From Mobula hypostoma (Eukaryota), in the NCBI RefSeq assembly GCF_963921235.1, contig NC_086097.1, positions 161,450,001 through 161,514,000 on the forward strand: a stretch of DNA of 64,000 nt. Direction: 5' to 3'. The notes beneath the pieces were generated by a model. It did no database searches. It was not told the DNA's origin and saw only the letters and a list, made by a program, of their open reading frames with translations. Numbering within the stretch: the stretch's first letter is position 1; each line of letters begins with the position of its first letter. The position numbers were made by a program, and so were the translations under genes. Positions 1-64,000 of this stretch are shown one piece after another.

Positions 1-2740
1 TTTTCTATGAATCTGGGGAAAGCTCCTGGCCCGGATGGGTTTACCGTTGAATTTTATAAATGTTTTGCTTCTTTATTGATTCCTTGGCTCTGTAGGGTTT
101 TTGAGGCTTCTTTGAAACTTGGTAAACTTCCTGAATCTTTTAATAGAGCATCTATTTCTCTAATACTAAAGAAGGATAAAGACCCTGCTCAATGTGCATC
201 TTATAGACCAATATCTTTATTAAATGTTGATTCTAAAGTTTTTTCTAAGTTATTAGCAAATAGACTAGAAAAAGTACTTCCTTCTATTATTTCGGAAGAC
301 CAAACGGGTTTTATTAAAGGTCGTTACTCTTTTTATAATATTCGTACATTGTTAAATATCGTTTATACTCCCTCACAAAATGTTCCTGAGTGTGTTATTT
401 CTTTAGATGCCGAGAAAGCTTTTGATAGAGTAGAATGGCCTTATTTATTTAAGGTGCTTGAAATGTTTAATTTTAGCTTGAAATTTATATCCTGGATTAA
501 ACTGTTATATCATTCCCCTGTAGCCTCGGTTCGTACTAACTCTTTAAACTCACCTTTTTTTCCTCTCTTTCGAGGTACTCGACAAGGCTGTCCTCTTAGT
601 CCCCTATTATTTGATATTGCATTAGAACCTCTTGCAATTGCTATTCGAGAATCTTCAAATATTACTGGGATAACTCAGGGGATTAAAGTCCCATAAATTA
701 TCACTCTATGCTGATGATTTACTTTTATATATTTCTAATCCTGAGAAATCCATTCCTGCTGTTTTAGAGTTATTAGCACAATTTGGTCTTTTCTCAGGTT
801 ATAAATTAAATCTTAGTAAGAGTGAACTTTTTCCGATTAATAAACATCTTCCCTTATATTATAAATTTCCATTTAAATTGATTAATAATTATTTTTCATA
901 TCTTGGGATTAAAATTACTTGTAAATACAAAGATTTATTTAAGATTAACTTTTTACCATTAATAGACCATATTACTCAACTTTCATCTAAATGGTTTCCC
1001 TTATATTTAACTTTGATTGGTCGTATTAATGCAGTTAAGATGTTTTTTTTGCCAAAATTTTTATGTGTTTCAGGCATTACCAATTTTCGTTCCAAAATCT
1101 TTCTTTGATAAAGTTGACTCTAAAATTTCTTCATTTATTTGGCAGAATAAGAATCCGAGACTGGGTAAAATACATTTACAGAAAGCTAAGAGAGATGGAG
1201 GTTTAGCATTACCTAACTTTAGATTCTATTATTGGGCTATTAATATTCGACATATGAAATTTTGGTTACTTGACCAGGATATACTATCTATTCCTAAATG
1301 GGTAGCATTGGAATTACAATCTGTTCAGGGTTATACACTTGGCTCTATTTTAGGCTCCTCTCTCCCTTTTGATTCGAAACGCCTTAAGCAGGTCTCTAAC
1401 CCGATAGTTAAATATGCTTTGCGCATTTGGTTTCAATTCAGAAAATTTTTTGATCTTAATCAATTCGGGTTAGCGATTCCTATTTTAGGTAACATATTTT
1501 TTCCTCCCTCTTTTACGGATCGCGCTTTTCAAACTTGGAAGACTAAGGGTATTTTACGGTTTTTGGATTTATTTTTAGATGGTTCCCTTATGTCTTTTGA
1601 ACAATTATCTAATAAATATAACTTATCAAGAATACATTTTTTTAGATATTTACAAGTTAGAAATTTCCTAAGTACTATACTTTCTTCCTTTCCAATGCTT
1701 CCTCCTATATATATTTTAGATTCGATAATTAACCTTAATCCATGTCAGAAAGGTGCATCGGCTATGATTTATAATATTATTATGAAACTTAGGAAAGCTC
1801 CATTTGATAAGATTAGGGTAGATTGGGAACAGGAATTGGGGCTTACCATTTCTGTGGATGATTGGGGGCAGATTTTACAATTAGTTAATACTTCCTCTAT
1901 TTGTGCTAAACATTCCCTAATTCAATTTAAAGTGGTTCATAGAGCACATATGTCCAAAGATAAGTTAGCGCGTTTTTACTCGCATATTAATCCTTTCTGT
2001 GATAGATGTTCGGGGCAGATAGCCTCTTTAACTCATATGTTTTGGTCTTGCCCTACTTTGGAAACTTTTTGGAGAGATATTTTCAATATTATTTCTAAGG
2101 TATTAAATATAGATATCTCTCCTCACCCTATTACTGCTATCTTTGGACTACCTAAAATTTCTAGTAATCTTTCCCCTTCAGCCCGTAGAATGATTGCATT
2201 TCTTACTTTAATGGCGAAAAGATGTATTTTACAACATTGGAAAGAGCTTAATGCTCCAACTACCTTTTTTTGGTTTTCTCAGACGATTTTATGTTTGAAT
2301 TTGGAGAAAATTAGAAGTAACCTTTATGATTCTTCATTTAAATTTGAACAGATTTGGGGACCTTTTATTCAATATTTTCATTTAATGTAATATTTACCCT
2401 TCTTGTTTTTTTTCACTGTTTTTAATGGAGGTCGGGATTGAGGACGTGATTTTAAGTTTAACTCTGTTTGGTTTCAAGTTAGCCCATTGCTTTGCCTTGC
2501 TTTTAGTTAGTTGCACGGTGGGTTTTTTTTTGGGGTTTTTTTTTTCTTTTTTTTTCCATTGATATATATAAAATTTAGTATACTATTATGTTATCTTGGT
2601 TTCTTATGTTTAAATTACATTGTAGTATTTTTTTTGGTATTGATACCTTTTGGAATTTTATTATACTTTAACAATGTATTAATGTTTATATGGCTTACCT
2701 TTTTTGTATACTTACTCAATAAAAAGATTTAAAAAGAAAG
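1..2740 (+). mobile_element. L1-clade non-LTR retrotransposon, 3' part of ORF2 (RT + CCHC knuckle) and 3' UTR, truncated by the window edge
   Basis: ORF pieces 7-696, ~700-1108 and 1017-2390 carry KAPGPDGF, YRPISLLN, SLDAEKAFDRV, GTRQGCPLSPLLF, YADD (707-718) and CDRC...HMFWSC. Two frameshifts (~690, ~1065). The T-rich 3' UTR ends in AATAAAAAGATTTAAAAAGAAAG (~2718-2740). Confidence 0.95.
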
Positions 2741-3834
2741 AATGGATATTGTCCAAATGCAGGCAAGTGGAACTAGTTTAGCTGGCATGAGTTCAGACAA
2801 AAGATCTGTTTCTGGGCTGTAATGCTATCACTGTAATTTTTCAATTTGATGTATACATTATCCTTGTGATACGTTATCTACTTATAGCTCTGATGTATAG
2901 TTAAGCTATCTTCAATAACTTTAAAACTCATGCCACAATAAACAGTCCAAAGCTTCCTCATTCCTAATTTTTAATAATGAGTACGTGCACCTACAGAAAT
3001 AGCCTTACTCTTGACTCTCAGCTGGGATATGAAGATTACACTCCTGTACAACTTCATCCTTGTCCTGGGAAATTTAGACAATCCTGTTCCTTGTATTGTG
3101 CAATGTAACTGCAATAAAATGTAAATGGAAATAGTTGCCTTGACCTATTACATTATAACGGGGGGGGGGGAGGATGAGCAATGCTGGTTTTTAAAAATTA
3201 AATTTATGTACAACACTTTAGGTTAAAATTAAATGAATTGATACTGGTAATATTGTCTCCTTCGTAACTTAGCTAGCAATTTTACTGCTGTGGTACACAC
3301 TGATCTTCAGATGATTGCTACATATCAATTTCTGAATATCTTGCTTCCCACCAGCAGATCAGGTGTCCATGTCTATCAATACAGTTTTGTCCAGAATAAC
3401 AGCAGACCCTGTGATTTGCAGTTTTTAATATACAGGGACCAATGGAAAGAAAAACTACAGACATTCTTGGGCTATGGTTTGATGGTATTTATATTAATCT
3501 GCCTGCTTTATGTTAAACCAAATGTGGAGACTAGGAAGTGTACAATGGGGGTTTTGGTTATTCATTACCTATCAAGTTAACAGAGGTCTTTGACACGGAA
3601 GCTGAATATAATCTCAATTGTGGCAAGACTTTTATCTCCCTAAACTGTCAAAGAAATATTGTTCTGAATTTGATGGGATAAATCCTCAAGGTTACTATTT
3701 GTAATATGCAAATAAAACTATATACTATCAATCATTGACTGGTATGTAACCTCGGTGCAGGAATAAATGGGTTGATAACTAGTTCATATTTATGCTGATC
3801 CTTTGCTTTAAAACAACAGGATTGACTATTGGAA

Positions 3835-4340
3835 TAAGACGACAAGAAATAGGAGCAGGAGTACACCCAACTTGTCATTCCATGCAATTATGGCTGATCG
3901 GCCTCTGACCTCGATATTTCTTTTGTGCCCAGAATGCATAATAACACACTTTCCTGATCTTTGAAAAATGGATCCATCTCTTTAAATACCTCCTCCAATG
4001 TTTTAGACTCCATGGCCCCGTAGGGTAGTGAATTCCAGAGACTCCCTATCCTTTTGGAGGAAATACCTATGGTTCAAATAATTATTTCCTTGTTTGAAAC
4101 TCAACATTTTCCTTATCATGCTCTTTAGTATCTTGTTTCAATAAGATCATCCTTGTTCTTCTAAACTTAAGATTACAGGTTTTTTTTAAACTAGTTTGAG
4201 ATAGGACGGTGCTGTTATCCTAGGAAATGGCTTGGAGAATGTCTTCTGGACCGCCTTCAATGTTGTGAATTGCATTGAAGAACAGGATGAAAACTGTCCA
4301 CACAGTGGTATTCCAGTTGTTGCTTTGCCAACACCCTGTA
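3835..4340 (-). mobile_element. Degenerate CR1 LINE 3' fragment
   Basis: ATAAGACGACAAGAAATAGGAGCAGGAGTA resembles the reverse-complement CR1 3' end seen at 46350 and 58945; followed by decayed RT C-terminal sequence. Confidence 0.65.
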
Positions 4341-5129
4341 CAAGTGAGTTGGTGGGGGGGGGCTTTCTTTGTTGCTGTCGTCTCTAAATAAGGTTGTTGC
4401 CACTGCATTGCAGATTGGAAACAGATTTCTAGCTTAGAGTGTAAAAGGCTTGTGCTGAAAGACTTGAACATTTAGTAGTGGAATCGTGAGGGTTACTAGT
4501 GAAAGGAAAACAAATTGGTCTTAAATGTCAGGGGGGAAATGAGGGGTAATCTTGTATACTATATTTTGAAGGAGGATAACAGGTGCAGGAGCATGCTAAT
4601 GCTTAACTTGTTTTTGTAGGTAGGGTTGTAGTGCCATTTTTAAAGTGACAGCTTATTTGTATAGGTAAATGATTTGTAACAATGGTAATAAAATAATTGG
4701 TAAAAATGTTAATAACTTTGGAGGTGGGACCCAGCAATGTTTTGAACCAAGTGGTCAGGGAACTCTTACAACAAAATTCACTATAAGACCATCCAAATAT
4801 CAAGTTTTGAAAATTAAAATGGGTGTGTCATGAAGTTTAAATTATTGCAGTGGACATCCTTAACTCAAAAGGCAAAATTATTAGCTGAAATAGGTCAATA
4901 CTCCCTTAAGTCTCATCCACCATTCTGTAAGGTCATAGCGGATTTGATCTCTCTGTCTCTCTCACACACATTCCAGAACAGATTTAATTTTCTGTCAGCT
5001 TTTTGTCTTGAATATATTCAAAAACTCTCACCCATGCCACCCCTATAACTCAGGAGAAATTCTCAACTGTCTTAAATGTGACTCTCTCCTGGATAAGATC
5101 AGCATCATTCTTCTATTCACCATTAAGCT

Positions 5130-5905
5130 TTCTGTTAACCTAGTTAATATACCTTAACTTCCAGTAAGATAGTGGTGCCATCAAACACAGTGGCCTCTTG
5201 GGGGGGCCAACCAAAGGTGTTTTTGTCTTCTTTAAATTTCTTTTTTTTTTTTACAATCATAAGACAATGCTGGACGTTAAGAATTTGGAGTACAGCAGAG
5301 TGCTGATCGTTGATGGAGGAGCTGGACTTGGTGTAGATTGTGCTACTACCCACTACAGAGAGGTATCAGAGTTGGTGCATGAAAGCAGTGGGTAGTCTAA
5401 CAGTGAGTGATTATCTTGGATGTTTCTCTTGTGATTGCATGACCCTGTTGGACATTAGTAGTATAAAATACAGTAAGTCTGTTTCCCTTGTTTATTGGCA
5501 AGACAGGCAGGAGGGGAGCTGTATGGCCTCAGTTGTAGCAAGGAATAGGTTTGCCTGTTGCAGCAGTCCAGGAGAGGAGATGCCGGAGGTGGTGTCCGTG
5601 CTGGGTTGCGGGGCTGGCCTCTCCCATTGGTCCGGCCATCCGGTGTTCACAGTGGAAGGTGAGCTGGATTTCATGCGTCTGTAAGTTTGTGGACTGCTGA
5701 GAACTGCTTGTTCTTGCTGATAACACTCCTGCACCATCTATTTACAGGACATGTCACTCAGGGACATGGGCTATATATATTTTGTGTGACTTTGTGTATT
5801 GCTATTTTGTATGTGCTGTTTGTGCCTTATGCCCCTTGACCCCAGAAGAATACTGTTTCGTTTGGCTGTGTACATGAATGATAATTAAACTTGAACATGA
5901 ACTGA
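5130..5905. mobile_element. Degenerate Rex1/Babar-like LINE fragments
   Basis: Similar to other Rex1-type pieces in the window; the + strand end has a TAAACTTGAACATGAACTGAA microsatellite-like tail (~5887-5906). Confidence 0.4.
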
Positions 5906-6132
5906 ATATTTCTTATCTAAAATTCATGCATGTCCTTCCTTTGTATATAACGACCAAAACAATGTGCAGTTCTCCAGTGTGGTCTCATAAATGCCTTGGA
6001 ACTGTAGAGTTGTAGAACATGGAAATGGCATTTCAACCCACCATACCCATGCTAACAAGAGTGCACCCATTTGTTTATTACATTTCCAGCACTGGGCCTT
6101 CTATGCCTAAGTGGTTCAGGTCTCCTCTAGAT

Positions 6133-6412
6133 ACAGGGTGCTACAGTAGTGTAACAGCACAACATTATTACAGCTCAGGTTATTGGAGTTCAGTTTTGGT
6201 AAGGAGTATGTGTGTCCTCCTCATGGTATGTGTAGGTTTCCCCTGGGTGCTCTGGTTTCCTCCCAGTTTCAAAAGACCTACCAGTTAGTAGGTTGTAAAT
6301 TGTCCCATGATTAGGTCCGAGTTAAATCGGGGCTGGGGAGGGAGGATTGCTGGGTATCATGGCTCAAAGGAGCAGAAGGGCCTATTTCCTGCTCTTACCA
6401 AAGTAAATAAAT
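6133..6412 (+). mobile_element. tRNA-derived V-SINE-like element
   Basis: V-domain core GGTTTCCCTGGGTGCTCTGGTTTCCTCCCA, CR1-like 3' end and AAATAAA tail. Confidence 0.7.
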
Positions 6413-6866
6413 GCTGCCAGTGAGTCTGCTTCCACCATTTCCTCAGGCATCGTGTCCCAGGTACTCACCATGCTCTGGCAATTTCAGATTATGATTTTGC
6501 TAGTTTATTCCTCTTGCTGTAGGTTTTTTTTTATTTACTTTGTCCATTCCTTTTGCATCTTTTCACATCTCCCTTCTCTGGCAACAGGACTGTGCTTCAG
6601 AATCTGTCAGTAAAACATCGGAACCTCAGTTTTGAATGACTCAACACTGGTAGTTCCCTTCAGAATCATCTTCTGCAGACAGCGCAATATCTAGTACACT
6701 CAGTGAAACAAACTTACAAAGGTGTCATTCAGAAGTATTATCAAACAGTTCAAAGCTAAATCGCATAAGATGATTAGAGTAGATAAGTTAAAGTTTGGTC
6801 AGAGACGGTGACTTTAAGGAGTCCTTGAAACAGAAAAAGGGGATTCCAGAGCTTAAGCAAAAAAAA

Positions 6867-9800
6867 TCTATATACTACTAAAATTCTCATGCTCTGTTTG
6901 TCTGTGACCTCCAATTAGCCCAAACGGGTCATTACAGTGGCACTTTTTTTTCACTAAATGGACTTAAAATGCGCTAACTTACAGAATGCATGCAAAGGTC
7001 AGGGTTATATTCATATAAAATTGCTCACTCATCAACACCTGATTCCATCTTTCATGGAAACCGCGACACGACACCACGACACATGCGCATGGCCAGCCTC
7101 AGCAGCGCCTCATGATGCTCACAGCAGCGTCACCAATCGCAGCAGAAGGGCAGGGCAGCTCTATTCCAAGTGGTCACATTCTGCTAATCACCATCAGCAT
7201 GTGCAGGATTGGGACAGATCAAACTGTGACCATCAATAAGAGGTAATTACCGTAAATTCAGGTGTATAAGCCGACCCCTTTTGTAGAGGTTTTTGATTTA
7301 ACCAGAAAAGATCACAAGATCTCACATGCCGGTACTCAGCTTTGCTGAATCCAGAACCTGGAAATTTTGTGAACCAGTACCTGCTAAGAAAATAGGCCTA
7401 CACATTATAGAGCATTATAAGCAAATTCTTAATAAATAAATCAGGGAGGGAAGTTTTGGATTAGGTTCCCAATGGTAAAGAATCCTCTGAAATGTAACCT
7501 CCGTGAAACCATTTAACGCCCATCGTAATCTCATTAAAACATAACATGGGGTGGCGGGATCAGTACGTGTACTGTTTGAGTTTGCGACCACCATGTACAA
7601 AAGATTAAAACGAATGCAATATGATGCTGGCTTCAAGCCGAAAAATTCAAGAAGGAAAAGTTGCTACTTGTCTGGGACATGTTCAAAGCGCACTTGTCAG
7701 GTGAGACAAAAGCAGCATTGAAAGCTGAAAATATGGACATTGCAGTCATCCCTGGTGGTTTGACATCCGTGCTCCAGCCACTAGATGTGAGTTTAAACAA
7801 ACCATTCCAAGAATTCATGCGTTGACAGTGGACAGTTTGATGACAACAGTGTGTACAAGTAAATTGAGAAACAGAATGTGTTTTGTAGATCTTTTGTGTA
7901 GATTTCATAAGCATTTGTATTTTCTTTTGTATTTGACTCAAAAACAACCAGTAAATACGACCTGTCTTCCGTGTATTCGTTTTTTCCAAAGTTGACACCT
8001 TCTGTATAAGTCGACTCCCTAATTTTAGGACCAAAATTTAGGGCCAAATTCTCAGCTTATACACCGGAATTTACGGTAAATCTTATTGTAATAAAGTTCT
8101 TCGAAACACCCATCAAACCTTTTGCTGCAGTCAAAGGACAGCAGTGACTATATCACATCCACTTAGGAGAGCGCCAACCACATCATCAAGAGAAATCAGC
8201 ATCCTGGAGGCTTTGGTGTTACTGCTTCGTATCTTCTATCCAGTATTAAGGTAAAAAAAATATGGTCAGCCGAATTGAGAGGCATCGTGGACGAGCTCTT
8301 CTGTATTTCCAAGAGAAACTGGAGAACTTGGGCAAAACACTTGAAGAATATAACTTGCCGACACCAAGAAACGGTACAATTACTCAAAGTGCTGACAATC
8401 TGGAATTATTGCATGAACTGCAATACAACAGAGACGAACAGCAGGAATTTGTTTCACAGAAGGAGCCCCTATTGAATAATGAGCAAAGAGAAATATATGA
8501 ATATGTGTGCCACTGCTTGGAACGGAATCTCTCTTCAATAATTTTCATTGATGCACCAGGAGGAACGGGCAAGGCATTTATTATCATCAACATGATGCTT
8601 GCTAAAGTTAGGGGAGATGGAGGTGTTGCTATTGCTGTAGCATCATCCAGTATTGCATAAACATTGATGCCTGGTGGTAGGACAGTGCACTCAAGATTCA
8701 AGATACCTCTCAATGTCAATGAAGATGGCCTTTGTAATATCGATTTAAAAACACCACTGCTGCAAATTTACTCCGAAATGCAAGGCTTATTGTCTGGGAT
8801 GAGTGCCCCATGATTAGGAGGGAGAGCTTCAAAGCTGTGGACCGAACTCTTCGTGATGTATGTGGCAAGAATGAAGCCTTCAGGGGTATTTTAACCATTT
8901 GCTGTGGCAATTTCCGTCAGCTTCTAGCAGTTGTGAAACGAGGAAATTATGCTGATGTGGAGAATTCATGCATAAAAAAGATCCTACTTATGGAGAAGCT
9001 TCATCAAGTTTCAATTGAAGAGAAACATGCGATTGAGTGAGGGAGAAGGACAATATTCTGAATTCTTATTGGATGTTGGAGAAGACAAGATTGAGAACAA
9101 TGAAAACGATGAAATCAAATTACCTGAAGGTGTGATTGTGCCAGCAGAAACTATGGAAGAATGTGTTGATTTCATCTACCCAATATTCGATAATCCTGCA
9201 GAACTGCTCTCGAGGAATTCTATCTTGGTTCCTCTCAATGAAATGATGTGAAAAATAAACTTCACATGCATTAGATGCTTCCCTGGAATTATGAAAGAAT
9301 ACTGTTCCTTCAATACCGTAGGTGAAGGATCTAACACCACTTATTTTCCAACTTAGTCCTTAAACTTCTGGAGAACAGTGCAGAGAGAACAGGTGCTGTT
9401 TTCTCTCGGTAGGGATTAGTTTTTAGTTCCAAGTGCTCCTGCCACGTTTTGTCTCCCTGCAACCTTATCCTTCAATCTCTTTGTATTATAGAGGACAGCA
9501 TGTGTATAAATGTCTCTCTCCAGCAGACTTCATCATTACTCCAGTATTTCTACTATTTTTTAATGTTTCTTGATTGTACATATGATTTTTTTTGTGTTCT
9601 ATCGCTGAGCCACAGTGAACCATCTGTTTGGCCTATCAGAGTTCTCTTTGAGAACTAGTTGAAATAATCAGCATTTCTGATCTGGCTATTGTTCACGATT
9701 GCACTTAATTTAAAAAAAAAATAAATTCCTTGATTCGGTCGAACTCTCTGGATTGCCAACACATAAACTGGAATTGAAGAGGGGATCTCCCGTCATTTCA

Positions 9801-10375
9801 GTGAGGAACTTGGATCCACCAATGCTTTACAGTGGAACACAAATGATGGTGGAAGAACTGCACGACAATCTCATCATAGTAAAGATAAACATTGGTGCGT
9901 TCAAAAATGACATTGTCATGATCCCAAGAATTACTCTTAGTTTATCAGAAGGGGAGGATGTCCCTCTTCAGCGGAGCCAGTTCCCGATACAGTCATGCTT
10001 TGCTATGACTATACATAAGGCACAAGGCCAAACCATGGAGAATGTGTTGACTTATCTGGAGAAACTGGTATTCCAGCATGATCAGCTATATGTCGCTTTA
10101 AGCCGGGGAAAAAGAAATGAAAACCTTAGAGTATTCTTGAAGGGTGGCAGATCAACCAGAAATGTTGTCATCAAAAGTGTCCTTTGTTAAACGAGGAAGA
10201 GCTTATTTGTCTTGCTACGCGTCTTTCTTCTGTAATAAACTGAGTTTTTCTTCTTTAATTTCCAAAGCAAAGCGATAGCAATAGCATTCAGGGAAACTTA
10301 ATGTTCATTCTGCTCACATCAGACTGCACTACCTTTCTCTGAAAGGGTGCCCCAACGGGTCACCCAGTTGTCTAG
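6867..10375 (+). mobile_element. Helitron (rolling-circle transposon), internally deleted, both termini intact, PIF1-family helicase pseudogene
   Basis: 5' A|TCTATATACTACTAAAA at 6867; 3' hairpin GGGTGCCCC-AAC-GGGTCACCC (10345-10365) then CTAG|T (10372-10375); A|T target with no TSD. Helicase motifs DAPGGTGK, IVWDECPM, GNFRQL, FAMTIHKAQGQT and QLYVALSRG in fragments 8262-10190. Confidence 0.92.
7250..8076 (+). mobile_element. Non-autonomous pogo-family (Tc1/mariner superfamily) DNA transposon nested in the Helitron
   Basis: ~25-bp TIRs CCGTAAATTC(A/C)GGTGTATAAGC(C/T)GA with TA TSD at 7248-7249 and 8077-8078. ACCACCATG start at 7593 (MYKRLKRMQYDAGFK) is joined out of frame to a DDE remnant LLVWDMFKAH...IPGGLTSVLQPLDVSLNKPF. 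Confidence 0.92.
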
Positions 10376-12129
10376 TCTGAATTAAAACTAAAATCTGGAA
10401 ATACTAAGGCCAGGCAGCACCTGTGGAGGTAGAAATGGTCAGTACTCCGAGGCTAGAGCCACCCACTAGAGTTAAGGATCCCAGACTTAATACTAACTGC
10501 CTTTCTGCACAGCTGATACTAAACCTGCTGAGCACCCTCAGCTCACCCTGCCCCTATTCCAGAGTTTAGGAAAATATGGCCAATGCAGGCTTTGTCCTTT
10601 CAAAGTTTGCAGCTTCTTCAGAACAGTTTACTCTTTAACAGCACAACAGTTTACTGTGCACATTTATTTCGCTTGGATGTTTGGAATTTCCTTTTCCCAC
10701 TTTCTGTACAACCTGTAACAGTGATTTCTTTCCCGATGTGGGAAGGCATCAGAGCCTCAGTCACGGAGAGCATGCATTTGCACACAGCGTCTGTGACAAT
10801 GGTTGAACCTTGTAAAGTTGCATCAAAACACCCCTGCTTTCATACTCCATATCAACTGAATTAAGGGCCAGCCTTCCTGATTAATTACTGTACTGCAAGC
10901 CAAACCTTTGTTTCATGATGGGACTCCTGGTCCCTTTGAATTGCAACACTTGATGTTAAATTTGTGCTTACTTTCCCTTCATGTCCCTTGGCAGTCTATG
11001 TATCTTTCTAACAGCATCTGTTATATTTTCATCAGAGTGTCTAGCTACAGTGCACCCTGTCACTTCATCCCAGTCATGTATTCTTCTGTCACATCATGAG
11101 GGTAACAATATTTTCTTTATGAAAATTAGTACAGCAGATTTTTACTGAAGAATATTTTCCCTTCAATAATGAAGTGGTTGTTTATCCACTGAAATATGTT
11201 CCTTGTGAATATTATTTTAGCATTAATAAGATTTTATAAGTTTATGTCCAGCTTTGCATTCCATTAATAAATGCAGAAGAAGGTTGATTTTCCACGTATT
11301 GATATTTTGGCTAACTTGCTTCTGAAGGTTGTGTCTAGTGCAAGTTAGTGATTTCTTTTCCAGAAAAATAATCATACGTCTTCCCCAAAAGGATCAATTT
11401 GAAATTTAGTACTTCTAATGCCTTCTGTTTTGGGAAAGGAATGAATAAATGTTTACAGTTGCATTTGCATTTGGCTAGGTCAGTAACAAAGTTATTTTGT
11501 TGTTTGCTTTTTGATTCCACAAGATTGGCATCCTGATTTTTTAAATAACACCTTTTCACTGATTTGTAGATTTATTCATCAAGTTTCTACATCGGATGCT
11601 GAAAACTGTTCTGTATTTTGCTTTCCAGCTGCTGTTAATGTATAAATAGGAGAGGAATTATAAGTTATTGAAATACATTGGTTAATTCCATTCAATAGTT
11701 ACTTCTCAAATTTTTAATTGCACCAAATCTCTAGTCTCTGCCTTCAAATGAAATATTTACTGCCATCATGTGATCACTCCAGGTATGAAACTGGTTCAGT
11801 CATTATTCATCTTATGGAGTTGAGGCAAGAACTTCAGAGTTTTTAAATCAACTCTGGTAACTTAATTGAATACTACGTATCAAAGCAACTTAGTGCTAGT
11901 GATAATTTTGAGGTGGTAAGAAGGAATTTTGCAATTGCACATTGTTAAGCATTGCCTTCCAGACACAGCTTATATAACATTTCAAGGGCTATTACATGTA
12001 AACTATGTTAGGATGGAATAAATTGTAGCAGGAGGAGAATCAAGACCACTCAAGCCGGTCCACTTACGATGCAATAGCCTCAGCCCTCCACTCCATCCTA
12101 TCCCACTTAGAAAATTATGCCTCATATGC

Positions 12130-12545
12130 TAGGATGTTCATCGACTTCACAACTGTTTAACATGATCATATGTAACAGGCTGAACTTACTGGGGCTCAAC
12201 ATCCCTCTCTGTAACTGGATCTTGGACTACTCGATGGAATGACCCTAGATAGTCCAAGTTGGCAGCAGTATCTCAAGCTCCATCATGCTGAGCACTGGTG
12301 CCCTGCAGGATTGTGGGTTCAGCTCACAGCTGCTCATGCTGCTGACTGCACTGCCAGATCCAGCTCAAACCACATCAGACTTGGAGTGATTAGCCTCATC
12401 AGCAACAACAATAAGTCGGCATGTAGAGGGCTTATTTGATGGTGTGAGAACAACCTGAGCCTTGGAGCACACAAGATGAGATGATTGTGGACTTCAGGAA
12501 GGCACAGATTGACTACTCTCCATTGCACATCAATAGTTCTGCTCA
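12130..12545 (+). mobile_element. Degenerate Rex1/Babar LINE RT fragment
   Basis: Remnants such as LGLNIPLCNWILDY and a W-C-x-x-N-L-S-L segment match the better preserved Rex1 pieces at 15955-16251 and 43130-43750. Confidence 0.6.
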
Positions 12546-14947
12546 GTGTCTCAACTGCGGACTCAGTTGCTCTTTACTCCAGTCCAGATGTGGAGATGGC
12601 CTGCTTGTCTATTTCAACAGGTAAACTTTGACAACCTTTGGATAGAATAGTTCTGTTTTCACTGATCACCAGTGGGAGGTTACAGACTTGAAAATTTTGT
12701 ATCATGTATTTCTATAGAATAAACCATTACATTTCAGATAATGCTTTTGCAACAACAAATGATTTCTGATGATGCTCCACAGTTTTGGTTGGCATAATAT
12801 GTTGCATTCATCCGCTCCAACAGAATTCAACAAAAATTGAAACTCCCCCTATCATTTATTGCCCTTTGTGTGGGCAGATCAGCATCTGCATTGGACACAA
12901 TGAAGCAATGGCTGTTGGAGAAAGAGTCAACAGTGCATGAGGCATCTGTTGTCACTGCTTCAAATATGTATGTATTATTCCATACTCTTGAACATTTACC
13001 AACTCGTCTGCTGAGAGATTGAGAGATCATCATTTGTGGATGTGGCTGAGTTCAGTACAGCTTAATTTGAAGGTAACGATGGAGAAGGGGGTGGGGAAGA
13101 CTAGCAACAAAATCACAAGGTTTGAAATTACTACGTTAGTTAGGGGTTAGCATAGATACTTTGGAAGTTATCAAGACACGGCCCTGAGAAAATAGTAAGG
13201 TTCTGTGAGTCAAGAACTATGGGATGAAGGTGGGAAGTTGTATCAAACAGTTGATATGTGCACATTACATTTGAAGATGATCAAGAACATGTTCAGGGTG
13301 AACCTGAGTTTGTGTCAGAGGATTGGTTCTGTGATGCTAGGTGGGAATACCTGAAATTACATGGATGAAGCTCACTGTAGAAGAAATAATGCATGTGAAT
13401 CCAGGCTATCTACCTTTGATACTAAGGTAGTTTTTAAAAAATCCTTTAGCTGAGATTGTAGAAGTTAAGAAGTCCACTATGTTAACTTAAGTATGTTGCT
13501 TTTGAATATACAGTATCTAATGATATTGTTAACATGGGTTTCTTTTTGTGGAAAAGTATGGACTATGCATATACTTCTAAGATCTCTACCATGAGACTAG
13601 CTTTTAAACATCACTGAAGACAAACCTTATTCTGCAGTGAGTAACACAACAATGGATGGTCAGATAGAACCTCCAACCATGTTCTAAGTAACAACCTGTG
13701 GATTCATCATAATAATTAAAATCTACTATTGGTTTAGATAGCGGGGGGGGGGAACTAATGGAACAGGCATTAGTTCGTCTTGCAGATCTATCTAATGTGG
13801 AGTATAGAGATCTTCTTGAGTTAAAGAATATGCACACTCCATTTTATTCGTCCTAGCTGATGTGCAACAACACACTACAATGGAGTAGGCAGTTTGAGAA
13901 GCTGCTTTCCTCTGCTGCTGGCACTGGGCTTCCCGGTATCTTTAATGCATAGCTCTCTGTGCCATTCAGTGTTGCTGCCGATGGTGAACCGTCTTCAGCT
14001 GAAAGATGGACCTTGGAGTAAGGGAAAATAGATGACAAAAATAGAGAGCAGACTTTGGAAGTATGTTCTGCGCCTTGAAAATACCAGGTTTACTCATTTG
14101 AATCTGCAGAAGAGGCATCGTAGAATTAAAGAAAAAATTATGCTTTCCAAAAGGGAAAGTGGGAGAATGGATTTTAATCCTATTTAAGATTGAGGAAACA
14201 AATTGCTAATTTGTATCCTGTTTCTGCCTTTTTTTTACATTGCATTAACTGATGTGTCCAGCTGTTTCCTGTTCAGATATTAACTGTGTTCATTAGTACT
14301 GAGCTATCCACCTGCCACATATCTAGGGGCCAACAGGAAAAGAAGCATTTCTTGTGCCAATAGGAAATGATATTGTTCTGACCAAGCTGTGAGGTGGACG
14401 GTAACGAGGAGACCGTCAGGCAGTTTAAGGTTGAGTCATTCTCTGTAAACTGAACGAACACAATGTGTTTTCCTGCAGCATGGATTTATGCTGATATTAT
14501 TGTTTTCAATCAGTAAATTGATGCTCAATACAGTCAATACATTCCGTGTGTGGTGTTGTGAGAAATGCTATTTTCAACTAATCCCACTACTTTTCAATTG
14601 TAGTAAAAGATTAGGCTTTCCTGTTTGTTATGAGTACTCTATTTCCATTAAAGTAATATAATTACCGTGGAAGATCTCCAATAGTTGTTTTAAGCTGCTG
14701 CTTTACTTGTTTTTTTTCTTAAAAAAAATTAAAACCATGGGAAATATCTATAGTGTTTTGAAGTAGAGTTGACTGTACAATGAGGACAGTACTGGAAGTT
14801 ATGCAAGTTAGAAATAATTGTAATCAATGAAACTTAAGTTTTTGTTAGTAATTTGGAGCAAAAATTATAGGCTGGCTTAAAGATGGGAAATAGAGTTTAT
14901 TATTTAGTACATAGCCTTGGGTTGTCTTGCTGGGCCTTCCATACAAA

Positions 14948-16330
14948 AATCAGAATCATTTTACTAGCACTGACATAGTTCGTGAAATTTGTTTTGCAAC
15001 AGCGTTACACTGAAAGACACAAAAATTGCTATGAGTTACAAAATAAATAGTGCAAAAAGTGAATATTGAGGTACTGTTCATGTTTTGTGGATAGTTTAGA
15101 AATCTGGTGGTGGAGGGGAAGAAGCTTTTCTTAAGACATTGAGTATGGGTCTTCAGGCTCCTCACCATCCCAATGATAGTAATGCCAGGAGGACGTCCCA
15201 ATGATGGATCTGCCTTCTTGAGGCACTGTCTCTTAAAGATGGCTTCAATGATTGGGAGAGTTGTGCTGCGATGGGACTGGCTACATTTACAACCTACTAC
15301 TGCCTCTTGTGTATTGGAACCTCCATTCCAGGCTGTGATGAAACCTGTCAAATTACTCTCCACCATATATCTGTAGAAATTTACGAGTCTTTGGTGACAC
15401 ACCCCAAATCTCCTTAAACACTTAATGAGCTAGCACTGCTGGCATACCTTCTTCACAATTGAATCAATGAATTGAATTGAACTGACTTTATTTCTTGTAT
15501 CCTTCACATACATGAGGAATAAAAATCTTTACATTACATCTCCATCTAAATGTGCAGTTATAGTAACCCATAATAATTTGTAATAAACAAAGCAGTCAAT
15601 GTAATATAGAGTACACTGAAATCAGCAAATCAGTCTGATGGCCTGGTGGAAGAAGCTGTCCCCGGAGCCTATTGGTTCTGGCTTTTATGCTGCAGTACCG
15701 CTTCCCGGATGGTAGCAGCTGGAATGACTTGGGTCCCCAATGATCCTACGGGCCCTTTTTACACACCTGTCCTTGTAAATGTCCTGAATCATGGGAAGTT
15801 CACAACTACAAATGCAATGGGCTGTCCGCACCACTCTCTGCAGAGTCCTGCAATTAAGGGAGGTACAGTTCTCATACCAGGCAGTGATGCAGCCAGTCAG
15901 GATGCCCCTGTAGAAAGATCTTAGAATTTTGGGGCCTATACCAAACTTCCTCAACTATCTGAGGTGAAAGAGGCGTTGTTGTGCATTTTTCACCACACAG
16001 CTGGTGTGTACAGACCATGTGAGGTCCTCGGTGATGTGGATGCTGAGAAACTTGAAGCTGTTTACCTTCTGAACCCCAGATCCATTGATGTCAATAGGGG
16101 TTAGCCTGTCTCCATTCCTTCTGTAATGCACAACCAGCTCCTTTGTTTTTGCGATATTGAGGGAGAGGTTGTTTTCTTGACACCACTGTGTCAGAGAGAT
16201 GCATTCTTCCCTGTAGGCCACCTTGTCAGTGTTTGAGATAAGGCCAATCATGTAGTGTCATCAGCGAAGTTAATTAGCAGGTTGGAGCTGTTTGAGCCCA
16301 GGATAGATCCTCGAAGATGTTGATGCCCAG
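14948..16330 (-). mobile_element. Two adjacent Rex1/Babar LINE 3' fragments
   Basis: ORFs with VESNLTGFITAW, ILTGCITAWY, WCQENNLSLNIAKTKELVV and FKFLSIHITEDLTW; microsatellite tails at ~14948 (AATCAGAATCA) and ~15470 (AATTGAATTGAA). Confidence 0.85.
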
Positions 16331-16465
16331 GAACTAAAATAGTGGGCTTACTTAAGCTAAGATATTTCTCCTGTCGTGATATCCTGCAATAATCTTCCTT
16401 TGAGACTGGCACAAAACATCACACCTTTCTGAGCAACATTTGATTTTGTTTAGTTATATAAATTT

Positions 16466-17980
16466 CCATAAGATATAGCAGCAGAATTAGGCCACTTGGC
16501 CTATTGCGTCTGCTCCGCCATTTCATCATGGCTGATCCAATTTTCCTTTCAGCCCAACCTCCTGTCTTCTCCCTGTATCCCTTCATGCCCCGACCAATCA
16601 AGAATCTATCAAACATAAAAAGAACTGGTCCCAACACAGACCCCTGTGGCACACCACTAGTCACCAGCAGCCAGTCAGAAAAGGCTCCCTTTATTCCCAC
16701 TGTTTGCGTCCTGCCTATCAACCACTGCTTTATACATCCTAGATTTATTCCTGTAATACCATGAGCTTGTAACTTTTTAAGCAGCCTCATGTGTGGCACG
16801 TTGTCAAAGGCCTTCTGAAAATCTAATTGCACATCATCAACCAGTTCTCCTTTGTTGATCCTGCTTGTTATTTCTTCAAAGAATTCCAACAGATTTGTCG
16901 AGCAAGATTTTCCCTTGATGAAACCATGCTGACTATGGTCTGTTTTATCATATGCCTCCGTTCCCTGAGACCTTATCCTTAATAATCGACTCCAACATTT
17001 TCCCAAACTCTGAGGTCAGACTAATTAGCCTATAGTTTGCAAACATGAGGAAATCTGCAGATGCTGGAATTTCAAGCCTATAGTTTCCATTATTCTGTCT
17101 CTCTCCATTCTTAAAGAGTGGGATGACATTTGCAGTTTTCCAGAACCATTCCTGAATCCAGTGATTCTTTAAAGATCATCACTAATGCCTCCACGATCTC
17201 TTCAGGTACTTCTTTCAGAACACTGGGATGTACACCATCTGGTTCCGGTGACTTAGCTACCTTCAGACCTTTCAGTTTCCCAAGAACCTTGTCTCTAGTT
17301 TTGTAACTTCACATATTTTGACCGCTGACACCTGGAACTTCCACCATACTGCTACTGTCTTCCACAGTGAAGAATAACACAAGATGCTTATTCAATTTGT
17401 CTGCCATTTCGTTGTCCCCATTACTACTTCTCCAGCATCGTTTTCCAGTGGTCCAATATCCACTCACCTCTCTTTTACACTTTATATATCTGAAGGAACT
17501 TTTGATATCCTCTTTAATATTATTGGCTAGCTTGCTTTTGTATTCCATCTTTACCTTAATGACTTTTTACTTGCCGCCTTTTGGTTTTGAAAAGCTTCCC
17601 AATCCTCTACCTTTCCACTTTATTTTTGCTCTATTATATTCCTTCCCTTTGGCTTTCATGTTGGCTTTGACTTCTCTTGTTAGCCATGTCATCTTTCCTT
17701 TAGAATACTTCTTCCTCTTTGGGATGTATATATCCCGTGTCTTCTGCATTGCTTCCAGAAATTCCAGCCATTGCTGCTCTGCCATCATCTCTGCCAGCAT
17801 TCTTTTCCAATCAGTTCTAATCAACTCCTCGTGCCTCTGTAATTCCCTTTACTCCACTGTAAAACTGATGCATCTGACTTTAGCTCCTTCTCAAATTTCA
17901 GAATGAATTCAATCATGTTATGATCACTTGCCCTTAAGGGTTCTTTTACCTTAAGCTCTCTAATCAACTCTGATTCCTTC
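16466..17980 (-). mobile_element. CR1 LINE ORF2 fragment with internal deletion
   Basis: SQHGFIKGKSCSTNLLEFFE, LDFQKAFD, GVPQGSVLGP; CR1 3' end at ~16466. Confidence 0.9.
17039..17074 (-). mobile_element. 36-bp Penelope-like tail-only insertion inside CR1
   Basis: GCAAACATGAGGAAATCTGCAGATGCTGGAATTTCA matches the terminal tail at 40058-40104; flanked by a perfect 12-bp TSD AGCCTATAGTTT (17027-17038 and 17075-17086). Confidence 0.85.
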
Positions 17981-18699
17981 TGTGCAAAAGCTTTACAATT
18001 TGTCTTTTATTGTCATTAAGTTGAATTGGGTTGGTCGTGATTTTGATTGAGTTTTTTTGCAATAACTATTTTTGGGTTGATGGGCGGCTTTCATGGTGAA
18101 CAAGGTAATCAGTGGTATTTGGTTGGGGCAGTATGGAGAAATAAAATGATATCTAGAACATGAAGAAACAAATGGTTAAATGTGTTTAAGTGTATTTGGA
18201 TATCAGAATGATACAGCACAACAACACATCCTCAGCCTACAAAATCTGTGCTAACCATCTATCACTCATATCTGCACCACCCCCATCATATTCTCCCCAT
18301 ATTCATATTTCTCAAGGGGCAAACTACAGTGGTTAATTCCCAACCCATAAGAGTTTTTGGGATGTGGGAGGAAAATGGGTTATCCAGAGGAAACCCAAGC
18401 AATCACAAGTACCTTGCCTCACCTTAGCAAGTACCAATTTATGTTCCTTTGGCAGAAATTCCTGTGATAAACACAGATAGAGAAGTGACATTTTGAAGTA
18501 ATTAAAAGCCAATTTGTAGGCAAGAATTGAAATTGTACTTTAAAACAAGGTAAGCTTATTTGGATCACTATACATGAAATTGAATGTGAATTTAAAAAAA
18601 TCTAAAATTGTAATGAAAATATTTCTATCCAAGCAGTCTATTGAATGGTTTGTTTCTACTTAAAGCACTACTTAAGAAGTTTCAACTGTCTTCTCACAG

Positions 18700-18888
18700 G
18701 TCTTCCAGAACAATACTACAGCCTCACCTGGTTTCTAAGCCCAATCCTGGGACTGATCTTCACTCCTCTGATAGGTTCTGCTAGTGACCGCTGCACTTTG
18801 AGTTGGGGCCGCCGCCGGCCCTTCATCTTAGCTCTTTGTATTGGAGTCCTCTTCGGAGTTGCCCTCTTCTTAAATGGCTCCCTCCTAG
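18700..18888 (+). CDS. SLC45A4: SLC45A4 coding exon (first one in window, 189 bp)
   Basis: TTCTCACAG|G...CTAG|GTAAAT. Encodes [46 protein letters not shown], the SLC45 family signature; phase-compatible with the next exon. Confidence 0.97.
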
Positions 18889-19929
18889 GTAAATAATGGA
18901 ATATTTTGCAGATATTTTCATTCATGTCTTGTAAGAGCAAGCAGATTATTCTGGATTTGTATGTGTTAGGCCACAATTTAAGCATACTAGTCACCAAGTT
19001 ACATGAAAGATGTGATTGCACTGCCATGTATGTTTCTCCAAAGAGTAATAACATAATAGAGCTGATTTAAGCCATGTTAAGCATGACTTGCCAACTAAGT
19101 CTGGTTCTCCCTTGTACAATTTGATTCTGCATTAAAGAATACAAATATTAGAGTCGGGATTTAGACAATCTGATTGAGAAGCAACAAGAGAAAGACTTGA
19201 GGAGTTATGGGCTCTACTTGGATTGCTGCTTAAAAGACAACTAGATTTTGCTACTGATATGAAAATGCATTGGTAGTTTGCATGGGAAGAGTTGTAGCAG
19301 ATAAATTTTAAATATAAAGTAATATATTCTGTTTCCTGTACCTTCCTGAAAATAAACTGGGGTATAAGAGCACAAACTTGCAAAATTACTGGTTTCAGCG
19401 AGGGAAGTAAAAAATGCTAACAGGGCATAAAGTGGATGGTATGGATTTAGTGGGCCAGAGGTTCTGTTTCCGTGCTGGATCTCCATGACTAAAAGGGAAA
19501 TGAGGAACATATGGTGTCAGAACATCATTATTACAAGTGGTTGAGGCAAATGGTTTGGATACATTACATTCTAAAGCAAGCTAGATGAGTACATGAGAAT
19601 AAATAAAATGAAGAGATATTGAAGTACTAAAATGAGGTAACTGGAAACGATGTTCCACGTAGCCTGTAAACATCACACATTAGTTGAGTAATTTGCTTCT
19701 ATGTTTCTATTCTATGCAAATACACAGGCTCTTTTTTTATAATTTGCTCTGATACTAAAAGTACTAAAAAGACCTGTATTTTCAAGTCCTTGTTGGCCTT
19801 TTTCAGACTGAGCAGCAAATGGAAAGTCCTTTTTTTAAAAAAAAAAGCTGATACAATAATTTTTCTCTAGGTTTTTATCTAAACAATTTTGCATATTTTC
19901 TTGCCTTAATTATTTTAGCTATGATTTCC

Positions 19930-20452
19930 TTGTTTATTTTTAGTTATTCCTGGTTAGCGCTTTCCACAACCAGTGATCATTACAGTAAATTGATGGCTTC
20001 TTCCCATGAAGCCAATTATGTATTCACTTAGCCAGCTCTTTCTAAATCCCATGCAATCTAACATTCCTGACTACCCTTCCATGTGGGACTTTGTCAAAGT
20101 CTATATAGACATTGTCCACTGCCTTGCCCTCATCAATCCTTTTGGTTATCTCTTCAAAAAAAAAAGTTAACAATTAAGTCATAATTTCCAACACACCAAG
20201 TATTGCTGACAATCCCTTATTAATCCTTGTCTATTCAAATGCTGGTAGATCACATCCCTAAATCCCCACCAGTAAATTACCCATCACTGATGTCAGTTTT
20301 CACCAGCCTTTAGTTTCCTGGCTTGTCTTTGCTGTCCTTCAATAATAGTAGAACATTTAGTGACATTCCAGTCTTCTGGAACTTCCCTGGCTGAAGATGA
20401 TGCAAATATCTGCAAAGCCACCACTATTCTTTCGTAGTTTTCCGCAATGTCT
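19930..20452 (-). mobile_element. Degenerate CR1 fragment
   Basis: Reverse complement of the KxFDKVPH region (ATGTGGGACTTTGTCAAAGT) and EVPEDWNVT. Confidence 0.65.
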
Positions 20453-20467
20453 AAGGATGCACTTAGA

Positions 20468-21124
20468 TACCATCTGGCAGCAGAGCAGGTCCCCAGTGAA
20501 AGTATCTTTAGGCAGGGGTGCTTCCCCTGTACATTGGGGACCTGGAGTGGAAGGGTGTTGCATCGGGCAGTACCGTGCAACAGATTCTTGAGCAGGTTCA
20601 CTGACACCTCATCCAGCTGTCCATTATGTGGGCAAGAGGAGTCAGTGTATGGAATGTTAGAGGTTGCAGCCGCTCTTTGAGTTTCTCAGGGTGCTGCTGC
20701 TGAGGTTCTGGCTGCACTTTAATCCCGCGCTTCTCTTGTACGGGCACCCAGTTCGGAAGGGGGTGGGGCGTGAGGAGGATCTCCTGGTGGGCTTGGTTCT
20801 GGACCTGGCCAAGATGGTCTAGGCGGTGGAAGGTGGAGGGTGCTGCCCGGGCTGGCTGGCTGCCTGCCTACCCCTTTTCCGAGGATATGTTCCTGCCCGG
20901 CTGTCCTTGGAGAGGGAGCACGCTATCGCAGCGGGCACATTTGGGGACTTCGGTGAGCAGTGGTTCCCCTCCCCCCCCCCGTAGTATTGACTGTTTTATA
21001 GACAGTAATAACCATATTTTAATTTGAGTATACATACTGTCTTGTAAATATTGATTGTCTGTGCCTTTGTGTATATTTGTTGTGTATATATATGTTGTAA
21101 ACTTTTATAGTTTTGTTTAAACAA
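20468..21124 (+). mobile_element. 5'-truncated Tx1-like (L1 superfamily) retrotransposon with 15-bp TSD
   Basis: RVLHRAVPCNRFLSRFTDTSSSCPLCGQEESV (Tx1-type ORF2 C-terminus); TSD AAGGATGCACTTAGA at 20453-20467 and 21125-21139. Confidence 0.85.
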
Positions 21125-21139
21125 AAGGATGCACTTAGA

Positions 21140-21600
21140 GTTGTAGAGCTACACAGCATGCAACAAGCCCTTCAACTAACTAGTCCATGCCGACCAAACT
21201 GCCTCATCTAAACTAGTCCTGTAAGTGCGTGACACATAACCTTCTAAAGCGTTCCTTCCATGTATTTATCCAAATGTCTTTTAAAAAAACTTTATTGTAC
21301 CTATTTCAAGACTTCTGGCAGCTCATTCCAAATTGATGCCTCTTTCTGTGTTTTTAACTTTAAAAAAAAATGCCCCTCAAGTTCCGATTAAATCTTGTCC
21401 CTCTCACCTTAAACCTATGCCCTCTAGTTCCTGACTCCCCAAACCTGGGAAAAGACTTGAGTGCATTCACTTTATCTCTGCCCTTCATGATTTATAAGAT
21501 CACCTCTCAGTCTCCTACACTGTAAGTAATAAAGTTCTAGCCTGTCCAAACTCTCCTTATAACTCAGTCCCTCAAGTGTGGCCTCACCAGCACATTGTGC
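21140..21600 (-). mobile_element. Degenerate CR1 3' fragment
   Basis: Reverse complement of a CR1 RT C-terminus/3' UTR (CCCTCTCACCTTAAACCTATGCCCTCTAGTT). Confidence 0.7.
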
Positions 21601-22049
21601 TTAGTCAGGCTGTGGAGATTTTTCAGCCTTAATGTGCTTTATGGGTGCTGGTAACTTCTCTTTGGTAATTCACATCCTGACATCATCATTTTCTGTCCAC
21701 AACTCTCATCCAAATGTTTTGCCGTATTTGTTGCAGTTTTGATTTTTCTCATACTTGTGATTTTTTTTTATTTTTGCACTGTACTACTGCTGCAAAACAG
21801 CAAATTTCATGAATTGAGTCAGTGTCAATAAATCTTATTCTGATTCCCGATTTAATCTATGGGTGTCTGAAATAGCTTTGCTAATTTCTCACTCAATGAA
21901 CTGATTTGAAGAATGCATTCCGACTGCAGTTAATGGTGATTTTTCTGCAACACAAGATTTTGCTGTAGGAAGTGAGTATTCTGGGTATTAAAACAAATGT
22001 AATGGGTGTTTTTTTTTCTAACTTGAGGATTTAATATCTCGTGTGTACC

Positions 22050-22865
22050 CCCACAATCTTTTCAGCTACTTTTTGCAGAACCCTGGGCTGTAGTATATCT
22101 GGTACATGTGACTTGCCTACCTTCAAACCTTCCAGCTGCCCAAGTACCTTCTCCTTAGTAATCGTAACTACACTCACTTTTGCTTCCCAACATTTTTGAA
22201 TGTCTAACATACTGCTAGTGTCTTCCACAGTAAAGACTGATACAAAAATACTTATTCATTTTGTCTGCTATTCCTTTGCCCCACATTACTACCTCCCCAG
22301 AGTCATTTTCCAGCAGTCCAATATCTATTTTCATCTCTCTTTGTCTCTTTATATGTCTGAAAAAATGTTTGGTATCCTTTTGTTTGTTTGTTTATTTATT
22401 TATTTAGCATGCCTTCATATTTTGTATTTTTCTCTCCTGAGGCTTTTTAGCTGCCTTGTTAGTTTTTAAAAGCTTCCCAGTCTTCACTGATCTTTGCTAT
22501 CTTATATGCTCTCTCTTTTGCTTTCATGCTGTCTTTGACTTGTTAGCCACAATTGTATCATCTTCCATTTAGAATACGACTTAATCTTGTGGATGTATCT
22601 GTCCTGTGCCTTCCAAGTTGCCCCCAGAAACTCCAGCCACTGTTGTTTTGCTGTCATCTCTGCTAGTGCTCCCTTCCTGTCTTTGGCCAGCTCCCCTCTC
22701 ATCCTCTGTGATTCCCTTCACTGTAGTTCTGATACATCTGATTTTATTTTCTTCCTTTCAAAATTCTATCATAGTATGTTCATTGTCCTCTAAAGGTTTC
22801 TTTACGTTAAGCTTCCTAATCAAATCTGGTTCTTTACACAACATCCAAGCCAGAATTCCTTTTTC
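22050..22865 (-). mobile_element. Degenerate CR1 ORF2 fragment
   Basis: ITKEKVLGQLEGLKVGKS and AKQQWLEFL are homologous to 60346-61188. Confidence 0.8.
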
Positions 22866-23993
22866 TCTTAATACCCCACACCCCATTAATTCTGTTTACT
22901 TCTAAAAATCCATTACAATACTCATGCCTTCTATCAAACTAGTATTTTTTTAAGTTTCATTCATTCACATGCTTTGGGGATTCCATAAACCTCTTTCACA
23001 TGAGAAAAAAAATGGTAGGAAGCAATACATAGGAAATGTTTCCTGTTTGTTTTCCTTTCATAAAAAAATATTCCCAAGCAACTGTCAAAGGAGTTTAAAT
23101 CCACATCCTATATTGTTAGAACACTTTCCGCTTATCAGATTCAAAATTTTAACCCACCTCCTGTTTATGATATTTAGAAGAAAAGATATAAATAAACACC
23201 TTTTCACGTGTGTTTTAAAAAATAATAATAATCCAGTACTTTTCCCATGCCACTTTGGCACCAATGTAATGAACAATGTGTGTGCTGATCTGTAAAGAGC
23301 ATGCTGAGGAGATTCGTTGAGGATATTGATTAGTATAGAATGTTTCATTTATGAGGAATGACGAAATAAAGCTGTGTTTGTTTTCCTTGAAGCAAAGTTA
23401 AATAGAAGATATTTTCCCAGTGGCAGAGGTGTCTGAGACTTGAGGACAGTGGTATAAGGTGATGAATACAAGGTTTAGAGGGGATGTGAAGAATTATTTT
23501 TATTCAGTGGCTGCAATCTTGATCTAGTGCCTGAGGAGCAGATTGAAGCAGATACTCTTACAGCATTTAGTCAGCATCTGGGCAAATGCTTGAATCACCA
23601 AGGCACAGTAGGCTACAGATTACATGCTGGTAAATGGGACTTTTAGTCAGTAAAGGCATGAGGGCTAAAACGCCTTGTTCTGTACAATTCTATGATGTCA
23701 GTTTGAATTTTGTATTTGACTATTCATTTTAGTAAGTTGGACTCTTTGATATCTAATGGAAACTTTCACCAGTGATCGCACTTTAAGGTAAAACAAAGAT
23801 TTGTAACACTGTAGATTAGTTGTCTGTTTAAATACTTCAGTTGACTTTAAACAAATTCTGCTGGTTTTCAAGATTACACTTAAATATTATTAATTGAAAG
23901 GTATCCATTGTGTGTGTTTGAAAATGGTGTTATAACTTTAATGCAAGCATTTCTGCCAATGTTTTTATTACAACAAAAAAATCTATTTTTCAG

Positions 23994-24173
23994 GTCTGGC
24001 CATTGGAGACGTTCCTAACCATCAGCCAATTGGCATAGCCCTGACTGTTGTTGGTGTAGTAATACTGGACTTCTGCGCAGATGCAACAGAGGGACCAATC
24101 AGAGCTTATTTGTTGGATGTGGCAGACACAGAGGAACAAGATATGGCACTCAATATCCATTCATTTAGTGCAG
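23994..24173 (+). CDS. SLC45A4: SLC45A4 coding exon (180 bp), absent from the ORF track
   Basis: TTTTTCAG|GT...GCAG|GTTTGA. Encodes GLAIGDVPNHQPIGIALTVVGVVILDFCADATEGPIRAYLLDVADTEEQDMALNIHSFSA. Confidence 0.96.
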
Positions 24174-25489
24174 GTTTGAAATCATCTGTTTTCAGTTAAT
24201 TAACATCTAATTGCAGGGCACTTCCTTGTGTCTACCCTTTTCATCCTCATTCCCCCCCCAGCTGCCTCCTCCCAAACCCCCTTTGAAAACTGGAGGCTGT
24301 GATGGGCAGAGCAGAGTGAGGAGCACTGAACAGATTCTCAAAATCAGAGTCAGCCACTCTTTCCACGCGTGCTTGCTCTGCCATCACAGACAGCTAAAGC
24401 TGTGGTTCTGTCCTATTCATGTTTTTGTACATTTACAACTTAAAAATGACTCAGGTTACAAGCAGTTCTACAGAATAGAATTTTGTCCTAACCTGGGGAT
24501 TATCCATGATTTATATTAAGTAATTTGTGATTGATCCATGTGCTTATAAAGTCTGTGATACAAAATACAAACTTACGACGTGAAAGTATTCCCAGCCTTC
24601 TGCTTTTACTGTTGTGTATTCTTTAATTCAATTTATCATCTGATGTAGATTACATGATGTTTTAAACTGGTTTATAACAAGGCCCCATTACCCTTGCTGG
24701 GGCATAGGCTGCTGACAGTATCTCACCAGAATCCTCTGTCCTGGACTGGTCTTTCAAGTAGTAGCCAGGTGTGGCCTATTGTGGTCTGTCCTTGCTCTAC
24801 CAGGGATGAGAGGTTTGGAGCTTCTGTTGGTGTTTCTGTAGCACTGGGTTTTTTACAGGACGGGGTTGCTAGCCCCATTCGCAAACTTCCTCCTTTTGCA
24901 GCTGGGCTTGAGACTGTCACAGCAGAGTTAGTTTACAACCAATTAGTTATTTCCAACAATGCAGTCGCAAATATATACAGAGCAAAGTCTCTCCAACAGT
25001 CATTCTTAATAATTCATTGTGACGTATACTGTATATTATCCAGGCTAAAATGCCAAAATAGTTTTGAGAGACTTTTTCACCCTGAGGGATCTCAGCTAAA
25101 TCCACTCTTCTGGTAGTGTAGCACTCCCTCAATGCTACACCAGAACATCATCCTAGATTCAGCTTTTGGAGTAGAACCTAAACCTATAAAGTAAAAGTTA
25201 ACAAAACTTGCTTTAAAAATTGTGCTATTTATTCTGTTGCATGGAAGAAACACTCACTGTGGCTATTCTAACTGGATTTTTCCTTTATTTTACTAATAAT
25301 TTTACTTATTAATACTGGTGTGTTGTTTTTTTGTGTTGCTTCATTATTCTCTCAGTGAGGGAATCCAAGCTCTGGTATTTTGATAACCTGTTTATTATCA
25401 TTAAATATACAGAATATTGAATTTTAAAGTGTTGTGTTAGCAGTCAGTGAAATTACTTGATTTTGTATATACTAGTTCAAACCGACTTC

Positions 25490-25760
25490 AGAAACCGAAA
25501 CTGCTGAAAGAACCCGGCAGGTTAGACAGCATCTATAGATGTCAATGTTTTGGATAGAGACCCTACTTCAAAATTGAAGGTGTAAAGAGGAGCCGGCCAG
25601 TGTAAAGGGGTGAAGCAGGAGCTGGCAGGCAATAAGTGACCCAGTCGAGGATGGATTGATGGGCAGATTGAGCTAGGTGGGGAAAGGAGGAGTGAAGATT
25701 GTGACAGAGGCTGGAAATTGATTAGTGGAGGCAAAGTGGACAAGTGTATTTGCTTTTGGA
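25490..25760 (-). mobile_element. Old Penelope-like pseudo-LTR fragment
   Basis: GAACCCGGCAGGTTAGACAGCATCTATAG...GTTTTGGATAGAGACCCT resembles the terminal region of the 40058-42290 element, followed by a purine-rich tract. Confidence 0.55.
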
Positions 25761-25820
25761 GTATACTACCATAATCTGCACTAAGTTGCTTTGGCATTTC
25801 TGCTTCCAATTTCTCCCTAG

Positions 25821-26911
25821 GTCTTGGTGGAGCTATTGGCTATATGCTTGGTGGTTTAGATTGGACACAAACCGCTTTGGGCCAGATCTTCAAATCACAA
25901 CAGCAAGTCCTCTTCTTCTTCGCTGCCATCATCTTTTCTGGGTCTGTTGCTTTGCATCTTTTCAGCATTGAAGAGGAGCAGTATAACCCCCAACAAGACC
26001 GTATTGATGAAGAAACAGATGCACGGGCTACGATTAGTGTGAATGATAGTCTCCCACCCCTCCCTCGGCTTGACCTGCCTTATGAAGAAGGACCTTGCAC
26101 TACTGCAGTCTTCCCTGATGAAACTTGCTCAGTACAAGATGGTAATCTCAACTTCCTGGATGTAAATATTGGACGGAGCCAAAGTGACTCTGTTTTGCAC
26201 ATGCCTGACGCAACTATAGAAATTGAATCAGAGTTATTTTTTTTGAGAGACATTGAACCTTCTGTTTTCCAGGACCATTGTGATAGCCTGCATCAATCTT
26301 CAACAAGCTTATCCAAAAGTAACAACCAGGAAATTACATTAAAGCTCAATCACATCTCTGGTTTGCTCAGGGAGCATGAATTTGAAGATGTTTTGAAAGA
26401 CGATCTTACAACATCCAAAGTGGCAAATGGGCCATCTGATGACTGCACTAATGATCATATTAACCATAATACCTTCAGGATTGGGATGAAACCATCAACA
26501 ACCAGCAGTTCCATGCGTAGGCGTAGGCATGTATTCTACAGGCAACCATCTCACACCTTTTCGTATTATGGCAAGGTGGGTTCACATCGTTACCGCTTTC
26601 GTCGTGCAAATGCCATTGTCCTGATCAAGTCTTCACGCAGCATGAATGACCTTTACGATCTGCAGAAAAAACAAAGGCAGCGTCAGAGACATAGGAACCA
26701 GAGTGGTGTGACCAATTCAAGCAGTGATACCGAAAGTGAGGAAGGAGAGTCGGAGACAACTGTTAAGCTTCTGTGGTTATCTATGCTGAAGATGCCAAAA
26801 GAGCTGATGAGACTCTGTGTATGTCACCTGGTAACTTGGTTTGCTGTGATTGGAGCTGCTGTATTCTATACAGACTTCATGGGGCAAGTTATCTATAGAG
26901 GTAACCCAAAA
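25821..26911 (+). CDS. SLC45A4: SLC45A4 large coding exon (1091 bp; TM segments plus long cytoplasmic loop)
   Basis: CTCCCTAG|GT...CCAAAA|GTAAGT. Open frame GLGGAIGYMLGGLDWTQT...LLWLSMLKMPKELMRLCVCHLVTWF...FYTDFMGQVIYRGNPK. Confidence 0.97.
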
Positions 26912-27579
26912 GTAAGTTTGTAAATTTAGCTCTTTTTCTTTTACAGTATTATTTATATTCTGCTGTGTTTAGTACCAAGCCACAAATCCTGTTTCCATGA
27001 AGAATCAGCTTTTGAAAGCACCTCACATTAACTGCTTCTATTTGTAGTCTTCAAATGTACTGTAAGGAGAGTAATTATACTTGGACCACCCTTGATAAAA
27101 CACCACATTTGTCTAGAATTTTAGCTTCAAGTGTAACAAAATATAGGTTACACTCTTTTCCTTCCATTTTCATGACTGGTGGATACTGTAAATCAAATAA
27201 ACTTCTGTCAGTTTAAAAATCGTGACACTTGGCATAAAATTCACATTGCTGAAAAACAGTGTATGTTATCAAGGGAAGATTAGGATTAAGAGCTGAGAAT
27301 CCTAGCAGTCTTGATATTAAAAGAAATTTCCTTTCTTTATGTTATTATTTAATTATAATTGTTATAATTATATAATCATTGAAACTCAGTGATTACAAAA
27401 TGGAAGGTGGCCTTCAGAGCCATAACACCAATACCAGCTCAAGCAGTAATAAACCTGCAGATTATTTCCATTTAGATGCTTATCCAGTGCTCTTCCTAGT
27501 CTACAGTTGAATTCCAGGTACTGTGATTCCTGGCACTGCATTCCGCACTTAAATGTGACATGAACAAATATGTTCTTAA

Positions 27580-28620
27580 TATAAAAATGTTTACAGTCCT
27601 AGTGACTGAGGTTTGATCATGATTTCTGGCACTGTCAGTATATGCAGTTTTGTACATTTTAGTTGTGACTGTGGATTTTCTCTGGGTGCTTTGGTTTCCT
27701 CCCATACCCCAAGTTGTCTGGTTTGGTATTTATTTAGAGATACAGCTCTGTAACAGACCCTTCTGGCCCAGCAAGCCCATGCCACCTTGTGACCTTCTCA
27801 CCTGTACGTCTTTGGGATGTAAGTGGAAACTGGAGCACCCGAAGGAAACACACATGGTCACAGGTGTACAAATTCATTACAGGCAGTCATAGTCTCTAGG
27901 CCACGATCTTGGAACTAGAATGTAATCGTCGGCATGGACACTGGTGAATAGGCCTGTTTCTGTGCTGCACGTTACTGCAACTCTGACAACAGATGTCTCT
28001 AGTCAGAGTGCATAAATTTAAGTAGGGATTAGAAGACTAAGAAGGGTTCTGAGGAAGAATTTTTTTTTAAACCTAGGTGGTGGTTGAAACCTGGAACTCA
28101 TTGCCACTGGAGTTGGTGAAGGCAGATAGTCACACAACATTCAAGAAGTATTTAGATGAACACATGAAATGCTTTAATATAGAAGGCTCTGCTGTGTAGT
28201 GGGATTTGTGCAGTTAGATGTTTGATGACTGTATGAGCCAAAGGGTCTGTTTCCATGATTCAAAAGTTGCTCATCCCTGAAATCCTTTAGATCAATCTCT
28301 GCATCTTTTCTATAATGAACAGAACTGGAGACTGAACTATGGTTATTTTGTAAAATTTATTAAACCCAGGATATTATGCTTCTTTAAGCACTTATTCAAC
28401 CTATCCCTTGGCTTTCAATAAACTTTTCACAGATAACCCAGATCTCTCCTCCTGGGTTGTGCCCTCTATTTGATATTACCTTATCTCATTCACACTATGA
28501 CATGTTACTATTTCCCCTCAGAGTCCACAATACTTTCAGGTTTTGTCACCTACATATTTGGAAATAGTGCCCTCTATACCAAAGTCTGCATCATTAATCT
28601 TTATGTTAATAAAAGTATCA
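27580..28620. mobile_element. Cluster of decayed V-SINE and CR1 fragments
   Basis: V-domain TCTCTGGGTGCTTTGGTTTCCTCCCA (~27680, +) and its reverse GGAAACTGGAGCACCCGAAGGAAAC (~27825); CR1 3' remnants 27990-28270. Confidence 0.6.
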
Positions 28621-28719
28621 ACCTTTAGAGAACTGTCTATAGAAAGCTGCAGCAACAAATGACAAATTGTTGGAGGGCGAGCCTCTGTTGGACTGTGTGT
28701 GGAGAGAGAAGACGGCCTA

Positions 28720-29135
28720 CTACTCACACACTTTGCCCACCTAGTTCTTTCTCCCCTCTAGTTCCACCTGCCCTTTATCTTTCTCTAATTTTTTTCCCAT
28801 GTCACTTATCAAATTCCCTCACTCGTAGCCTTTGTATCACTGCTCATCACTATCCAATCTCTCTACTTTCAACTTCTATTTCCTGTGCTTGGCCCCATCA
28901 CTTTTCTTTCATTGTCTTCTTTTGTCTATCACCTACCTGCCTCTGTCTGTCAGTTCCACCTCTCCCCTACTTGGATCCTCCTGCCCTATCATTCTTCACC
29001 CTTCCTTAATTCACCAATCCTGTCTCACCCATTCCCCTATATATTGGCCATCTTGCTTCCCTATTGTCAGTTTTGATGCATGGTCTCAATCCAAAAGTTT
29101 AACAGTTCTTCTGCCCACAGTTGCTGCTTGACGCA
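28720..29135 (+). mobile_element. Old Penelope-like 3' fragment (pyrimidine-rich)
   Basis: CT-rich tract ending in TTTGATGCATGGTCTCAATCCAAAAG...GCTGCTTGAC, a decayed version of the pseudo-LTR/hammerhead region. Confidence 0.45.
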
Positions 29136-30896
29136 TTTTCATTCCTCAAGTAGTTTGGAATTTTTGAATAGGAAGATAGCAGGTTATCAAAGTTAGAAGA
29201 GACTGAAGATGCTGGAAGATTTTGGTCAGTGTTTGGCATCTGGTTTACAGGCCCTGGTTCCCACACTCCCTTGAAATTCACCTGGTTTGCTGGCAAATTT
29301 ATAATACTGCATCAAATCTTAAAAACCTATGAAGCATGTTGGAGCATTAATGGAATAACATCCAATAGTTTAGAAAGCCTGTAATTTCAATCGTAACAAA
29401 GTCTTGAGAATACTAGATAAATAATCTTATTGTATCTTTCTCTAATATGAAAAATAACTATTCCCTACTACTCCATTTCCTGTAATATTCAATTTTCTGT
29501 CCATGCTGCATTTCACCTTATTCCCCATGATTTTCAGACTTCAACAACCTAGGGTACAGAGCAGCTGTCTAATCAATTTACACACCTAAAGTGCAAATAA
29601 CCTTCCTAATATTTTCATCATTTGTTAGGTCTTTGTTTAAGCTTTTGGCTGGCCTCTGTTTCCTGTGTTCCTGTCATTGCTTGCTTGCAATTCATATCTC
29701 ATCATGCTGGTTTCTTCCTTGTGGTCTCTGTGTATTTTCAACTAGTTAATTGGATATCCTTTTTGTTTATTTTGTTAAGGCATCTTATTTTAATTCAGTT
29801 AGATTTGTTAATGGACATGGTACAGAAAGCTACTTGCTTTTTATACGTGGAAATTTAAGCAATGTTTAGAAATAAAATACTATTCTGTATTTAGATTGTA
29901 TTTAAGGTTCTTGAGGCCAAAGTTCAGATTTCATAGATTCCCAGGCTGAAGTGGTATGGTTGTGCCTTCACTTGCATCACATTAAATTTGTTTTTGTAAC
30001 TGGTGACTAATCTTTCACCTTCTGCCACCCTAAATTTTGTTGCATAAAGAAAGTCAGAGCATGGAGTTGTCTTGACTTGAAAAAACAGGATGAAATGCAA
30101 ATGTGTGATGTGACCTTTTACTTTTAACAATATTCATATTTTTGTAACATCAACTAAATCAACTATAAAACAATTAATGGACATACTTTTTGCTGTGAAT
30201 GTAGATGATATAGTGTTTTTTTCATTCTATCCCAAAACAGCTTTGAACTGTTTTCCTAAAAAAGCAAAATTAATGTAACAACATGTTTTCATATCCTATC
30301 GTATTTGCCTTACTGCATCTTTACCTTTGTTGGAACAAACCTAATACTTATATTTCCTACATCTGAAATGAATTGCCTGGAATCACCTAATAGTCATAAT
30401 TTTCAACATTTTGTTAAACACGTTCCCTTCTGACCCCTTCTGTTTGGCCAGTTTCCTCCTATCTGACAAGCAAAACAAAGAGCTTGTATGCTAATTATTA
30501 AAATGCAGTGCTATCTTGTTGAGCATTTCTCACTTGCAGATTGACTTCTTCTATATCACTTAACATGCAGTGAATTAAGACTTGTATATAGCTTAGCATG
30601 CGGTGTATTCTTAAAGGTTATAGCTGAAAACCTGGATGAGAACTGCAAAGGGGAAAAAATTCCTTTTCTCCCCGCCCCCCCCCCCAACTCCACCTTCTTC
30701 CTCACTCTGGCCTCTTAAATTTTCCCACCTAATTTCAGTTTCAGGCATAAACCCAGCATTCCGTATCTTTTCTTCCATTCCTACCTAACCCTCATCCATA
30801 AACCACACCCAACCCCTCCGCCACTCTTCACATTAAAAGGGAATACAATGAATTATTAGTTGTGTTGATAGTGATTCCAATTATTTGTTTTTCCAG

Positions 30897-30996
30897 GGTC
30901 TTTCCAATTCTACTGAGCTTTGGAACTATAACACCGGTGTGCAGATGGGATGCTGGGGACTTGTTATTTATGCTATTACTGCTGCAATCTGTTCAG
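30897..30996 (+). CDS. SLC45A4: SLC45A4 coding exon (100 bp)
   Basis: TTTTCCAG|GGT...TCAG|GTTAGT. Encodes GLSNSTELWNYNTGVQMGCWGLVIYAITAAICS. Confidence 0.96.
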
Positions 30997-31149
30997 GTTA
31001 GTAGTAAAGATAATTGTGCTCAAATGGGAATAAATATTTCTACACAACATACAGTAAGTCTTGTATTAAAGTCTGGATCTCCTGCCCATCTCAGTTTTGT
31101 GATTATGTAGGAAAGTTCTGTTTCTAAAGTAAATTTCCAAAATATAACT

Positions 31150-31518
31150 TAAAAACAAAATCAAAAACAAATGAATAAGAAGAGTATGCTAACACAACTT
31201 TTAGTATTTGGCTTTGCAATATTTTTCAGCTTTGAAGCAAGGTATTGATCTGCAGCTGTAAAGCCACAGGCAGTAATGTACAGATTATGGAGAGTGATTT
31301 GTTGAAAACATTTTAGTATAAAGCATAAGTCAAGTATTTACATAATTTGACAGAGGACTCTCCTCCTGTTTATTTAATGCTACATTTCAGAGCCATACAA
31401 AATGTATGTTGTTAAAAAGGATGTTTTAATATGTTAAAACTGGTTTGGCATGAGGCAAAGCCAAATACTAAAACTGTGTTAGCATACTCCTATTCATTTG
31501 TTTTTGATTTTGTTTTTA
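31150..31518. repeat. ~65-bp inverted repeat pair around a ~237-bp spacer
   Basis: 31150-31217 (TAAAAACAAAATCAAAAACAAATGAATA...GAGTATGCTAACACA...TTTTAGTATTTGGCTTTGC) is the near reverse complement of 31455-31518. Confidence 0.9.
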
Positions 31519-32540
31519 GTCAGATTTTTCTCCATTTTTATAAGTGAGTTAGATGCAGAATGAGAAAATCAGGGCTAAATGGATGAGTACTTCTCATGCC
31601 TATAATCTCTTGTAATTTATTTAAAGTGTCCTTGGTGGAGAATCGCGTACTCTTCCAATTAAGTGTATTGGATAAAATAAAACTCCCAGTAACCTGCTAT
31701 GCCATTGTTGGGAATCAACAATTGTATCATTTTTAATGTATGTATTTCTAAATGACAATGAACGAGGACTGAGTGTCCTCGGAATCTAATCCTGACGCTT
31801 TAGCACTTGGTTGCTGTTTCCCATGTTTAGATAGGCTCTCAGGTCCCTGTTCCATGCTCCAGTTTAAACTCATCTGGTTCACTGAAAGATTTGTATTATA
31901 TGCTGTATAAATTCTACAAAAATGAGAGTGTTTTGGTGCATTAATAGGACTAGAGTCAGATAAGCTGGTAAATCAAAGTCTAAGGGCTGCTGGATTATCA
32001 GAGTTTTACTGTATGTTGGACAATAAAGCTTGGGGTGTTTAAAGTAAATTGTATTTAAGCAAATTTGCTTTCTCAAAATTTATAAATTTAGTTTTGGTAT
32101 TATAATTGAAACACTGTTGCCAATGATGCAGTGATGCTCAGTAATATTGCTTCAGTGTTCATTCATAATAAGTTGCATAAATATTAATATAATGGACACA
32201 ATTCACAACTATTAGTTGAATGTGAAGATGTCTTTGAAGCTTGATAATGCACTCAGGAAGATGTGTGTAGTAATCGGAAGCACACAAAGTGGGCGTGTTC
32301 ATACTGTGTACAAATTCCCTTTCTTCCAGTTTGCTACTTATAGTTTGTAATACTGGCCTAAGTATTGTCAAAATTCTGGGGCTAAAATTTGTGGGGAAAG
32401 TAAATGATGTAGTTACTTTTCGGTAATGCCAGCTCTTTGAGCAAATATATTGTGCGTGGATTTTACTGTTGCAATATTGTCTCATTATAGGAACCAAAGT
32501 AGTAATTCTAAACTTCTATTTTTTTACCTTTTCCTGGCAG

Positions 32541-32752
32541 CTATTTTACAGAAGTACCTGGATACCTACGATTTGAGCATTAAAGTTATCTACATATTAG
32601 GAACACTTGGATTTTCAATTGGTACTGCAGTAATGGCTATTTTCCCAAATGTTTATGTATCAATGATAATGATCAGTACAATGGGAATAGTATCTCTGAG
32701 TATCTCGTACTGCCCTTACGCTCTTCTTGGACAATACCATGAAATGAAAACG
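32541..32752 (+). CDS. SLC45A4: SLC45A4 coding exon (212 bp)
   Basis: CCTGGCAG|CT...ACG|GTAAGC. Encodes ILQKYLDTYDLSIKVIYILGTLGFSIGTAVMAIFPNVYV...SYCPYALLGQYHEMKT. Confidence 0.97.
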
Positions 32753-33718
32753 GTAAGCAGCTTTTCCTTTTGCTGTTGCTATTTTAAAATTGTAGTGCTT
32801 GGCCAAAATTGTTACTAAAATGACACCAGACAAAAGATGAAATACAAAAAATTATTTCCAAGGAGAAAAATAGTCCCATGTACTAGTTGTGTGAATTACA
32901 TATTTCAGTCAGAGGCACAAGAGTGCAGGTGATGAAATCTAGAGCAACAATCAATCTGCTGAAGGCATTCAGCATGTTGAACAGCATCAATAGAGAGAAA
33001 GGCGTTATCCACATTTTGGTCAAAACTTTGACGATTTCTTTCCGTCCACTGATACTACTCGACCAGCTGAGTTTCTGCAGCAGCTTAGCAAATCGTTGTG
33101 TGTATCCCAAATGACTGTGCTGTGTGTAATGGACTGTAGTTATCCATTGAAGTGTACCAACGCAAATTCGGATTAGAATTGTTAAAGTTAGAATTCAAAT
33201 GAACCACTTAAGGTAAACCGGTCATTGTGTCATCATTTGTAAATGTGTAATATTCCACTAATCTAGAATTCAGAGATTTGAGTTACCATTTAACCTTGTC
33301 AGATATCAAGATTTAGTTAATCTCCTGCAATAAACAAACTGTTGGAGGAACTAAGCAGGTCAAGCAGCATCTGTGGAGGCAAAGGGATTTTGTGCCTGAT
33401 ATTAAGGAGCAGGCAATCAGTGACCACCACAGTTTGGGGTAGGGGGGTACAACTTCCCTGCATTCCTTTAAAACAGCCCATGTCACAACTTTCAGTAATG
33501 TGAAAACTGCATCATGTGTGCGTGCATCAAGAAACTTAAAAAGACGTTGATTTCTTTAGCTTTTTTCACATCAATTCCATTGGAGCAAATGTTATTTTGT
33601 AAATCAATTTTCTGGGTAGTGATTTGTGCATTCTGTGAGGGCAAATTCATGTAACCATGGTTGTAACACATGCCACCTGTAAATTTATACAAAGTAATCA
33701 AATGTTTTGTTTTTACAG

Positions 33719-34078
33719 TATAGAAATCACAGTCCTGGAAACTCCAAGAGGGGCTTTGGAATAGACTGTGCAATCCTCTCCTGTCAAGTTTATATTTCCC
33801 AGATACTGGCAGCATCAGCACTGGGTAGTGTGGTGAAAGCAGTTGGTTCAGTTCGAGTCATCCCTGTTGTGGCATCCATTGGTTCATTCCTTGGCTTTCT
33901 ATCTGCCTCATTTCTCGTGATATATCCTGGAAGTCAAGAAGACCCAGTAGAGGAAGGAAATAAAGAAACTTTAATGGCATCTTCAGTAAACAGTGGGAGA
34001 AGTACAGAGAAGCCGATTGTTTTGAAGTTGACTAGTAAAGGCACCATCTCTGAAGTGGAGATTGAATCGTCTGTTTAA
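33719..34078 (+). CDS. SLC45A4: SLC45A4 last coding exon
   Basis: TTTTACAG|TAT. Encodes YRNHSPGNSKRGFGIDCAILSCQVYISQIL...EKPIVLKLT...IESSV, stop TAA 34076-34078. Confidence 0.97.
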   Translation, partial: YRNHSPGNSKRGFGIDCAILSCQVYISQILAASALGSVVKAVGSVRVIPVVASIGSFLGFLSASFLVIYPGSQEDPVEEGNKETLMASSVNSGRSTEKPIVLKLTSKGTISEVEIESSV

Positions 34079-37000
34079 TAAAACATTCCAGAAAATGCAT
34101 GATCAAAAACACACAATAAATTTCCTGTCTTTCATTCTTTTCTGTAGTCTTAACCCACTTTGTGGAAAAGAAAATTTAAAAACAACCATAATAGGTTCTG
34201 GTAAATGGCAAAATGGCAGTCTGGGAGTGTACTTGGTGAACAAAATTGTTTCATGAGTATTTATTTTTATTTACATTTCAGGACATACATGATAATTTGT
34301 TTTTGTTTACCTTTGGATATAGTGAGGCATCAAGTAAATCGATTGATGGTGGTTACATGTCAATCTAAGCATAGCATTTTGTAGCAAGTGAAACATCTAT
34401 TTTGCAGTTGGTACTGCTTTCCTTAAGTCCTTAATTACACTGTTGCTGATTCTCCCTTTGTGAAATTTTGACTGCAACCATTATAAACAGAGCATTAAAA
34501 AGTAATAGAATCGTTTGACTATCCTTTCTAGAAGTGGAGAGGTTTAATCAACAGTAATCTAAACAATCTAATTATTTGTCCGGGGAAGTAAAATCTTTCA
34601 GTGGTCTTTCCTGTTAGCCCATTAGGTTAAATAAGTACACTTATTTATCCAATAAAGAAGAAACATACTGCTGATATTTTCACTTTGGACAGCACATCAC
34701 AGCTCCCAACTTTTTCCTGACAAATGTCTTGTGGCAAGCCCTACACACACTTGACCAATATGCTTGAATAAGATGGAATTTAATATAATAAGCCCTAGTT
34801 AAATCACTGAGAATTGTCTGAGATATTTTTGTAAGAAATTTAAAATATAGGCTTATAAAGACCACATGTTGCCTATGATATGTTTGTTTCCAATAGCAGA
34901 TGTCCAGATTTGCTGTACTATTTTTGATAACAGATTTACATTTTTGCAACAACAACTGCAAGGCATTCCTTTCCTTCCCTGGGTATCTCAATAAAAGAAC
35001 AAACATTTAATAATAATGTTGCAAATCAGTACAATTAATTTAGTCCACAAAGACCAAGCTAAGAACTTGCCTTGAATGCAGATGACTTATAATTATTGCA
35101 TGGCCTTGATGCCTATAGGTCTTCCTTTATGCTGCCCTTTAAGTGTGTTGGTATGTGCTCAAATTACATATTTTTGGTCCTTTGTCTGAAACTGTTTTCA
35201 CGGCTGCTTTATGATCAAAGATACATTTCTACAAGGTTGAGTGACCTGGAGTTTCTTTCCTGTCTTGGCCTGTTGCACAGCTTCAACTCTCCCTCTTGAG
35301 TTTGAGGTTGGTTACGTTTATGACTTCATACATGAAACACTGGTCACTCCAGCAGTAGAGTATTAGAAGTAACAGCTTAGTAAACCTACTATGGAGAAAT
35401 TTATTTAATATATGAAATAAAAGCATAGGAAAACTAATTGGAGCAGTGCTTTGACAAGTATTACATGCTAGCCTTTTGAAAACTGAACATGGCCTGATGG
35501 TTACAATTTCTTGTAGGTGGCTGAAGGTTACCTGTCCTCTCAGGAAAAGACTGCAAAAATGTGGCATAAAATCATGTATTTTTGTTGTGCAGAAACTCAA
35601 TGCTGGACTGAAAGTGAATTGCTCAGCACAGCCTTGATACTTCCAGAATTAGCCTTAGCTTGATTTTTAGGTTTAGGAATATAATTCAGAATGATTTTCA
35701 CTGTGATGAGGCTGTAGTAAAGACTGAGACTGACACTAACCACTGAATTCTGTTTTATTGTGTGCAGATGAATCACACATTGCAATAATTCATCAACCCA
35801 CCTTAATTGTGAAATCAACATCTCAAGGCATGCAGAAACATAATGGCATTATGTGTAAAATCTGTTGTGCGTTACAATGAATCCACTATTGCTTTGTGAT
35901 GGGTAGACTCAGTGCAAGGAGTGTATTTGGAAGAAAAGTACAAGTTTACCAAAGCAAATAGACACAGTAAATGGCAGTAGAATCCAAGTTTAATGCACTG
36001 GTTCTACACTGACAAGATGTTGACTACTAAAGCAAAACTTTATGAATGTACTATGCGTGGTTCTTTGAATGCTAAGGCAATCCAGCGGAAAATTGCACAC
36101 TGTTCTTCATCAATTTAGAAATGTTTGTCATATTTATTTCGCTATTATATTGAGTGTTTTGTTTTGTATTAAAATACCACCAAGCTTACCATACCTGTTC
36201 TGGAAAAAAATGTCAGTTTGTATTTGGTGCATTTTCTATTTTATACATTTTGGCAATTACCTTTTAAAGTGGGGGAGAAAAAAGATAATGTGCTGGGCCC
36301 TTGATTTTCTGAGTAGCTGCTTTCAATATTATTGCTAACTCCTGCCCAGCATAAGTGAAGCAACGTAACTGTTTAAAAGTGCTTATAATATACTTTGAGG
36401 TGAAGATAATGAATCAATAATACATTTAAAATATACTCTGCAATTTGTAATAACATCAGTTTTATGGCAAGTGGGGAAAATCTGTTAAAGTGCACGTTCA
36501 AATTTACTTGTATTAATATTGACCAGGTCAGAATATCTTAATATGTTTGAGTGGCCTGACTTCATTTAATAAGGGATGTGCCCGATCACACTGTCTGTAC
36601 TAAAAAGTGTCCAGCTGTGATGATGATCAACAGATAACTTATTTTGTGTGAACAGGTCCAGCATTCAAGATCTACAAGAAAAATGCATTTTAGCGTGTCT
36701 GTTGCTTGCCAGTTTTCTGTTCTTAAAGTGCAGCAAAGATTGTGCATTTATCCCATCAACAATATTGAACTTGCACCTGACCAAAAGTAACTGTTCTCAA
36801 ATTTGCACAGCATGCACATTTCTTTTCTGTATTTTTCTAAAGGACTACCAACATTGTTTCAGATCCACAGTTTTAGGAGGCCAGTGTCACTTCGTAATTG
36901 TTGAACTACACTTGGATGAAATGGAGGTCTAAAAACATTGGTACCTCCAAAATGTGTCATTTGCTCTAGCAAGACATTTCATTTTAAGTATGGTTCCATG

Positions 37001-37345
37001 TGAACTGGCTAAAAGACGACTGCTTTTGTAATCAACTTATTAAGTTGGGTCACTAGTAGCTCTTGCTGAGTGGAAATATTAAATGTGTTAAACACATGCT
37101 TTAGTTTTAAAGGGTAAAAGCAAAGAATATTTAAGAATGATACAAGTGACTTAATGGCATAAACTTTATATTTTCAAGCTTTGTGTTAAGAAACAATGAG
37201 TCATTGCATGAAACGGTGACTGACTGTTGAGCACTTTCCATTTTAACTGTATGCTTGATTTTAAAAGAAAATTACAAAAGATTCTATTCTTCCATATAGT
37301 GTTTCAATATATTTCATGAAAAATAAATTGAAGTGAAATTTATTT
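34079..37345 (+). other. SLC45A4: Probable long SLC45A4 3' UTR
   Basis: About 3.2 kb AT-rich stretch with no recognisable transposon in an otherwise repeat-dense region; AATAAA at 37322-37327 followed by a T/GT-rich tract. Confidence 0.55.
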
Positions 37346-38125
37346 TTGTGTCCACTTCTGTTGTCAACTACCTTTAGCTGCTGCTGGTATATTCAATGTT
37401 CATGATTGTTGTAGATTTCCTCCTTAGTTACCTATCAATTAGTTCTTGATAATACTTTAACGTATCTGTGGAAATGGTGCTGCTGAACTGGGTCCAGAAA
37501 TCTAAGCTAATAACCAAAAACACGTGTGAAACTTCCACAATGGCAGCTGTCAAATTTAAAATTAGTTTATTGTTTTTGTCAAATTCCTATTCAACTTAAC
37601 GTATCTGCTCCTGTAACCTTGTCTGGCCACAGGTGGCTCCAGATTCACCATACAGTAACTTCAGTGGAATTCATTTTACTCAGATGGTATTCAATGCCAC
37701 AGACAGCTGTGGAGGCAAAGTTATTAGGTATATTTGAAGCAGAGGTTGATAGGTTCCTGATGAGTAATGGTGTTAGAAGTTAGGGGGAGAAGGCAGAAGA
37801 ATGTTATTGAGAGGTTTTTTAAAAAAAAGCGTATATGGCTGAGTAGATTTGATAAATGGAATGGCCTAATTCTACTCCTATCTATGGTCTAAATTACTGA
37901 ACTTTGGTAGGTTTTAAACAAGCTTAATATTTTCTATTTTCATCACTAGTTACTACATGTCTTTGCTTTCTGGCAAATGCTTAATGAACGTTGTGGAAGT
38001 CATTGCTATTTTTCTGGGGTAAGAGAAAGGGGAAATGTCACATTAATCTTTTTAAGGCTACTGAAAGAGCCTTGTCTACAACTGGTGGCTATATAGCCCA
38101 TCTCAGGATCATCTGAAAGCAGCCA

Positions 38126-38304
38126 CCTGATGACTGATTCTTTAAGCACTATATATTGTAAAGAATTAGGGAACTGACAAAATTTACAGTGAATATATTT
38201 TTTTAATGATGCTGCTGTGTAAGTCTACCTGATGAGTGGTTCTTTAAGTACTATATATTGTAAAGAATTAGGGAACTGACGCTGCTGTGTAAGTCTACCC
38301 GATG
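38126..38304. repeat. Short imperfect local duplication
   Basis: TTCTTTAAG(C/T)ACTATATATTGTAAAGAATTAGGGAACTGAC occurs twice and GCTGCTGTGTAAGTCTACC occurs twice, interleaved. Confidence 0.85.
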
Positions 38305-40164
38305 TGCAAATGTGTAGAATAGGATGACCTGTGTTTTGATTAAAATGAAGATATAACACTGCAGATGCTGGAACCTAGAGCAAAAAAAAAGTTGCTGGTA
38401 TGGTCTGCGGCTGTGGAGGAAAATAAGCAGTGGATATTTCAGGTCAAGGCCCTTCGCTGGCCTGAAAGGATGAAGAAAAGATGGTCAATATATAAAGGTG
38501 AGGGGAAGGGATGGGACAAAAGACAGCCAGAATGTGGAGATGAGCAGAGGGAAGAGTAGGACAAGGGACAAGGGATAGAGGCTGGGTGGTGATGAATGGA
38601 GGCAACAGGGAATCGGATAAGGATTTCCTAGATAAAGGAACATCCCAAATGTCCTGGAGTGGAAGATATCCTTTAGAGAACAAGCACTGCAAAGATAGAG
38701 AAAATGAAAGAAATGAATGGTGTCCTTAAAGGAGATGCTGGGAGTTGGGTTTGCAATAATTCTTTTTTGATAGGTGTCAGTGCTAATTAAGGTTTTTAAA
38801 ATTATCCATGGGTCTGGTGAACATTGAAGTGCTTCTAAAGTCTCCAACTCCTTCGTGGCAAAGGGACAAAACTGGTCTTAAAATCTAATCAATCAAATTC
38901 TTGCAAAAGAACATTATAGTGCACTTCCTTGCATCCATATGGATTCCTGCAATATTATTTAGGTTCCCATGTTAAAGAAAATTGGAGCTCTCTGCAGTAT
39001 CCTTGTTAACATTTACCTCTCCAAACAACCTGCTTCACTATAATATTGAAAATTAGCTGCAGTATTTCCTAACTTCATGTACAAAATAAATTTTGAAGAA
39101 CCATGGTTGTGAAAGGGTTCAAAGTACTTTCAAGTAGTTTGCAGTCATTCATCAGACAGAAGAAAAGATTTTGGAAGAAGGGACAAACTACAGTATATTG
39201 CATTGCTGGAAAGAGCCACACAGTCTCAGTGAATTCTACTGAAATGTGGGGGTGGAAGAGATAAACTATCAATAAAATTCATCAGAAACTATTATTCTTG
39301 TTTGATAAGTTAGTATCAGGACCACAATGGTAATTGCATAGCAGAAATAAAACAATTGCATAACTAGAAATAACATGGTGGATGATGTGCTAGGTGGTGG
39401 GGGCCATTTGAGACCAATAGTCGATCAGAATCCTTTTAGTAACTGGTCTTCAAGTTCTAAACTGCGGGAAGGCAAATTTCATCACTGAATCAAGGCTGAA
39501 AGAAAATTATAGCTGGAAATTTAACGTCCAAACATGCACATTCTGTTGAAAGCACGGGCAGAAGCTGGTTGCTGTTGGTAAAAAATGAAATGAACTCATT
39601 AGTAAAAGCTGACATAGGGCCATAAGGTGTTGAATCATTGTGGATAGAGCTAAGGAACTGCAAGGGTAAAAAGACCTTGATGGAAGTTGTAAAGACACCC
39701 CTGAACAGTAGTAAGGATGTGGTCTACGAATTACAATGTGAGATATAAAATGCATTTCAAAAGGGCAATGTTACAAGTCATACGGGATTTCAATATGCAG
39801 ATAGATTCCAGGAAGGGCAATTCCTAGAGTGGGTATAAGATGGATTTTTAGAGCAGCTCATGGTTGAGCCCACGAGGGGACCAGCTATTCTGGAATGGGT
39901 GTTGTGCACTGAACCACAATTGATTAGAGAGCTTAAGATAAAAGAACCCTCAGGGATGTGATCATAATATGATCAAATTCACCTTGAAATTTAAGAAGGA
40001 GAAGCTAAAGTCAGTATTACAGTGGAGTAAAGGGAATTACAGATACTTAAGAGAAGATTTTAAACTCAAACAACAGGAATTCTGCAGATGCTGGAAATTC
40101 AAGCAACATACATCAAAGTTGCAGGTGAACGCAGCAGGCCAAGCAGCATCTATAGGAAGAGGCG

Positions 40165-40202
40165 CAGTCGACGTTTCAGGCCGAGACCCTTCGTCAGGAC
40201 TA
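40165..40202 (-). ncRNA. Minimal type I hammerhead ribozyme motif (left arm)
   Basis: Reverse complement reads TAGTC-CTGACGA-AGG GTCTCGG CCT-GAAAC-GTC-GACTG: intact CUGANGA and GAAA core, helices I and II, palindromic ACGT helix III. Confidence 0.85.
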
Positions 40203-42193
40203 ACTGAAGGAAGAGTGAGTAAGGGATTTGAAAGCTGGAGGGGGAGGGGGAGATGCAAAATGATAGGAGAAGACAGGAGGGGGAGGGATAGAGCCGAGAG
40301 CTGGACAGGTGATAGGCAAAAGGGGATACGAGAGGATCATGGGACAGGAGGCCTAGGGAGAAAGATGGGGGGGGGTGACCCAGAGGATGGGCAAGAGGTA
40401 TATTTAGAGGGACAGGGAGAAAAAGGAGAGTGAGAGAAAGAATGTGTGCATAAAAATGAGTAACAGCTGGGGTACGAGGGGGAGGTGGGGCCTAGCGGAA
40501 GTTAGAGAAGTCAATGTTCATGCCATCAGGTTGGAGGCTACCCAGACGGAATATAAGGTGTTGTTCCTCCAACCTGAGTGTGGCTTCATCTTTACAGTAG
40601 AGGAGGCCGTGGATAGACATGTCAGAATGGGAATGGGATGTGGAATTAAAATGTGTGGCCACTGGGAGATCCTGCTTTCTCTGGCGGACAGAGCGTAGAT
40701 GTTCAGCAAAGCGGTCTCCCAGTCTGCGTCGGGTCTCACCAATATATAAAAGGCCACATCGGGAGCACCGGACGCAGTATATCACCCCAGTCGACTCACA
40801 GGTGAAGTGATGCCTCACCTGGAAGGACTGTTTGGGGCCCTGAATGGTGGTAAGGGAGGAAGTGTAAGGGCATGTGTAGCACTTGTTCCGCTTACACGGA
40901 TAAGTGCCAGGAGGGAGATCAGTGGGGAGGGATGGGGGGGACGAATGGACAAGGGAGTTGTGTAGGGAGCGATCCCTGCGGAATGCAGAGAGAGGGGGGA
41001 GGGAAAGATGTGCTTAGTGGTGGGATCCCGTTGGAGGTGGCGGAAGTTACGGAGAATAATATGTTGGACCCGGAGGCTGGTGGGGTGGTAGGTGAGGACC
41101 AGGGAACGCTATTCCTAGTGGGGTGGTGGGAGGATGGAGTGAGAGCAGATGTACGTGAAATGGGGGAGATGCGTTTAAGAGCAGAGTTGATAGTGGTCCA
41201 CTATCAACTCTGCTCTTAAACGCATCTCCTCCATTTCACGTACATCTGCTCTCACTCCATCCTCCCACCACCCCACTAGGAATAGGGTTCCCCTGGTCCT
41301 CACCTACCACCCCACCAGCCTCCGGGTCCAACATATTATTCTCCGTAACTTCCGCCACCTCCAACGGGATCCCACCACTAAGCACATCTTTCCCTCCCCC
41401 CTCTCTCTGCATTCCGCAGGGATCGCTCCCTACACAACTCCCTTGTCCATTCGTCCCCCCCATCCCTCCCCACTGATCTCCCTCCTGGCACTTATCCGTG
41501 TAAGCGGAACAAGTGCTACACATGCCCTTACACTTCCTCCCTTACCACCATTCAGGGCCCCAAACAGTCCTTCCAGGTGAGGCATCACTTCACCTGTGAG
41601 TCGACTGGGGTGATATACTGCGTCCGGTGCTCCCGATGTGGCCTTTTATATATTGGTGAGACCCGACGCAGACTGGGAGACCGCTTTGCTGAACATCTAC
41701 GCTCTGTCCGCCAGAGAAAGCAGGATCTCCCAGTGGCCACACATTTTAATTCCACATCCCATTCCCATTCTGACATGTCTATCCACGGCCTCCTCTACTG
41801 TAAAGATGAAGCCACACTCAGGTTGGAGGAACAACACCTTATATTCCGTCTGGGTAGCCTCCAACCTGATGGCATGAACATTGACTTCTCTAACTTCCGC
41901 TAGGCCCCACCTCCCCCTCGTACCCCAGCTGTTACTCATTTTTATGCATACATTCTTTCTCTCACTCTCCTTTTTCTCCCTGTCCCTCTAAATATACCTC
42001 TTGCCCATCCTCTGGGTCACCCCCCCCCCGTCTTTCTCCCTAGGCCTCCTGTCCCATGATCCTCTCGTATCCCCTTTTGCCTATCACCTGTCCAGCTCTC
42101 GGCTCTATCCCTCCCCCTCCTGTCTTCTCCTATCATTTTGCATCTCCCCCTCCCCCTCCAGCTTTCAAATCCCTTACTCACTCTTCCTTCAGT

Positions 42194-42231
42194 TAGTCCT
42201 GACGAAGGGTCTCGGCCTGAAACGTCGACTG
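42194..42231 (+). ncRNA. Minimal type I hammerhead ribozyme motif (right arm)
   Basis: TAGTC / CTGACGA (42199-42205) / AGG..CCT helix II / GAAAC (42219-42223) / GTC triplet with predicted cut after 42226 / GACTG pairing with TAGTC. Confidence 0.87.
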
Positions 42232-43129
42232 CGCCTCTTCCTATAGATGCTGCTTGGCCTGCTGCGTTCACCAGCAACTTTGATGTATGTTACTTAAGAG
42301 AAGAGTTGGCCAAAATTGATTGGAAAAGAACAGGGATGACACAGAGCAGCAATGGCTTCTAAATGGAGGGAAAATGCCAATAATGGAAGCGCAATGGGAC
42401 TTCGGAGCCCTTGTGCAGGGCTCCCTAAAGGTTAATTTACAGGTCAAGTCTGTGGTGAGGAAGGCAAATGCAATGTTAGCATTCATTTGAAGAGGACCAG
42501 AATATAAAAACGAAGATGTAACGTTGAGACTTTATAAAGCAGTGGTGAGGCCCTACTTGGAGTATTGTGAGCAGTTTTAGGACCCTTATCTTAGAAAGGA
42601 TATGCTAAAACTGGTAAGGGTTCAAAGGAGGTTCACGAAAATGATTCCAGGAGTAAACAGTTCGTCATATGAAGAGTGTTCCATGGCTCCGGGCCTGTAT
42701 TCACTGGAATTCAGAAGAATGAGGGGTGACCTCATTGAAACGAATTGAATGGTGAAAGGCCTTGATAGAGTGGACGTGGAGACGATGTTTCCTAAGGTAG
42801 GGGAATCTAAGACCAGAGGATGCAGCCTCAGAATAGAGATGAGGAAAAGTTTCTTTAGCCAGAGAGTAGTGAACCTGCAGAATTCTTTACCACAGGCAGG
42901 TGTAGAGGCCAAGTCTTTATGCCTATTTAAGGCAGAGGTTGATAGATCCTTGATTGGTCAGGACATGAAGGGACAGGAGAAGAAGACAGGAGATTAGGGC
43001 TAAGAGGAAAATTGAATAGCCATAATAAAATAGCAGAGCAGACTCAATGGGCCAAATGGCCTAATTCTGCTCCTATATCTTATGGTCTTGCAGTTCCTTG
43101 TGCAAGTGACATTCCTCACTTGCAAATCT

Positions 43130-44225
43130 CAGTCAGTTTGGATTGGCAACAACATCTGAACTCTCGGATATCTCCTCCACAATCTCCATCAGCACAGATG
43201 CACCACTAGGGTGTAGCCCCTGCTCTACCCACTTTACTTTTATAATTGTGTGGCTAAGCACAGCTCTAAAGCCATACTCAAGTTTGCTAATGACACCACT
43301 GTTGCTGGTCAAATCAAGGTGGTGATGAATCAGCATATAAGAGCGAGACAGAAAATCTGGCTAGTGATGCATAACAACCTCTTACTCAATGTCAGCAAGA
43401 CCAAGGAGCTGATTACTGACATCAGGAGAAGGAAATCAGAGGTCCATGAGCCAGTCCTCATTGTAGGATCAGAGGTGTAGAGGGTCTGCAACTTTAAATT
43501 CCTCAATTATTTTGGAGAACCTGTCCTGGGCCCAGCACATCAGTGCAATTATCAAGAAACCTCTACTTCCTTATAAGTTTGTGGAGATTCAGTTTGACAT
43601 CTAAAACTTTGACAAACTTCTATAGATGTGTAGTGGAGAGCATATTGACTGGCTGTATCATGGCCTGGTATGGAAACACCAATGCGCTTGAATGGAAAAT
43701 CCTACAAAAAGTAGTGGATACAGCCCAGTCCATCACAGGTTAAGCCCTCCCACCAATGAGTACAACTACAGGATCACAGCATCCATCATCAGGGACACGC
43801 ACCACCCAGGGCATGCTCTCTTCTCCTGCTATCAGGAAGAAGGTACAAGAGCCTCAGGACTCACACCACCAGGTTCAGGAACAGTTATTACCCCACCCAT
43901 CAAGCTCATGAACCAAAGGGGATAACTTCACTTGCCCATCATTGAAATATTCCCACAACCTATGGACTCACTTTCAGGGACTTTTCATTTCATGTGTTCG
44001 ATATTTATTGCTTATCTATTTATTATTATTCTTTCTTTCTTGTTGTACTTACACAGTTTGTCTTTTGCATACTGGTTGAATACCCAAGTTGATGCAGTCT
44101 TTCATTAACACTGCTATGGTTATTATTCTATGGATTTACTGACTATGCCCATTAGAAAAGGAATCTCAGGGATGCATATGGTGACATACATGTCCTTTGG
44201 TAATAAATTTACTTTGAACTTTTAA
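43130..44225 (+). mobile_element. Rex1/Babar LINE 3' fragment
   Basis: KFANDTTV, NLLLNVSKTKELI, NFYRCVVESILTGCIMAWYGN; tail AATAAATTTACTTTGAACTTT. Confidence 0.85.
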
Positions 44226-44229
44226 GTTC

Positions 44230-44830
44230 TGTTAACAATCAAAGTGGTAATCTATGCATAGAGCCACAGGAAATCGGTGAAGTCTTAAATGAATACTTCT
44301 CATCTGAAGAAGAAAATAACTTAATCAGTTTAAGAGTGGGGATAGTGATATCCTGTAACATAGCATTACAAGAGAGGTGGTTTTAGAAGTCTTCGAACAA
44401 ATAACAGTAGTTAAATCCCTGGGACCTGATCAAGTGTATACTAAGATGTATGGGAGGCACAGTAATGTTTTCTGGTGCCTTGAGAAATTTGTGTGCCAGA
44501 GGTGAGATGTGGTAAGACTGGAAGATGTTGTACTTTAGGGCAGTACGAATAAATCAACTACAGGCCATTATATCAATGGTGGGAAAGCTATTGGAAGGCA
44601 TTCTGAGAGACAGCATTTTCTTGCATTTGGAAAGGCAAGAATAATTATGGAGAGTCAACAAGGTTTTGTGTGTGGGAAACCATGCCTCACAAATTTGATT
44701 GAGATTTTTGAAAGAGGTGACTTAAGACAATTTAGGAAGGCTAAGCAATAAATGCTGTCTACATCAACGTAAACAAGGCCTTTTGCAAGGACTCACATGA
44801 TCGGCTTATTCAGAAGGATCCAGGACGTGC
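44230..44830 (+). mobile_element. Highly decayed CR1 ORF2 fragment
   Basis: KSLGPD, MVGKLLEGILRD and SQQGFVCGKPCLTNLIE remnants. Confidence 0.7.
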
Positions 44831-44839
44831 TGGGGGCAG

Positions 44840-45118
44840 CACGCAAGCATCGCTGTTCTTTCAGCACCAACACAGCATGCCCACAGCGTACTATCCCCAA
44901 CCCACACGTCTTTGGAATGTGGGAGGAAACCTTGTGGTCATAAGAAGAATATATGGGATCCCTACACACAGTGCTGGGAACTGAAACCCGATTTTACAGC
45001 TTGTGGTCATGGGGAGAATGTACAGGCTCCCTACACACAGTGCTGGGAACTGAACCCCAATTTTACAGCTGGCACTGTAAAGGATTATGTTAACCGCTAA
45101 ACTATCATGCCACCCCTC
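44840..45118 (-). mobile_element. V-SINE-like element with an internal ~69-bp tandem duplication
   Basis: GTCTTTGGAATGTGGGAGGAAACC (reverse V domain); CTTGTGGTCAT...CCCTACACACAGTGCTGGGAACTGAA...TTTTACAG occurs twice (44931-45070). Confidence 0.7.
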
Positions 45119-45261
45119 AATTAGACATCCCAGTATAGATCACAATGGCATCATTCTGTCACAGCCTGCAAATAGTTTTTTTTTTTCCCATTTGTACTTT
45201 CTACAAAATAAGGAAAATTATTTGAGCAGATAAAGAATTTATATCAATAAATTGTTTGGAA

Positions 45262-45510
45262 TGGCACGGTAGTGTAGTGGTTAGCATAATACTATTACAG
45301 CACCAACGACCCAGGTTCAATTCCACTGCTGTCTGTAAGGAATTTGTACATTTTCCCGTGACCTCATGGCACTTCGAGTACTCTACTTTCTTCCCACATT
45401 CCAAAGACATACTGGCTAGCAGATTAATCGGTCACATGGGTGTAACTGGGTGGCGCGGGCTCGTTGGGCCAGAAAGACCTGTTGCTGTGCTGTGTCCCTA
45501 ATAAGAAATT
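45262..45510 (+). mobile_element. tRNA-derived V-SINE-like element
   Basis: A box TAGTGTAGTGG, B box GGTTCAATTCC, V-domain TTCCCACATTCCAAAGAC, CR1-like 3' end. Confidence 0.8.
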
Positions 45511-45552
45511 TACAAAGAAACAGTGCAACTGCTCCCCCTAGTGGAAAGGTTA

Positions 45553-46143
45553 GAAGAGAAAGCAGGATCTCCCAGTTACCACACATTTTAGTTTCATGTC
45601 CCATTCCCATTCTGATATGTCTATCCACGGCCTCCTCTACTGTAAAGATGAAGCCACACTCAGGTTGGAGGAACAACACCTTATATTCTGACTGGGTAGC
45701 CTCCAACCTGATGGCATGAATATTGATTTCTCAAACTTCCACTAATGCCCCACCTCCCCCTCGTACCCCATCCGTTATTTATTTATATACACACATTCTT
45801 TTTCTTTTTTTCTCTCTCTCTCTCCTTTTTCTCCCTCTGTCCCTCTCACTGTACCCCTTGCCCATCCTCTGGGGTTCCCCCCCTCTTCCTTTTCTTTCTC
45901 CCTAGGCCTCCTGTCCCATGATCTTCTCATATCCCTTTTGCCAATCACCTGTCCAGCTCTTGGCTCCATCCCTCCCCCACCTGTCTTCTCCTATCATTTT
46001 GGATCTCCCCCTCCCCGACCTACTTTCAAATCTCTTACTAGCTCTTCCTTCAGTTAGTCCTGACAAGGGCTCTCGGCCCGAAACATCCACTGTACCTCTT
46101 CCTAGAGATGCTGCCTGGCCTGCTGTGTTCACCAGCAACTTTT
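45553..46143 (+). mobile_element. 5'-truncated Penelope-like copy with degenerate hammerhead
   Basis: Colinear with 41712-42280; the hammerhead region 46055-46092 is mutated (CTGACAAGGG...GAAACATCCACTG). Confidence 0.9.
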
Positions 46144-46270
46144 AAATGTTTAAAGTTGCAAGGTTGAGGTGCAGTCCTATGGATCCTGAAAGTCACATTT
46201 CACTAAGAACTTTTCTTGAAATGTTCAGCATTTCTCTTTAACCTCTGTATTTCCAGCATATGTCTTGTTT

Positions 46271-46340
46271 GGGAGACTTGGCTCAAATGGTAGAGTACTT
46301 GCTTAGCATGTGAAAGTTTGTGGATCAATGAACTCATCTG
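46271..46340 (+). pseudogene. tRNA-Ala(AGC)-derived pseudogene
   Basis: GGGAGACTTGGCTCAAATGGTAGAGTACTTGCTTAGCATGTGAAAG...GGATCAATG matches the vertebrate tRNA-Ala D arm, TTAGCAT anticodon loop and the Ala-specific GGATCGATG T-loop, with CpG-type decay; no acceptor stem. Confidence 0.7.
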
Positions 46341-46349
46341 AACTCACGG

Positions 46350-49300
46350 ATAGAAACATAGAAAATAGGTGCAGGAGTAGGCCATTCGGCCCTGCACTGA
46401 CATTCAGTACTGTCATGGCTGATCATCCAACTCAGAACCCTGTACCTGCCTTCTCTCCATACCCCCGATCCCTTTAGCCACAAGGGCCATATCTAACTCC
46501 CTCTTAAATATAGCCAATGAACTGTCTCCTGTGGCAGAGAATTCCACAAATTCACCACTCTCTGTGTGAAGAAGTTTTTCCTCATCTCAGTCCTAAAAGG
46601 CTTCCCCTTTATCCTCAAACTGTGAGCCCTCACTCTGGACTTCCCCAACATCGGAAACAATCTTCCTACACCTAGCCTGTCCAATCCCTTTAGGATTTTA
46701 TACGTTTCAATAAGATCCCCCCTCAGTCTTCTAAATTCCAGAGAGTATAAGCCTAGTCGATCCAGTGTTTCATCATATGAAAGTCCTGCCGTCCCAGGAA
46801 TCAATCTGGTGAACCTTCTTTGTACTCCCTCTATGGCAATAATGTCTTTCCTCAGATTAGGGGACCAAAACTGCACACAATACTCCAGGTGTGGTCTCAC
46901 CAAGGCCTTGTACAACTGCAGTAGTACCTCCCTGCTCCTGTACTCGAATCCTCTTGCCATGAATGCCAGCATACCATTCGCCTTTTTCACCGCCTGCTGT
47001 ACCTGCATGCCCACTTTCAATGACTGGTGTACAATGACACCCAGGTCTCGTTGCACCTCCCCTTTTCCTAATCTGCCACCATTCAGATAATCTGTTTTCC
47101 TGCTCTTGCCACCAAAGTGAATAACCTCACATTTATCCACATTAAATTGCATCTGCCATGAATTTGCCCACTCACCTAACCTATCCAAGTCACCCTGCAT
47201 CCTCTTAGCATCCTCCTCACAGCTAACACTGCCGCCCAGCTTTGTGTCATCTGCAAACTTGGAGATGCTGCATTTAATTCCCTCGTCTGAGTCATTAATA
47301 TATATTGTAAACAACTGGGGTCCCAGCACTGAGCCTTGTGGTATCCCACTAGTCACTGCCTGCCATTCTGAAAAGGTCCCGTTTATTCCCACTCTTTACT
47401 TCCTGTCTGCCAACCAATTCTCTATCGACATCAATACCATACCCCCAATACCGTGTGCTTTAAGTTTGCACACTAATCTCCTGTGTGGGAGCTTGTCAAA
47501 AGCCTTTTGAAAATCCAAATATACCACATCCACTGGTTCTCCCCTATCCACTCTACTAGTTACATCCTCAAAAAATTCTATGAGATTTGTCAGACATGAT
47601 TTTCCTTTAACAAATCAATGCTGACTTTGTCCGATAATTTCATTGCTTTCCGAATGTGCTGTTATCACATCTTTGATAACTGACTCTAGCATTTTCCCCA
47701 CCACTGATGTCAGGCTTACCAGTCTATAATTTCCTGGTTTCTCTCTCCCTCCTTTTTTAAAAAGCAGGGTTACATTAGCCACCCTCCAATCCTCAGGAAC
47801 TAATCCAGAATCTAAAGACATTTGAAAAATTATCACTAATGCATCCACTATTTCTTGGGCTCCTTCCTTAAGCACTCTGGGATGCAGACCATCTGGCCCT
47901 GGGGATTTATCTGACTTTAATCCCTTCAATTTACCTAACACCACTTCCCTACTAACATGTATTTCCCTCAGTTCCTCCATCTCACTAGACCCTCGGACCC
48001 CTACTATTTCTGAAAGATTATTTATGTCCTCTTTAGTGAAGACAGAACTAAAGTAGTTATTCAGTTGGTCTGCCATGTCCTTGTTCTCCATGATCAATTC
48101 ACCTGTTTCTGACTGTAAGGGACCTACATTTGTCTTAACCAATCTTTTTCTTTTCACATATCTATAAAAGCTTTTACAGATAGTTCTTATGTTCCCTGCC
48201 AGCTTTCTCTCATAATCTTTTTCCCCTTTCCTAATTAAGCCCTTTGTCCTCCTTTGCTGGACTCTGAATTTCTCCCAGTCCTCAGGTGTGCCACTTTTTC
48301 TGGCTAATTTGTATGTTTCTTCTTTGAAATTGATACTATCCCTAATTTCCCTTGTCAGCCACAGGTGCACTACCTTCCTTGATTTATTCTTTTGCCAAAC
48401 TGGGATGAACAATTGTTGTAGTTCATCCATGCGATCTTTAAGTGCTTGCCATTGCATATCCACCGTCAACCCTTTAAGTATCAGTTGCCAGTCTATCTTA
48501 GCTAATTCATGTCTCATACCTTCAAAGTTACCCTTCTTTAAGTTCAGAACCTTTGTTACTGAATTAACTATGTCACTCTCCATCTTAATGAAGAATTCCA
48601 CCATATTATGGTCACTCTTACCCAAGGGGCCTCGCACCACAAGATTGCTAACTAATCCCTCCTCATTGCTCAATACCCAGTCTAGAATGGCCTGCTCTCT
48701 AGTTGGTTCCTCGACATGTTGGTTCAGAAAACTATCCCGCATACATTCCAAGAAATCCTCTTCCTCAGCACCCTTACCAATTTGGTTCACCCAATCTATA
48801 TGTATATTGAAGTCACCCATTAGAACTGCTGTTCCTTTATTGCACACATTTCTAATTTCCTGCTTAATGCCATCCCCAATCTCACTACTACTGTTAGGTG
48901 GCCTGTACACAACTCCCACCAGCATTTTCTGCCCCTTAGTGTTATGCAGCTCTACCCATATTGATTCCACATCCTCCCGGCTAATATCCTTCCTTTCTAT
49001 TGTGTTAATCTCCTCTCTAACCAGCAATGCCACCCCACCTCCTTTTCTTTCAAGGTCTATCCCTCCTGAATATTGAATATCCCCGAATGTTGAGCTCCCA
49101 TTCTTGGTCACCCTGGAGCCATGTCTCTGTGATCCCAACTATATCATATTCATTAATAACTATCTGCACATTCAATTCATCCACCTTGTTATGAATGCTC
49201 CTTGCATTGACGCACAAAGCCTTCAGGCTTGCTTTTACAACACTCTTAGCCCTTATACAATTATGCTGAGAAGTGGCCCTTTTTGATTTTTGCCCTAGAT

Positions 49301-49576
49301 TTGCTGGCCTGCCACTTTTACTTTTCACCTTACTACTTTTTGCTTCTACCCTCATTTTACACCCCTCTGTCTCTCTGCACTTGTTCCCATCCCCCTGCCA
49401 CATTAGTTTAAATCGTCCTGAACAACAGTAGCAAATGCTCCCCCTAGGACATTGGTTCCAGTCCAGCCCAGGTGCAGACCGTCCTGTTTGTACCGGTCCC
49501 ACCTCCTCCAGAACTGGTTCCAATGCCCCAGAAATTTGAATCCCTCCCGTTGCACCATTTTTCAAGCCACGTATAG
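46350..49576 (-). mobile_element. Long CR1 LINE: 3' end of ORF1 (SGNH esterase-like) and nearly complete ORF2 (APE endonuclease + RT)
   Basis: ORF1 remnant GHWNQFWRRWDRYKQDGLHLGWTG; NARSI, GITETW, GVVYRPP, GDFN, SDHN; PQGSVLGP, KFADDTK; TTCTATGTTTCTAT tail at ~46350. Few lesions. Confidence 0.95.
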
Positions 49577-50080
49577 TGGACAGCTGTGATCCCAAATCTT
49601 ACATACATTTCTGAAACCCTAAACACCTAACACCATGCACCTCAAGCCAACAGAAAAATCTGCCACATCAGGAATACTCTGCAGTTCTAGTCACCCTTCT
49701 TTGGGAAGGACATGAAATACTGGAGAGGGTGCAAAGGATGTTGGCTTGGATGGAGCAATTCATTTAGGCTATAAATCTTTGTCATAGATATACTTAAATA
49801 CTAAAGCAAATCATAAATCTAAAATATTAATTATTTGTCTCTCCACAAAAATTGCTCAGTATTTTCAACATTTTGTATTTACTTCAAGATATCCAAAATG
49901 TACAATATTTTGCACCAGAAATAATACTTGATTTTTTTTTACATGAAAATTGTTACAAACATCAGGAACCAAAAATTCACATATGTATAAAAATATAGAA
50001 GTGTCATCTTATTCCTCATTTTGATAGTATTCTTGGAGTAATACATTTACCAGCATATTATTAGGGTAAAAAGTACACAG

Positions 50081-50275
50081 CTATTCTACTTTCCAAATAG
50101 CAATCTTCCCATCTTCCCTGCCGGCTCCACTCAGAACATATCTGTTTTCAGCAGAGCACAATGCTCGAACCATGTCCACGTGAGCCACCAGTTCTTTCTC
50201 CACACAGTATTTGTCTGCATCTATCACATATATTTTCCCTTTGACTTTGTCCAATCCTTTGCTTCCAATCCAGAT
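50081..50275 (-). CDS. DENND3: DENND3 last coding exon (WD40 C-terminus), absent from the ORF track
   Basis: Minus strand TTTCAG|ATC...TAG, 65 codons: [64 protein letters not shown]. Matches the DENND3 C-terminus as I recall it. Confidence 0.93.
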
Positions 50276-50779
50276 CTGAAAGAATATTTAAAAATAGTAT
50301 CAGCCAACCACAGTCTTTCAAATACATATAAACTTTGCCACTTGAAAATAATGTTTAAATTCTACCCTGGGTTTCCTTTGAGTGCTCTGGTTTTCTTTCC
50401 CATCCTAAACATGTGCTGGCTATTGTAAATGACTCCTTGGTTTAGGTTCATGGTAGGAAGAATCATATGGAATTTGAAGGGTGGGATGGGATACAGGCTG
50501 TGTGTTGTGGGACCATATGGGGAGGGGATGATAGGCTCATAGAAACAGGCAGGAGAAGGGATGGGAAAGGGGAAATGAAGGAAGAGGAAAATTAGGTGGC
50601 AAAATGAGTGTGTGTGTAAGAGCAGAATACCACAGGTTGTGGGTTACCTAAAATAGGAAAATTGAATGTTCAAACTTTGCTGCAGTTTCCAACATCCGCA
50701 GTCTCCTGATTCCATAAGGAAATGGAAGGTCAATGATCATTCTTGTGTTTTGATTAAATGGAGAGCCATTTCTTGAAAC

Positions 50780-51270
50780 ACTGTAATTGTATATATGAGA
50801 TATTCCAGGGACGATGTGACGGGACAGTGAAAGCAGGAGATGAATGTTGGATGTGAATGATTGGTAATTCTGTGCATGGTATCAAAATTGTGGATGGTGA
50901 GGAAGAATGTCCGAGACTTTGCAGCAAGACATAGATCAAGTGGAAAGCTGGGTAGGGCATTGGTAGATGGAAGTGTAATACAGACCAGTTTGAGGTGATG
51001 GATTTTGAGGAGTCAATAAAGAGTAAGACGTAAGTAGTAAAAGGTAGGGCACTAAGGACTGTTGGTAAACAGGGAGTCCTTGAGGTTCAAGTACACAGTT
51101 TCCTGAAAATGGTAACACAGAATAATAATTACAATCAGGTTTATTACTACTGACATACGTCATGATATTTGTTGTTTTGTATAAGCAGTACAGTGTGATA
51201 GATTGGTGATATGCTCACATATGACATGCTCACCTTCATATGTCAAGGCATAGGATATAAAAGTTAGTGT
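50780..51270 (+). mobile_element. Highly decayed CR1 RT fragment
   Basis: Remnants of the FADDTK region and RLCSKT/LQxD segment; CAAGGCATAGGATATAAAAG. Confidence 0.5.
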
Positions 51271-51377
51271 GTTATTTCAGAAAACCCATAGTATTTACAA
51301 ATTGCCAAGCATATGCTGCTTGCTGAATTTAAGGGTAAATGAATTCACCCTAGCAAATCAATTTAATCAAAAGGTTT

Positions 51378-51591
51378 TAAAACGCAAACGACAGGAATTC
51401 TGCAGATGCTGGAAATTCAAGCAACACACATCAAAGTTGCTGGTGAACGCAGCAGGCCAGGCAGCATCTCTAGGAAGAGGTACAGTTGACGTTTCAGGCC
51501 GAGACCCTTCTCTCGGCCTGAAATATCGACTGTACCTCTTCCTAGAGATGCTGCCTGGCCCACTGTGTTCACCAGCAACTTTGATGTGTGT
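51378..51591. mobile_element. Mini fold-back Penelope-like insertion (81-bp arms, 6-nt loop)
   Basis: Arms 51424-51504 and 51511-51591 with an extra tail on the left; TSD AATCAAAAGGTTT at 51365-51377 and 51598-51610 (extends to ~20 bp with 2 mismatches). Confidence 0.92.
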
Positions 51592-51978
51592 CAGTTGAAT
51601 CAAAAGGTTTAGTTACTTTGCTGATACAAACGACTCATTGGGAGACTCTGCTAAAATCACGTCAACCAGCTGAGAAAAAAAACAGCACCAATATGACGTA
51701 GAAGATATTTACAATATATGGAGTTACTTACTAGCAAGACATAGAGGATTTCAGACCAAGTGCTGATAAATGGGATTAGTATATGTGGGAAAATAACAGT
51801 AAGTGAGGAAAGTGAGCCAGAGGGCCTGTTGCTGGGCTGAACGATTCTAGGATTATAAGAAGTTGAAGAACAGTGCTGTGATTGTTAATGCGAACCTGTT
51901 CATCACCTCCTTAGAGAATAAAGCTTTATACTGTACATTTGAATTAGTAAATATTTGACATTTAAGCCATGATATTAC

Positions 51979-52116
51979 CTGCTTTTTAACAAATATCATG
52001 CAATTAACACTGCTACAATCTTGAAGCTGAATCTTTTGCCAGGGTTTTAACAGATTTTCCATATCCCAAAAATAAACTTCTCCTTTATCAGCACATCCAG
52101 CCACGAGTTGATTTTT
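51979..52116 (-). CDS. DENND3: DENND3 penultimate coding exon (138 bp)
   Basis: TTTTTAG|AAA...CAG|GTAATA, phase 0-0: KNQLVAGCADKGEVYFWDMENLLKPWQKIQLQDCSSVNCMIFVKKQ; splices in frame to the 50275 exon. Confidence 0.92.
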
Positions 52117-53153
52117 CTAAAAAGACATGAAAAGATATCTGAGACAATGATATAACTTCTGCTTATTAAGTCACTAATTCAAAAGAAGACTGTGCTACCA
52201 ACCCTAAAGCTGAATCATGTGTTTACATGCATCACTTCCCAACAAGCTGACTGGCTGATTAAATGAAGTACTTTTCTCATGAATTCATTAGTTATTGCAA
52301 ATACCTTACATTGTTTAGTACTTTTTAATGAAAAGTTTAACCTCACTGGCAGTGCTTTCTTGAAAGCCAGTATTATTTGCAGTCAGCCCCTACTTTACAG
52401 GTAGGTGTGGCTGCATTCCTAGAAAATGGTCCGCATTCCGATTTTCTGCAGTTCATCAAGAAATGCAAGTTGAAAAATTTGTTTCAATTTATTTATTTTT
52501 TTCCACATACATTTCCTAAGAGCAAATTTTTATTCTATATCCCAGACTTTTTGGTAATAACAGGTAAAATCCGTAAGGGAAATATTCCATCATCCCAGCT
52601 GTTGTAATGCTGGGATTGCCCATAGATTTTTCTTACGTTATCAAATACTGATTTCTAATGATTCATGGAATATTCATCCATGTGCAAATTACTTTATAAA
52701 GGCAAATCACAGAGGAAAAATTAAGAAAATAGCTACCAGACTGATAGAAAAGATAATTAGAAGCAAAGACAAAGTTTGGTCAATGAATTGAGCTTTAAGA
52801 AATATTTGATGCCAGAGTAGTGGGTTTAAGAAGAGAATAAAAGAATGTGGAATTACATAGTTGAAGGGATACTTCCATCGAATAAGAGAATCTGGGCCAA
52901 AAATCAGAGAATTTGGGTTCATGCTTGCAGGAGCTTCATGCAAGAATATGGGAATAAACCAGTATTTCCCAAAATGGACATTATTGCCAGCCTGGGGGCA
53001 GTGGGAACAATAAAGATAACGGAACAGTAGGGAGGTGCATGGAAGCAAGGGGGGCAGCTGAGGGATTATATTTGTAATTTTAAAAATGAATTACTTCTTA
53101 CAAGCATTTGCTTCTCAGTGCCTCATAATTAATTACAATGATCATGTAATCAC

Positions 53154-53506
53154 TGTAGGAGCTATATATCTATTTTCCGTCTGTCTGTATTGTATTTTGT
53201 GTTGCATGCTCCATTATGGGTCACAGTAATTTGTCACATGGGTCAGGGTGAGGTAGAAGCAAATAAGTATAGCTACATATTCCTTTGTCCTAGTTAGATA
53301 GTTTAGTTTGGTTAGAGGAAGCCAAAGACAAGGACGATAGATTTTGTTGACTACTTAATTATGCTAATTTGAATACTAATTACTCTTATTCCACTATATC
53401 ACTAATTTAATTTCATTAATTTCTAATATCGATATAAAATCATTCAACTTTGCTGGTTTCATATTAAAGTACTAATGAGGCACTATGAACCTATGTCACA
53501 TCCAAC
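53154..53506 (+). mobile_element. Possible 5' LTR of the BEL/Pao element
   Basis: TGT...ACA bounded segment directly upstream of the gag remnants; no second LTR in the window to confirm it. Confidence 0.25.
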
Positions 53507-54465
53507 AGGTCAAAGAGCTCATGGGGACATTCACTTACAACCTGGATACATGCTTTTTTCAGATGATAGAGGTCAATACAGTATTATTGATATGATGTGG
53601 AAGCAAAATGAAATTATAACCTTATTGGCATAACAACAATGCCTGAAAAAGCAATGCAAATCTTCAATGGTGATCCATGCAGTATCATGGATCCATGAAG
53701 GTTTTCGAAAACAGTGTTGAAGGCAAGACACACAGCCATAGTGACTGCCTCTATTTCCTTGAACAGTACACTAGGGGTCACTCTATAGAACTTGTCAGAG
53801 GTTGCCAGCATGTTGACCCCAAAGAAAGATGTGCAAAAGCTAAAGCTTTACGACAGGAATGTTTTGGTAACAAACATAAAATTGCATCCATCTACATGTA
53901 AAAAACTCTTTCTTAGGTACCTATCAAATTTGAAGACAGGAAAGGTCTTCAAGACCACAGTTTTTTTCTTCGAGGCTATTGCAATGCCATGGAAGATGTG
54001 CCATACATGTGTGAGCTGGACATGCCTGCCAATATGTCAATGTCATAAAAAAATTTGCCTATATGGAATAAATGGAGAACAGTGGTCTATAATCTGTAAG
54101 AAAGGCATAACCTTAAGGCTACTTTCACTGACATTGTTGATTTTATTGAAAAGCATGTAGGGATTGCTACACCTGGTATTTGGGAATATACAGAATGTTA
54201 AATCACCTGCAATAAGCAAAGGTGTGAACGAAACCAAGTCACAACTTTGTTCTAAGGCTAACTGAAGCAGTTTTCCCACTACTGACGCCACAATGAGAAG
54301 TAAAATTAAAACTGAACCTGGAAGAAATGGAAGGGAAATGATCTTGTCAGCCAAAGGGGTTTGGCTGATCTGCGAGGTGAAACACACATTGGATTTGTGC
54401 ATTCAGCTGGAGAAAAGGGCTCACAGTGAGAAGATGGTCTTCCTAAAGGAAAATGGTGTCTGCTT

Positions 54466-55583
54466 TCACAAACAGAAGAAAATCTGCACGATTGAAATCC
54501 AAGCAACACACTCAAAATGCTGAGGGAACTCAGCAGGCCAGGCAGCATCTATGGAAAAGAGTCAACAATCGATGTTTCAGGCCCAGACCCTTCATCAGGA
54601 CTGGAAAGGAGGAGGAGAAGTCAGAGTAAGGAGGAGGGCAGGGGAGGAAGAAGTAAAAGATGGTAGGAGATAGGTGGAACCAAGAGAGAGGGAAGGGTGA
54701 AGTAAAGAGTGGGAAGTTGATTGGTGAAAGAGATAAAGGGCTGGAGAAGGGGGGAATGTGATAGGTGAGAACAGCAGACCATGGAAGAAAGGGAAGGAGA
54801 AAGAACATCAGAGGGAGGTGATGGGCAGGTAAGGATATGAGGTGAGAGAAGGGAACAGAAATAGGGAATGCTGAAGGAAGGAGGGTGGGACAATTACCAG
54901 AAGTTAGAGAAACCACTGTCCATGCCATCAAGTTGGAGGCCACCCAGATGGAATACAAGGTAACACACACAAAATGCCAGAGGAACTGAGCAGGTCAGGC
55001 AACATCTACGGAAAAAAGTACAGCCAATATTTTGAGCCGAGACCCTGCAGCAGGTCTGTAGAAAAAAAAGATGAGGAGTAGAACATAAGGTGTTGCTCCT
55101 CCAACCTGAGCATGGCTTCATCATGGCAGTAAAGGAAGCCATTGATTGACATGTCGGAATGGGAATGGGAGGTACTGATGGCATGAACATTGATTTCTCG
55201 AACATCCAGTAACTGCCCCCCTCTTCCTGTTTCCCTCTCTCACCTTACACCTTTACCTGCCCATCACCTCCCTTTGGGGTTCTTCCTCCTTCCCTTTCTT
55301 CCATGGTCTTCTATCTTCTTCCATCAGATTCTCCCCTTCTGCAGCCCTTTATCTCTTTCACCCATCAACTTTCCACTTTACTTCACCCCTTTCCCCTCTC
55401 CCACTTTCACCTATCACCTACCACCTTGTACTTCTTCCACCCCTCCTCCCATCTCCTTACTCTAATTTCTCCTCTTTTTTTCAGTCCTGACAAAGGGTTT
55501 CAGCCCAAAACATCGACTGTTTACTCTTTTCCAGCAATGCTGCCTGGCCTGCTGAGTTCCTCCAGCATTTGCATGTGTTGCTT
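54466..55583. mobile_element. Older fold-back Penelope-like insertion in BEL gag
   Basis: Minus-strand arm ~54466-55170 and plus-strand arm ~55175-55583; 12-bp TSD TGGTGTCTGCTT (54454-54465 and 55584-55595); hammerhead remnants at 54566-54603 (-) and 55482-55519 (+); extra nested pseudo-LTR piece ~54962-55080. Confidence 0.88.
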
Positions 55584-56084
55584 TGGTGTCTGCTTGACTG
55601 TCGGCAAGGATAACGGGAAGCAACTTTCATGAAAGGTTTGCAGTGGCAAGCATACCAGCACACTTCACATTCACTCTAACAAAAAGGGTGTAGAATCAAA
55701 ACAAGCCGTGAAAGAATCAGACAAAACAGTTATTAGTGCCTTGGTATCCAGAGGCCTTACAGGGGCTGATGATCATGACGGTAAACTTCCCATAATTCCA
55801 GTATGTTTAAGAAGGGTAATAAAACAATGGTTACTTATGCTTTCCAAGATCAAGGTAGTACAGCAGTTTTCTGCACAGTGGGCCTCATGAACAACCAGCT
55901 CAACCTCACCCGAAAAAGGACACACATTCTCTTATGTACCATTGATCAAAAGAAGGTAATGAGAAACTGTAATATTTCAGGACTGGAAGTCGCTGGCTTA
56001 GCTGATGAAAACTATTGTGAACTACCTAACATCTATACACAAGACAGTATGCCGGTCCATGGAGGGAACATTCAACATCAGAGG

Positions 56085-56619
56085 GATGCACCTCAGGGGT
56101 GTGTGCTTAGCCCACTGCTCTGCTCTCTATATACCCATGACTGTGTGGCTAGGCATAGCTCAAATCTATAAATTCGCTGATGATACAACCATTGTTGGTA
56201 AAATCTCAGGTGATGAGAGGGTGTACAGGAGTGAGATATGCCAACTAGTGAAGTGGTGTCGCAGCAACAAGCTGGCACTCAACGTCCATTATTAAGGATC
56301 TCCAGCACCCAGAGCATGCCCTTTTCTCACTGTTACCATCAAGTAGGAGATACAGAAGCCTGAAGGCACACACTCAGTGATTCAGGAACAGCTTCTTCCT
56401 CTCTGCTATCCGATTCCTAAATGGACATTGAACCCTTGGACACTACCTGGCTTTTTTTAATGTTTATTATTTTTTGCAGGATTTTAATCTATTCAATATA
56501 CGTATACTGTATAAACTATACTGAATAAGATTTATTCATTTTTTTTAATGTATTGCATTGAACTTCTGCTTTAAGTTAACAAATTTCATGTCACATGCCA
56601 GTGATAACCTGATTCTGAT
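56085..56619 (+). mobile_element. Rex1/Babar fragment nested in BEL
   Basis: APQGCVLSPLLCSLYTHDC, KFADDTTIVG; CCTGATTCTGAT tail; the BEL frame HQRD|LQRWSHL resumes after it. Confidence 0.88.
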
Positions 56620-58157
56620 CTCCAGAGATGGTCTCACCTGAAACATGTACATTTGCCAGAGCTTAATTCAGAAAATGAGCTGCTGATGGGGACAAATGTG
56701 CCTAAAGCACTGGAGCCATTGCAACTGATTCACAGTGTTAATGATAGACTTTATGTGATTAAAACATTGGGCTGGACTGTGAATGAACGACTGAAAGAGG
56801 ACAATGGTGATGGGAGGGACTGTGCACAGCCTGAGCTGACAGGTAACAGGATCTCAATTTTGAACTTGGATAAACTTTGACAGCAGAAGTTCAAGGAAGA
56901 CTTCTTTGAATGTAATCAGGATGAACGACCTGATCTTTCAAGGGAAGGCCACAAGTTCACGGAGCTGGTTGCGGATCCTGCAAAACTGGTCGATGGCCAT
57001 TACTAGGTCAGTTTGCCTTTGAGAAAGAAGAGGATTAGCATGACAAACAACAGGAAGATTGTAGAACAATGTGCACTAAATCTAAGGAAAAGGTTTAAAA
57101 GAAGAATTTGTCATTTCTTATTGACAAAACAGCTTTCATGATGGATGTCATCCCCAAAGGTTACGCAAAAAGCGTGCCAGCAGAAGATCTGGAATGCAGT
57201 GATGGGGAAAGTCTGGTATATTCCACATCATGGTGTAGAGCACCCTAGAAAAGGGAAACTTTCTGTTGTGTTTGACTGTGGAGCAACTTTTCAAGATATA
57301 TCTTATACAAGGACCAGACCTTACTAACTCACTGACTGCAGTCATAACCAGGCTCAGAAAAGAACCAGTGGTGATCATGGCAGGTACTGAATCAATATTT
57401 CAACAGGTTAAAGTACCAGCAGAAGATGCAGATCTGCTGAGGTTTCTCTGGTGACCTGTTAGTGACCTCAGCTTTGGAGCAACTTAATCACTGAGCTGTG
57501 CCAAATCCGCTCTTAAGAAATGCGCAGAAGATAATACAGAATAGTTCAGCTGCGAGATGGTGGAAAAGGTTTTGCATTGCTTCTATGTTGACAACTGCCT
57601 TGTGTCAGCATCTTTGGAGGAAGAAGCGGTGTCTCTCTATCATGACCTTGTATCCGTTTGTTCTAAAGACGGCCTTCAACTCTCAAAGTGGATAAACAAC
57701 AGACATAGTGTACTAGCTGTGATAACAGAAGAGCAAAGAGTGAAAGACATGAAGGATTTGGATTAGAATCAAGATATACCTTCAGTGGAGTGATACTGGA
57801 TGTGTAATACTGTGTTCAGTTTAATATTTTCTGGAGTTAATCCAACCTAAACCACTCACCAGAAGGGGATCTTCTCCACAGTTTGTTCTATCTATGATCC
57901 TTCTGGGATCTTGAGTCCACTGGTACTATTTGCTAAGATGATCATACAAGATCTAGGTAAGAAAGATCTTGGCTGGGATGAAATTATACCAATGTCAGTT
58001 GCTTATGAGTGGACAAGCCAGCTGCAAGAACTCTGGCAGCTGGAAGGCTTCAAGCTTGTTAAATGTTGGAAGCTCCTGGATTTTGGACAAGTTGCTGCTG
58101 CACAGTTCTACTACTTTATAGATGAAAGCAAAGATAGCTATGGAGCCGTGACCTACC

Positions 58158-58574
58158 TGTAAGGGGGTTTCGACTTTTATGTTGCTGCGGAGGCTAATTA
58201 AAATGGCCTCTTTGTTATGTTAATCTGGGGAATGCAGCTTTGTTGTGTTAAACACTGGGAAAGTTTGCGCTAGCAGCTTGTTTTTGTTTAGAGTGTGATA
58301 AGAGGTTGCTTTTAACCAATTGGGATAGTTGTTATGGTTTTGGTGTATTTGAAGATACTGTATGCGCGGGGTTTTGGGGCAGAAGGCGGGAGAGCGAGAC
58401 AGAGGATGGAGGAGGTGCTGTGATGTCTGCTAACGGGGTCGGACCCCGAGGAGGGCAGAGTGGGGTACCTCACACAGCATCCACACAAACTAATTACCCA
58501 GTTTTGCGGGACCGAAGCTGTTTCCCTAGACGACAGCGAGCCAAGCAACTCTGAGAGTGGCCGGGGGGGCTACA
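58158..58574. mobile_element. Solo LTR (417 bp) nested in BEL RNase H
   Basis: TGTA...TACA termini and 4-bp TSD TACC (58154-58157 and 58575-58578); removal restores GAVTY-LRLHN. Confidence 0.85.
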
Positions 58575-58940
58575 TACCTAAGGTTGCACAACACCTGCTC
58601 TCAGGAGCATAATGCATTTATCATGGGAAAATCTAGGGTAGCTTCATAGAAGTCAGTTTCCATCCTTCATATGGAGTTCACTGTTGCTACAATGGCAAGC
58701 CATAGGGACACATTGTGGAAGAAGGAGTTGCACATGCAGCTTCATGGCTCAGTTTTTTGGACTGACAGTACTTCTGTGCTGAAATACATCAAGAATGAAA
58801 CCTCCAGGTTCCCAACCTTTTTTGCAAACAGAGTTTAGAATTCTTAAGGTCTCACAGGCATCACAATTGAGGTATGTAAACACTAGGACCTCAGTATCTT
58901 CTTCAGACTGAAAGGGAATGGCTTGTGAATCATAATTGTT

Positions 58941-61657
58941 TTAAGACCATAAGACAAAGGAGCAGAAGTCGGCCATTCGGCCTATCGCGTCTGCTCCGCC
59001 ATTTTATCATGAGCTGATCCACTCTCCCATTTAGTCCCACTCCCCCGCCTTCTCACCATAACCTTTGATGCCCTGGCTACTCAGATACCTATCAATCTCT
59101 GCCTTAAATACACCCAATGACTTGGCCTCCACTGCCACCCGTGGCAACAAATTCCATAGATTCACCACCCTCTGACTAAAAAAATTTCTTCACATTTCTG
59201 TTCTGAATGGGCGACCTTCAATCCTTAAGTCATGCCCTCTCGTACTAGACTCCCCCATCATGGGAAACAACTTTGCCACATCCACTCTGTCCATGCCTTT
59301 TAACATTCGAAATGTTTCTATGAGGTCTCCCCTCATTCCTCTAAACTCCAAGGATAACAGTCCAAGAGCGGACAAACGTTCCTCATATGTTAACCCTCTC
59401 ATTCCTGGAATCATTCTAGTAAATCTTCTCTGTACCCTCTCCAACGTCAGCACATCCTTTCTTAAATAAGGAGACCAAAACTGCCCACCGTACTCCAAGT
59501 GAGGTCTCACCAGCGCCTTATAGAGCCTCAACATCACATCCCTGCTCCTGCATCCCTATTCCTCGAGAAATGAATGCCAACATTGCATTCGCCTTCTTCA
59601 CTACCGACTCAATCTGGAGGTTAACCTTAAGGGTATCCTGTATGAGGGCTCCCAAGTCCCGTTGCATCTCAGAACTTTGAATTCTTTCCTCATTTAAATA
59701 ATAGTCTGCCCGTTTATTACTTCTGCCAAAGTGCATAACCATACACTTTCCAACATTGTACTTCATTTGCCACTTCTCTGCCCATTCTCCCAATCTATCC
59801 AAGTCTCTCTGCAGACTCTCCCTTTCCTCAGCACTACCGGCCCCTCCACCTATCTTTGTATCGTCAGCAAACTTAGCCACAAAGCCATCTATTCCATAAT
59901 CCAAATCGTTGATGCACAATGTAAAAAGATGCGGACCCAACACAGACCCCTGTGGAACACCACTGGTAACTGGCAGTCAACCAGAATAGGATCCCTTTAT
60001 TCCCACTCTCTGTTTCCTGCCAATCAGCCAACGCTCTATCCATGTATGTAACTTTCCCATAATTCCATGGGCTCTTATCTTGTTAAGTAGCCTCATGTGT
60101 GGCACCTTGTCAAAGGCCTTCTGAAAATCCAAATATACAACATCCACTGCATCTCCCTTGTCTAGCCTACTGGTAATTTCCTCAAAAAATTGTAATAGGT
60201 TTGTCAGGCAGTATTTTCCTTTAAGGAACCCATGCTGAGTTCTGCCTATCTTGTCATATGCCTCCAGGTACTCTGTAACCTCATCCTTGACAATCAACTC
60301 CAACAACTTCCCAACCACCGACGTCAAGCTAACAGGTCTATAATTTCATTTTTGCTTCCTTGCCCCCTTCTTAAATAGCGGAGTGACATTTGCAATCTTC
60401 CAGTCCACTGGAACCATGCCGGAATCTATCGACTTTTGAAAGATCATCGCTAATGCCTCCGCAATCTCCACAGCTACTTCCTTCAGTACACGTGGGTGCA
60501 TTCCATCTGGTCCAGGAGATTTATCTATCTTTAGACTATTCAGCTTCCTGAGTACTTTCTCTGTTGTAATTGTGACTGCACACACTTCTCTTCCCTGCCA
60601 CCCTTGAGTGTCGGGTATATTGCTGATGTCTTCCTCAGTGAAGACTGATGCAAAATACTCGTTCAGTTCCTCTGCCATCTCCTTATCTCCCATTACAATT
60701 TCGCCAGCATCATTTTCTATCGGTCCTATATCTACTCTCACCTGTCTTTTACTCTTTATATACTTGAAAAAGCTTTTAGTATCCTCTTTGATATTATTTG
60801 CTAGCTTCCTTTCATAGTTAATCTTTTCCCTTTTAATGACCTGCTTAGTTTCCTTTTGTAAGGTTTTAAAAACTTCCCAATCCTCTATCTTCCCACTAAT
60901 TTTTGCTTCCTTGTATGCCCTCTCCTTTGCTTTAATTTTGGCTTTGACTTCTCTTGTCAACCACGGTTGTATCCTTCTTCCATTCGAAAATTTCTTCTTT
61001 TTTGGAATATATCTGTCTTGCACCTTCCTCACTTCTCGCATAAACTCCAGCCACTGCTGCTCTGCTGTCTTTCCCGCCAGTGTCCCTTTCCAGTCAACTT
61101 TGGCCAGTTCCTCTCTCATGCCACTGTAATTTCCTTTACTCCACTGAATTACCGACACATCAGATTTCGGCTTCCACAGTGAACTCAATCATGTTATGAT
61201 CACTGCCTCCTAAGGGTTCCTTCACCTCAATCTCTCTAATCACCTCCGGTTCATTACACAATACCCAATCCAGTACAGCCGATCCCCTAGTGGGCTCAAC
61301 AAGCTTTTCTAAAAAGCCATCTCGCAGACATTCTACAAATTCTCTTTCTTGAGATCCAGTGCCGACCTGATTTTCCCAATCTACTCGCATGTTAAAATCC
61401 CCCACAATTATCATAACACTGCCCTTCTGACAAGCCTTTTGTATTTCCTGTTGTAATTTGTAGTCCACATCCCTGCAGCTGTTTGGAGGCCTATAAACAA
61501 CTGCCATCAGGGTCCTTTTACCCCTACAATTTCTTAGCTCAACCCATAAAGATTCTGCAGCTTCCAATCCTATGTCACCTCTTTCTAATGATTTAATATC
61601 ATTTCTTACCAATAAAGCCACGCCTCCCCCTCTGCCTACCTTCCTATCCTTCCGATA
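58941..61657 (-). mobile_element. Young 5'-truncated CR1 LINE ORF2 nested in BEL
   Basis: AVVYRPP, VGDFN, SDHN, KSPGPDG, YLDFQKAFDKVPH, KFADDTK; 3' tail at ~58941. Confidence 0.95.
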
Positions 61658-62499
61658 GGAAGAACTTGGAGAACTTCTGCTAGATGATGGAAGTCAAGAG
61701 AAGTGTTACAATGAATGCTGTGTAGGCTTGAAAGGAGATGGACATGGTAACACATATAATCTATCACTTCTCGTCTTGGACCCATTTGAGGAAGACAGTG
61801 CCCTGGATGCTGAGATTTAAGAACCTGCTTGTTTCTTAGTCAGAAGAGGAAGCAATTGAACATTGCACTTGCTCAGTACGACCTAAATGAAGAGATGAAA
61901 GAATACAAGAGTAGTCATTGGACAGAGAGATTGAAAAGGCCAAATGTCAGATTTGCTAAGGTTGTCCTTCAGTGCAACAGCTCAAATGAGAGGCTACAAT
62001 GGAGATCATCCGTTTATGCCAAAGAAGGTGATTTCCAGATGAATTCTCAAGTTTGCAAGGGGAAGAAACTGAGAAAAGGAACGGTCATATTTTTAAGCTC
62101 AATCCAGTACAAAGATGGTGGCTTGAGAGCTGGTAGACGGTTTAGTAAGGCAGCCATGCCTGAAGAATGTAAACATCCTGTTATACTGGCAAAGGATCTC
62201 CATATCTCAGACATCATTGTGAGGCATGAACATCATGAGGTGGGACATGGTTCCGCCAAAAGTACTGGATTCCTGGTGCTAATACAGCTATAAGAAAAGC
62301 CCTGTTGAAGTGTTCTTTGTTAATGCATTTTGAGGCAAGACAAGGACAGGTTCGTGAACTGCGGTCTGATCATGTGACAAGCTTTGTTGGAGCTGAGCAC
62401 GAGCTGAGAGAAGCCATTGAGAAATGGAACCATCCACGAATCAATGATGTTCTGTACTTAATCCGGAGACGGACAAAGAGTCTATAGAAGTGAGGCAAA

Positions 62500-64000
62500 G
62501 CAGCATCAACTTCATGGACTCTATACCGATTACAGAGGAAGGAATTGTTTGCTGTCCTGAGGCAAATTAGAGTGGATAAATCCCCAGGGGTGACAAGGTG
62601 TTCCCTCAGACCCTGCAGGAGGCAAGTGCAAAAATTTCTGGGGCCCTAACAGAGATATTTAAATCATTCTTAGCGACAGGTGAAGAACCAGAGGATTGAT
62701 GGATAGCAAATGTTTTACAGGCCAGTGAACCTGACATCAGTGATGGGAAAGTTATTGGAAGGTATTCTAAGGGACTGGATATATGAGTATTTAGATAGAC
62801 ATGGACTGATTAAGAATAGTCAGCATGGCTTCATGTGTGATAGGTCATGTCCAACCAATCTTTTAGAGTTTTTCGAGAAAGTTGCCAGGAAAGTTGATGA
62901 AGGCAAGGCAATGGATGTAATCTATATGTACTTTAGCAAGGCATTTGACAAGGTCCAGCATGGGAGGTTGGTTAAGAAGGTTCAGTCGCTCAGCATTCAA
63001 GATGAAGTAGGAAATTAGACTACACTTTGGCTTTGTGGGAGAAGTCAGAGAGTGGTAGTAGATGGTTGCCTCTCTGAATGGAGGCATGACTAGTGGAGTG
63101 CTGCAGGGAACAATGCTGGATCCATTGTTGTTTGTCATCTATATAAACGATCTGTATAATAATGTTATTAACTGGATCAGCAACTTTGTGGATGACACCA
63201 GGATTGGGGATATATTGGACAGCAAAAAGGGTTATCATGGCATGCAGCAGGATATGGACTAGCTGGAAAAATGGCAGATGGAATTTAATACAGACAAATG
63301 TGAGGTGTTCCACTTTGATAGAGCCAACCAGGGTAGGGCTTATACAGTACAGTACGGCACTGAAGAGTGCAGTAGAACAAAGGATCTGGGAATTCAGGTC
63401 CATAATTTATTGCAAGTGGCATTACAAGTAGAGAGAGTCATAAGGAAAGCTTTTAGCACAGTGGCCTTCATAAATCAAGGTACTGAGTACAGAAGATGGG
63501 ATGTTATGTTGAAGTTGTACAAGGCATTGCTGAGGCCTAATTTGGAGTATTGTGTGCAGTTTTGATTACCTATTTGCAGGAAAGATGAAAATAAGGTTGA
63601 AAGAGTACAAAAAAAAATTGTAAGGATGTTGCCGGTAGTGGCAGACCTGAGTTATAAGGAAAGATTGAATAGGTTAGGACTTTATTCCTTAGAATGTAGA
63701 GGACTGAGGGAAGATTTGAAAGAGGTATACAAAATTATGAAGGGTATAGATAAGATAAACGCAAGCAGGCTTTTTCCACTGAGGTTGGGTGGGACTACAA
63801 CTAGAGGTGAAAGAGGAAAAGTTTAAGGGGAACATGAGGGGAAACCTCTTCACTCAAAGGATCATGAGAGTGTGGTACAAACTGCCAGTGCAAGAGATGC
63901 ATGCGAGTTCAATTTCAATGTATAAGAAAAGTCTGGATAGGTCCATGGATGGTAGAGTTATGCAAGGCTATGGTCTCGCTGCAGATCAATGGGAGTAGAC
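62500..64000 (+). mobile_element. Decayed CR1 ORF2 RT fragment running to the window end
   Basis: YRPVNLTSVMGKLLE, FSKAFDKV, FVDDTRI, LLRPNLEYCVQF. Confidence 0.9.

Follow-up and report, generated by a model that had tools for sequence, protein, structure and literature searches.

Four insertions of a Penelope-like element (PLE), here called A to D, lie in the window, i.e. the whole 64,000-nucleotide stretch of DNA that was analysed, and they are real, independent and 5'-truncated. Exact TSDs of 12-14 bp flank all four inserts, which measure 36, 2233, 220 and 1118 bp, respectively. The layout of mirror arms is in itself textbook PLE anatomy and holds no surprise for a specialist; the value of these copies is as material on the end of PLE integration and the origin of the mirror arms, which the relevant passages of the literature still treat as unsettled (PMC11167929, PMC8557442). 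With barely more confidence than doubt, we suggest that the insertions were made by an RT-endonuclease dimer that primed cDNA synthesis from both target ends, using two fixed sites on the RNA, the two products being joined head to head. The features of the window are as follows.

17027..17038, +, left TSD copy of A, 12 bp, inside a CR1 LINE (empty-site paralogues)
17039..17074, -, A, 36-bp insertion of tail only, ending at the pLTR/tail border with 3 nt common with the TSD
17075..17086, +, right TSD copy of A (exact-repeat test)
32913..33086, strand unassigned, G, mini-palindrome of a related family, older and decayed, tail on left arm, no exact TSD above 8 bp
40044..40057, +, left TSD copy of B, 14 bp, inside a CR1 LINE
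40058..40106, -, one-sided tail of B, 49 nt, element 3' end (junction analysis)
40107..41196, -, tail-bearing arm of B with GIY-YIG C-terminal part, 3' UTR and predicted hammerhead motif
41197..42290, +, tail-less arm of B, 99.3% identical to the opposite arm, first base the central T
41200..41903, +, truncated, frameshifted ORF end in B (P0002, P0001), RT-EN linker C-x4-C-x2-C and GIY-YIG endonuclease
42199..42227, +, putative minimal hammerhead motif of B (pattern scan, fold), mirrored at 40197 on the minus strand
42291..42304, +, right TSD copy of B (exact-repeat test)
45555..46150, +, E, lone B-family copy without the tail, 90% identical, neither inverted partner nor TSD found
51365..51377, +, left TSD copy of C, 13 bp exact
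51378..51510, -, tail and tail-bearing arm of C, truncated inside hammerhead helix II (as predicted), 93% identical to B
51511..51597, +, tail-less arm of C, centre with 6-nt spacer
51598..51610, +, right TSD copy of C (exact-repeat test)
54454..54465, +, left TSD copy of D, 12 bp (exact-repeat test)
54466..55173, -, tail and tail-bearing arm of D, from an older subfamily with 76% identity to B
54962..55080, -, nested tail-less PLE end of about 120 nt in the left arm of D, with a decayed 11-12 nt duplication
55175..55583, +, tail-less arm of D, with 83% identity to the left arm and falling short of it by about 110 nt at the centre
55584..55595, +, right TSD copy of D (exact-repeat test)

TSDs, arms and centres of the four insertions

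All four inserts stand where the original prediction had placed them, with TSDs of 12, 14, 13 and 12 bp. The possibility, raised together with that prediction, that such repeats are no commoner than chance was checked and does not hold: exact repeats of at least 12 nt occurred in 16 of 20,000 random pairs of 41x41-nt windows with matched spacings, and the TSDs lie far above this level. They had also been called long for PLEs, a view that has to be dropped, as 12-14 bp is unremarkable against the 8-10 bp of rotifer PLEs and the 12-18 bp of twin-primed L1 inserts. For C there is an alternative, an imperfect repeat (18/20) extending from 51358 and 51591 that would make the insert 213 bp instead of 220 bp. 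Empty sites are available for two insertions. Two CR1 paralogues within the window lack exactly the 48 nt (36 + 12) gained at A, while the 14-nt target of B is present once in one CR1 paralogue within the window, and the B site is read through without the element by at least 275 contigs of run X1 and at least 246 of run X5 (contigs of four of the 24 sequencing runs, compared to 39700-41196 only, i.e. the left flank and left arm of B). The TSDs end in TT in three of the four insertions, B being the exception; T-rich priming at the tail end as a rule was rejected on account of these too few cases (three of four TSDs).

The same tail opens all four insertions and is diverged in D (76-85% identical to the other three), both as had been expected. 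The distance from the end of the tail-less arm to the start of the tail is 49 nt in B, 40 or 47 nt in C and 35 nt in D, and all these ends fall at 40100-40107 on the scale of B, which bears out the near-constant end point claimed for the second arm but widens its proposed distance of about 40-47 nt to 35-49 nt. Three fold-backs had been proposed as well; the arms of B and C are near-equal, but D is no tight fold-back, its arms being 83% identical and offset by about 110 nt, with a spacer of about 230 nt and a nested 120-nt copy. A junction resembling that of the nested copy was seen in a contig of run X9. The centre of B has a 1-nt offset with neither loop nor microhomology, the tail-less arm being longer by 1 nt; its central T is the first base of a Ser codon in three close relatives reading FPSSTINSAL and fits the tail-less arm. 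Both arms of B carry a common frameshift and are alike in all subfamily letters, yet they differ at several positions. In C the centre has a 6-nt spacer and a 2-nt overlap, and here the tail arm is the longer.

Identity and abundance of the element

The PLE identity of the inserts, already part of the original prediction, is borne out by a GIY-YIG endonuclease with a Cys linker and by a relative, the RT-EN protein P0003 of Mobula hypostoma, that is 93% identical. The GIY-YIG Pfam match is above cut-off (E 5.8e-05), and the CCHH residues of the endonuclease are present, two Cys lying between GIY and YIG and two His following further on. The RT lies upstream in the same ORF in P0003 and in relatives of 740-1100 aa with RVT_1, while the copies in the window are truncated before it; no full partial-tandem unit of pLTR-ORF-pLTR was found in the window. 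EN+ PLEs are expected to encode the start of the ORF in the tail; the tail of C has one open frame running through it, with no protein matched to that frame. No relative was found in the PDB at E<0.3. The clade Neptune is described as having a CX2-5CxxC linker between RT and EN (PMC8557442), and the linker C-x4-C-x2-C of P0001 and its relatives agrees with this pattern, which is shared with Nematis. Membership in the Penelope/Poseidon clade, characterized by the lack of a linker, was rejected since the Cys linker is present upstream of the endonuclease. In a FastTree phylogeny of 94 of the 108 stored proteins (the other 14 being two fragments from the window and 12 rows that are chimeric or partial), seven named shark and ray rows nest in a clade of 76 rows, 72 of them with the linker, and 12 linker-less rows form a separate clade. 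Judged from its protein sequence, the element is EN+ and probably of Neptune type, the tree being one whose rows bear no clade names and hold no labelled Neptune reference.

The hammerhead pattern matched three times in the window, each putative motif lying in B or D. An Rfam search gave no match at gathering score, hammerhead included, and RNA folds at the border were not significant against background (z-scores of -0.2 to -1.5). B, C and D have the EN+ PLE layout of an inverted truncated copy and a one-sided tail, with tails of 35-49 nt vs 30-40 bp published.

The element is present here in very high copy number: 211,514 contigs of one run fall on 1.5 kb of element and flank, the summed depth of contigs falls by a factor of about 12 to the left of the tail end, and at least 15 contigs of run X9 exit the element at 40063 into unlike flanks. 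One subfamily seems to have expanded recently in a single species. Solitary tail-less ends start at the border shared by the second arms. Among the 18 profile matches in the window at E<0.1, seven start at the tail end, nine at the border and two elsewhere, a bimodality that leans on the same ends, given that 11 of the 26 profile matches listed served to build the profile. Most remaining copies in the window lack the layout of mirror arm, tail and TSD. At seven other copies or copy pairs (a set without the matches at 25498 and 33319) the best exact repeat was 8 bp, which is within the null. The four insertions had been presented as a graded series, but this series is a selection, as its members come from at least two subfamilies and those seven sites have no exact TSD above 8 bp. 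Beyond the window, the tail pattern had no match in viral_contigs and two in metagenome_contigs, which were rejected as chance matches in prokaryotic-looking coding DNA, and a hammerhead-region pattern had none in genome_contigs and viral_contigs.

Origin of the mirror arms

Convergent priming would proceed as follows. A staggered cut would leave 3' overhangs of 12-14 nt; one target end might then prime at the distal site and give the tail-bearing arm, while the opposite end would prime at the proximal site and give the tail-less arm. If both cDNAs copied the same RNA and halted at or near its broken 5' end, the arms would be near-equal (within 1 nt in B and 6 nt in C), whereas one cDNA halting early would yield unequal arms as in D. 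The two cDNAs could be linked by template jump or end joining, and two polymerases on one RNA would require strand displacement. Use of a single site might produce lone tail-less copies such as E and the nested copy, and a distal cDNA halting at the proximal site could leave a tail-only insert such as A. As lone tail-less ends start at the boundary of the second arm and a second RT start has been published, this fixed boundary would need no fold-back. The centres examined number three (B, C and D), and the in vitro basis is a Poseidon element, not Neptune (PMC11167929). Of the pathway originally proposed, tail priming, variable 5' truncation and the fixed boundary stand, restating published anatomy, but fold-back fits only C. 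Pairing of the second target end with the element at the pLTR/tail border was rejected as not above chance in a fixed test of five junction readings (p 0.15-0.56 exact, 0.05-0.79 with wobble); post hoc, B pairs at 7/7 with G-T wobble (p ~0.015) and C at 9/11 (p ~0.046), and the reversed-wobble control for B gave p 0.10.

That the inserts are chance repeats or assembly fold-back artefacts has a negligible probability. The near-perfect 1.1-kb palindrome of B does have a shape known from sequencing artefacts, no contig spans it and the contig comparison covered the left arm only, but beyond both ends, which bear the 14-bp duplication, unique CR1 sequence runs on in register, the two arms show several differences and the null rate is low (16/20,000). 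A DNA transposase moving the short copies as units, as genuine MITEs, is very improbable: although C and G are hairpins of about 200 bp with TSDs or traces of them, terminal symmetry is absent and the tail one-sided, TSD length varies (12, 13, 14 bp), the arms are pieces of an RT-EN element and the centres differ among copies. The earlier description of the short products as MITE-like therefore holds for their shape, while nothing shows movement as units. Long perfect palindromes are deletion-prone, which makes it conceivable, if rather unlikely, that A is the footprint of a deletion that removed both palindrome arms, with short direct repeats at the base of the stem as its end points. The insert indeed ends at the border where palindromes begin, with 3 nt common with the TSD; against this, 3-nt overlaps are also usual at 5'-truncation joints and the full 12-bp TSD is intact.

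A snap-back, in which a single tail-primed cDNA folds over and is copied as far as the protein-covered tail before being connected to the second target end, is a possible but doubtful source of the arms. It would account for arm ends that are no more than 1 nt (B) and 6 nt (C) apart and for the common frameshift and subfamily letters of B; the centre of C, with its 6-nt spacer from the tail arm and 2-nt overlap, fits equally well, B would fit given two untemplated bases, and the Discussion of PMC3846280 reads palindromes at inverted junctions as self-priming. Yet a tail-primed hairpin would need a loop of at least 3 nt from the tail arm, so that the centre of B, where the loop would be 1 nt and the odd base fits the tail-less arm, argues against it, as does the tail-only insert A against a simple snap-back. 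Moreover, D, an old copy, has an offset of about 110 nt with no overlap seen, and lone tail-less ends occur at the same border, a second RT start site being reported in PMC11167929. Improbable in our view is an origin in which the palindrome comes first, by self-priming of antisense or read-through RNA or as hairpin-capped DNA, and the tail arises by endonuclease cutting of the intermediate. Relevant passages ascribe the tail to EN-mediated resolution of an intermediate (PMC8557442) and argue for an antisense template (PMC3846280), and a sealed DNA end would yield a loop-less centre like that of B, but subsequent in vitro experiments trace the tail to a pair of RT start sites on sense RNA (PMC11167929), and the large offset of D and the lone arms need extra steps.

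We thus favour convergent priming from both target ends over snap-back, a preference held at about even confidence for the few junctions at hand. Somewhat more tentatively, a dimeric RT-endonuclease may copy one RNA twice from tail-bracketing sites and join the products without a hairpin, the fingerprints being the loop-less centre of B with its longer tail-less arm and the tail-only insert A. This young and huge ray family lends itself to testing the second half of PLE integration across a genome, and a genome-wide tally of centre spacers, of the longer arm and of tail-only inserts could separate convergent priming from snap-back. For annotation, hairpins of 200 bp call for caution, being here stumps of a retroelement and not MITEs.

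Comparison with known systems

In outline, the short inserts resemble MITEs and the crocodilian Chompy elements, PLE-derived hairpins for which our literature search on this derivation found a table entry only; all are short, hairpin-shaped inserts with TSDs, but those described here have asymmetric ends, variable centres and a retroelement origin. The published PLE layout consists of an inverted truncated arm, a one-sided tail of 30-40 bp and a TSD (PMC3846280, PMC8557442). Likewise, the accounts of Neptune, Naiad and Penelope of D. virilis describe 5' truncation, an adjacent inverted truncated copy of variable size and a tail of 30-40 bp that is often one-ended, as here (PMC8557442, PMC2377424, PMC8969392), whereas truncation has left the inserts in the window with neither partial tandem nor RT. 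Penelope of Adineta vaga has the inverted truncated arm, TSDs and palindromes at inverted junctions too, and a tail of 31 bp confined to one inverted pLTR; its TSDs are shorter (8-10 bp vs 12-14 bp), its copy number is very low vs very high here, and the available portions of that paper do not mention tail-only inserts such as A (PMC3846280). On PLE junctions, nothing further came from the available portions of PMC2997562, PMC9977147 and bioRxiv 10.64898/2026.07.22.740005. In metazoan PLEs, minimal hammerheads have the same core boxes, hardly any helix III and a junction that is palindromic (PMC4209133), while the motif predicted here scores below the Rfam gathering thresholds.

In the anole Poseidon element PAc, in vitro data indicate that both target strands are cut and extended, a dimer being predicted, and that RT has two start sites, which flank the tail some 100-150 nt downstream of a hammerhead that lies in the pLTR, as does the putative motif here; later steps are called unvalidated there (PMC11167929). 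Uncleaved RNA serves as template in PAc, and C likewise runs through the predicted cut site. PAc differs in belonging to a clade without the Cys linker, and the corresponding sections do not address inverted products and second-strand steps (PMC11167929). Twin priming of L1 is similar in that both target ends prime on RNA and leave discrete TSDs of 12-18 bp, but its inversions have an overlap or gap of 1-10 bp only, whereas here the whole arm is mirrored (PMC11702581). This whole-arm mirror duplication would follow from both RT starts lying near the RNA's 3' end.

Insertions and their target duplications

Four Penelope-like element (PLE) insertions flanked by target site duplications (TSDs), here called A to D, had been predicted in the window and were confirmed at their places.

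Insertions and flanking repeats (window positions)
A, 36-bp insert, 12-bp repeats at 17027-17038 and 17075-17086
B, 2233-bp insert, 14-bp repeats at 40044-40057 and 42291-42304
C, 220-bp insert (213 bp under an alternative, imperfect 18/20 repeat), 13-bp repeats at 51365-51377 and 51598-51610
D, 1118-bp insert, 12-bp repeats at 54454-54465 and 55584-55595

Exact repeats of at least 12 nt occurred in 16 of 20,000 random 41x41-nt window pairs with spacings matched to A-D. The host sequences of A and B are CR1 LINEs; exactly 48 nt at A are missing from two CR1 paralogues within the window, and the 14-nt site of B is present once in one such paralogue. Among the matches listed, 275 contigs of sequencing run X1 and 246 of run X5, from a second organism, read through the B site without the element. 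Given this rarity and these empty sites, the repeats are true target duplications. Compared with the common CR1 sequence, the B target has 5 changed positions out of 14, apparently more than its flanks, and the differences recur in both TSD copies. B itself (40058-42290) is a palindrome with 1.1-kb arms and a 1-nt centre that persists in a vertebrate genome. Long palindromes of this sort are usually unstable, and B may therefore be a very recent insertion or a polymorphic one.

The family of B is very abundant, with 211,514 X1 contigs matching 39700-41196. At 40163, 40235 and 40296, letters other than those of B account for 60-67% of the summed X1 depth and 98-99.7% of that in X5, which suggests a recent expansion of the B subfamily in one species, summed contig depth not being equal to copy number. 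To the left of the tail end, summed depth on 39700-41196 is ~12-fold lower, and at least 15 contigs of run X9 depart from the element at 40063 into unlike flanks, both consistent with a common tail end.

Relative to the exon-like ORFs of a membrane transporter gene, A is upstream of the first one, and the other three insertions are downstream of the last one.

Other features, from ORF reading
25775-26923, + strand, exon-like transporter ORF, presumably SLC45A4-like
32441-32818, + strand, the same gene
33698-34078, + strand, the same gene
674-2390, + strand, RT and C-terminal ORF2 region in long open frames, which we take to be L1/Tx1-like
8250-10190, + strand, helicase fragments, presumably PIF1-type and Helitron-like

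Identity and orientation of the element

In its right arm, B has a terminal ORF segment (+ strand) that is interrupted by a frameshift found in both arms and encodes a C-x4-C-x2-C linker followed by a GIY-YIG domain, the latter scoring above the Pfam cut-off (E 5.8e-05). Closest among 21 protein matches were RT-EN proteins of Mobula hypostoma (93%) and Hypanus sabinus (83%), which makes a myliobatiform ray the likely host; a further search gave 85 relatives of at least 740 residues, most with RVT_1. The Penelope-like identity was thus correct. A FastTree phylogeny, run on 94 out of 108 stored proteins, places the 7 named shark and ray rows within a 76-row clade that has the Cys linker in 72 rows, and sets 12 linker-less rows apart in a separate clade. 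A Cys linker upstream of the endonuclease is the Neptune criterion in the accessible text of PMC8557442. By this criterion the predicted RT-GIY-YIG element would be of Neptune rather than Poseidon type, the tree rows carrying no clade names and no named references.

Beyond the stop codon lie a 3' UTR rich in pyrimidines and a minimal hammerhead motif, as described for PLEs in PMC4209133. The motif has three pattern matches in the window, all within B and D; an Rfam search of the window detected no hammerhead and gave no match. From this order, the tail (the terminal piece borne by one arm only) is the 3' end of the element, and the inserts are head-to-head mirror pairs.

Arm boundaries and other copies

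A, B and C belong to one family (identity 87-93%). The tail-less arms of B, C and D all stop within 40100-40107 on the scale of B, which upholds the predicted near-fixed boundary, while the distance from the tail start is 35-49 nt (B 49, C 40 or 47, D 35) instead of ~40-47 nt. D (76% identical to B) is not a tight fold-back: its arms are 83% alike, and the tail arm extends ~110 nt deeper into the ORF and contains, at 54962-55080, a nested PLE end of ~120 nt that lacks the tail. The site of this nested end looks like the tail border of the element itself. One X9 contig (depth 274) has a junction of the same sort, which hints at either a composite subfamily present in many copies or a hotspot for self-insertion.

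A profile of PLE ends built from 11 stretches of the window gave 26 matches there. Among the 18 at E<0.1, the tail end is the starting point of 7 and the border where tail-less arms stop that of 9, with 2 starting elsewhere. No exact repeat >8 bp was found beside 7 other copies or pairs in the window. A-D are thus the best-preserved of the window's copies and are not typical of them.

Decayed, older ends from related PLE families (profile matches)
32913-33086
10407-10533
28640-29161
25498-25700
33319-33381
38343-38620
50677-50708

Two or three of these resemble old mini-palindromes, and one, on the opposite strand, looks like a further tail-only piece; no TSD was recovered at those tested. Local duplications of 25-40 nt occupy 38150-38305, just left of the end at 38343. 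A lone tail-less B-family copy (45555-46150) terminates at 46133-46158 in a short imperfect hairpin with ~11-bp arms in place of the usual border sequence, which may be chance.

Palindrome centres, priming and published PLEs

The centres, where the two arms meet, are the informative part for mechanism, although three are few for deciding. The arms of B (99.3% identity over 1098 columns) join at one unpaired T, 41197, with neither loop nor microhomology at the centre. Three close relatives read FPSSTINSAL here; the T fits the first base of the Ser codon on the tail-less arm, whereas continuation of the tail arm would require A. For steric reasons, the loop of a cDNA hairpin cannot be shorter than 3 nt. 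Snap-back of tail-primed cDNA, the pathway originally proposed, predicts precisely such near-equal arms, but at loop-less B that loop, drawn from the tail arm, would require untemplated bases, and we consider snap-back less likely than convergent priming. The centre of C (6-nt spacer from the tail arm, 2-nt overlap, in hammerhead helix II beyond the predicted cut site) fits snap-back and convergent priming alike, and that of D, an old copy, has a large offset and no overlap seen. Endonuclease resolution of a pre-formed palindrome seems improbable. A is the tail alone, terminating at the same border as the tail-less arms; for it, deletion of a former palindrome leaving the tail is a less likely but serious alternative origin.

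Convergent priming, which we give roughly an even chance, would cover A-D using published activities. In the accessible text of PMC11167929, the anole Poseidon protein in vitro cuts and extends both target strands and uses uncleaved RNA as template, with two RT start sites bracketing the tail; its dimerisation is predicted. After a staggered cut, which the sequence shows together with the TSD, one target end would prime at the distal RT start; the proximal start would serve the other end, with a single RNA as template for the two. Each cDNA would stop at or near the RNA 5' end, and the pair would then be joined head to head. The two starts would be as in a Poseidon element, by analogy, and the shared template and joining we infer. 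Pairing of the second target end with RNA at the border looked promising post hoc and did not hold up in a single fixed test: p was 0.15-0.56 when exact matches were required and 0.05-0.79 when wobble was allowed, and a control with the wobble reversed gave 0.10 for B. No RNA fold at the border stood out against shuffles, and searches for further copies (tail pattern in viral and metagenome contigs, hammerhead-region pattern in genome and viral contigs) gave none usable.

The anatomy of A-D is ordinary, and the loop-less centre of B and the tail-only insert A are a testable mechanistic lead; the literature searched, with most subscription papers, Repbase reports and supplements outside its coverage, yielded no discussion of either. 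As far as the accessible portions of the following papers go, layout, fixed boundary and TSD length are already known or unremarkable. PMC8557442 draws the layout as typical of PLEs, the tail measuring 30-40 bp and often being present at just one end, and inverted repeats vary in size in D. virilis Penelope (PMC2377424). TSDs of 12-14 bp, originally called long, are unremarkable beside the 12-18 bp of L1 twin-primed inserts (PMC11702581). Rotifer Penelope (PMC3846280), whose palindromes at the inverted junction were interpreted as self-priming, shares with B, C and D the inverted arm (a shorter pLTR), the one-sided tail (31 bp, on one inverted pLTR) and the TSDs, which are 8-10 bp there and 12-14 bp here.

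Follow-up and report, generated by a model that had tools for sequence, protein, structure and literature searches.

The 64,000-nucleotide stretch of the Mobula hypostoma genome analysed here (GCF_963921235.1, NC_086097.1:161450001-161514000; hereafter the window) carries parts of two convergent genes, with a palindromic Penelope-like element (PLE) insertion between them. The gene on the + strand was named SLC45A4 from one exon (25775-26920; E 1.7e-124), while its apparent stop codon, in a last exon deduced from the open reading frame (ORF), is located at 34078, 6.0 kb from the insertion. The last exon of DENND3, which is 100% identical to Mobula proteins, is found on the - strand, with its stop codon (50081-50083) 7.8 kb from the insertion. 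The Pfam search gave neither of these flanking exons a name. An earlier note on this DNA, which placed the palindrome between the 3' ends of two convergent genes, was right about the gene orientations; what separates the palindrome from either stop codon is a distance of kilobases. Because eight AATAAA words intervene between the SLC45A4 stop codon and the insertion, and six between DENND3 and the insertion, the latter probably lies outside both mRNAs. The window also contains ORF pieces with a GGTGKAF motif (8250-10190), which we take to be PIF1-type helicase-like and possibly a decayed Helitron, and further ORF pieces (56600-62500), interrupted by a CR1 copy at about 58940-61700, that are presumably BEL/Pao-type LTR retrotransposon-like.

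The palindrome and its insertion footprint

The inserted unit is bounded by a 14-bp target site duplication (TSD; family D14) of CR1 sequence, with copies at 40044-40057 and 42291-42304 (+ strand) that are identical at 14/14 positions and part at base 15. Between these lie a 48-nt tail (40058-40105, - strand), the left, tail-bearing arm (40106-41196, - strand; 1091 nt), a single T at 41197 (+ strand), and the right, tail-less arm (41198-42290, + strand; 1093 nt), with both arms comprising the same 5'-truncated 3' part of a PLE. Alignment of the arms revealed seven differences in 1093 columns (99.4% identity), consisting of five substitutions and two single-base indels, and with a BLAST E-value of 0 the match between them is not due to chance. 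The centre reads GATAGTGG-T-CCACTATC, and the innermost 32 bp of the stem pair without mismatch. Both arms and the single TSD around the whole unit had been described in the earlier note at these positions and are confirmed. That note started the unit at 40058 and made no comment on the tail, which has no partner in the right arm; its claim that the arms are truncated at exactly the same base is not upheld, as the T at 41197 matches the templated family base of the right arm, which thus reaches 1 nt further than the left, and the truncations lie one base apart.

When the insertion and one repeat are removed, the resulting empty site aligns without an indel to a second CR1 copy in the window. 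As the flanks are thus colinear with CR1 across the empty site, the palindrome represents one insertion event, as had been proposed from the TSD. The host is a CR1-type LINE remnant on the + strand, with its upstream part (39575-40057) sharing 68% identity with CR1 sequence at 61124-61612, and its internally deleted downstream part (42305-43089) sharing 70% identity with 58943-59665. The claim that removal restores the CR1 frame holds locally, with a single reading frame running through the junction, but this CR1 is dead: there are stops on both sides of the insertion, and beyond about 42345 a large part of its interior is deleted. The palindrome is very probably a genuine, single PLE insertion, and a young one, given that its TSD copies are still identical at all 14 positions.

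The central 121 nt form a complete DNA hairpin in the folding prediction (-72 kcal/mol), a value which reflects capacity only, and both cruciform and dsRNA formation by the palindrome, as suggested earlier, are plausible. A microRNA precursor was considered and rejected, with all 22 Rfam matches falling below the gathering score and the strong ones stemming from the perfect hairpin.

Element identity and family copies

Each arm incorporates the end of a reverse transcriptase (RT) region, a C-X4-C-X2-C linker, a GIY-YIG endonuclease and a 3' UTR/pLTR. The linker, which reads C-KRNK-C-YT-C in both arms, and the endonuclease share an open frame at 41382-41903 (+ strand; mirrored at 40492-41013 on the - strand). 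The GIY-YIG domain was matched to Pfam family PF01541 (E 6.3e-05; 23.6 bits against a cut-off of 22.6), and CCHH residues can be distinguished in the translation, with two cysteines between the VIY and YIG motifs and two histidines downstream. The best protein matches to this frame are from Mobula hypostoma (P0001; 93% identity) and Hypanus sabinus. While the RT core is missing from the truncated copy, RT-type sequence occurs upstream in the homologs P0001, P0010 and P0014, the last of which has an RVT_1 match. The Pfam match and the ray PLE homologs bear out the Penelope-like identity that had been recognised in the earlier note and, judged from its predicted domains, the element is an endonuclease-bearing PLE. 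The clade definitions given in PMC8557442 describe a C-terminal GIY-YIG endonuclease with CCHH residues and a CX2-5CxxC linker that marks Neptune/Nematis, and since its predicted cysteine linker and C-terminal endonuclease fit these definitions, the ray element is assigned to the Neptune/Nematis type. The Penelope/Poseidon clade was ruled out by the presence of the cysteine linker, and the Naiad/Chlamys elements, with their N-terminal endonuclease, by the C-terminal position of the endonuclease, which is followed by a stop and the 3' UTR.

A minimal hammerhead-like motif was read by eye at 42194-42231 (+ strand; mirrored at about 40165-40202 on the - strand), consisting of a CUGACGA core, a 3-bp stem II, GAAAC-GUC and a 5-bp stem I, with no stem III loop. 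It has no Rfam hammerhead match and is not adopted in the MFE folds. A minimal hammerhead without helix III is described in PMC6155905, and the candidate motif here is of that shape. The palindromic copy is dead on arrival, with no host function and no ability to move by itself. Pieces of the PLE ORF are also contained in the ray gene models P0004, P0012 and P0016, named DIPK1C, CHID1 and ABHD14A, and represent either annotation artefacts or exonisation.

Contigs of the family were mapped on one arm only (39750-41240) for four of the 24 listed runs; X21 yielded no records, and X1, X5 and X9 gave 235,988, 198,065 and 13,372, respectively, most of them from family copies, with the X1 and X5 counts showing the family to be very abundant. 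None of the 24 pieces and 15 joints listed, out of sets with 301,931 and 690 more, covers the palindrome centre or junctions. A 21-nt family motif had no matches in metagenome contigs. The variable-site table, from which two flank rows were dropped first, lists 38 sites inside the element, with 49 further rows outside this count, and at 37 of the 38 listed sites both arms carry the same letter, in agreement with the earlier proposal that they derive from one source lineage. Seven of the 37 shared letters are the minority letter in run X1. Among the listed sites no shared letter is private to the locus, the highest share of the other letter in X1 being 0.81, and the shared letters thus point to one subfamily, not to one RNA molecule.

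As had also been noted before, the ORF changes frame in both arms at a run of six C residues (41396-41401, + strand; mirrored as G6 at 40994-40999). Of the six ray proteins compared, two are one residue shorter at this site, another drops out of frame here and two carry the long form; in the sixth, motif search did not locate the site. A longer run occurs in at least 72 X1 and at least 75 X5 contigs, and such contig indel counts are undercounts, with a deletion found only in the left arm (41101) being present in <2% of X1 depth. Because the site is an indel hotspot in other ray copies, the shared frameshift is weak evidence for a common origin of the arms. The seven differences between the arms comprise three that are derived in the left arm, two derived in the right arm and two that are ambiguous, a distribution to be expected if they arose by later mutation or as consensus errors, and some are located at homopolymers or close to the centre. 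The inner 100 bp hold three of the seven (41102-41164; p 0.02, or 0.10 if two neighbours are counted as one event), which reflects either hairpin-linked mutation or consensus error.

Two further back-to-back units are present in the window. A short unit of the same family (51359-51609) consists of a tail arm (51376-51510, - strand) and a tail-less arm (51511-51591, + strand) within an 18-bp TSD with two mismatches. It carries the same 48-nt tail and a 6-nt spacer that belongs to the tail arm, and its tail-less arm ends at the base equivalent to 42290. This unit turns inside the hammerhead-like stem II and sits in a DENND3 intron. The second unit (54469-55583) is older and more complex, with a 12-bp TSD and a tail-less end 5 nt further than 42290, and is ordered as a tail arm, an extra tandem antisense piece, filler and a tail-less arm. 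A single truncated copy (45555-46142; 87% identical) has no inverted partner and no evident TSD.

Formation of the two arms

The description of typical PLE insertions in Arkhipova et al. 2013 (PMC3846280) includes adjacent inverted pLTRs, a 31-bp tail at one end and a TSD around the unit, and the corresponding section of Craig et al. 2021 (PMC8557442) applies the same inverted scheme to all PLE clades, while calling the mechanism still undefined. The ray palindrome is similar to Pen2a_Av and Pen2 of Adineta vaga, as portrayed in PMC3846280, where an inverted 5'-truncated copy adjoins the 5' end in a head-to-head arrangement, and shares with them the one-sided tail, the TSD around the unit and the junction palindrome (scheme in PMC8557442, Fig. 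2). However, the ray copies are truncated within 1 nt of each other, which renders the whole 2.2 kb palindromic, whereas the rotifer junction palindromes given in PMC3846280 are 18 and 38 bp. The tail is 48 nt in the ray unit, against 30-40 bp in the published descriptions consulted. With Poseidon_Ac (PAc) of Anolis carolinensis, according to the results on this element in Frangieh et al. 2024 (PMC11167929), the ray element has in common an AT-rich target and a tail delimited by two favoured 3' termini, and the hammerhead motif close to the 3' end of PAc has a candidate counterpart in the ray. PAc belongs to the Penelope/Poseidon clade and is without the cysteine linker that the ray element has, and is described there as initiating without target homology, whereas the ray unit has a 7-nt, wobble-tolerant match.

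This match comprises the target bases at 42291-42297, all seven of which are pairable, wobble included, with the start of the tail, while at 51592-51601, on the right-hand TSD of the short unit, 9/10 target bases resemble the tail start. Both were noticed post hoc, and may reflect primer annealing or an endonuclease preference. In L1 twin priming, both nicked target strands prime cDNA and an inversion results inside one TSD. The L1 inversions involve non-overlapping parts of one RNA, unlike the ray palindrome, where the same 1.09 kb is present twice, and no paper applying twin priming to PLEs was found in the literature search.

The earlier note attributed the second arm to hairpin self-priming on the first cDNA, as opposed to a second RNA. 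This choice is incomplete, since two primers on one broken RNA would also give equal truncation and shared mutations. The reading favoured here, to which we give about an even chance, is that the arms were made as two target-primed cDNAs, both halted by a single RNA break and subsequently joined end to end. The endonuclease would nick both target strands 14 bp apart. The top-strand 3' end would prime at a distal start site, so that the tail is copied as well, and the bottom-strand 3' end would use a proximal start site, 48 nt further in. Synthesis of both cDNAs would run out at a shared 5' break, in either a single RNA or two sibling RNAs, leaving their ends 1 nt out of step. One cDNA end would next jump onto the 3' end of the other or be ligated to it, and with each cDNA then serving as template for the other, the outcome would be a palindrome with no spacer within one TSD, the seven arm differences representing later mutations or consensus errors.

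The centre of the palindrome is what favours this end-to-end joining. The tail-arm cDNA is the top strand and ends in ...GATAGTGG, where family contigs go on with AGGAAGGG. Loose ends behind 41196 start with A on the + strand in X1 (61 records, agreement 0.99) as well as in X5 (34 records, agreement 0.96), and P0001, which reads FPSSTINSAL, agrees with this continuation. The one-base spacer described in the earlier note is present as the T at 41197, but this T is the base that family copies have next in the template of the right arm, not of the tail arm, and belongs to the tail-less arm. Furthermore, as the continuation past 41196 is an A followed by a purine run with no self-complementarity, the tail-arm cDNA would have no stem to prime on. 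Together these two features favour end-to-end joining, which needs no untemplated base at the centre, over fold-back. The tail-less ends, which fall on the same base at 42290 and 51591 and 5 nt further at 55583, are as expected of a start site. In the experiments reported in PMC11167929 the anole PLE protein, a predicted dimer, nicks and extends both target strands, and reverse transcription begins at two internal positions in the RNA, one at each border of the tail. For the R2 RT, jumps from one template to a separate one have been demonstrated (PMC8857657).

Several points weaken the joining reading. The argument from the centre concerns one base, and an untemplated addition would match in about one in four cases; two cDNAs that end within 1 nt of each other require a pre-broken RNA; the 6-nt spacer of the 51376-51591 unit sits on the tail arm, where fold-back would place it; and no listed contig confirms the palindrome locus. 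In the anole study no start-site difference was seen between the strands, and that paper, which deals with a PLE of another clade, leaves inverted copies aside (PMC11167929). The literature search found no demonstration of template jumping by a PLE RT, and no publication on PLE palindromes in rays or on the end-to-end joining of two PLE cDNAs.

In the fold-back alternative, which appears rather unlikely, a cDNA primed at the tail end would add a few untemplated bases, snap back and copy itself, with the copy being cut or joined 48 nt before it reaches the start. This would account for equal arms and shared mutations without a pre-broken RNA, near-zero spacers would be natural to it, and self-priming was proposed in 2013 on the basis of the palindromes at inverted rotifer PLE junctions, as discussed in PMC3846280. 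The copy at 51376-51591, with its spacer on the tail arm, also fits. Because a tail-less cDNA could not serve as template for the tail, fold-back must start from the tail-bearing arm, and since that arm is the template the centre bases should be derived from it; the centre base instead matches the tail-less arm, and no stem is available in the purine-rich continuation of the tail arm. In a hairpin loop 4-5 nt stay unpaired (PMC8053094), so that priming in cis needs several untemplated self-complementary bases, at least three of which would have to match the palindrome. The first seven TSD bases could seal the end of the copy by pairing with the first seven tail bases (five Watson-Crick and two wobble pairs), but such microhomology, noticed post hoc and equalled at 172 of 127,972 window positions, suits target priming just as well. 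Fold-back also requires an extra step for the near-fixed tail-less end, which coincides with the RT start-site pattern reported for the anole element in PMC11167929. Hairpin self-priming is thus not established as the origin of the second arm.

It is very unlikely that template switching, or gene conversion between the arms, later perfected an initial palindrome with a short spacer or more unequal arms. In yeast, long inverted repeats break and recombine readily (PMC8053094), and the arm identity of 99.4% would suit such a process, but the intact TSD indicates a young insertion and the arm differences are not depleted near the centre, where three of the seven are found. Transcription through a palindromic master copy, which was then copied whole to this site, is a highly improbable origin: a single step would then explain both the equal truncation and the shared mutations, and PLEs can move complex units in trans (PMC3846280), but a perfect 1.1-kb RNA hairpin would be a poor template and no second copy of the centre occurs among the contigs listed. 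Perfect hairpins disturb long-read consensus, and the uncovered centre and junctions among the contigs listed, together with the arm differences at homopolymers or near the centre, could point to an assembly or fold-back read artefact, which is nevertheless the least credible explanation, as the mirror stops exactly at the known internal end of the element, beyond which come an exact TSD and the CR1 continuation, a fold-back read would also mirror the tail and flank, each arm has its own derived letters, and the same design recurs at 51376 and 54469.

Biological implications of the palindrome

As a dead PLE insertion, the palindrome follows the back-to-back form already published, its one unusual feature being the lack of a spacer. 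On how PLEs make inverted copies, junctions of this kind discriminate between the fold-back and two-primer models, although one junction cannot settle the matter. End-to-end joining also allows for a more specific reading, which we hold tentatively, in which the zero-spacer centre is a snapshot of a dimeric enzyme that, using two start sites, primes both nicked strands on one RNA and links the completed cDNA ends through a homology-free template jump. If this were true, counting the ownership of the centre bases across the very numerous young pairs of ray genomes would reveal the mechanism. Furthermore, spacer-less palindromes with long arms raise rearrangement rates more than 10,000-fold in yeast assays (PMC8053094), and a palindrome with 1.1-kb arms and no spacer is of the kind that does so. 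If ray genomes carry many such palindromes, their survival would become a question of genome stability.

Follow-up and report, generated by a model that had tools for sequence, protein, structure and literature searches.

The window analyzed here, a 64-kb stretch of the Mobula hypostoma genome, contains two convergent genes and, in the intergenic region between them, a 2.2-kb palindromic insertion (40058-42290). The gene on the plus strand encodes an MFS-type protein with its stop codon at 34076-34078, and its matches were to MFS_2 and MFS-like proteins only; by sequence and synteny, it is taken to be SLC45A4. On the minus strand, DENND3 ends with a stop codon at 50081-50083, and its last exon was 100% identical to Mobula proteins. 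The positions of both stop codons agree with the convergent geometry assumed in a previous sequence-only reading of this DNA. The features of the insertion and its surroundings are listed below.

39572-40057, plus strand: decayed CR1-type LINE fragment, the target of the insertion; it resumes at 42291-42357
40044-40057, plus strand: left copy of the target-site duplication (TSD), 14 bp
40058-41196, minus strand: left arm, same segment of a Penelope-like element (PLE) as the right arm, prolonged by the tail
40058-40105, minus strand: PLE tail of about 48 nt, in the left arm only
40165-40202, minus strand: left-arm mirror motif, identical; predicted cut 40170/40169
41197-42290, plus strand: right arm, comprising the end of the RT thumb region, linker, GIY-YIG and 3' terminal region; no tail
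41382-41903, plus strand: open frame encoding the CX4CxxC linker and the GIY-YIG endonuclease (PF01541); mirror at 40492-41013, minus strand
42194-42231, plus strand: minimal type I hammerhead motif; predicted cut 42226/42227
42194-42198 with 42227-42231, plus strand: helix I
42199-42205, plus strand: CUGACGA box
42206, plus strand: bulged A
42207-42210 with 42215-42218, plus strand: helix II, with G10.1-U11.1
42219-42222, plus strand: GAAA box
42222-42225, plus strand: palindrome ACGU
42291-42304, plus strand: right copy of the TSD, 14/14 identical
45555-46142, plus strand: related but older copy at 87% identity, with a hammerhead (46055-46092) that lacks G8 and the palindrome

The two arms are arranged head-to-head, 5'-truncated and 99.3% identical (five substitutions and two single-base indels), they meet at 41196/41197 around a 1-nt centre, and each carries a hammerhead motif close to its outer end. 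The right arm stops 64 nt past the predicted cut. Family contigs stopped at 40062-40068, where unrelated flanks begin, in agreement with the end of the left-arm tail. Segments 40011-40055 and 42294-42332 on either side of the insertion mapped to overlapping stretches of another LINE copy (61155-61111 and 61119-61081, respectively), and, as judged from this mapping, the flanks are consecutive parts of one CR1 fragment. The CpG observed/expected ratio was 0.51 in the arm, compared to 0.26 for the window and 0.22 for the older copy at 45555-46142. Together, the perfect TSD, the arm difference of 0.7% and the higher CpG content suggest that the insertion is young in relative terms, with no date implied, in line with the recent activity proposed from sequence. 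Gene conversion between the arms could raise their identity.

Each arm encodes a 173-aa frame matching PF01541 (E 6e-05, 23.6 bits; cut-off 22.6), in which C83, C86, Y90, G92, H121 and H127 were invariant across nine aligned proteins. A Mobula hypostoma protein shares 91% identity with this frame, and 2 of 21 longer homologues have the RT domain PF00078 upstream of the same endonuclease. Since the RT catalytic core is missing from the insertion and a single frameshift parts the 41382-41903 frame from an upstream one (41194-41577), the inserted copy is non-autonomous. The linker, CKRNKCYTC, falls within the CX2-5CxxC definition; according to the available text of Craig et al. 2021 (PMC8557442), a linker of this type before GIY-YIG marks Neptune and is common to Nematis. 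On the basis of this linker, the insertion is assigned to a Neptune-type PLE. The PLE origin put forward earlier was corroborated by the GIY-YIG domain, the tail, the inverted arm and the TSD. As a separate observation, three gene models from rays that bear the names mucin-2, DIPK1C and chitinase domain-containing protein 1 (P0003, P0004 and P0014) are largely made up of this PLE's ORF, indicating that PLE copies have been annotated as host isoforms. Further, an annotated protein of the zebra shark Stegostoma tigrinum (P0008) continues past the PLE stop into the terminal region, and its C-terminus matches the translation of the hammerhead frame, with Pro instead of the Leu of the Mobula copy; this would fit a C at position 11.1 in the shark.

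The motif at 42194-42231 reads UAGUC-CUGACGA-AGGGUCUCGGCCU-GAAAC-GUC-GACUG, and the 38-nt sequence on the minus strand at 40165-40202 is identical to it, both as given in the sequence-only reading. Every core box is present (CUGANGA, GAAA, U16.1 and H17), helix I consists of five pairs with a terminal U-G pair, and the ACGU palindrome replaces helix III (the 15.1-16.1 stretch), the cut being predicted after C17 (42226). While the core, helix I and ACGU thus stand as initially described, the helix II register does not. In the isolated motif, the proposed A-U/G-C/G-C register had a pair probability of 0.02, compared to 0.87-0.97 for a register in which A42206 is bulged and G-U, G-C, G-C and U-G pairs close a CUCG loop. 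Among the 10 window sequences that have letters at this place, 9 form the first G-Y pair of the bulged-A register, against 6 of 10 for the first pair of the other register, and the C allele found at 42218 fits the bulged-A register only. In the small window alignment, shuffle statistics were slightly better for the A-U/G-C/G-C register (25-29/500 vs. 112-256/500); nevertheless, it was rejected on folding probability and because of its clash with the C allele.

Minimal hammerheads (min-HHRs) sit in the pLTRs of metazoan PLEs, among them Xena, Poseidon and Neptune of fish (Cervera and De la Pena 2014, PMC4209133, here and below as far as the text was available). Their recurring features are a base that separates position 9 from 10.1, the pairing of G10.1 with C11.1, which is highly conserved but not invariant, and a palindromic 15.2-16.2 stretch. 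The Mobula motif resembles them in being of type I with a full core, a 4-5-bp helix I and an unpaired base between 9 and 10.1, as well as in its palindromic 15.2-16.2, its lack of loop 3 and its terminal-region position, and its placement in the minimal, dimer-type class therefore holds. It differs from them in having G-U where G10.1-C11.1 is usual; with C common in the family, the 42194-42231 copy departs from the consensus at 11.1. Another difference is helix II, which has 4 bp in Mobula and 7-8 bp in the Schistosoma families. Concerning the bulged A, the accessible part of PMC3705267 describes a viroid hammerhead with an extra A at the same place that was only moderately slower. Dual motifs on opposite strands have a precedent in PMC4209133, and cartilaginous fish are not named in its text or in one supplement. 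From its sequence, the motif at 42194-42231 is a genuine min-HHR motif of an already described kind, present at both ends of the insertion.

The bare core pattern matched twice in the 64-kb window (0.34 +/- 0.59 expected), which is weak evidence, as 4 of 100 shuffles reached two matches and both matches derive from one insertion event. When helix I with four pairs, helix II with three pairs and the palindrome were required in addition to the core, the same two window matches were recovered, with none in 100 simulated 64-kb first-order Markov sequences. A covariance-model search, which the sequence-only reading had recommended as a check, gave no support: Rfam hammerhead models had no match at gathering score in the window and none at E<=10 over 42100-42320. 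The motif and the conserved block downstream of it were absent from the viral, metagenome and prokaryote genome contigs scanned, as expected for a vertebrate repeat, and in a protein search nothing matched the spurious frame that runs across the hammerhead.

Nine copies in the window span the motif. Only the two belonging to the 40058-42290 insertion are intact, while the remaining seven are decayed, mainly at CpG sites. A second, older fold-back of the same family, of about 220 bp, lies in the last DENND3 intron at 51365-51610; it has a 13-bp TSD at 51365 and 51598, its arms are identical at 76 of 85 positions, and it is centred in hammerhead helix II, with the CUGANGA box missing from both halves. 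At 54467-55583, there is a cluster of a different hammerhead-bearing PLE subfamily, with copies at 54602 (minus), 55057 (minus) and 55483 (plus), which has the motif block in common but different flanks, and whose helix I opens with C-G rather than U-G.

Variation across the family was read from contigs of four sequencing runs (X1, X5, X9 and X20), whose contig depth cannot be equated with copy number and leans toward the allele of the 42194-42231 copy. Measured in this way, C at position 11.1 (42218) accounted for 20, 29, 45 and 76% of depth in X1, X5, X9 and X20, respectively, while U11.1 made up approximately 80% and 71% in the two closest runs and approximately 24% in X20. Core positions were absent from the best 40 of 93 variant rows, although the other 53 may include core CpG sites. 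Among the same best 40 of 93, two rows fell within the 38-nt motif, whereas six places varied in the 23 nt downstream and six in the 38 nt upstream. By these counts, the core looks conserved across the family. Loose ends of diverged subfamilies were found at 40165 in all four runs (115, 60, 5 and 350 contigs) and, among the rows listed, beyond which lie 736 further loose-end rows, at 40201 in every run except X1 (58, 3 and 310 contigs), suggesting that subfamilies diverge at the ends of helix I. A pile-up of RNA ends was not among the results, although such ends are invisible in contigs. At the 40165 break, shared sequence resumes beyond a short gap. A variant at 40166, with 68% of depth in X20, breaks the fourth helix I pair, and a compensating change was not visible. 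In an alignment of 11 window sequences, mostly decayed and two of them from one event, 91.6% of cells were paired, a value reached by 112 of 500 shuffles; pairing in helix I was 90.5%, and covariation was not above shuffles (256/500 as high).

Folding predictions were based on nearest-neighbour energies, which leave out tertiary contacts, Mg2+ and proteins. The isolated monomer favoured a hairpin in which the core GACG pairs with CGUC (-11.0 kcal/mol vs. -7.0 kcal/mol for the ribozyme fold; probability 0.98-0.99), and in single-arm context the probability of helices I and II was at most 0.01. The active dimer reached -11.5 kcal/mol, compared to -30.3 kcal/mol for the best two-strand fold. With C at 11.1, the predicted active dimer amounted to -16.7 kcal/mol, i.e. 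the U11.1 version is less stable by 5 kcal/mol. These predictions for 42194-42231 agree with published data: monomers of min-HHRs did not cleave and dimers showed low cleavage (PMC4209133), and the hammerhead of an anole PLE cleaved in a protein-dependent manner and was dispensable for insertion in vitro (PMC11167929).

The family had also been described as ribozyme-processed, which was not borne out. Both arms are continuous across the predicted cut site; hence, the template RNA was presumably either uncut there or re-ligated. In the corresponding assay of the anole element, the one PLE studied in vitro (PMC11167929), uncleaved RNA was the insertion substrate, and HHR mutations left insertion unaffected. 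The available text of Craig et al. 2021 (PMC8557442) calls the function of PLE hammerheads unclear.

It had further been proposed that read-through from either neighbouring gene would contain a sense ribozyme. Literally, such RNA would contain the sense motif, 8.1 or 9.9 kb beyond the stop codons, but the functional sense of the proposal is reversed. From either direction, polymerase reaches the antisense arm before the sense motif, and 12 poly(A) hexamers on the plus strand (34078-40044) and 8 on the minus strand (42304-50081) lie along the way. When 2551 nt of read-through RNA were folded, the minimum-free-energy (MFE) structure paired all 38 motif bases with the mirror copy on either strand, and the duplex of motif and antisense reached -80 kcal/mol, far below both the monomer ribozyme fold and the active dimer. 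With the antisense copy invariably transcribed first, the prediction is that the sense motif ends up hidden inside a duplex of about 1.1 kb, and because each strand has one intact motif, a dimer in cis is impossible. A promoter near the palindrome centre would yield single-arm RNA without the antisense arm.

Both the motif class and the layout of the insertion have been published. Arkhipova et al. 2013 (PMC3846280) and Craig et al. 2021 (PMC8557442) describe PLE insertions that comprise an inverted, 5'-truncated copy, a tail on one side and a TSD, and the Mobula insertion resembles these EN+ PLE insertions with regard to its head-to-head arms, one-sided tail and short TSD. Its tail measures about 38-48 nt, against 30-40 bp described for EN+ PLEs, and, unlike the examples in those texts, the entire Mobula insertion is a symmetric 2.2-kb palindrome. 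As in the Anolis carolinensis Poseidon element PAc (Frangieh et al. 2024, PMC11167929, in the part available), inserted copies cross the cut site and the hammerhead lies upstream of two preferred 3' ends that bound the tail. PAc belongs to the Poseidon clade, is full length and showed protein-assisted cleavage in vitro, whereas the Mobula copy has a Neptune-type linker, is without RT and is known from sequence alone. Non-LTR retrozymes, reported in the one chondrichthyan genome sampled in the accessible part of bioRxiv 10.64898/2026.07.22.740005, also carry a type I hammerhead related to that of PLE pLTRs. They are non-coding, head-to-tail tandem repeats, and identity with them is ruled out by the head-to-head arms and the endonuclease frame of the Mobula insertion, which retains an ORF remnant. 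A description of this ray PLE family was not found in the literature searched, which lay outside subscription journals and Repbase/Dfam.

Considering all these results, we regard it as very probable that the motif is a standard Neptune-type PLE hammerhead, doubled by a young, truncated fold-back insertion and likely to be a non-cleaving passenger at this locus. In the source element, the hammerhead would cleave slowly, probably only as a dimer held by the ACGU palindrome or together with the element's protein. Target-primed reverse transcription of RNA uncut at the site would have started in the distal tail, and the cDNA would have been truncated after approximately 1.14 kb and then copied back into the second arm, with joining at the second nick, where element and target match at 4 of 5 bases. 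Alternatively, the arms may have been made by twin priming from two start sites. The motif is present twice since a single 5'-truncated insertion integrated as a fold-back. At 40058-42290 itself, cleavage probably does not occur, and read-through from either gene is predicted to zip into a hairpin of about 1.1 kb, which would be a dsRNA substrate and not a ribozyme.

Three other explanations were weighed against this one. That the palindrome is an assembly artefact from a fold-back read, with an unreal mirror copy, is barely credible. Chimeric long reads typically give near-perfect inverted arms meeting at one base, as seen here, and none of the contigs was seen to span the insertion junction. 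On the other hand, the arms differ at seven places and have unlike ends, with a tail on one only, the 14-bp TSD bounds the insertion inside a contiguous LINE fragment, and the older palindrome at 51365-51610 has its own 13-bp TSD, for which reasons an artefact was rejected. It is also highly improbable that the motif is active at the locus and, by cutting SLC45A4 or DENND3 read-through, serves as a terminator or stability element. In favour of this view are the intact core of either arm, the convergence of the genes on the insertion and the theoretical option of a dimer in trans between two transcripts; nonetheless, the distance from the stop codons with its intervening poly(A) hexamers, the complete pairing of each sense motif with the antisense copy preceding it, and the single intact motif per strand, the next plus-strand copy (46055) having a broken core, all argue against such activity.

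A relaxed or non-catalytic hammerhead in the young subfamily, in which U11.1 took the place of the conserved C11.1 in the source element, amplification went on, and the motif serves as a protein-binding or RT-positioning structure or persists as a relic, appears quite unlikely. U11.1 is shared by the two arms here and by those of the separate mini-palindrome at 51378-51597, which points to the template; it prevails in depth in the two closest runs, though not in X20, it weakens the predicted dimer, and mutation of the hammerhead was without effect on the insertion of the anole element (PMC11167929). Conversely, the C at position 11.1 belongs to a CpG, and U can therefore arise repeatedly by deamination, and the G-to-A product of the same site occurs in window copies 55483, 25570 and 29067. 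The depth values are contig-weighted and biased to the allele of this copy, and G-U pairs anyway. A bolder version, improbable but worth stating, is that the newest devil-ray Neptune subfamily fixed G-U at 10.1-11.1 and kept spreading, while its fold-backs turn read-through into kilobase hairpins. If true, the devil-ray lineage would be a natural test of whether a PLE hammerhead must cut, and palindromic copies would be a built-in source of silencing dsRNA against their own family.

The Mobula copy provides a clean case from a ray, young and with C11.1 and U11.1 as naturally occurring alleles, and the folding model predicts that the ribozyme of a fold-back PLE insertion is silenced in read-through RNA rather than presented. 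The remaining interest lies in the dominance of the U11.1 allele in the closest runs and in this self-burying geometry.

Other repeats were also detected in the window. Two LINEs on the minus strand (46496-49598 and 59193-61693) have long open endonuclease and RT frames, and the former, which shares the orientation of DENND3 and lies directly downstream of it, could itself give rise to read-through toward the palindrome. Broken PIF1-like helicase frames at 8250-10187 (plus strand) are likely a Helitron remnant, and a fragment of a Pao/BEL retrotransposon peptidase is present at 57851-58159 (plus strand).
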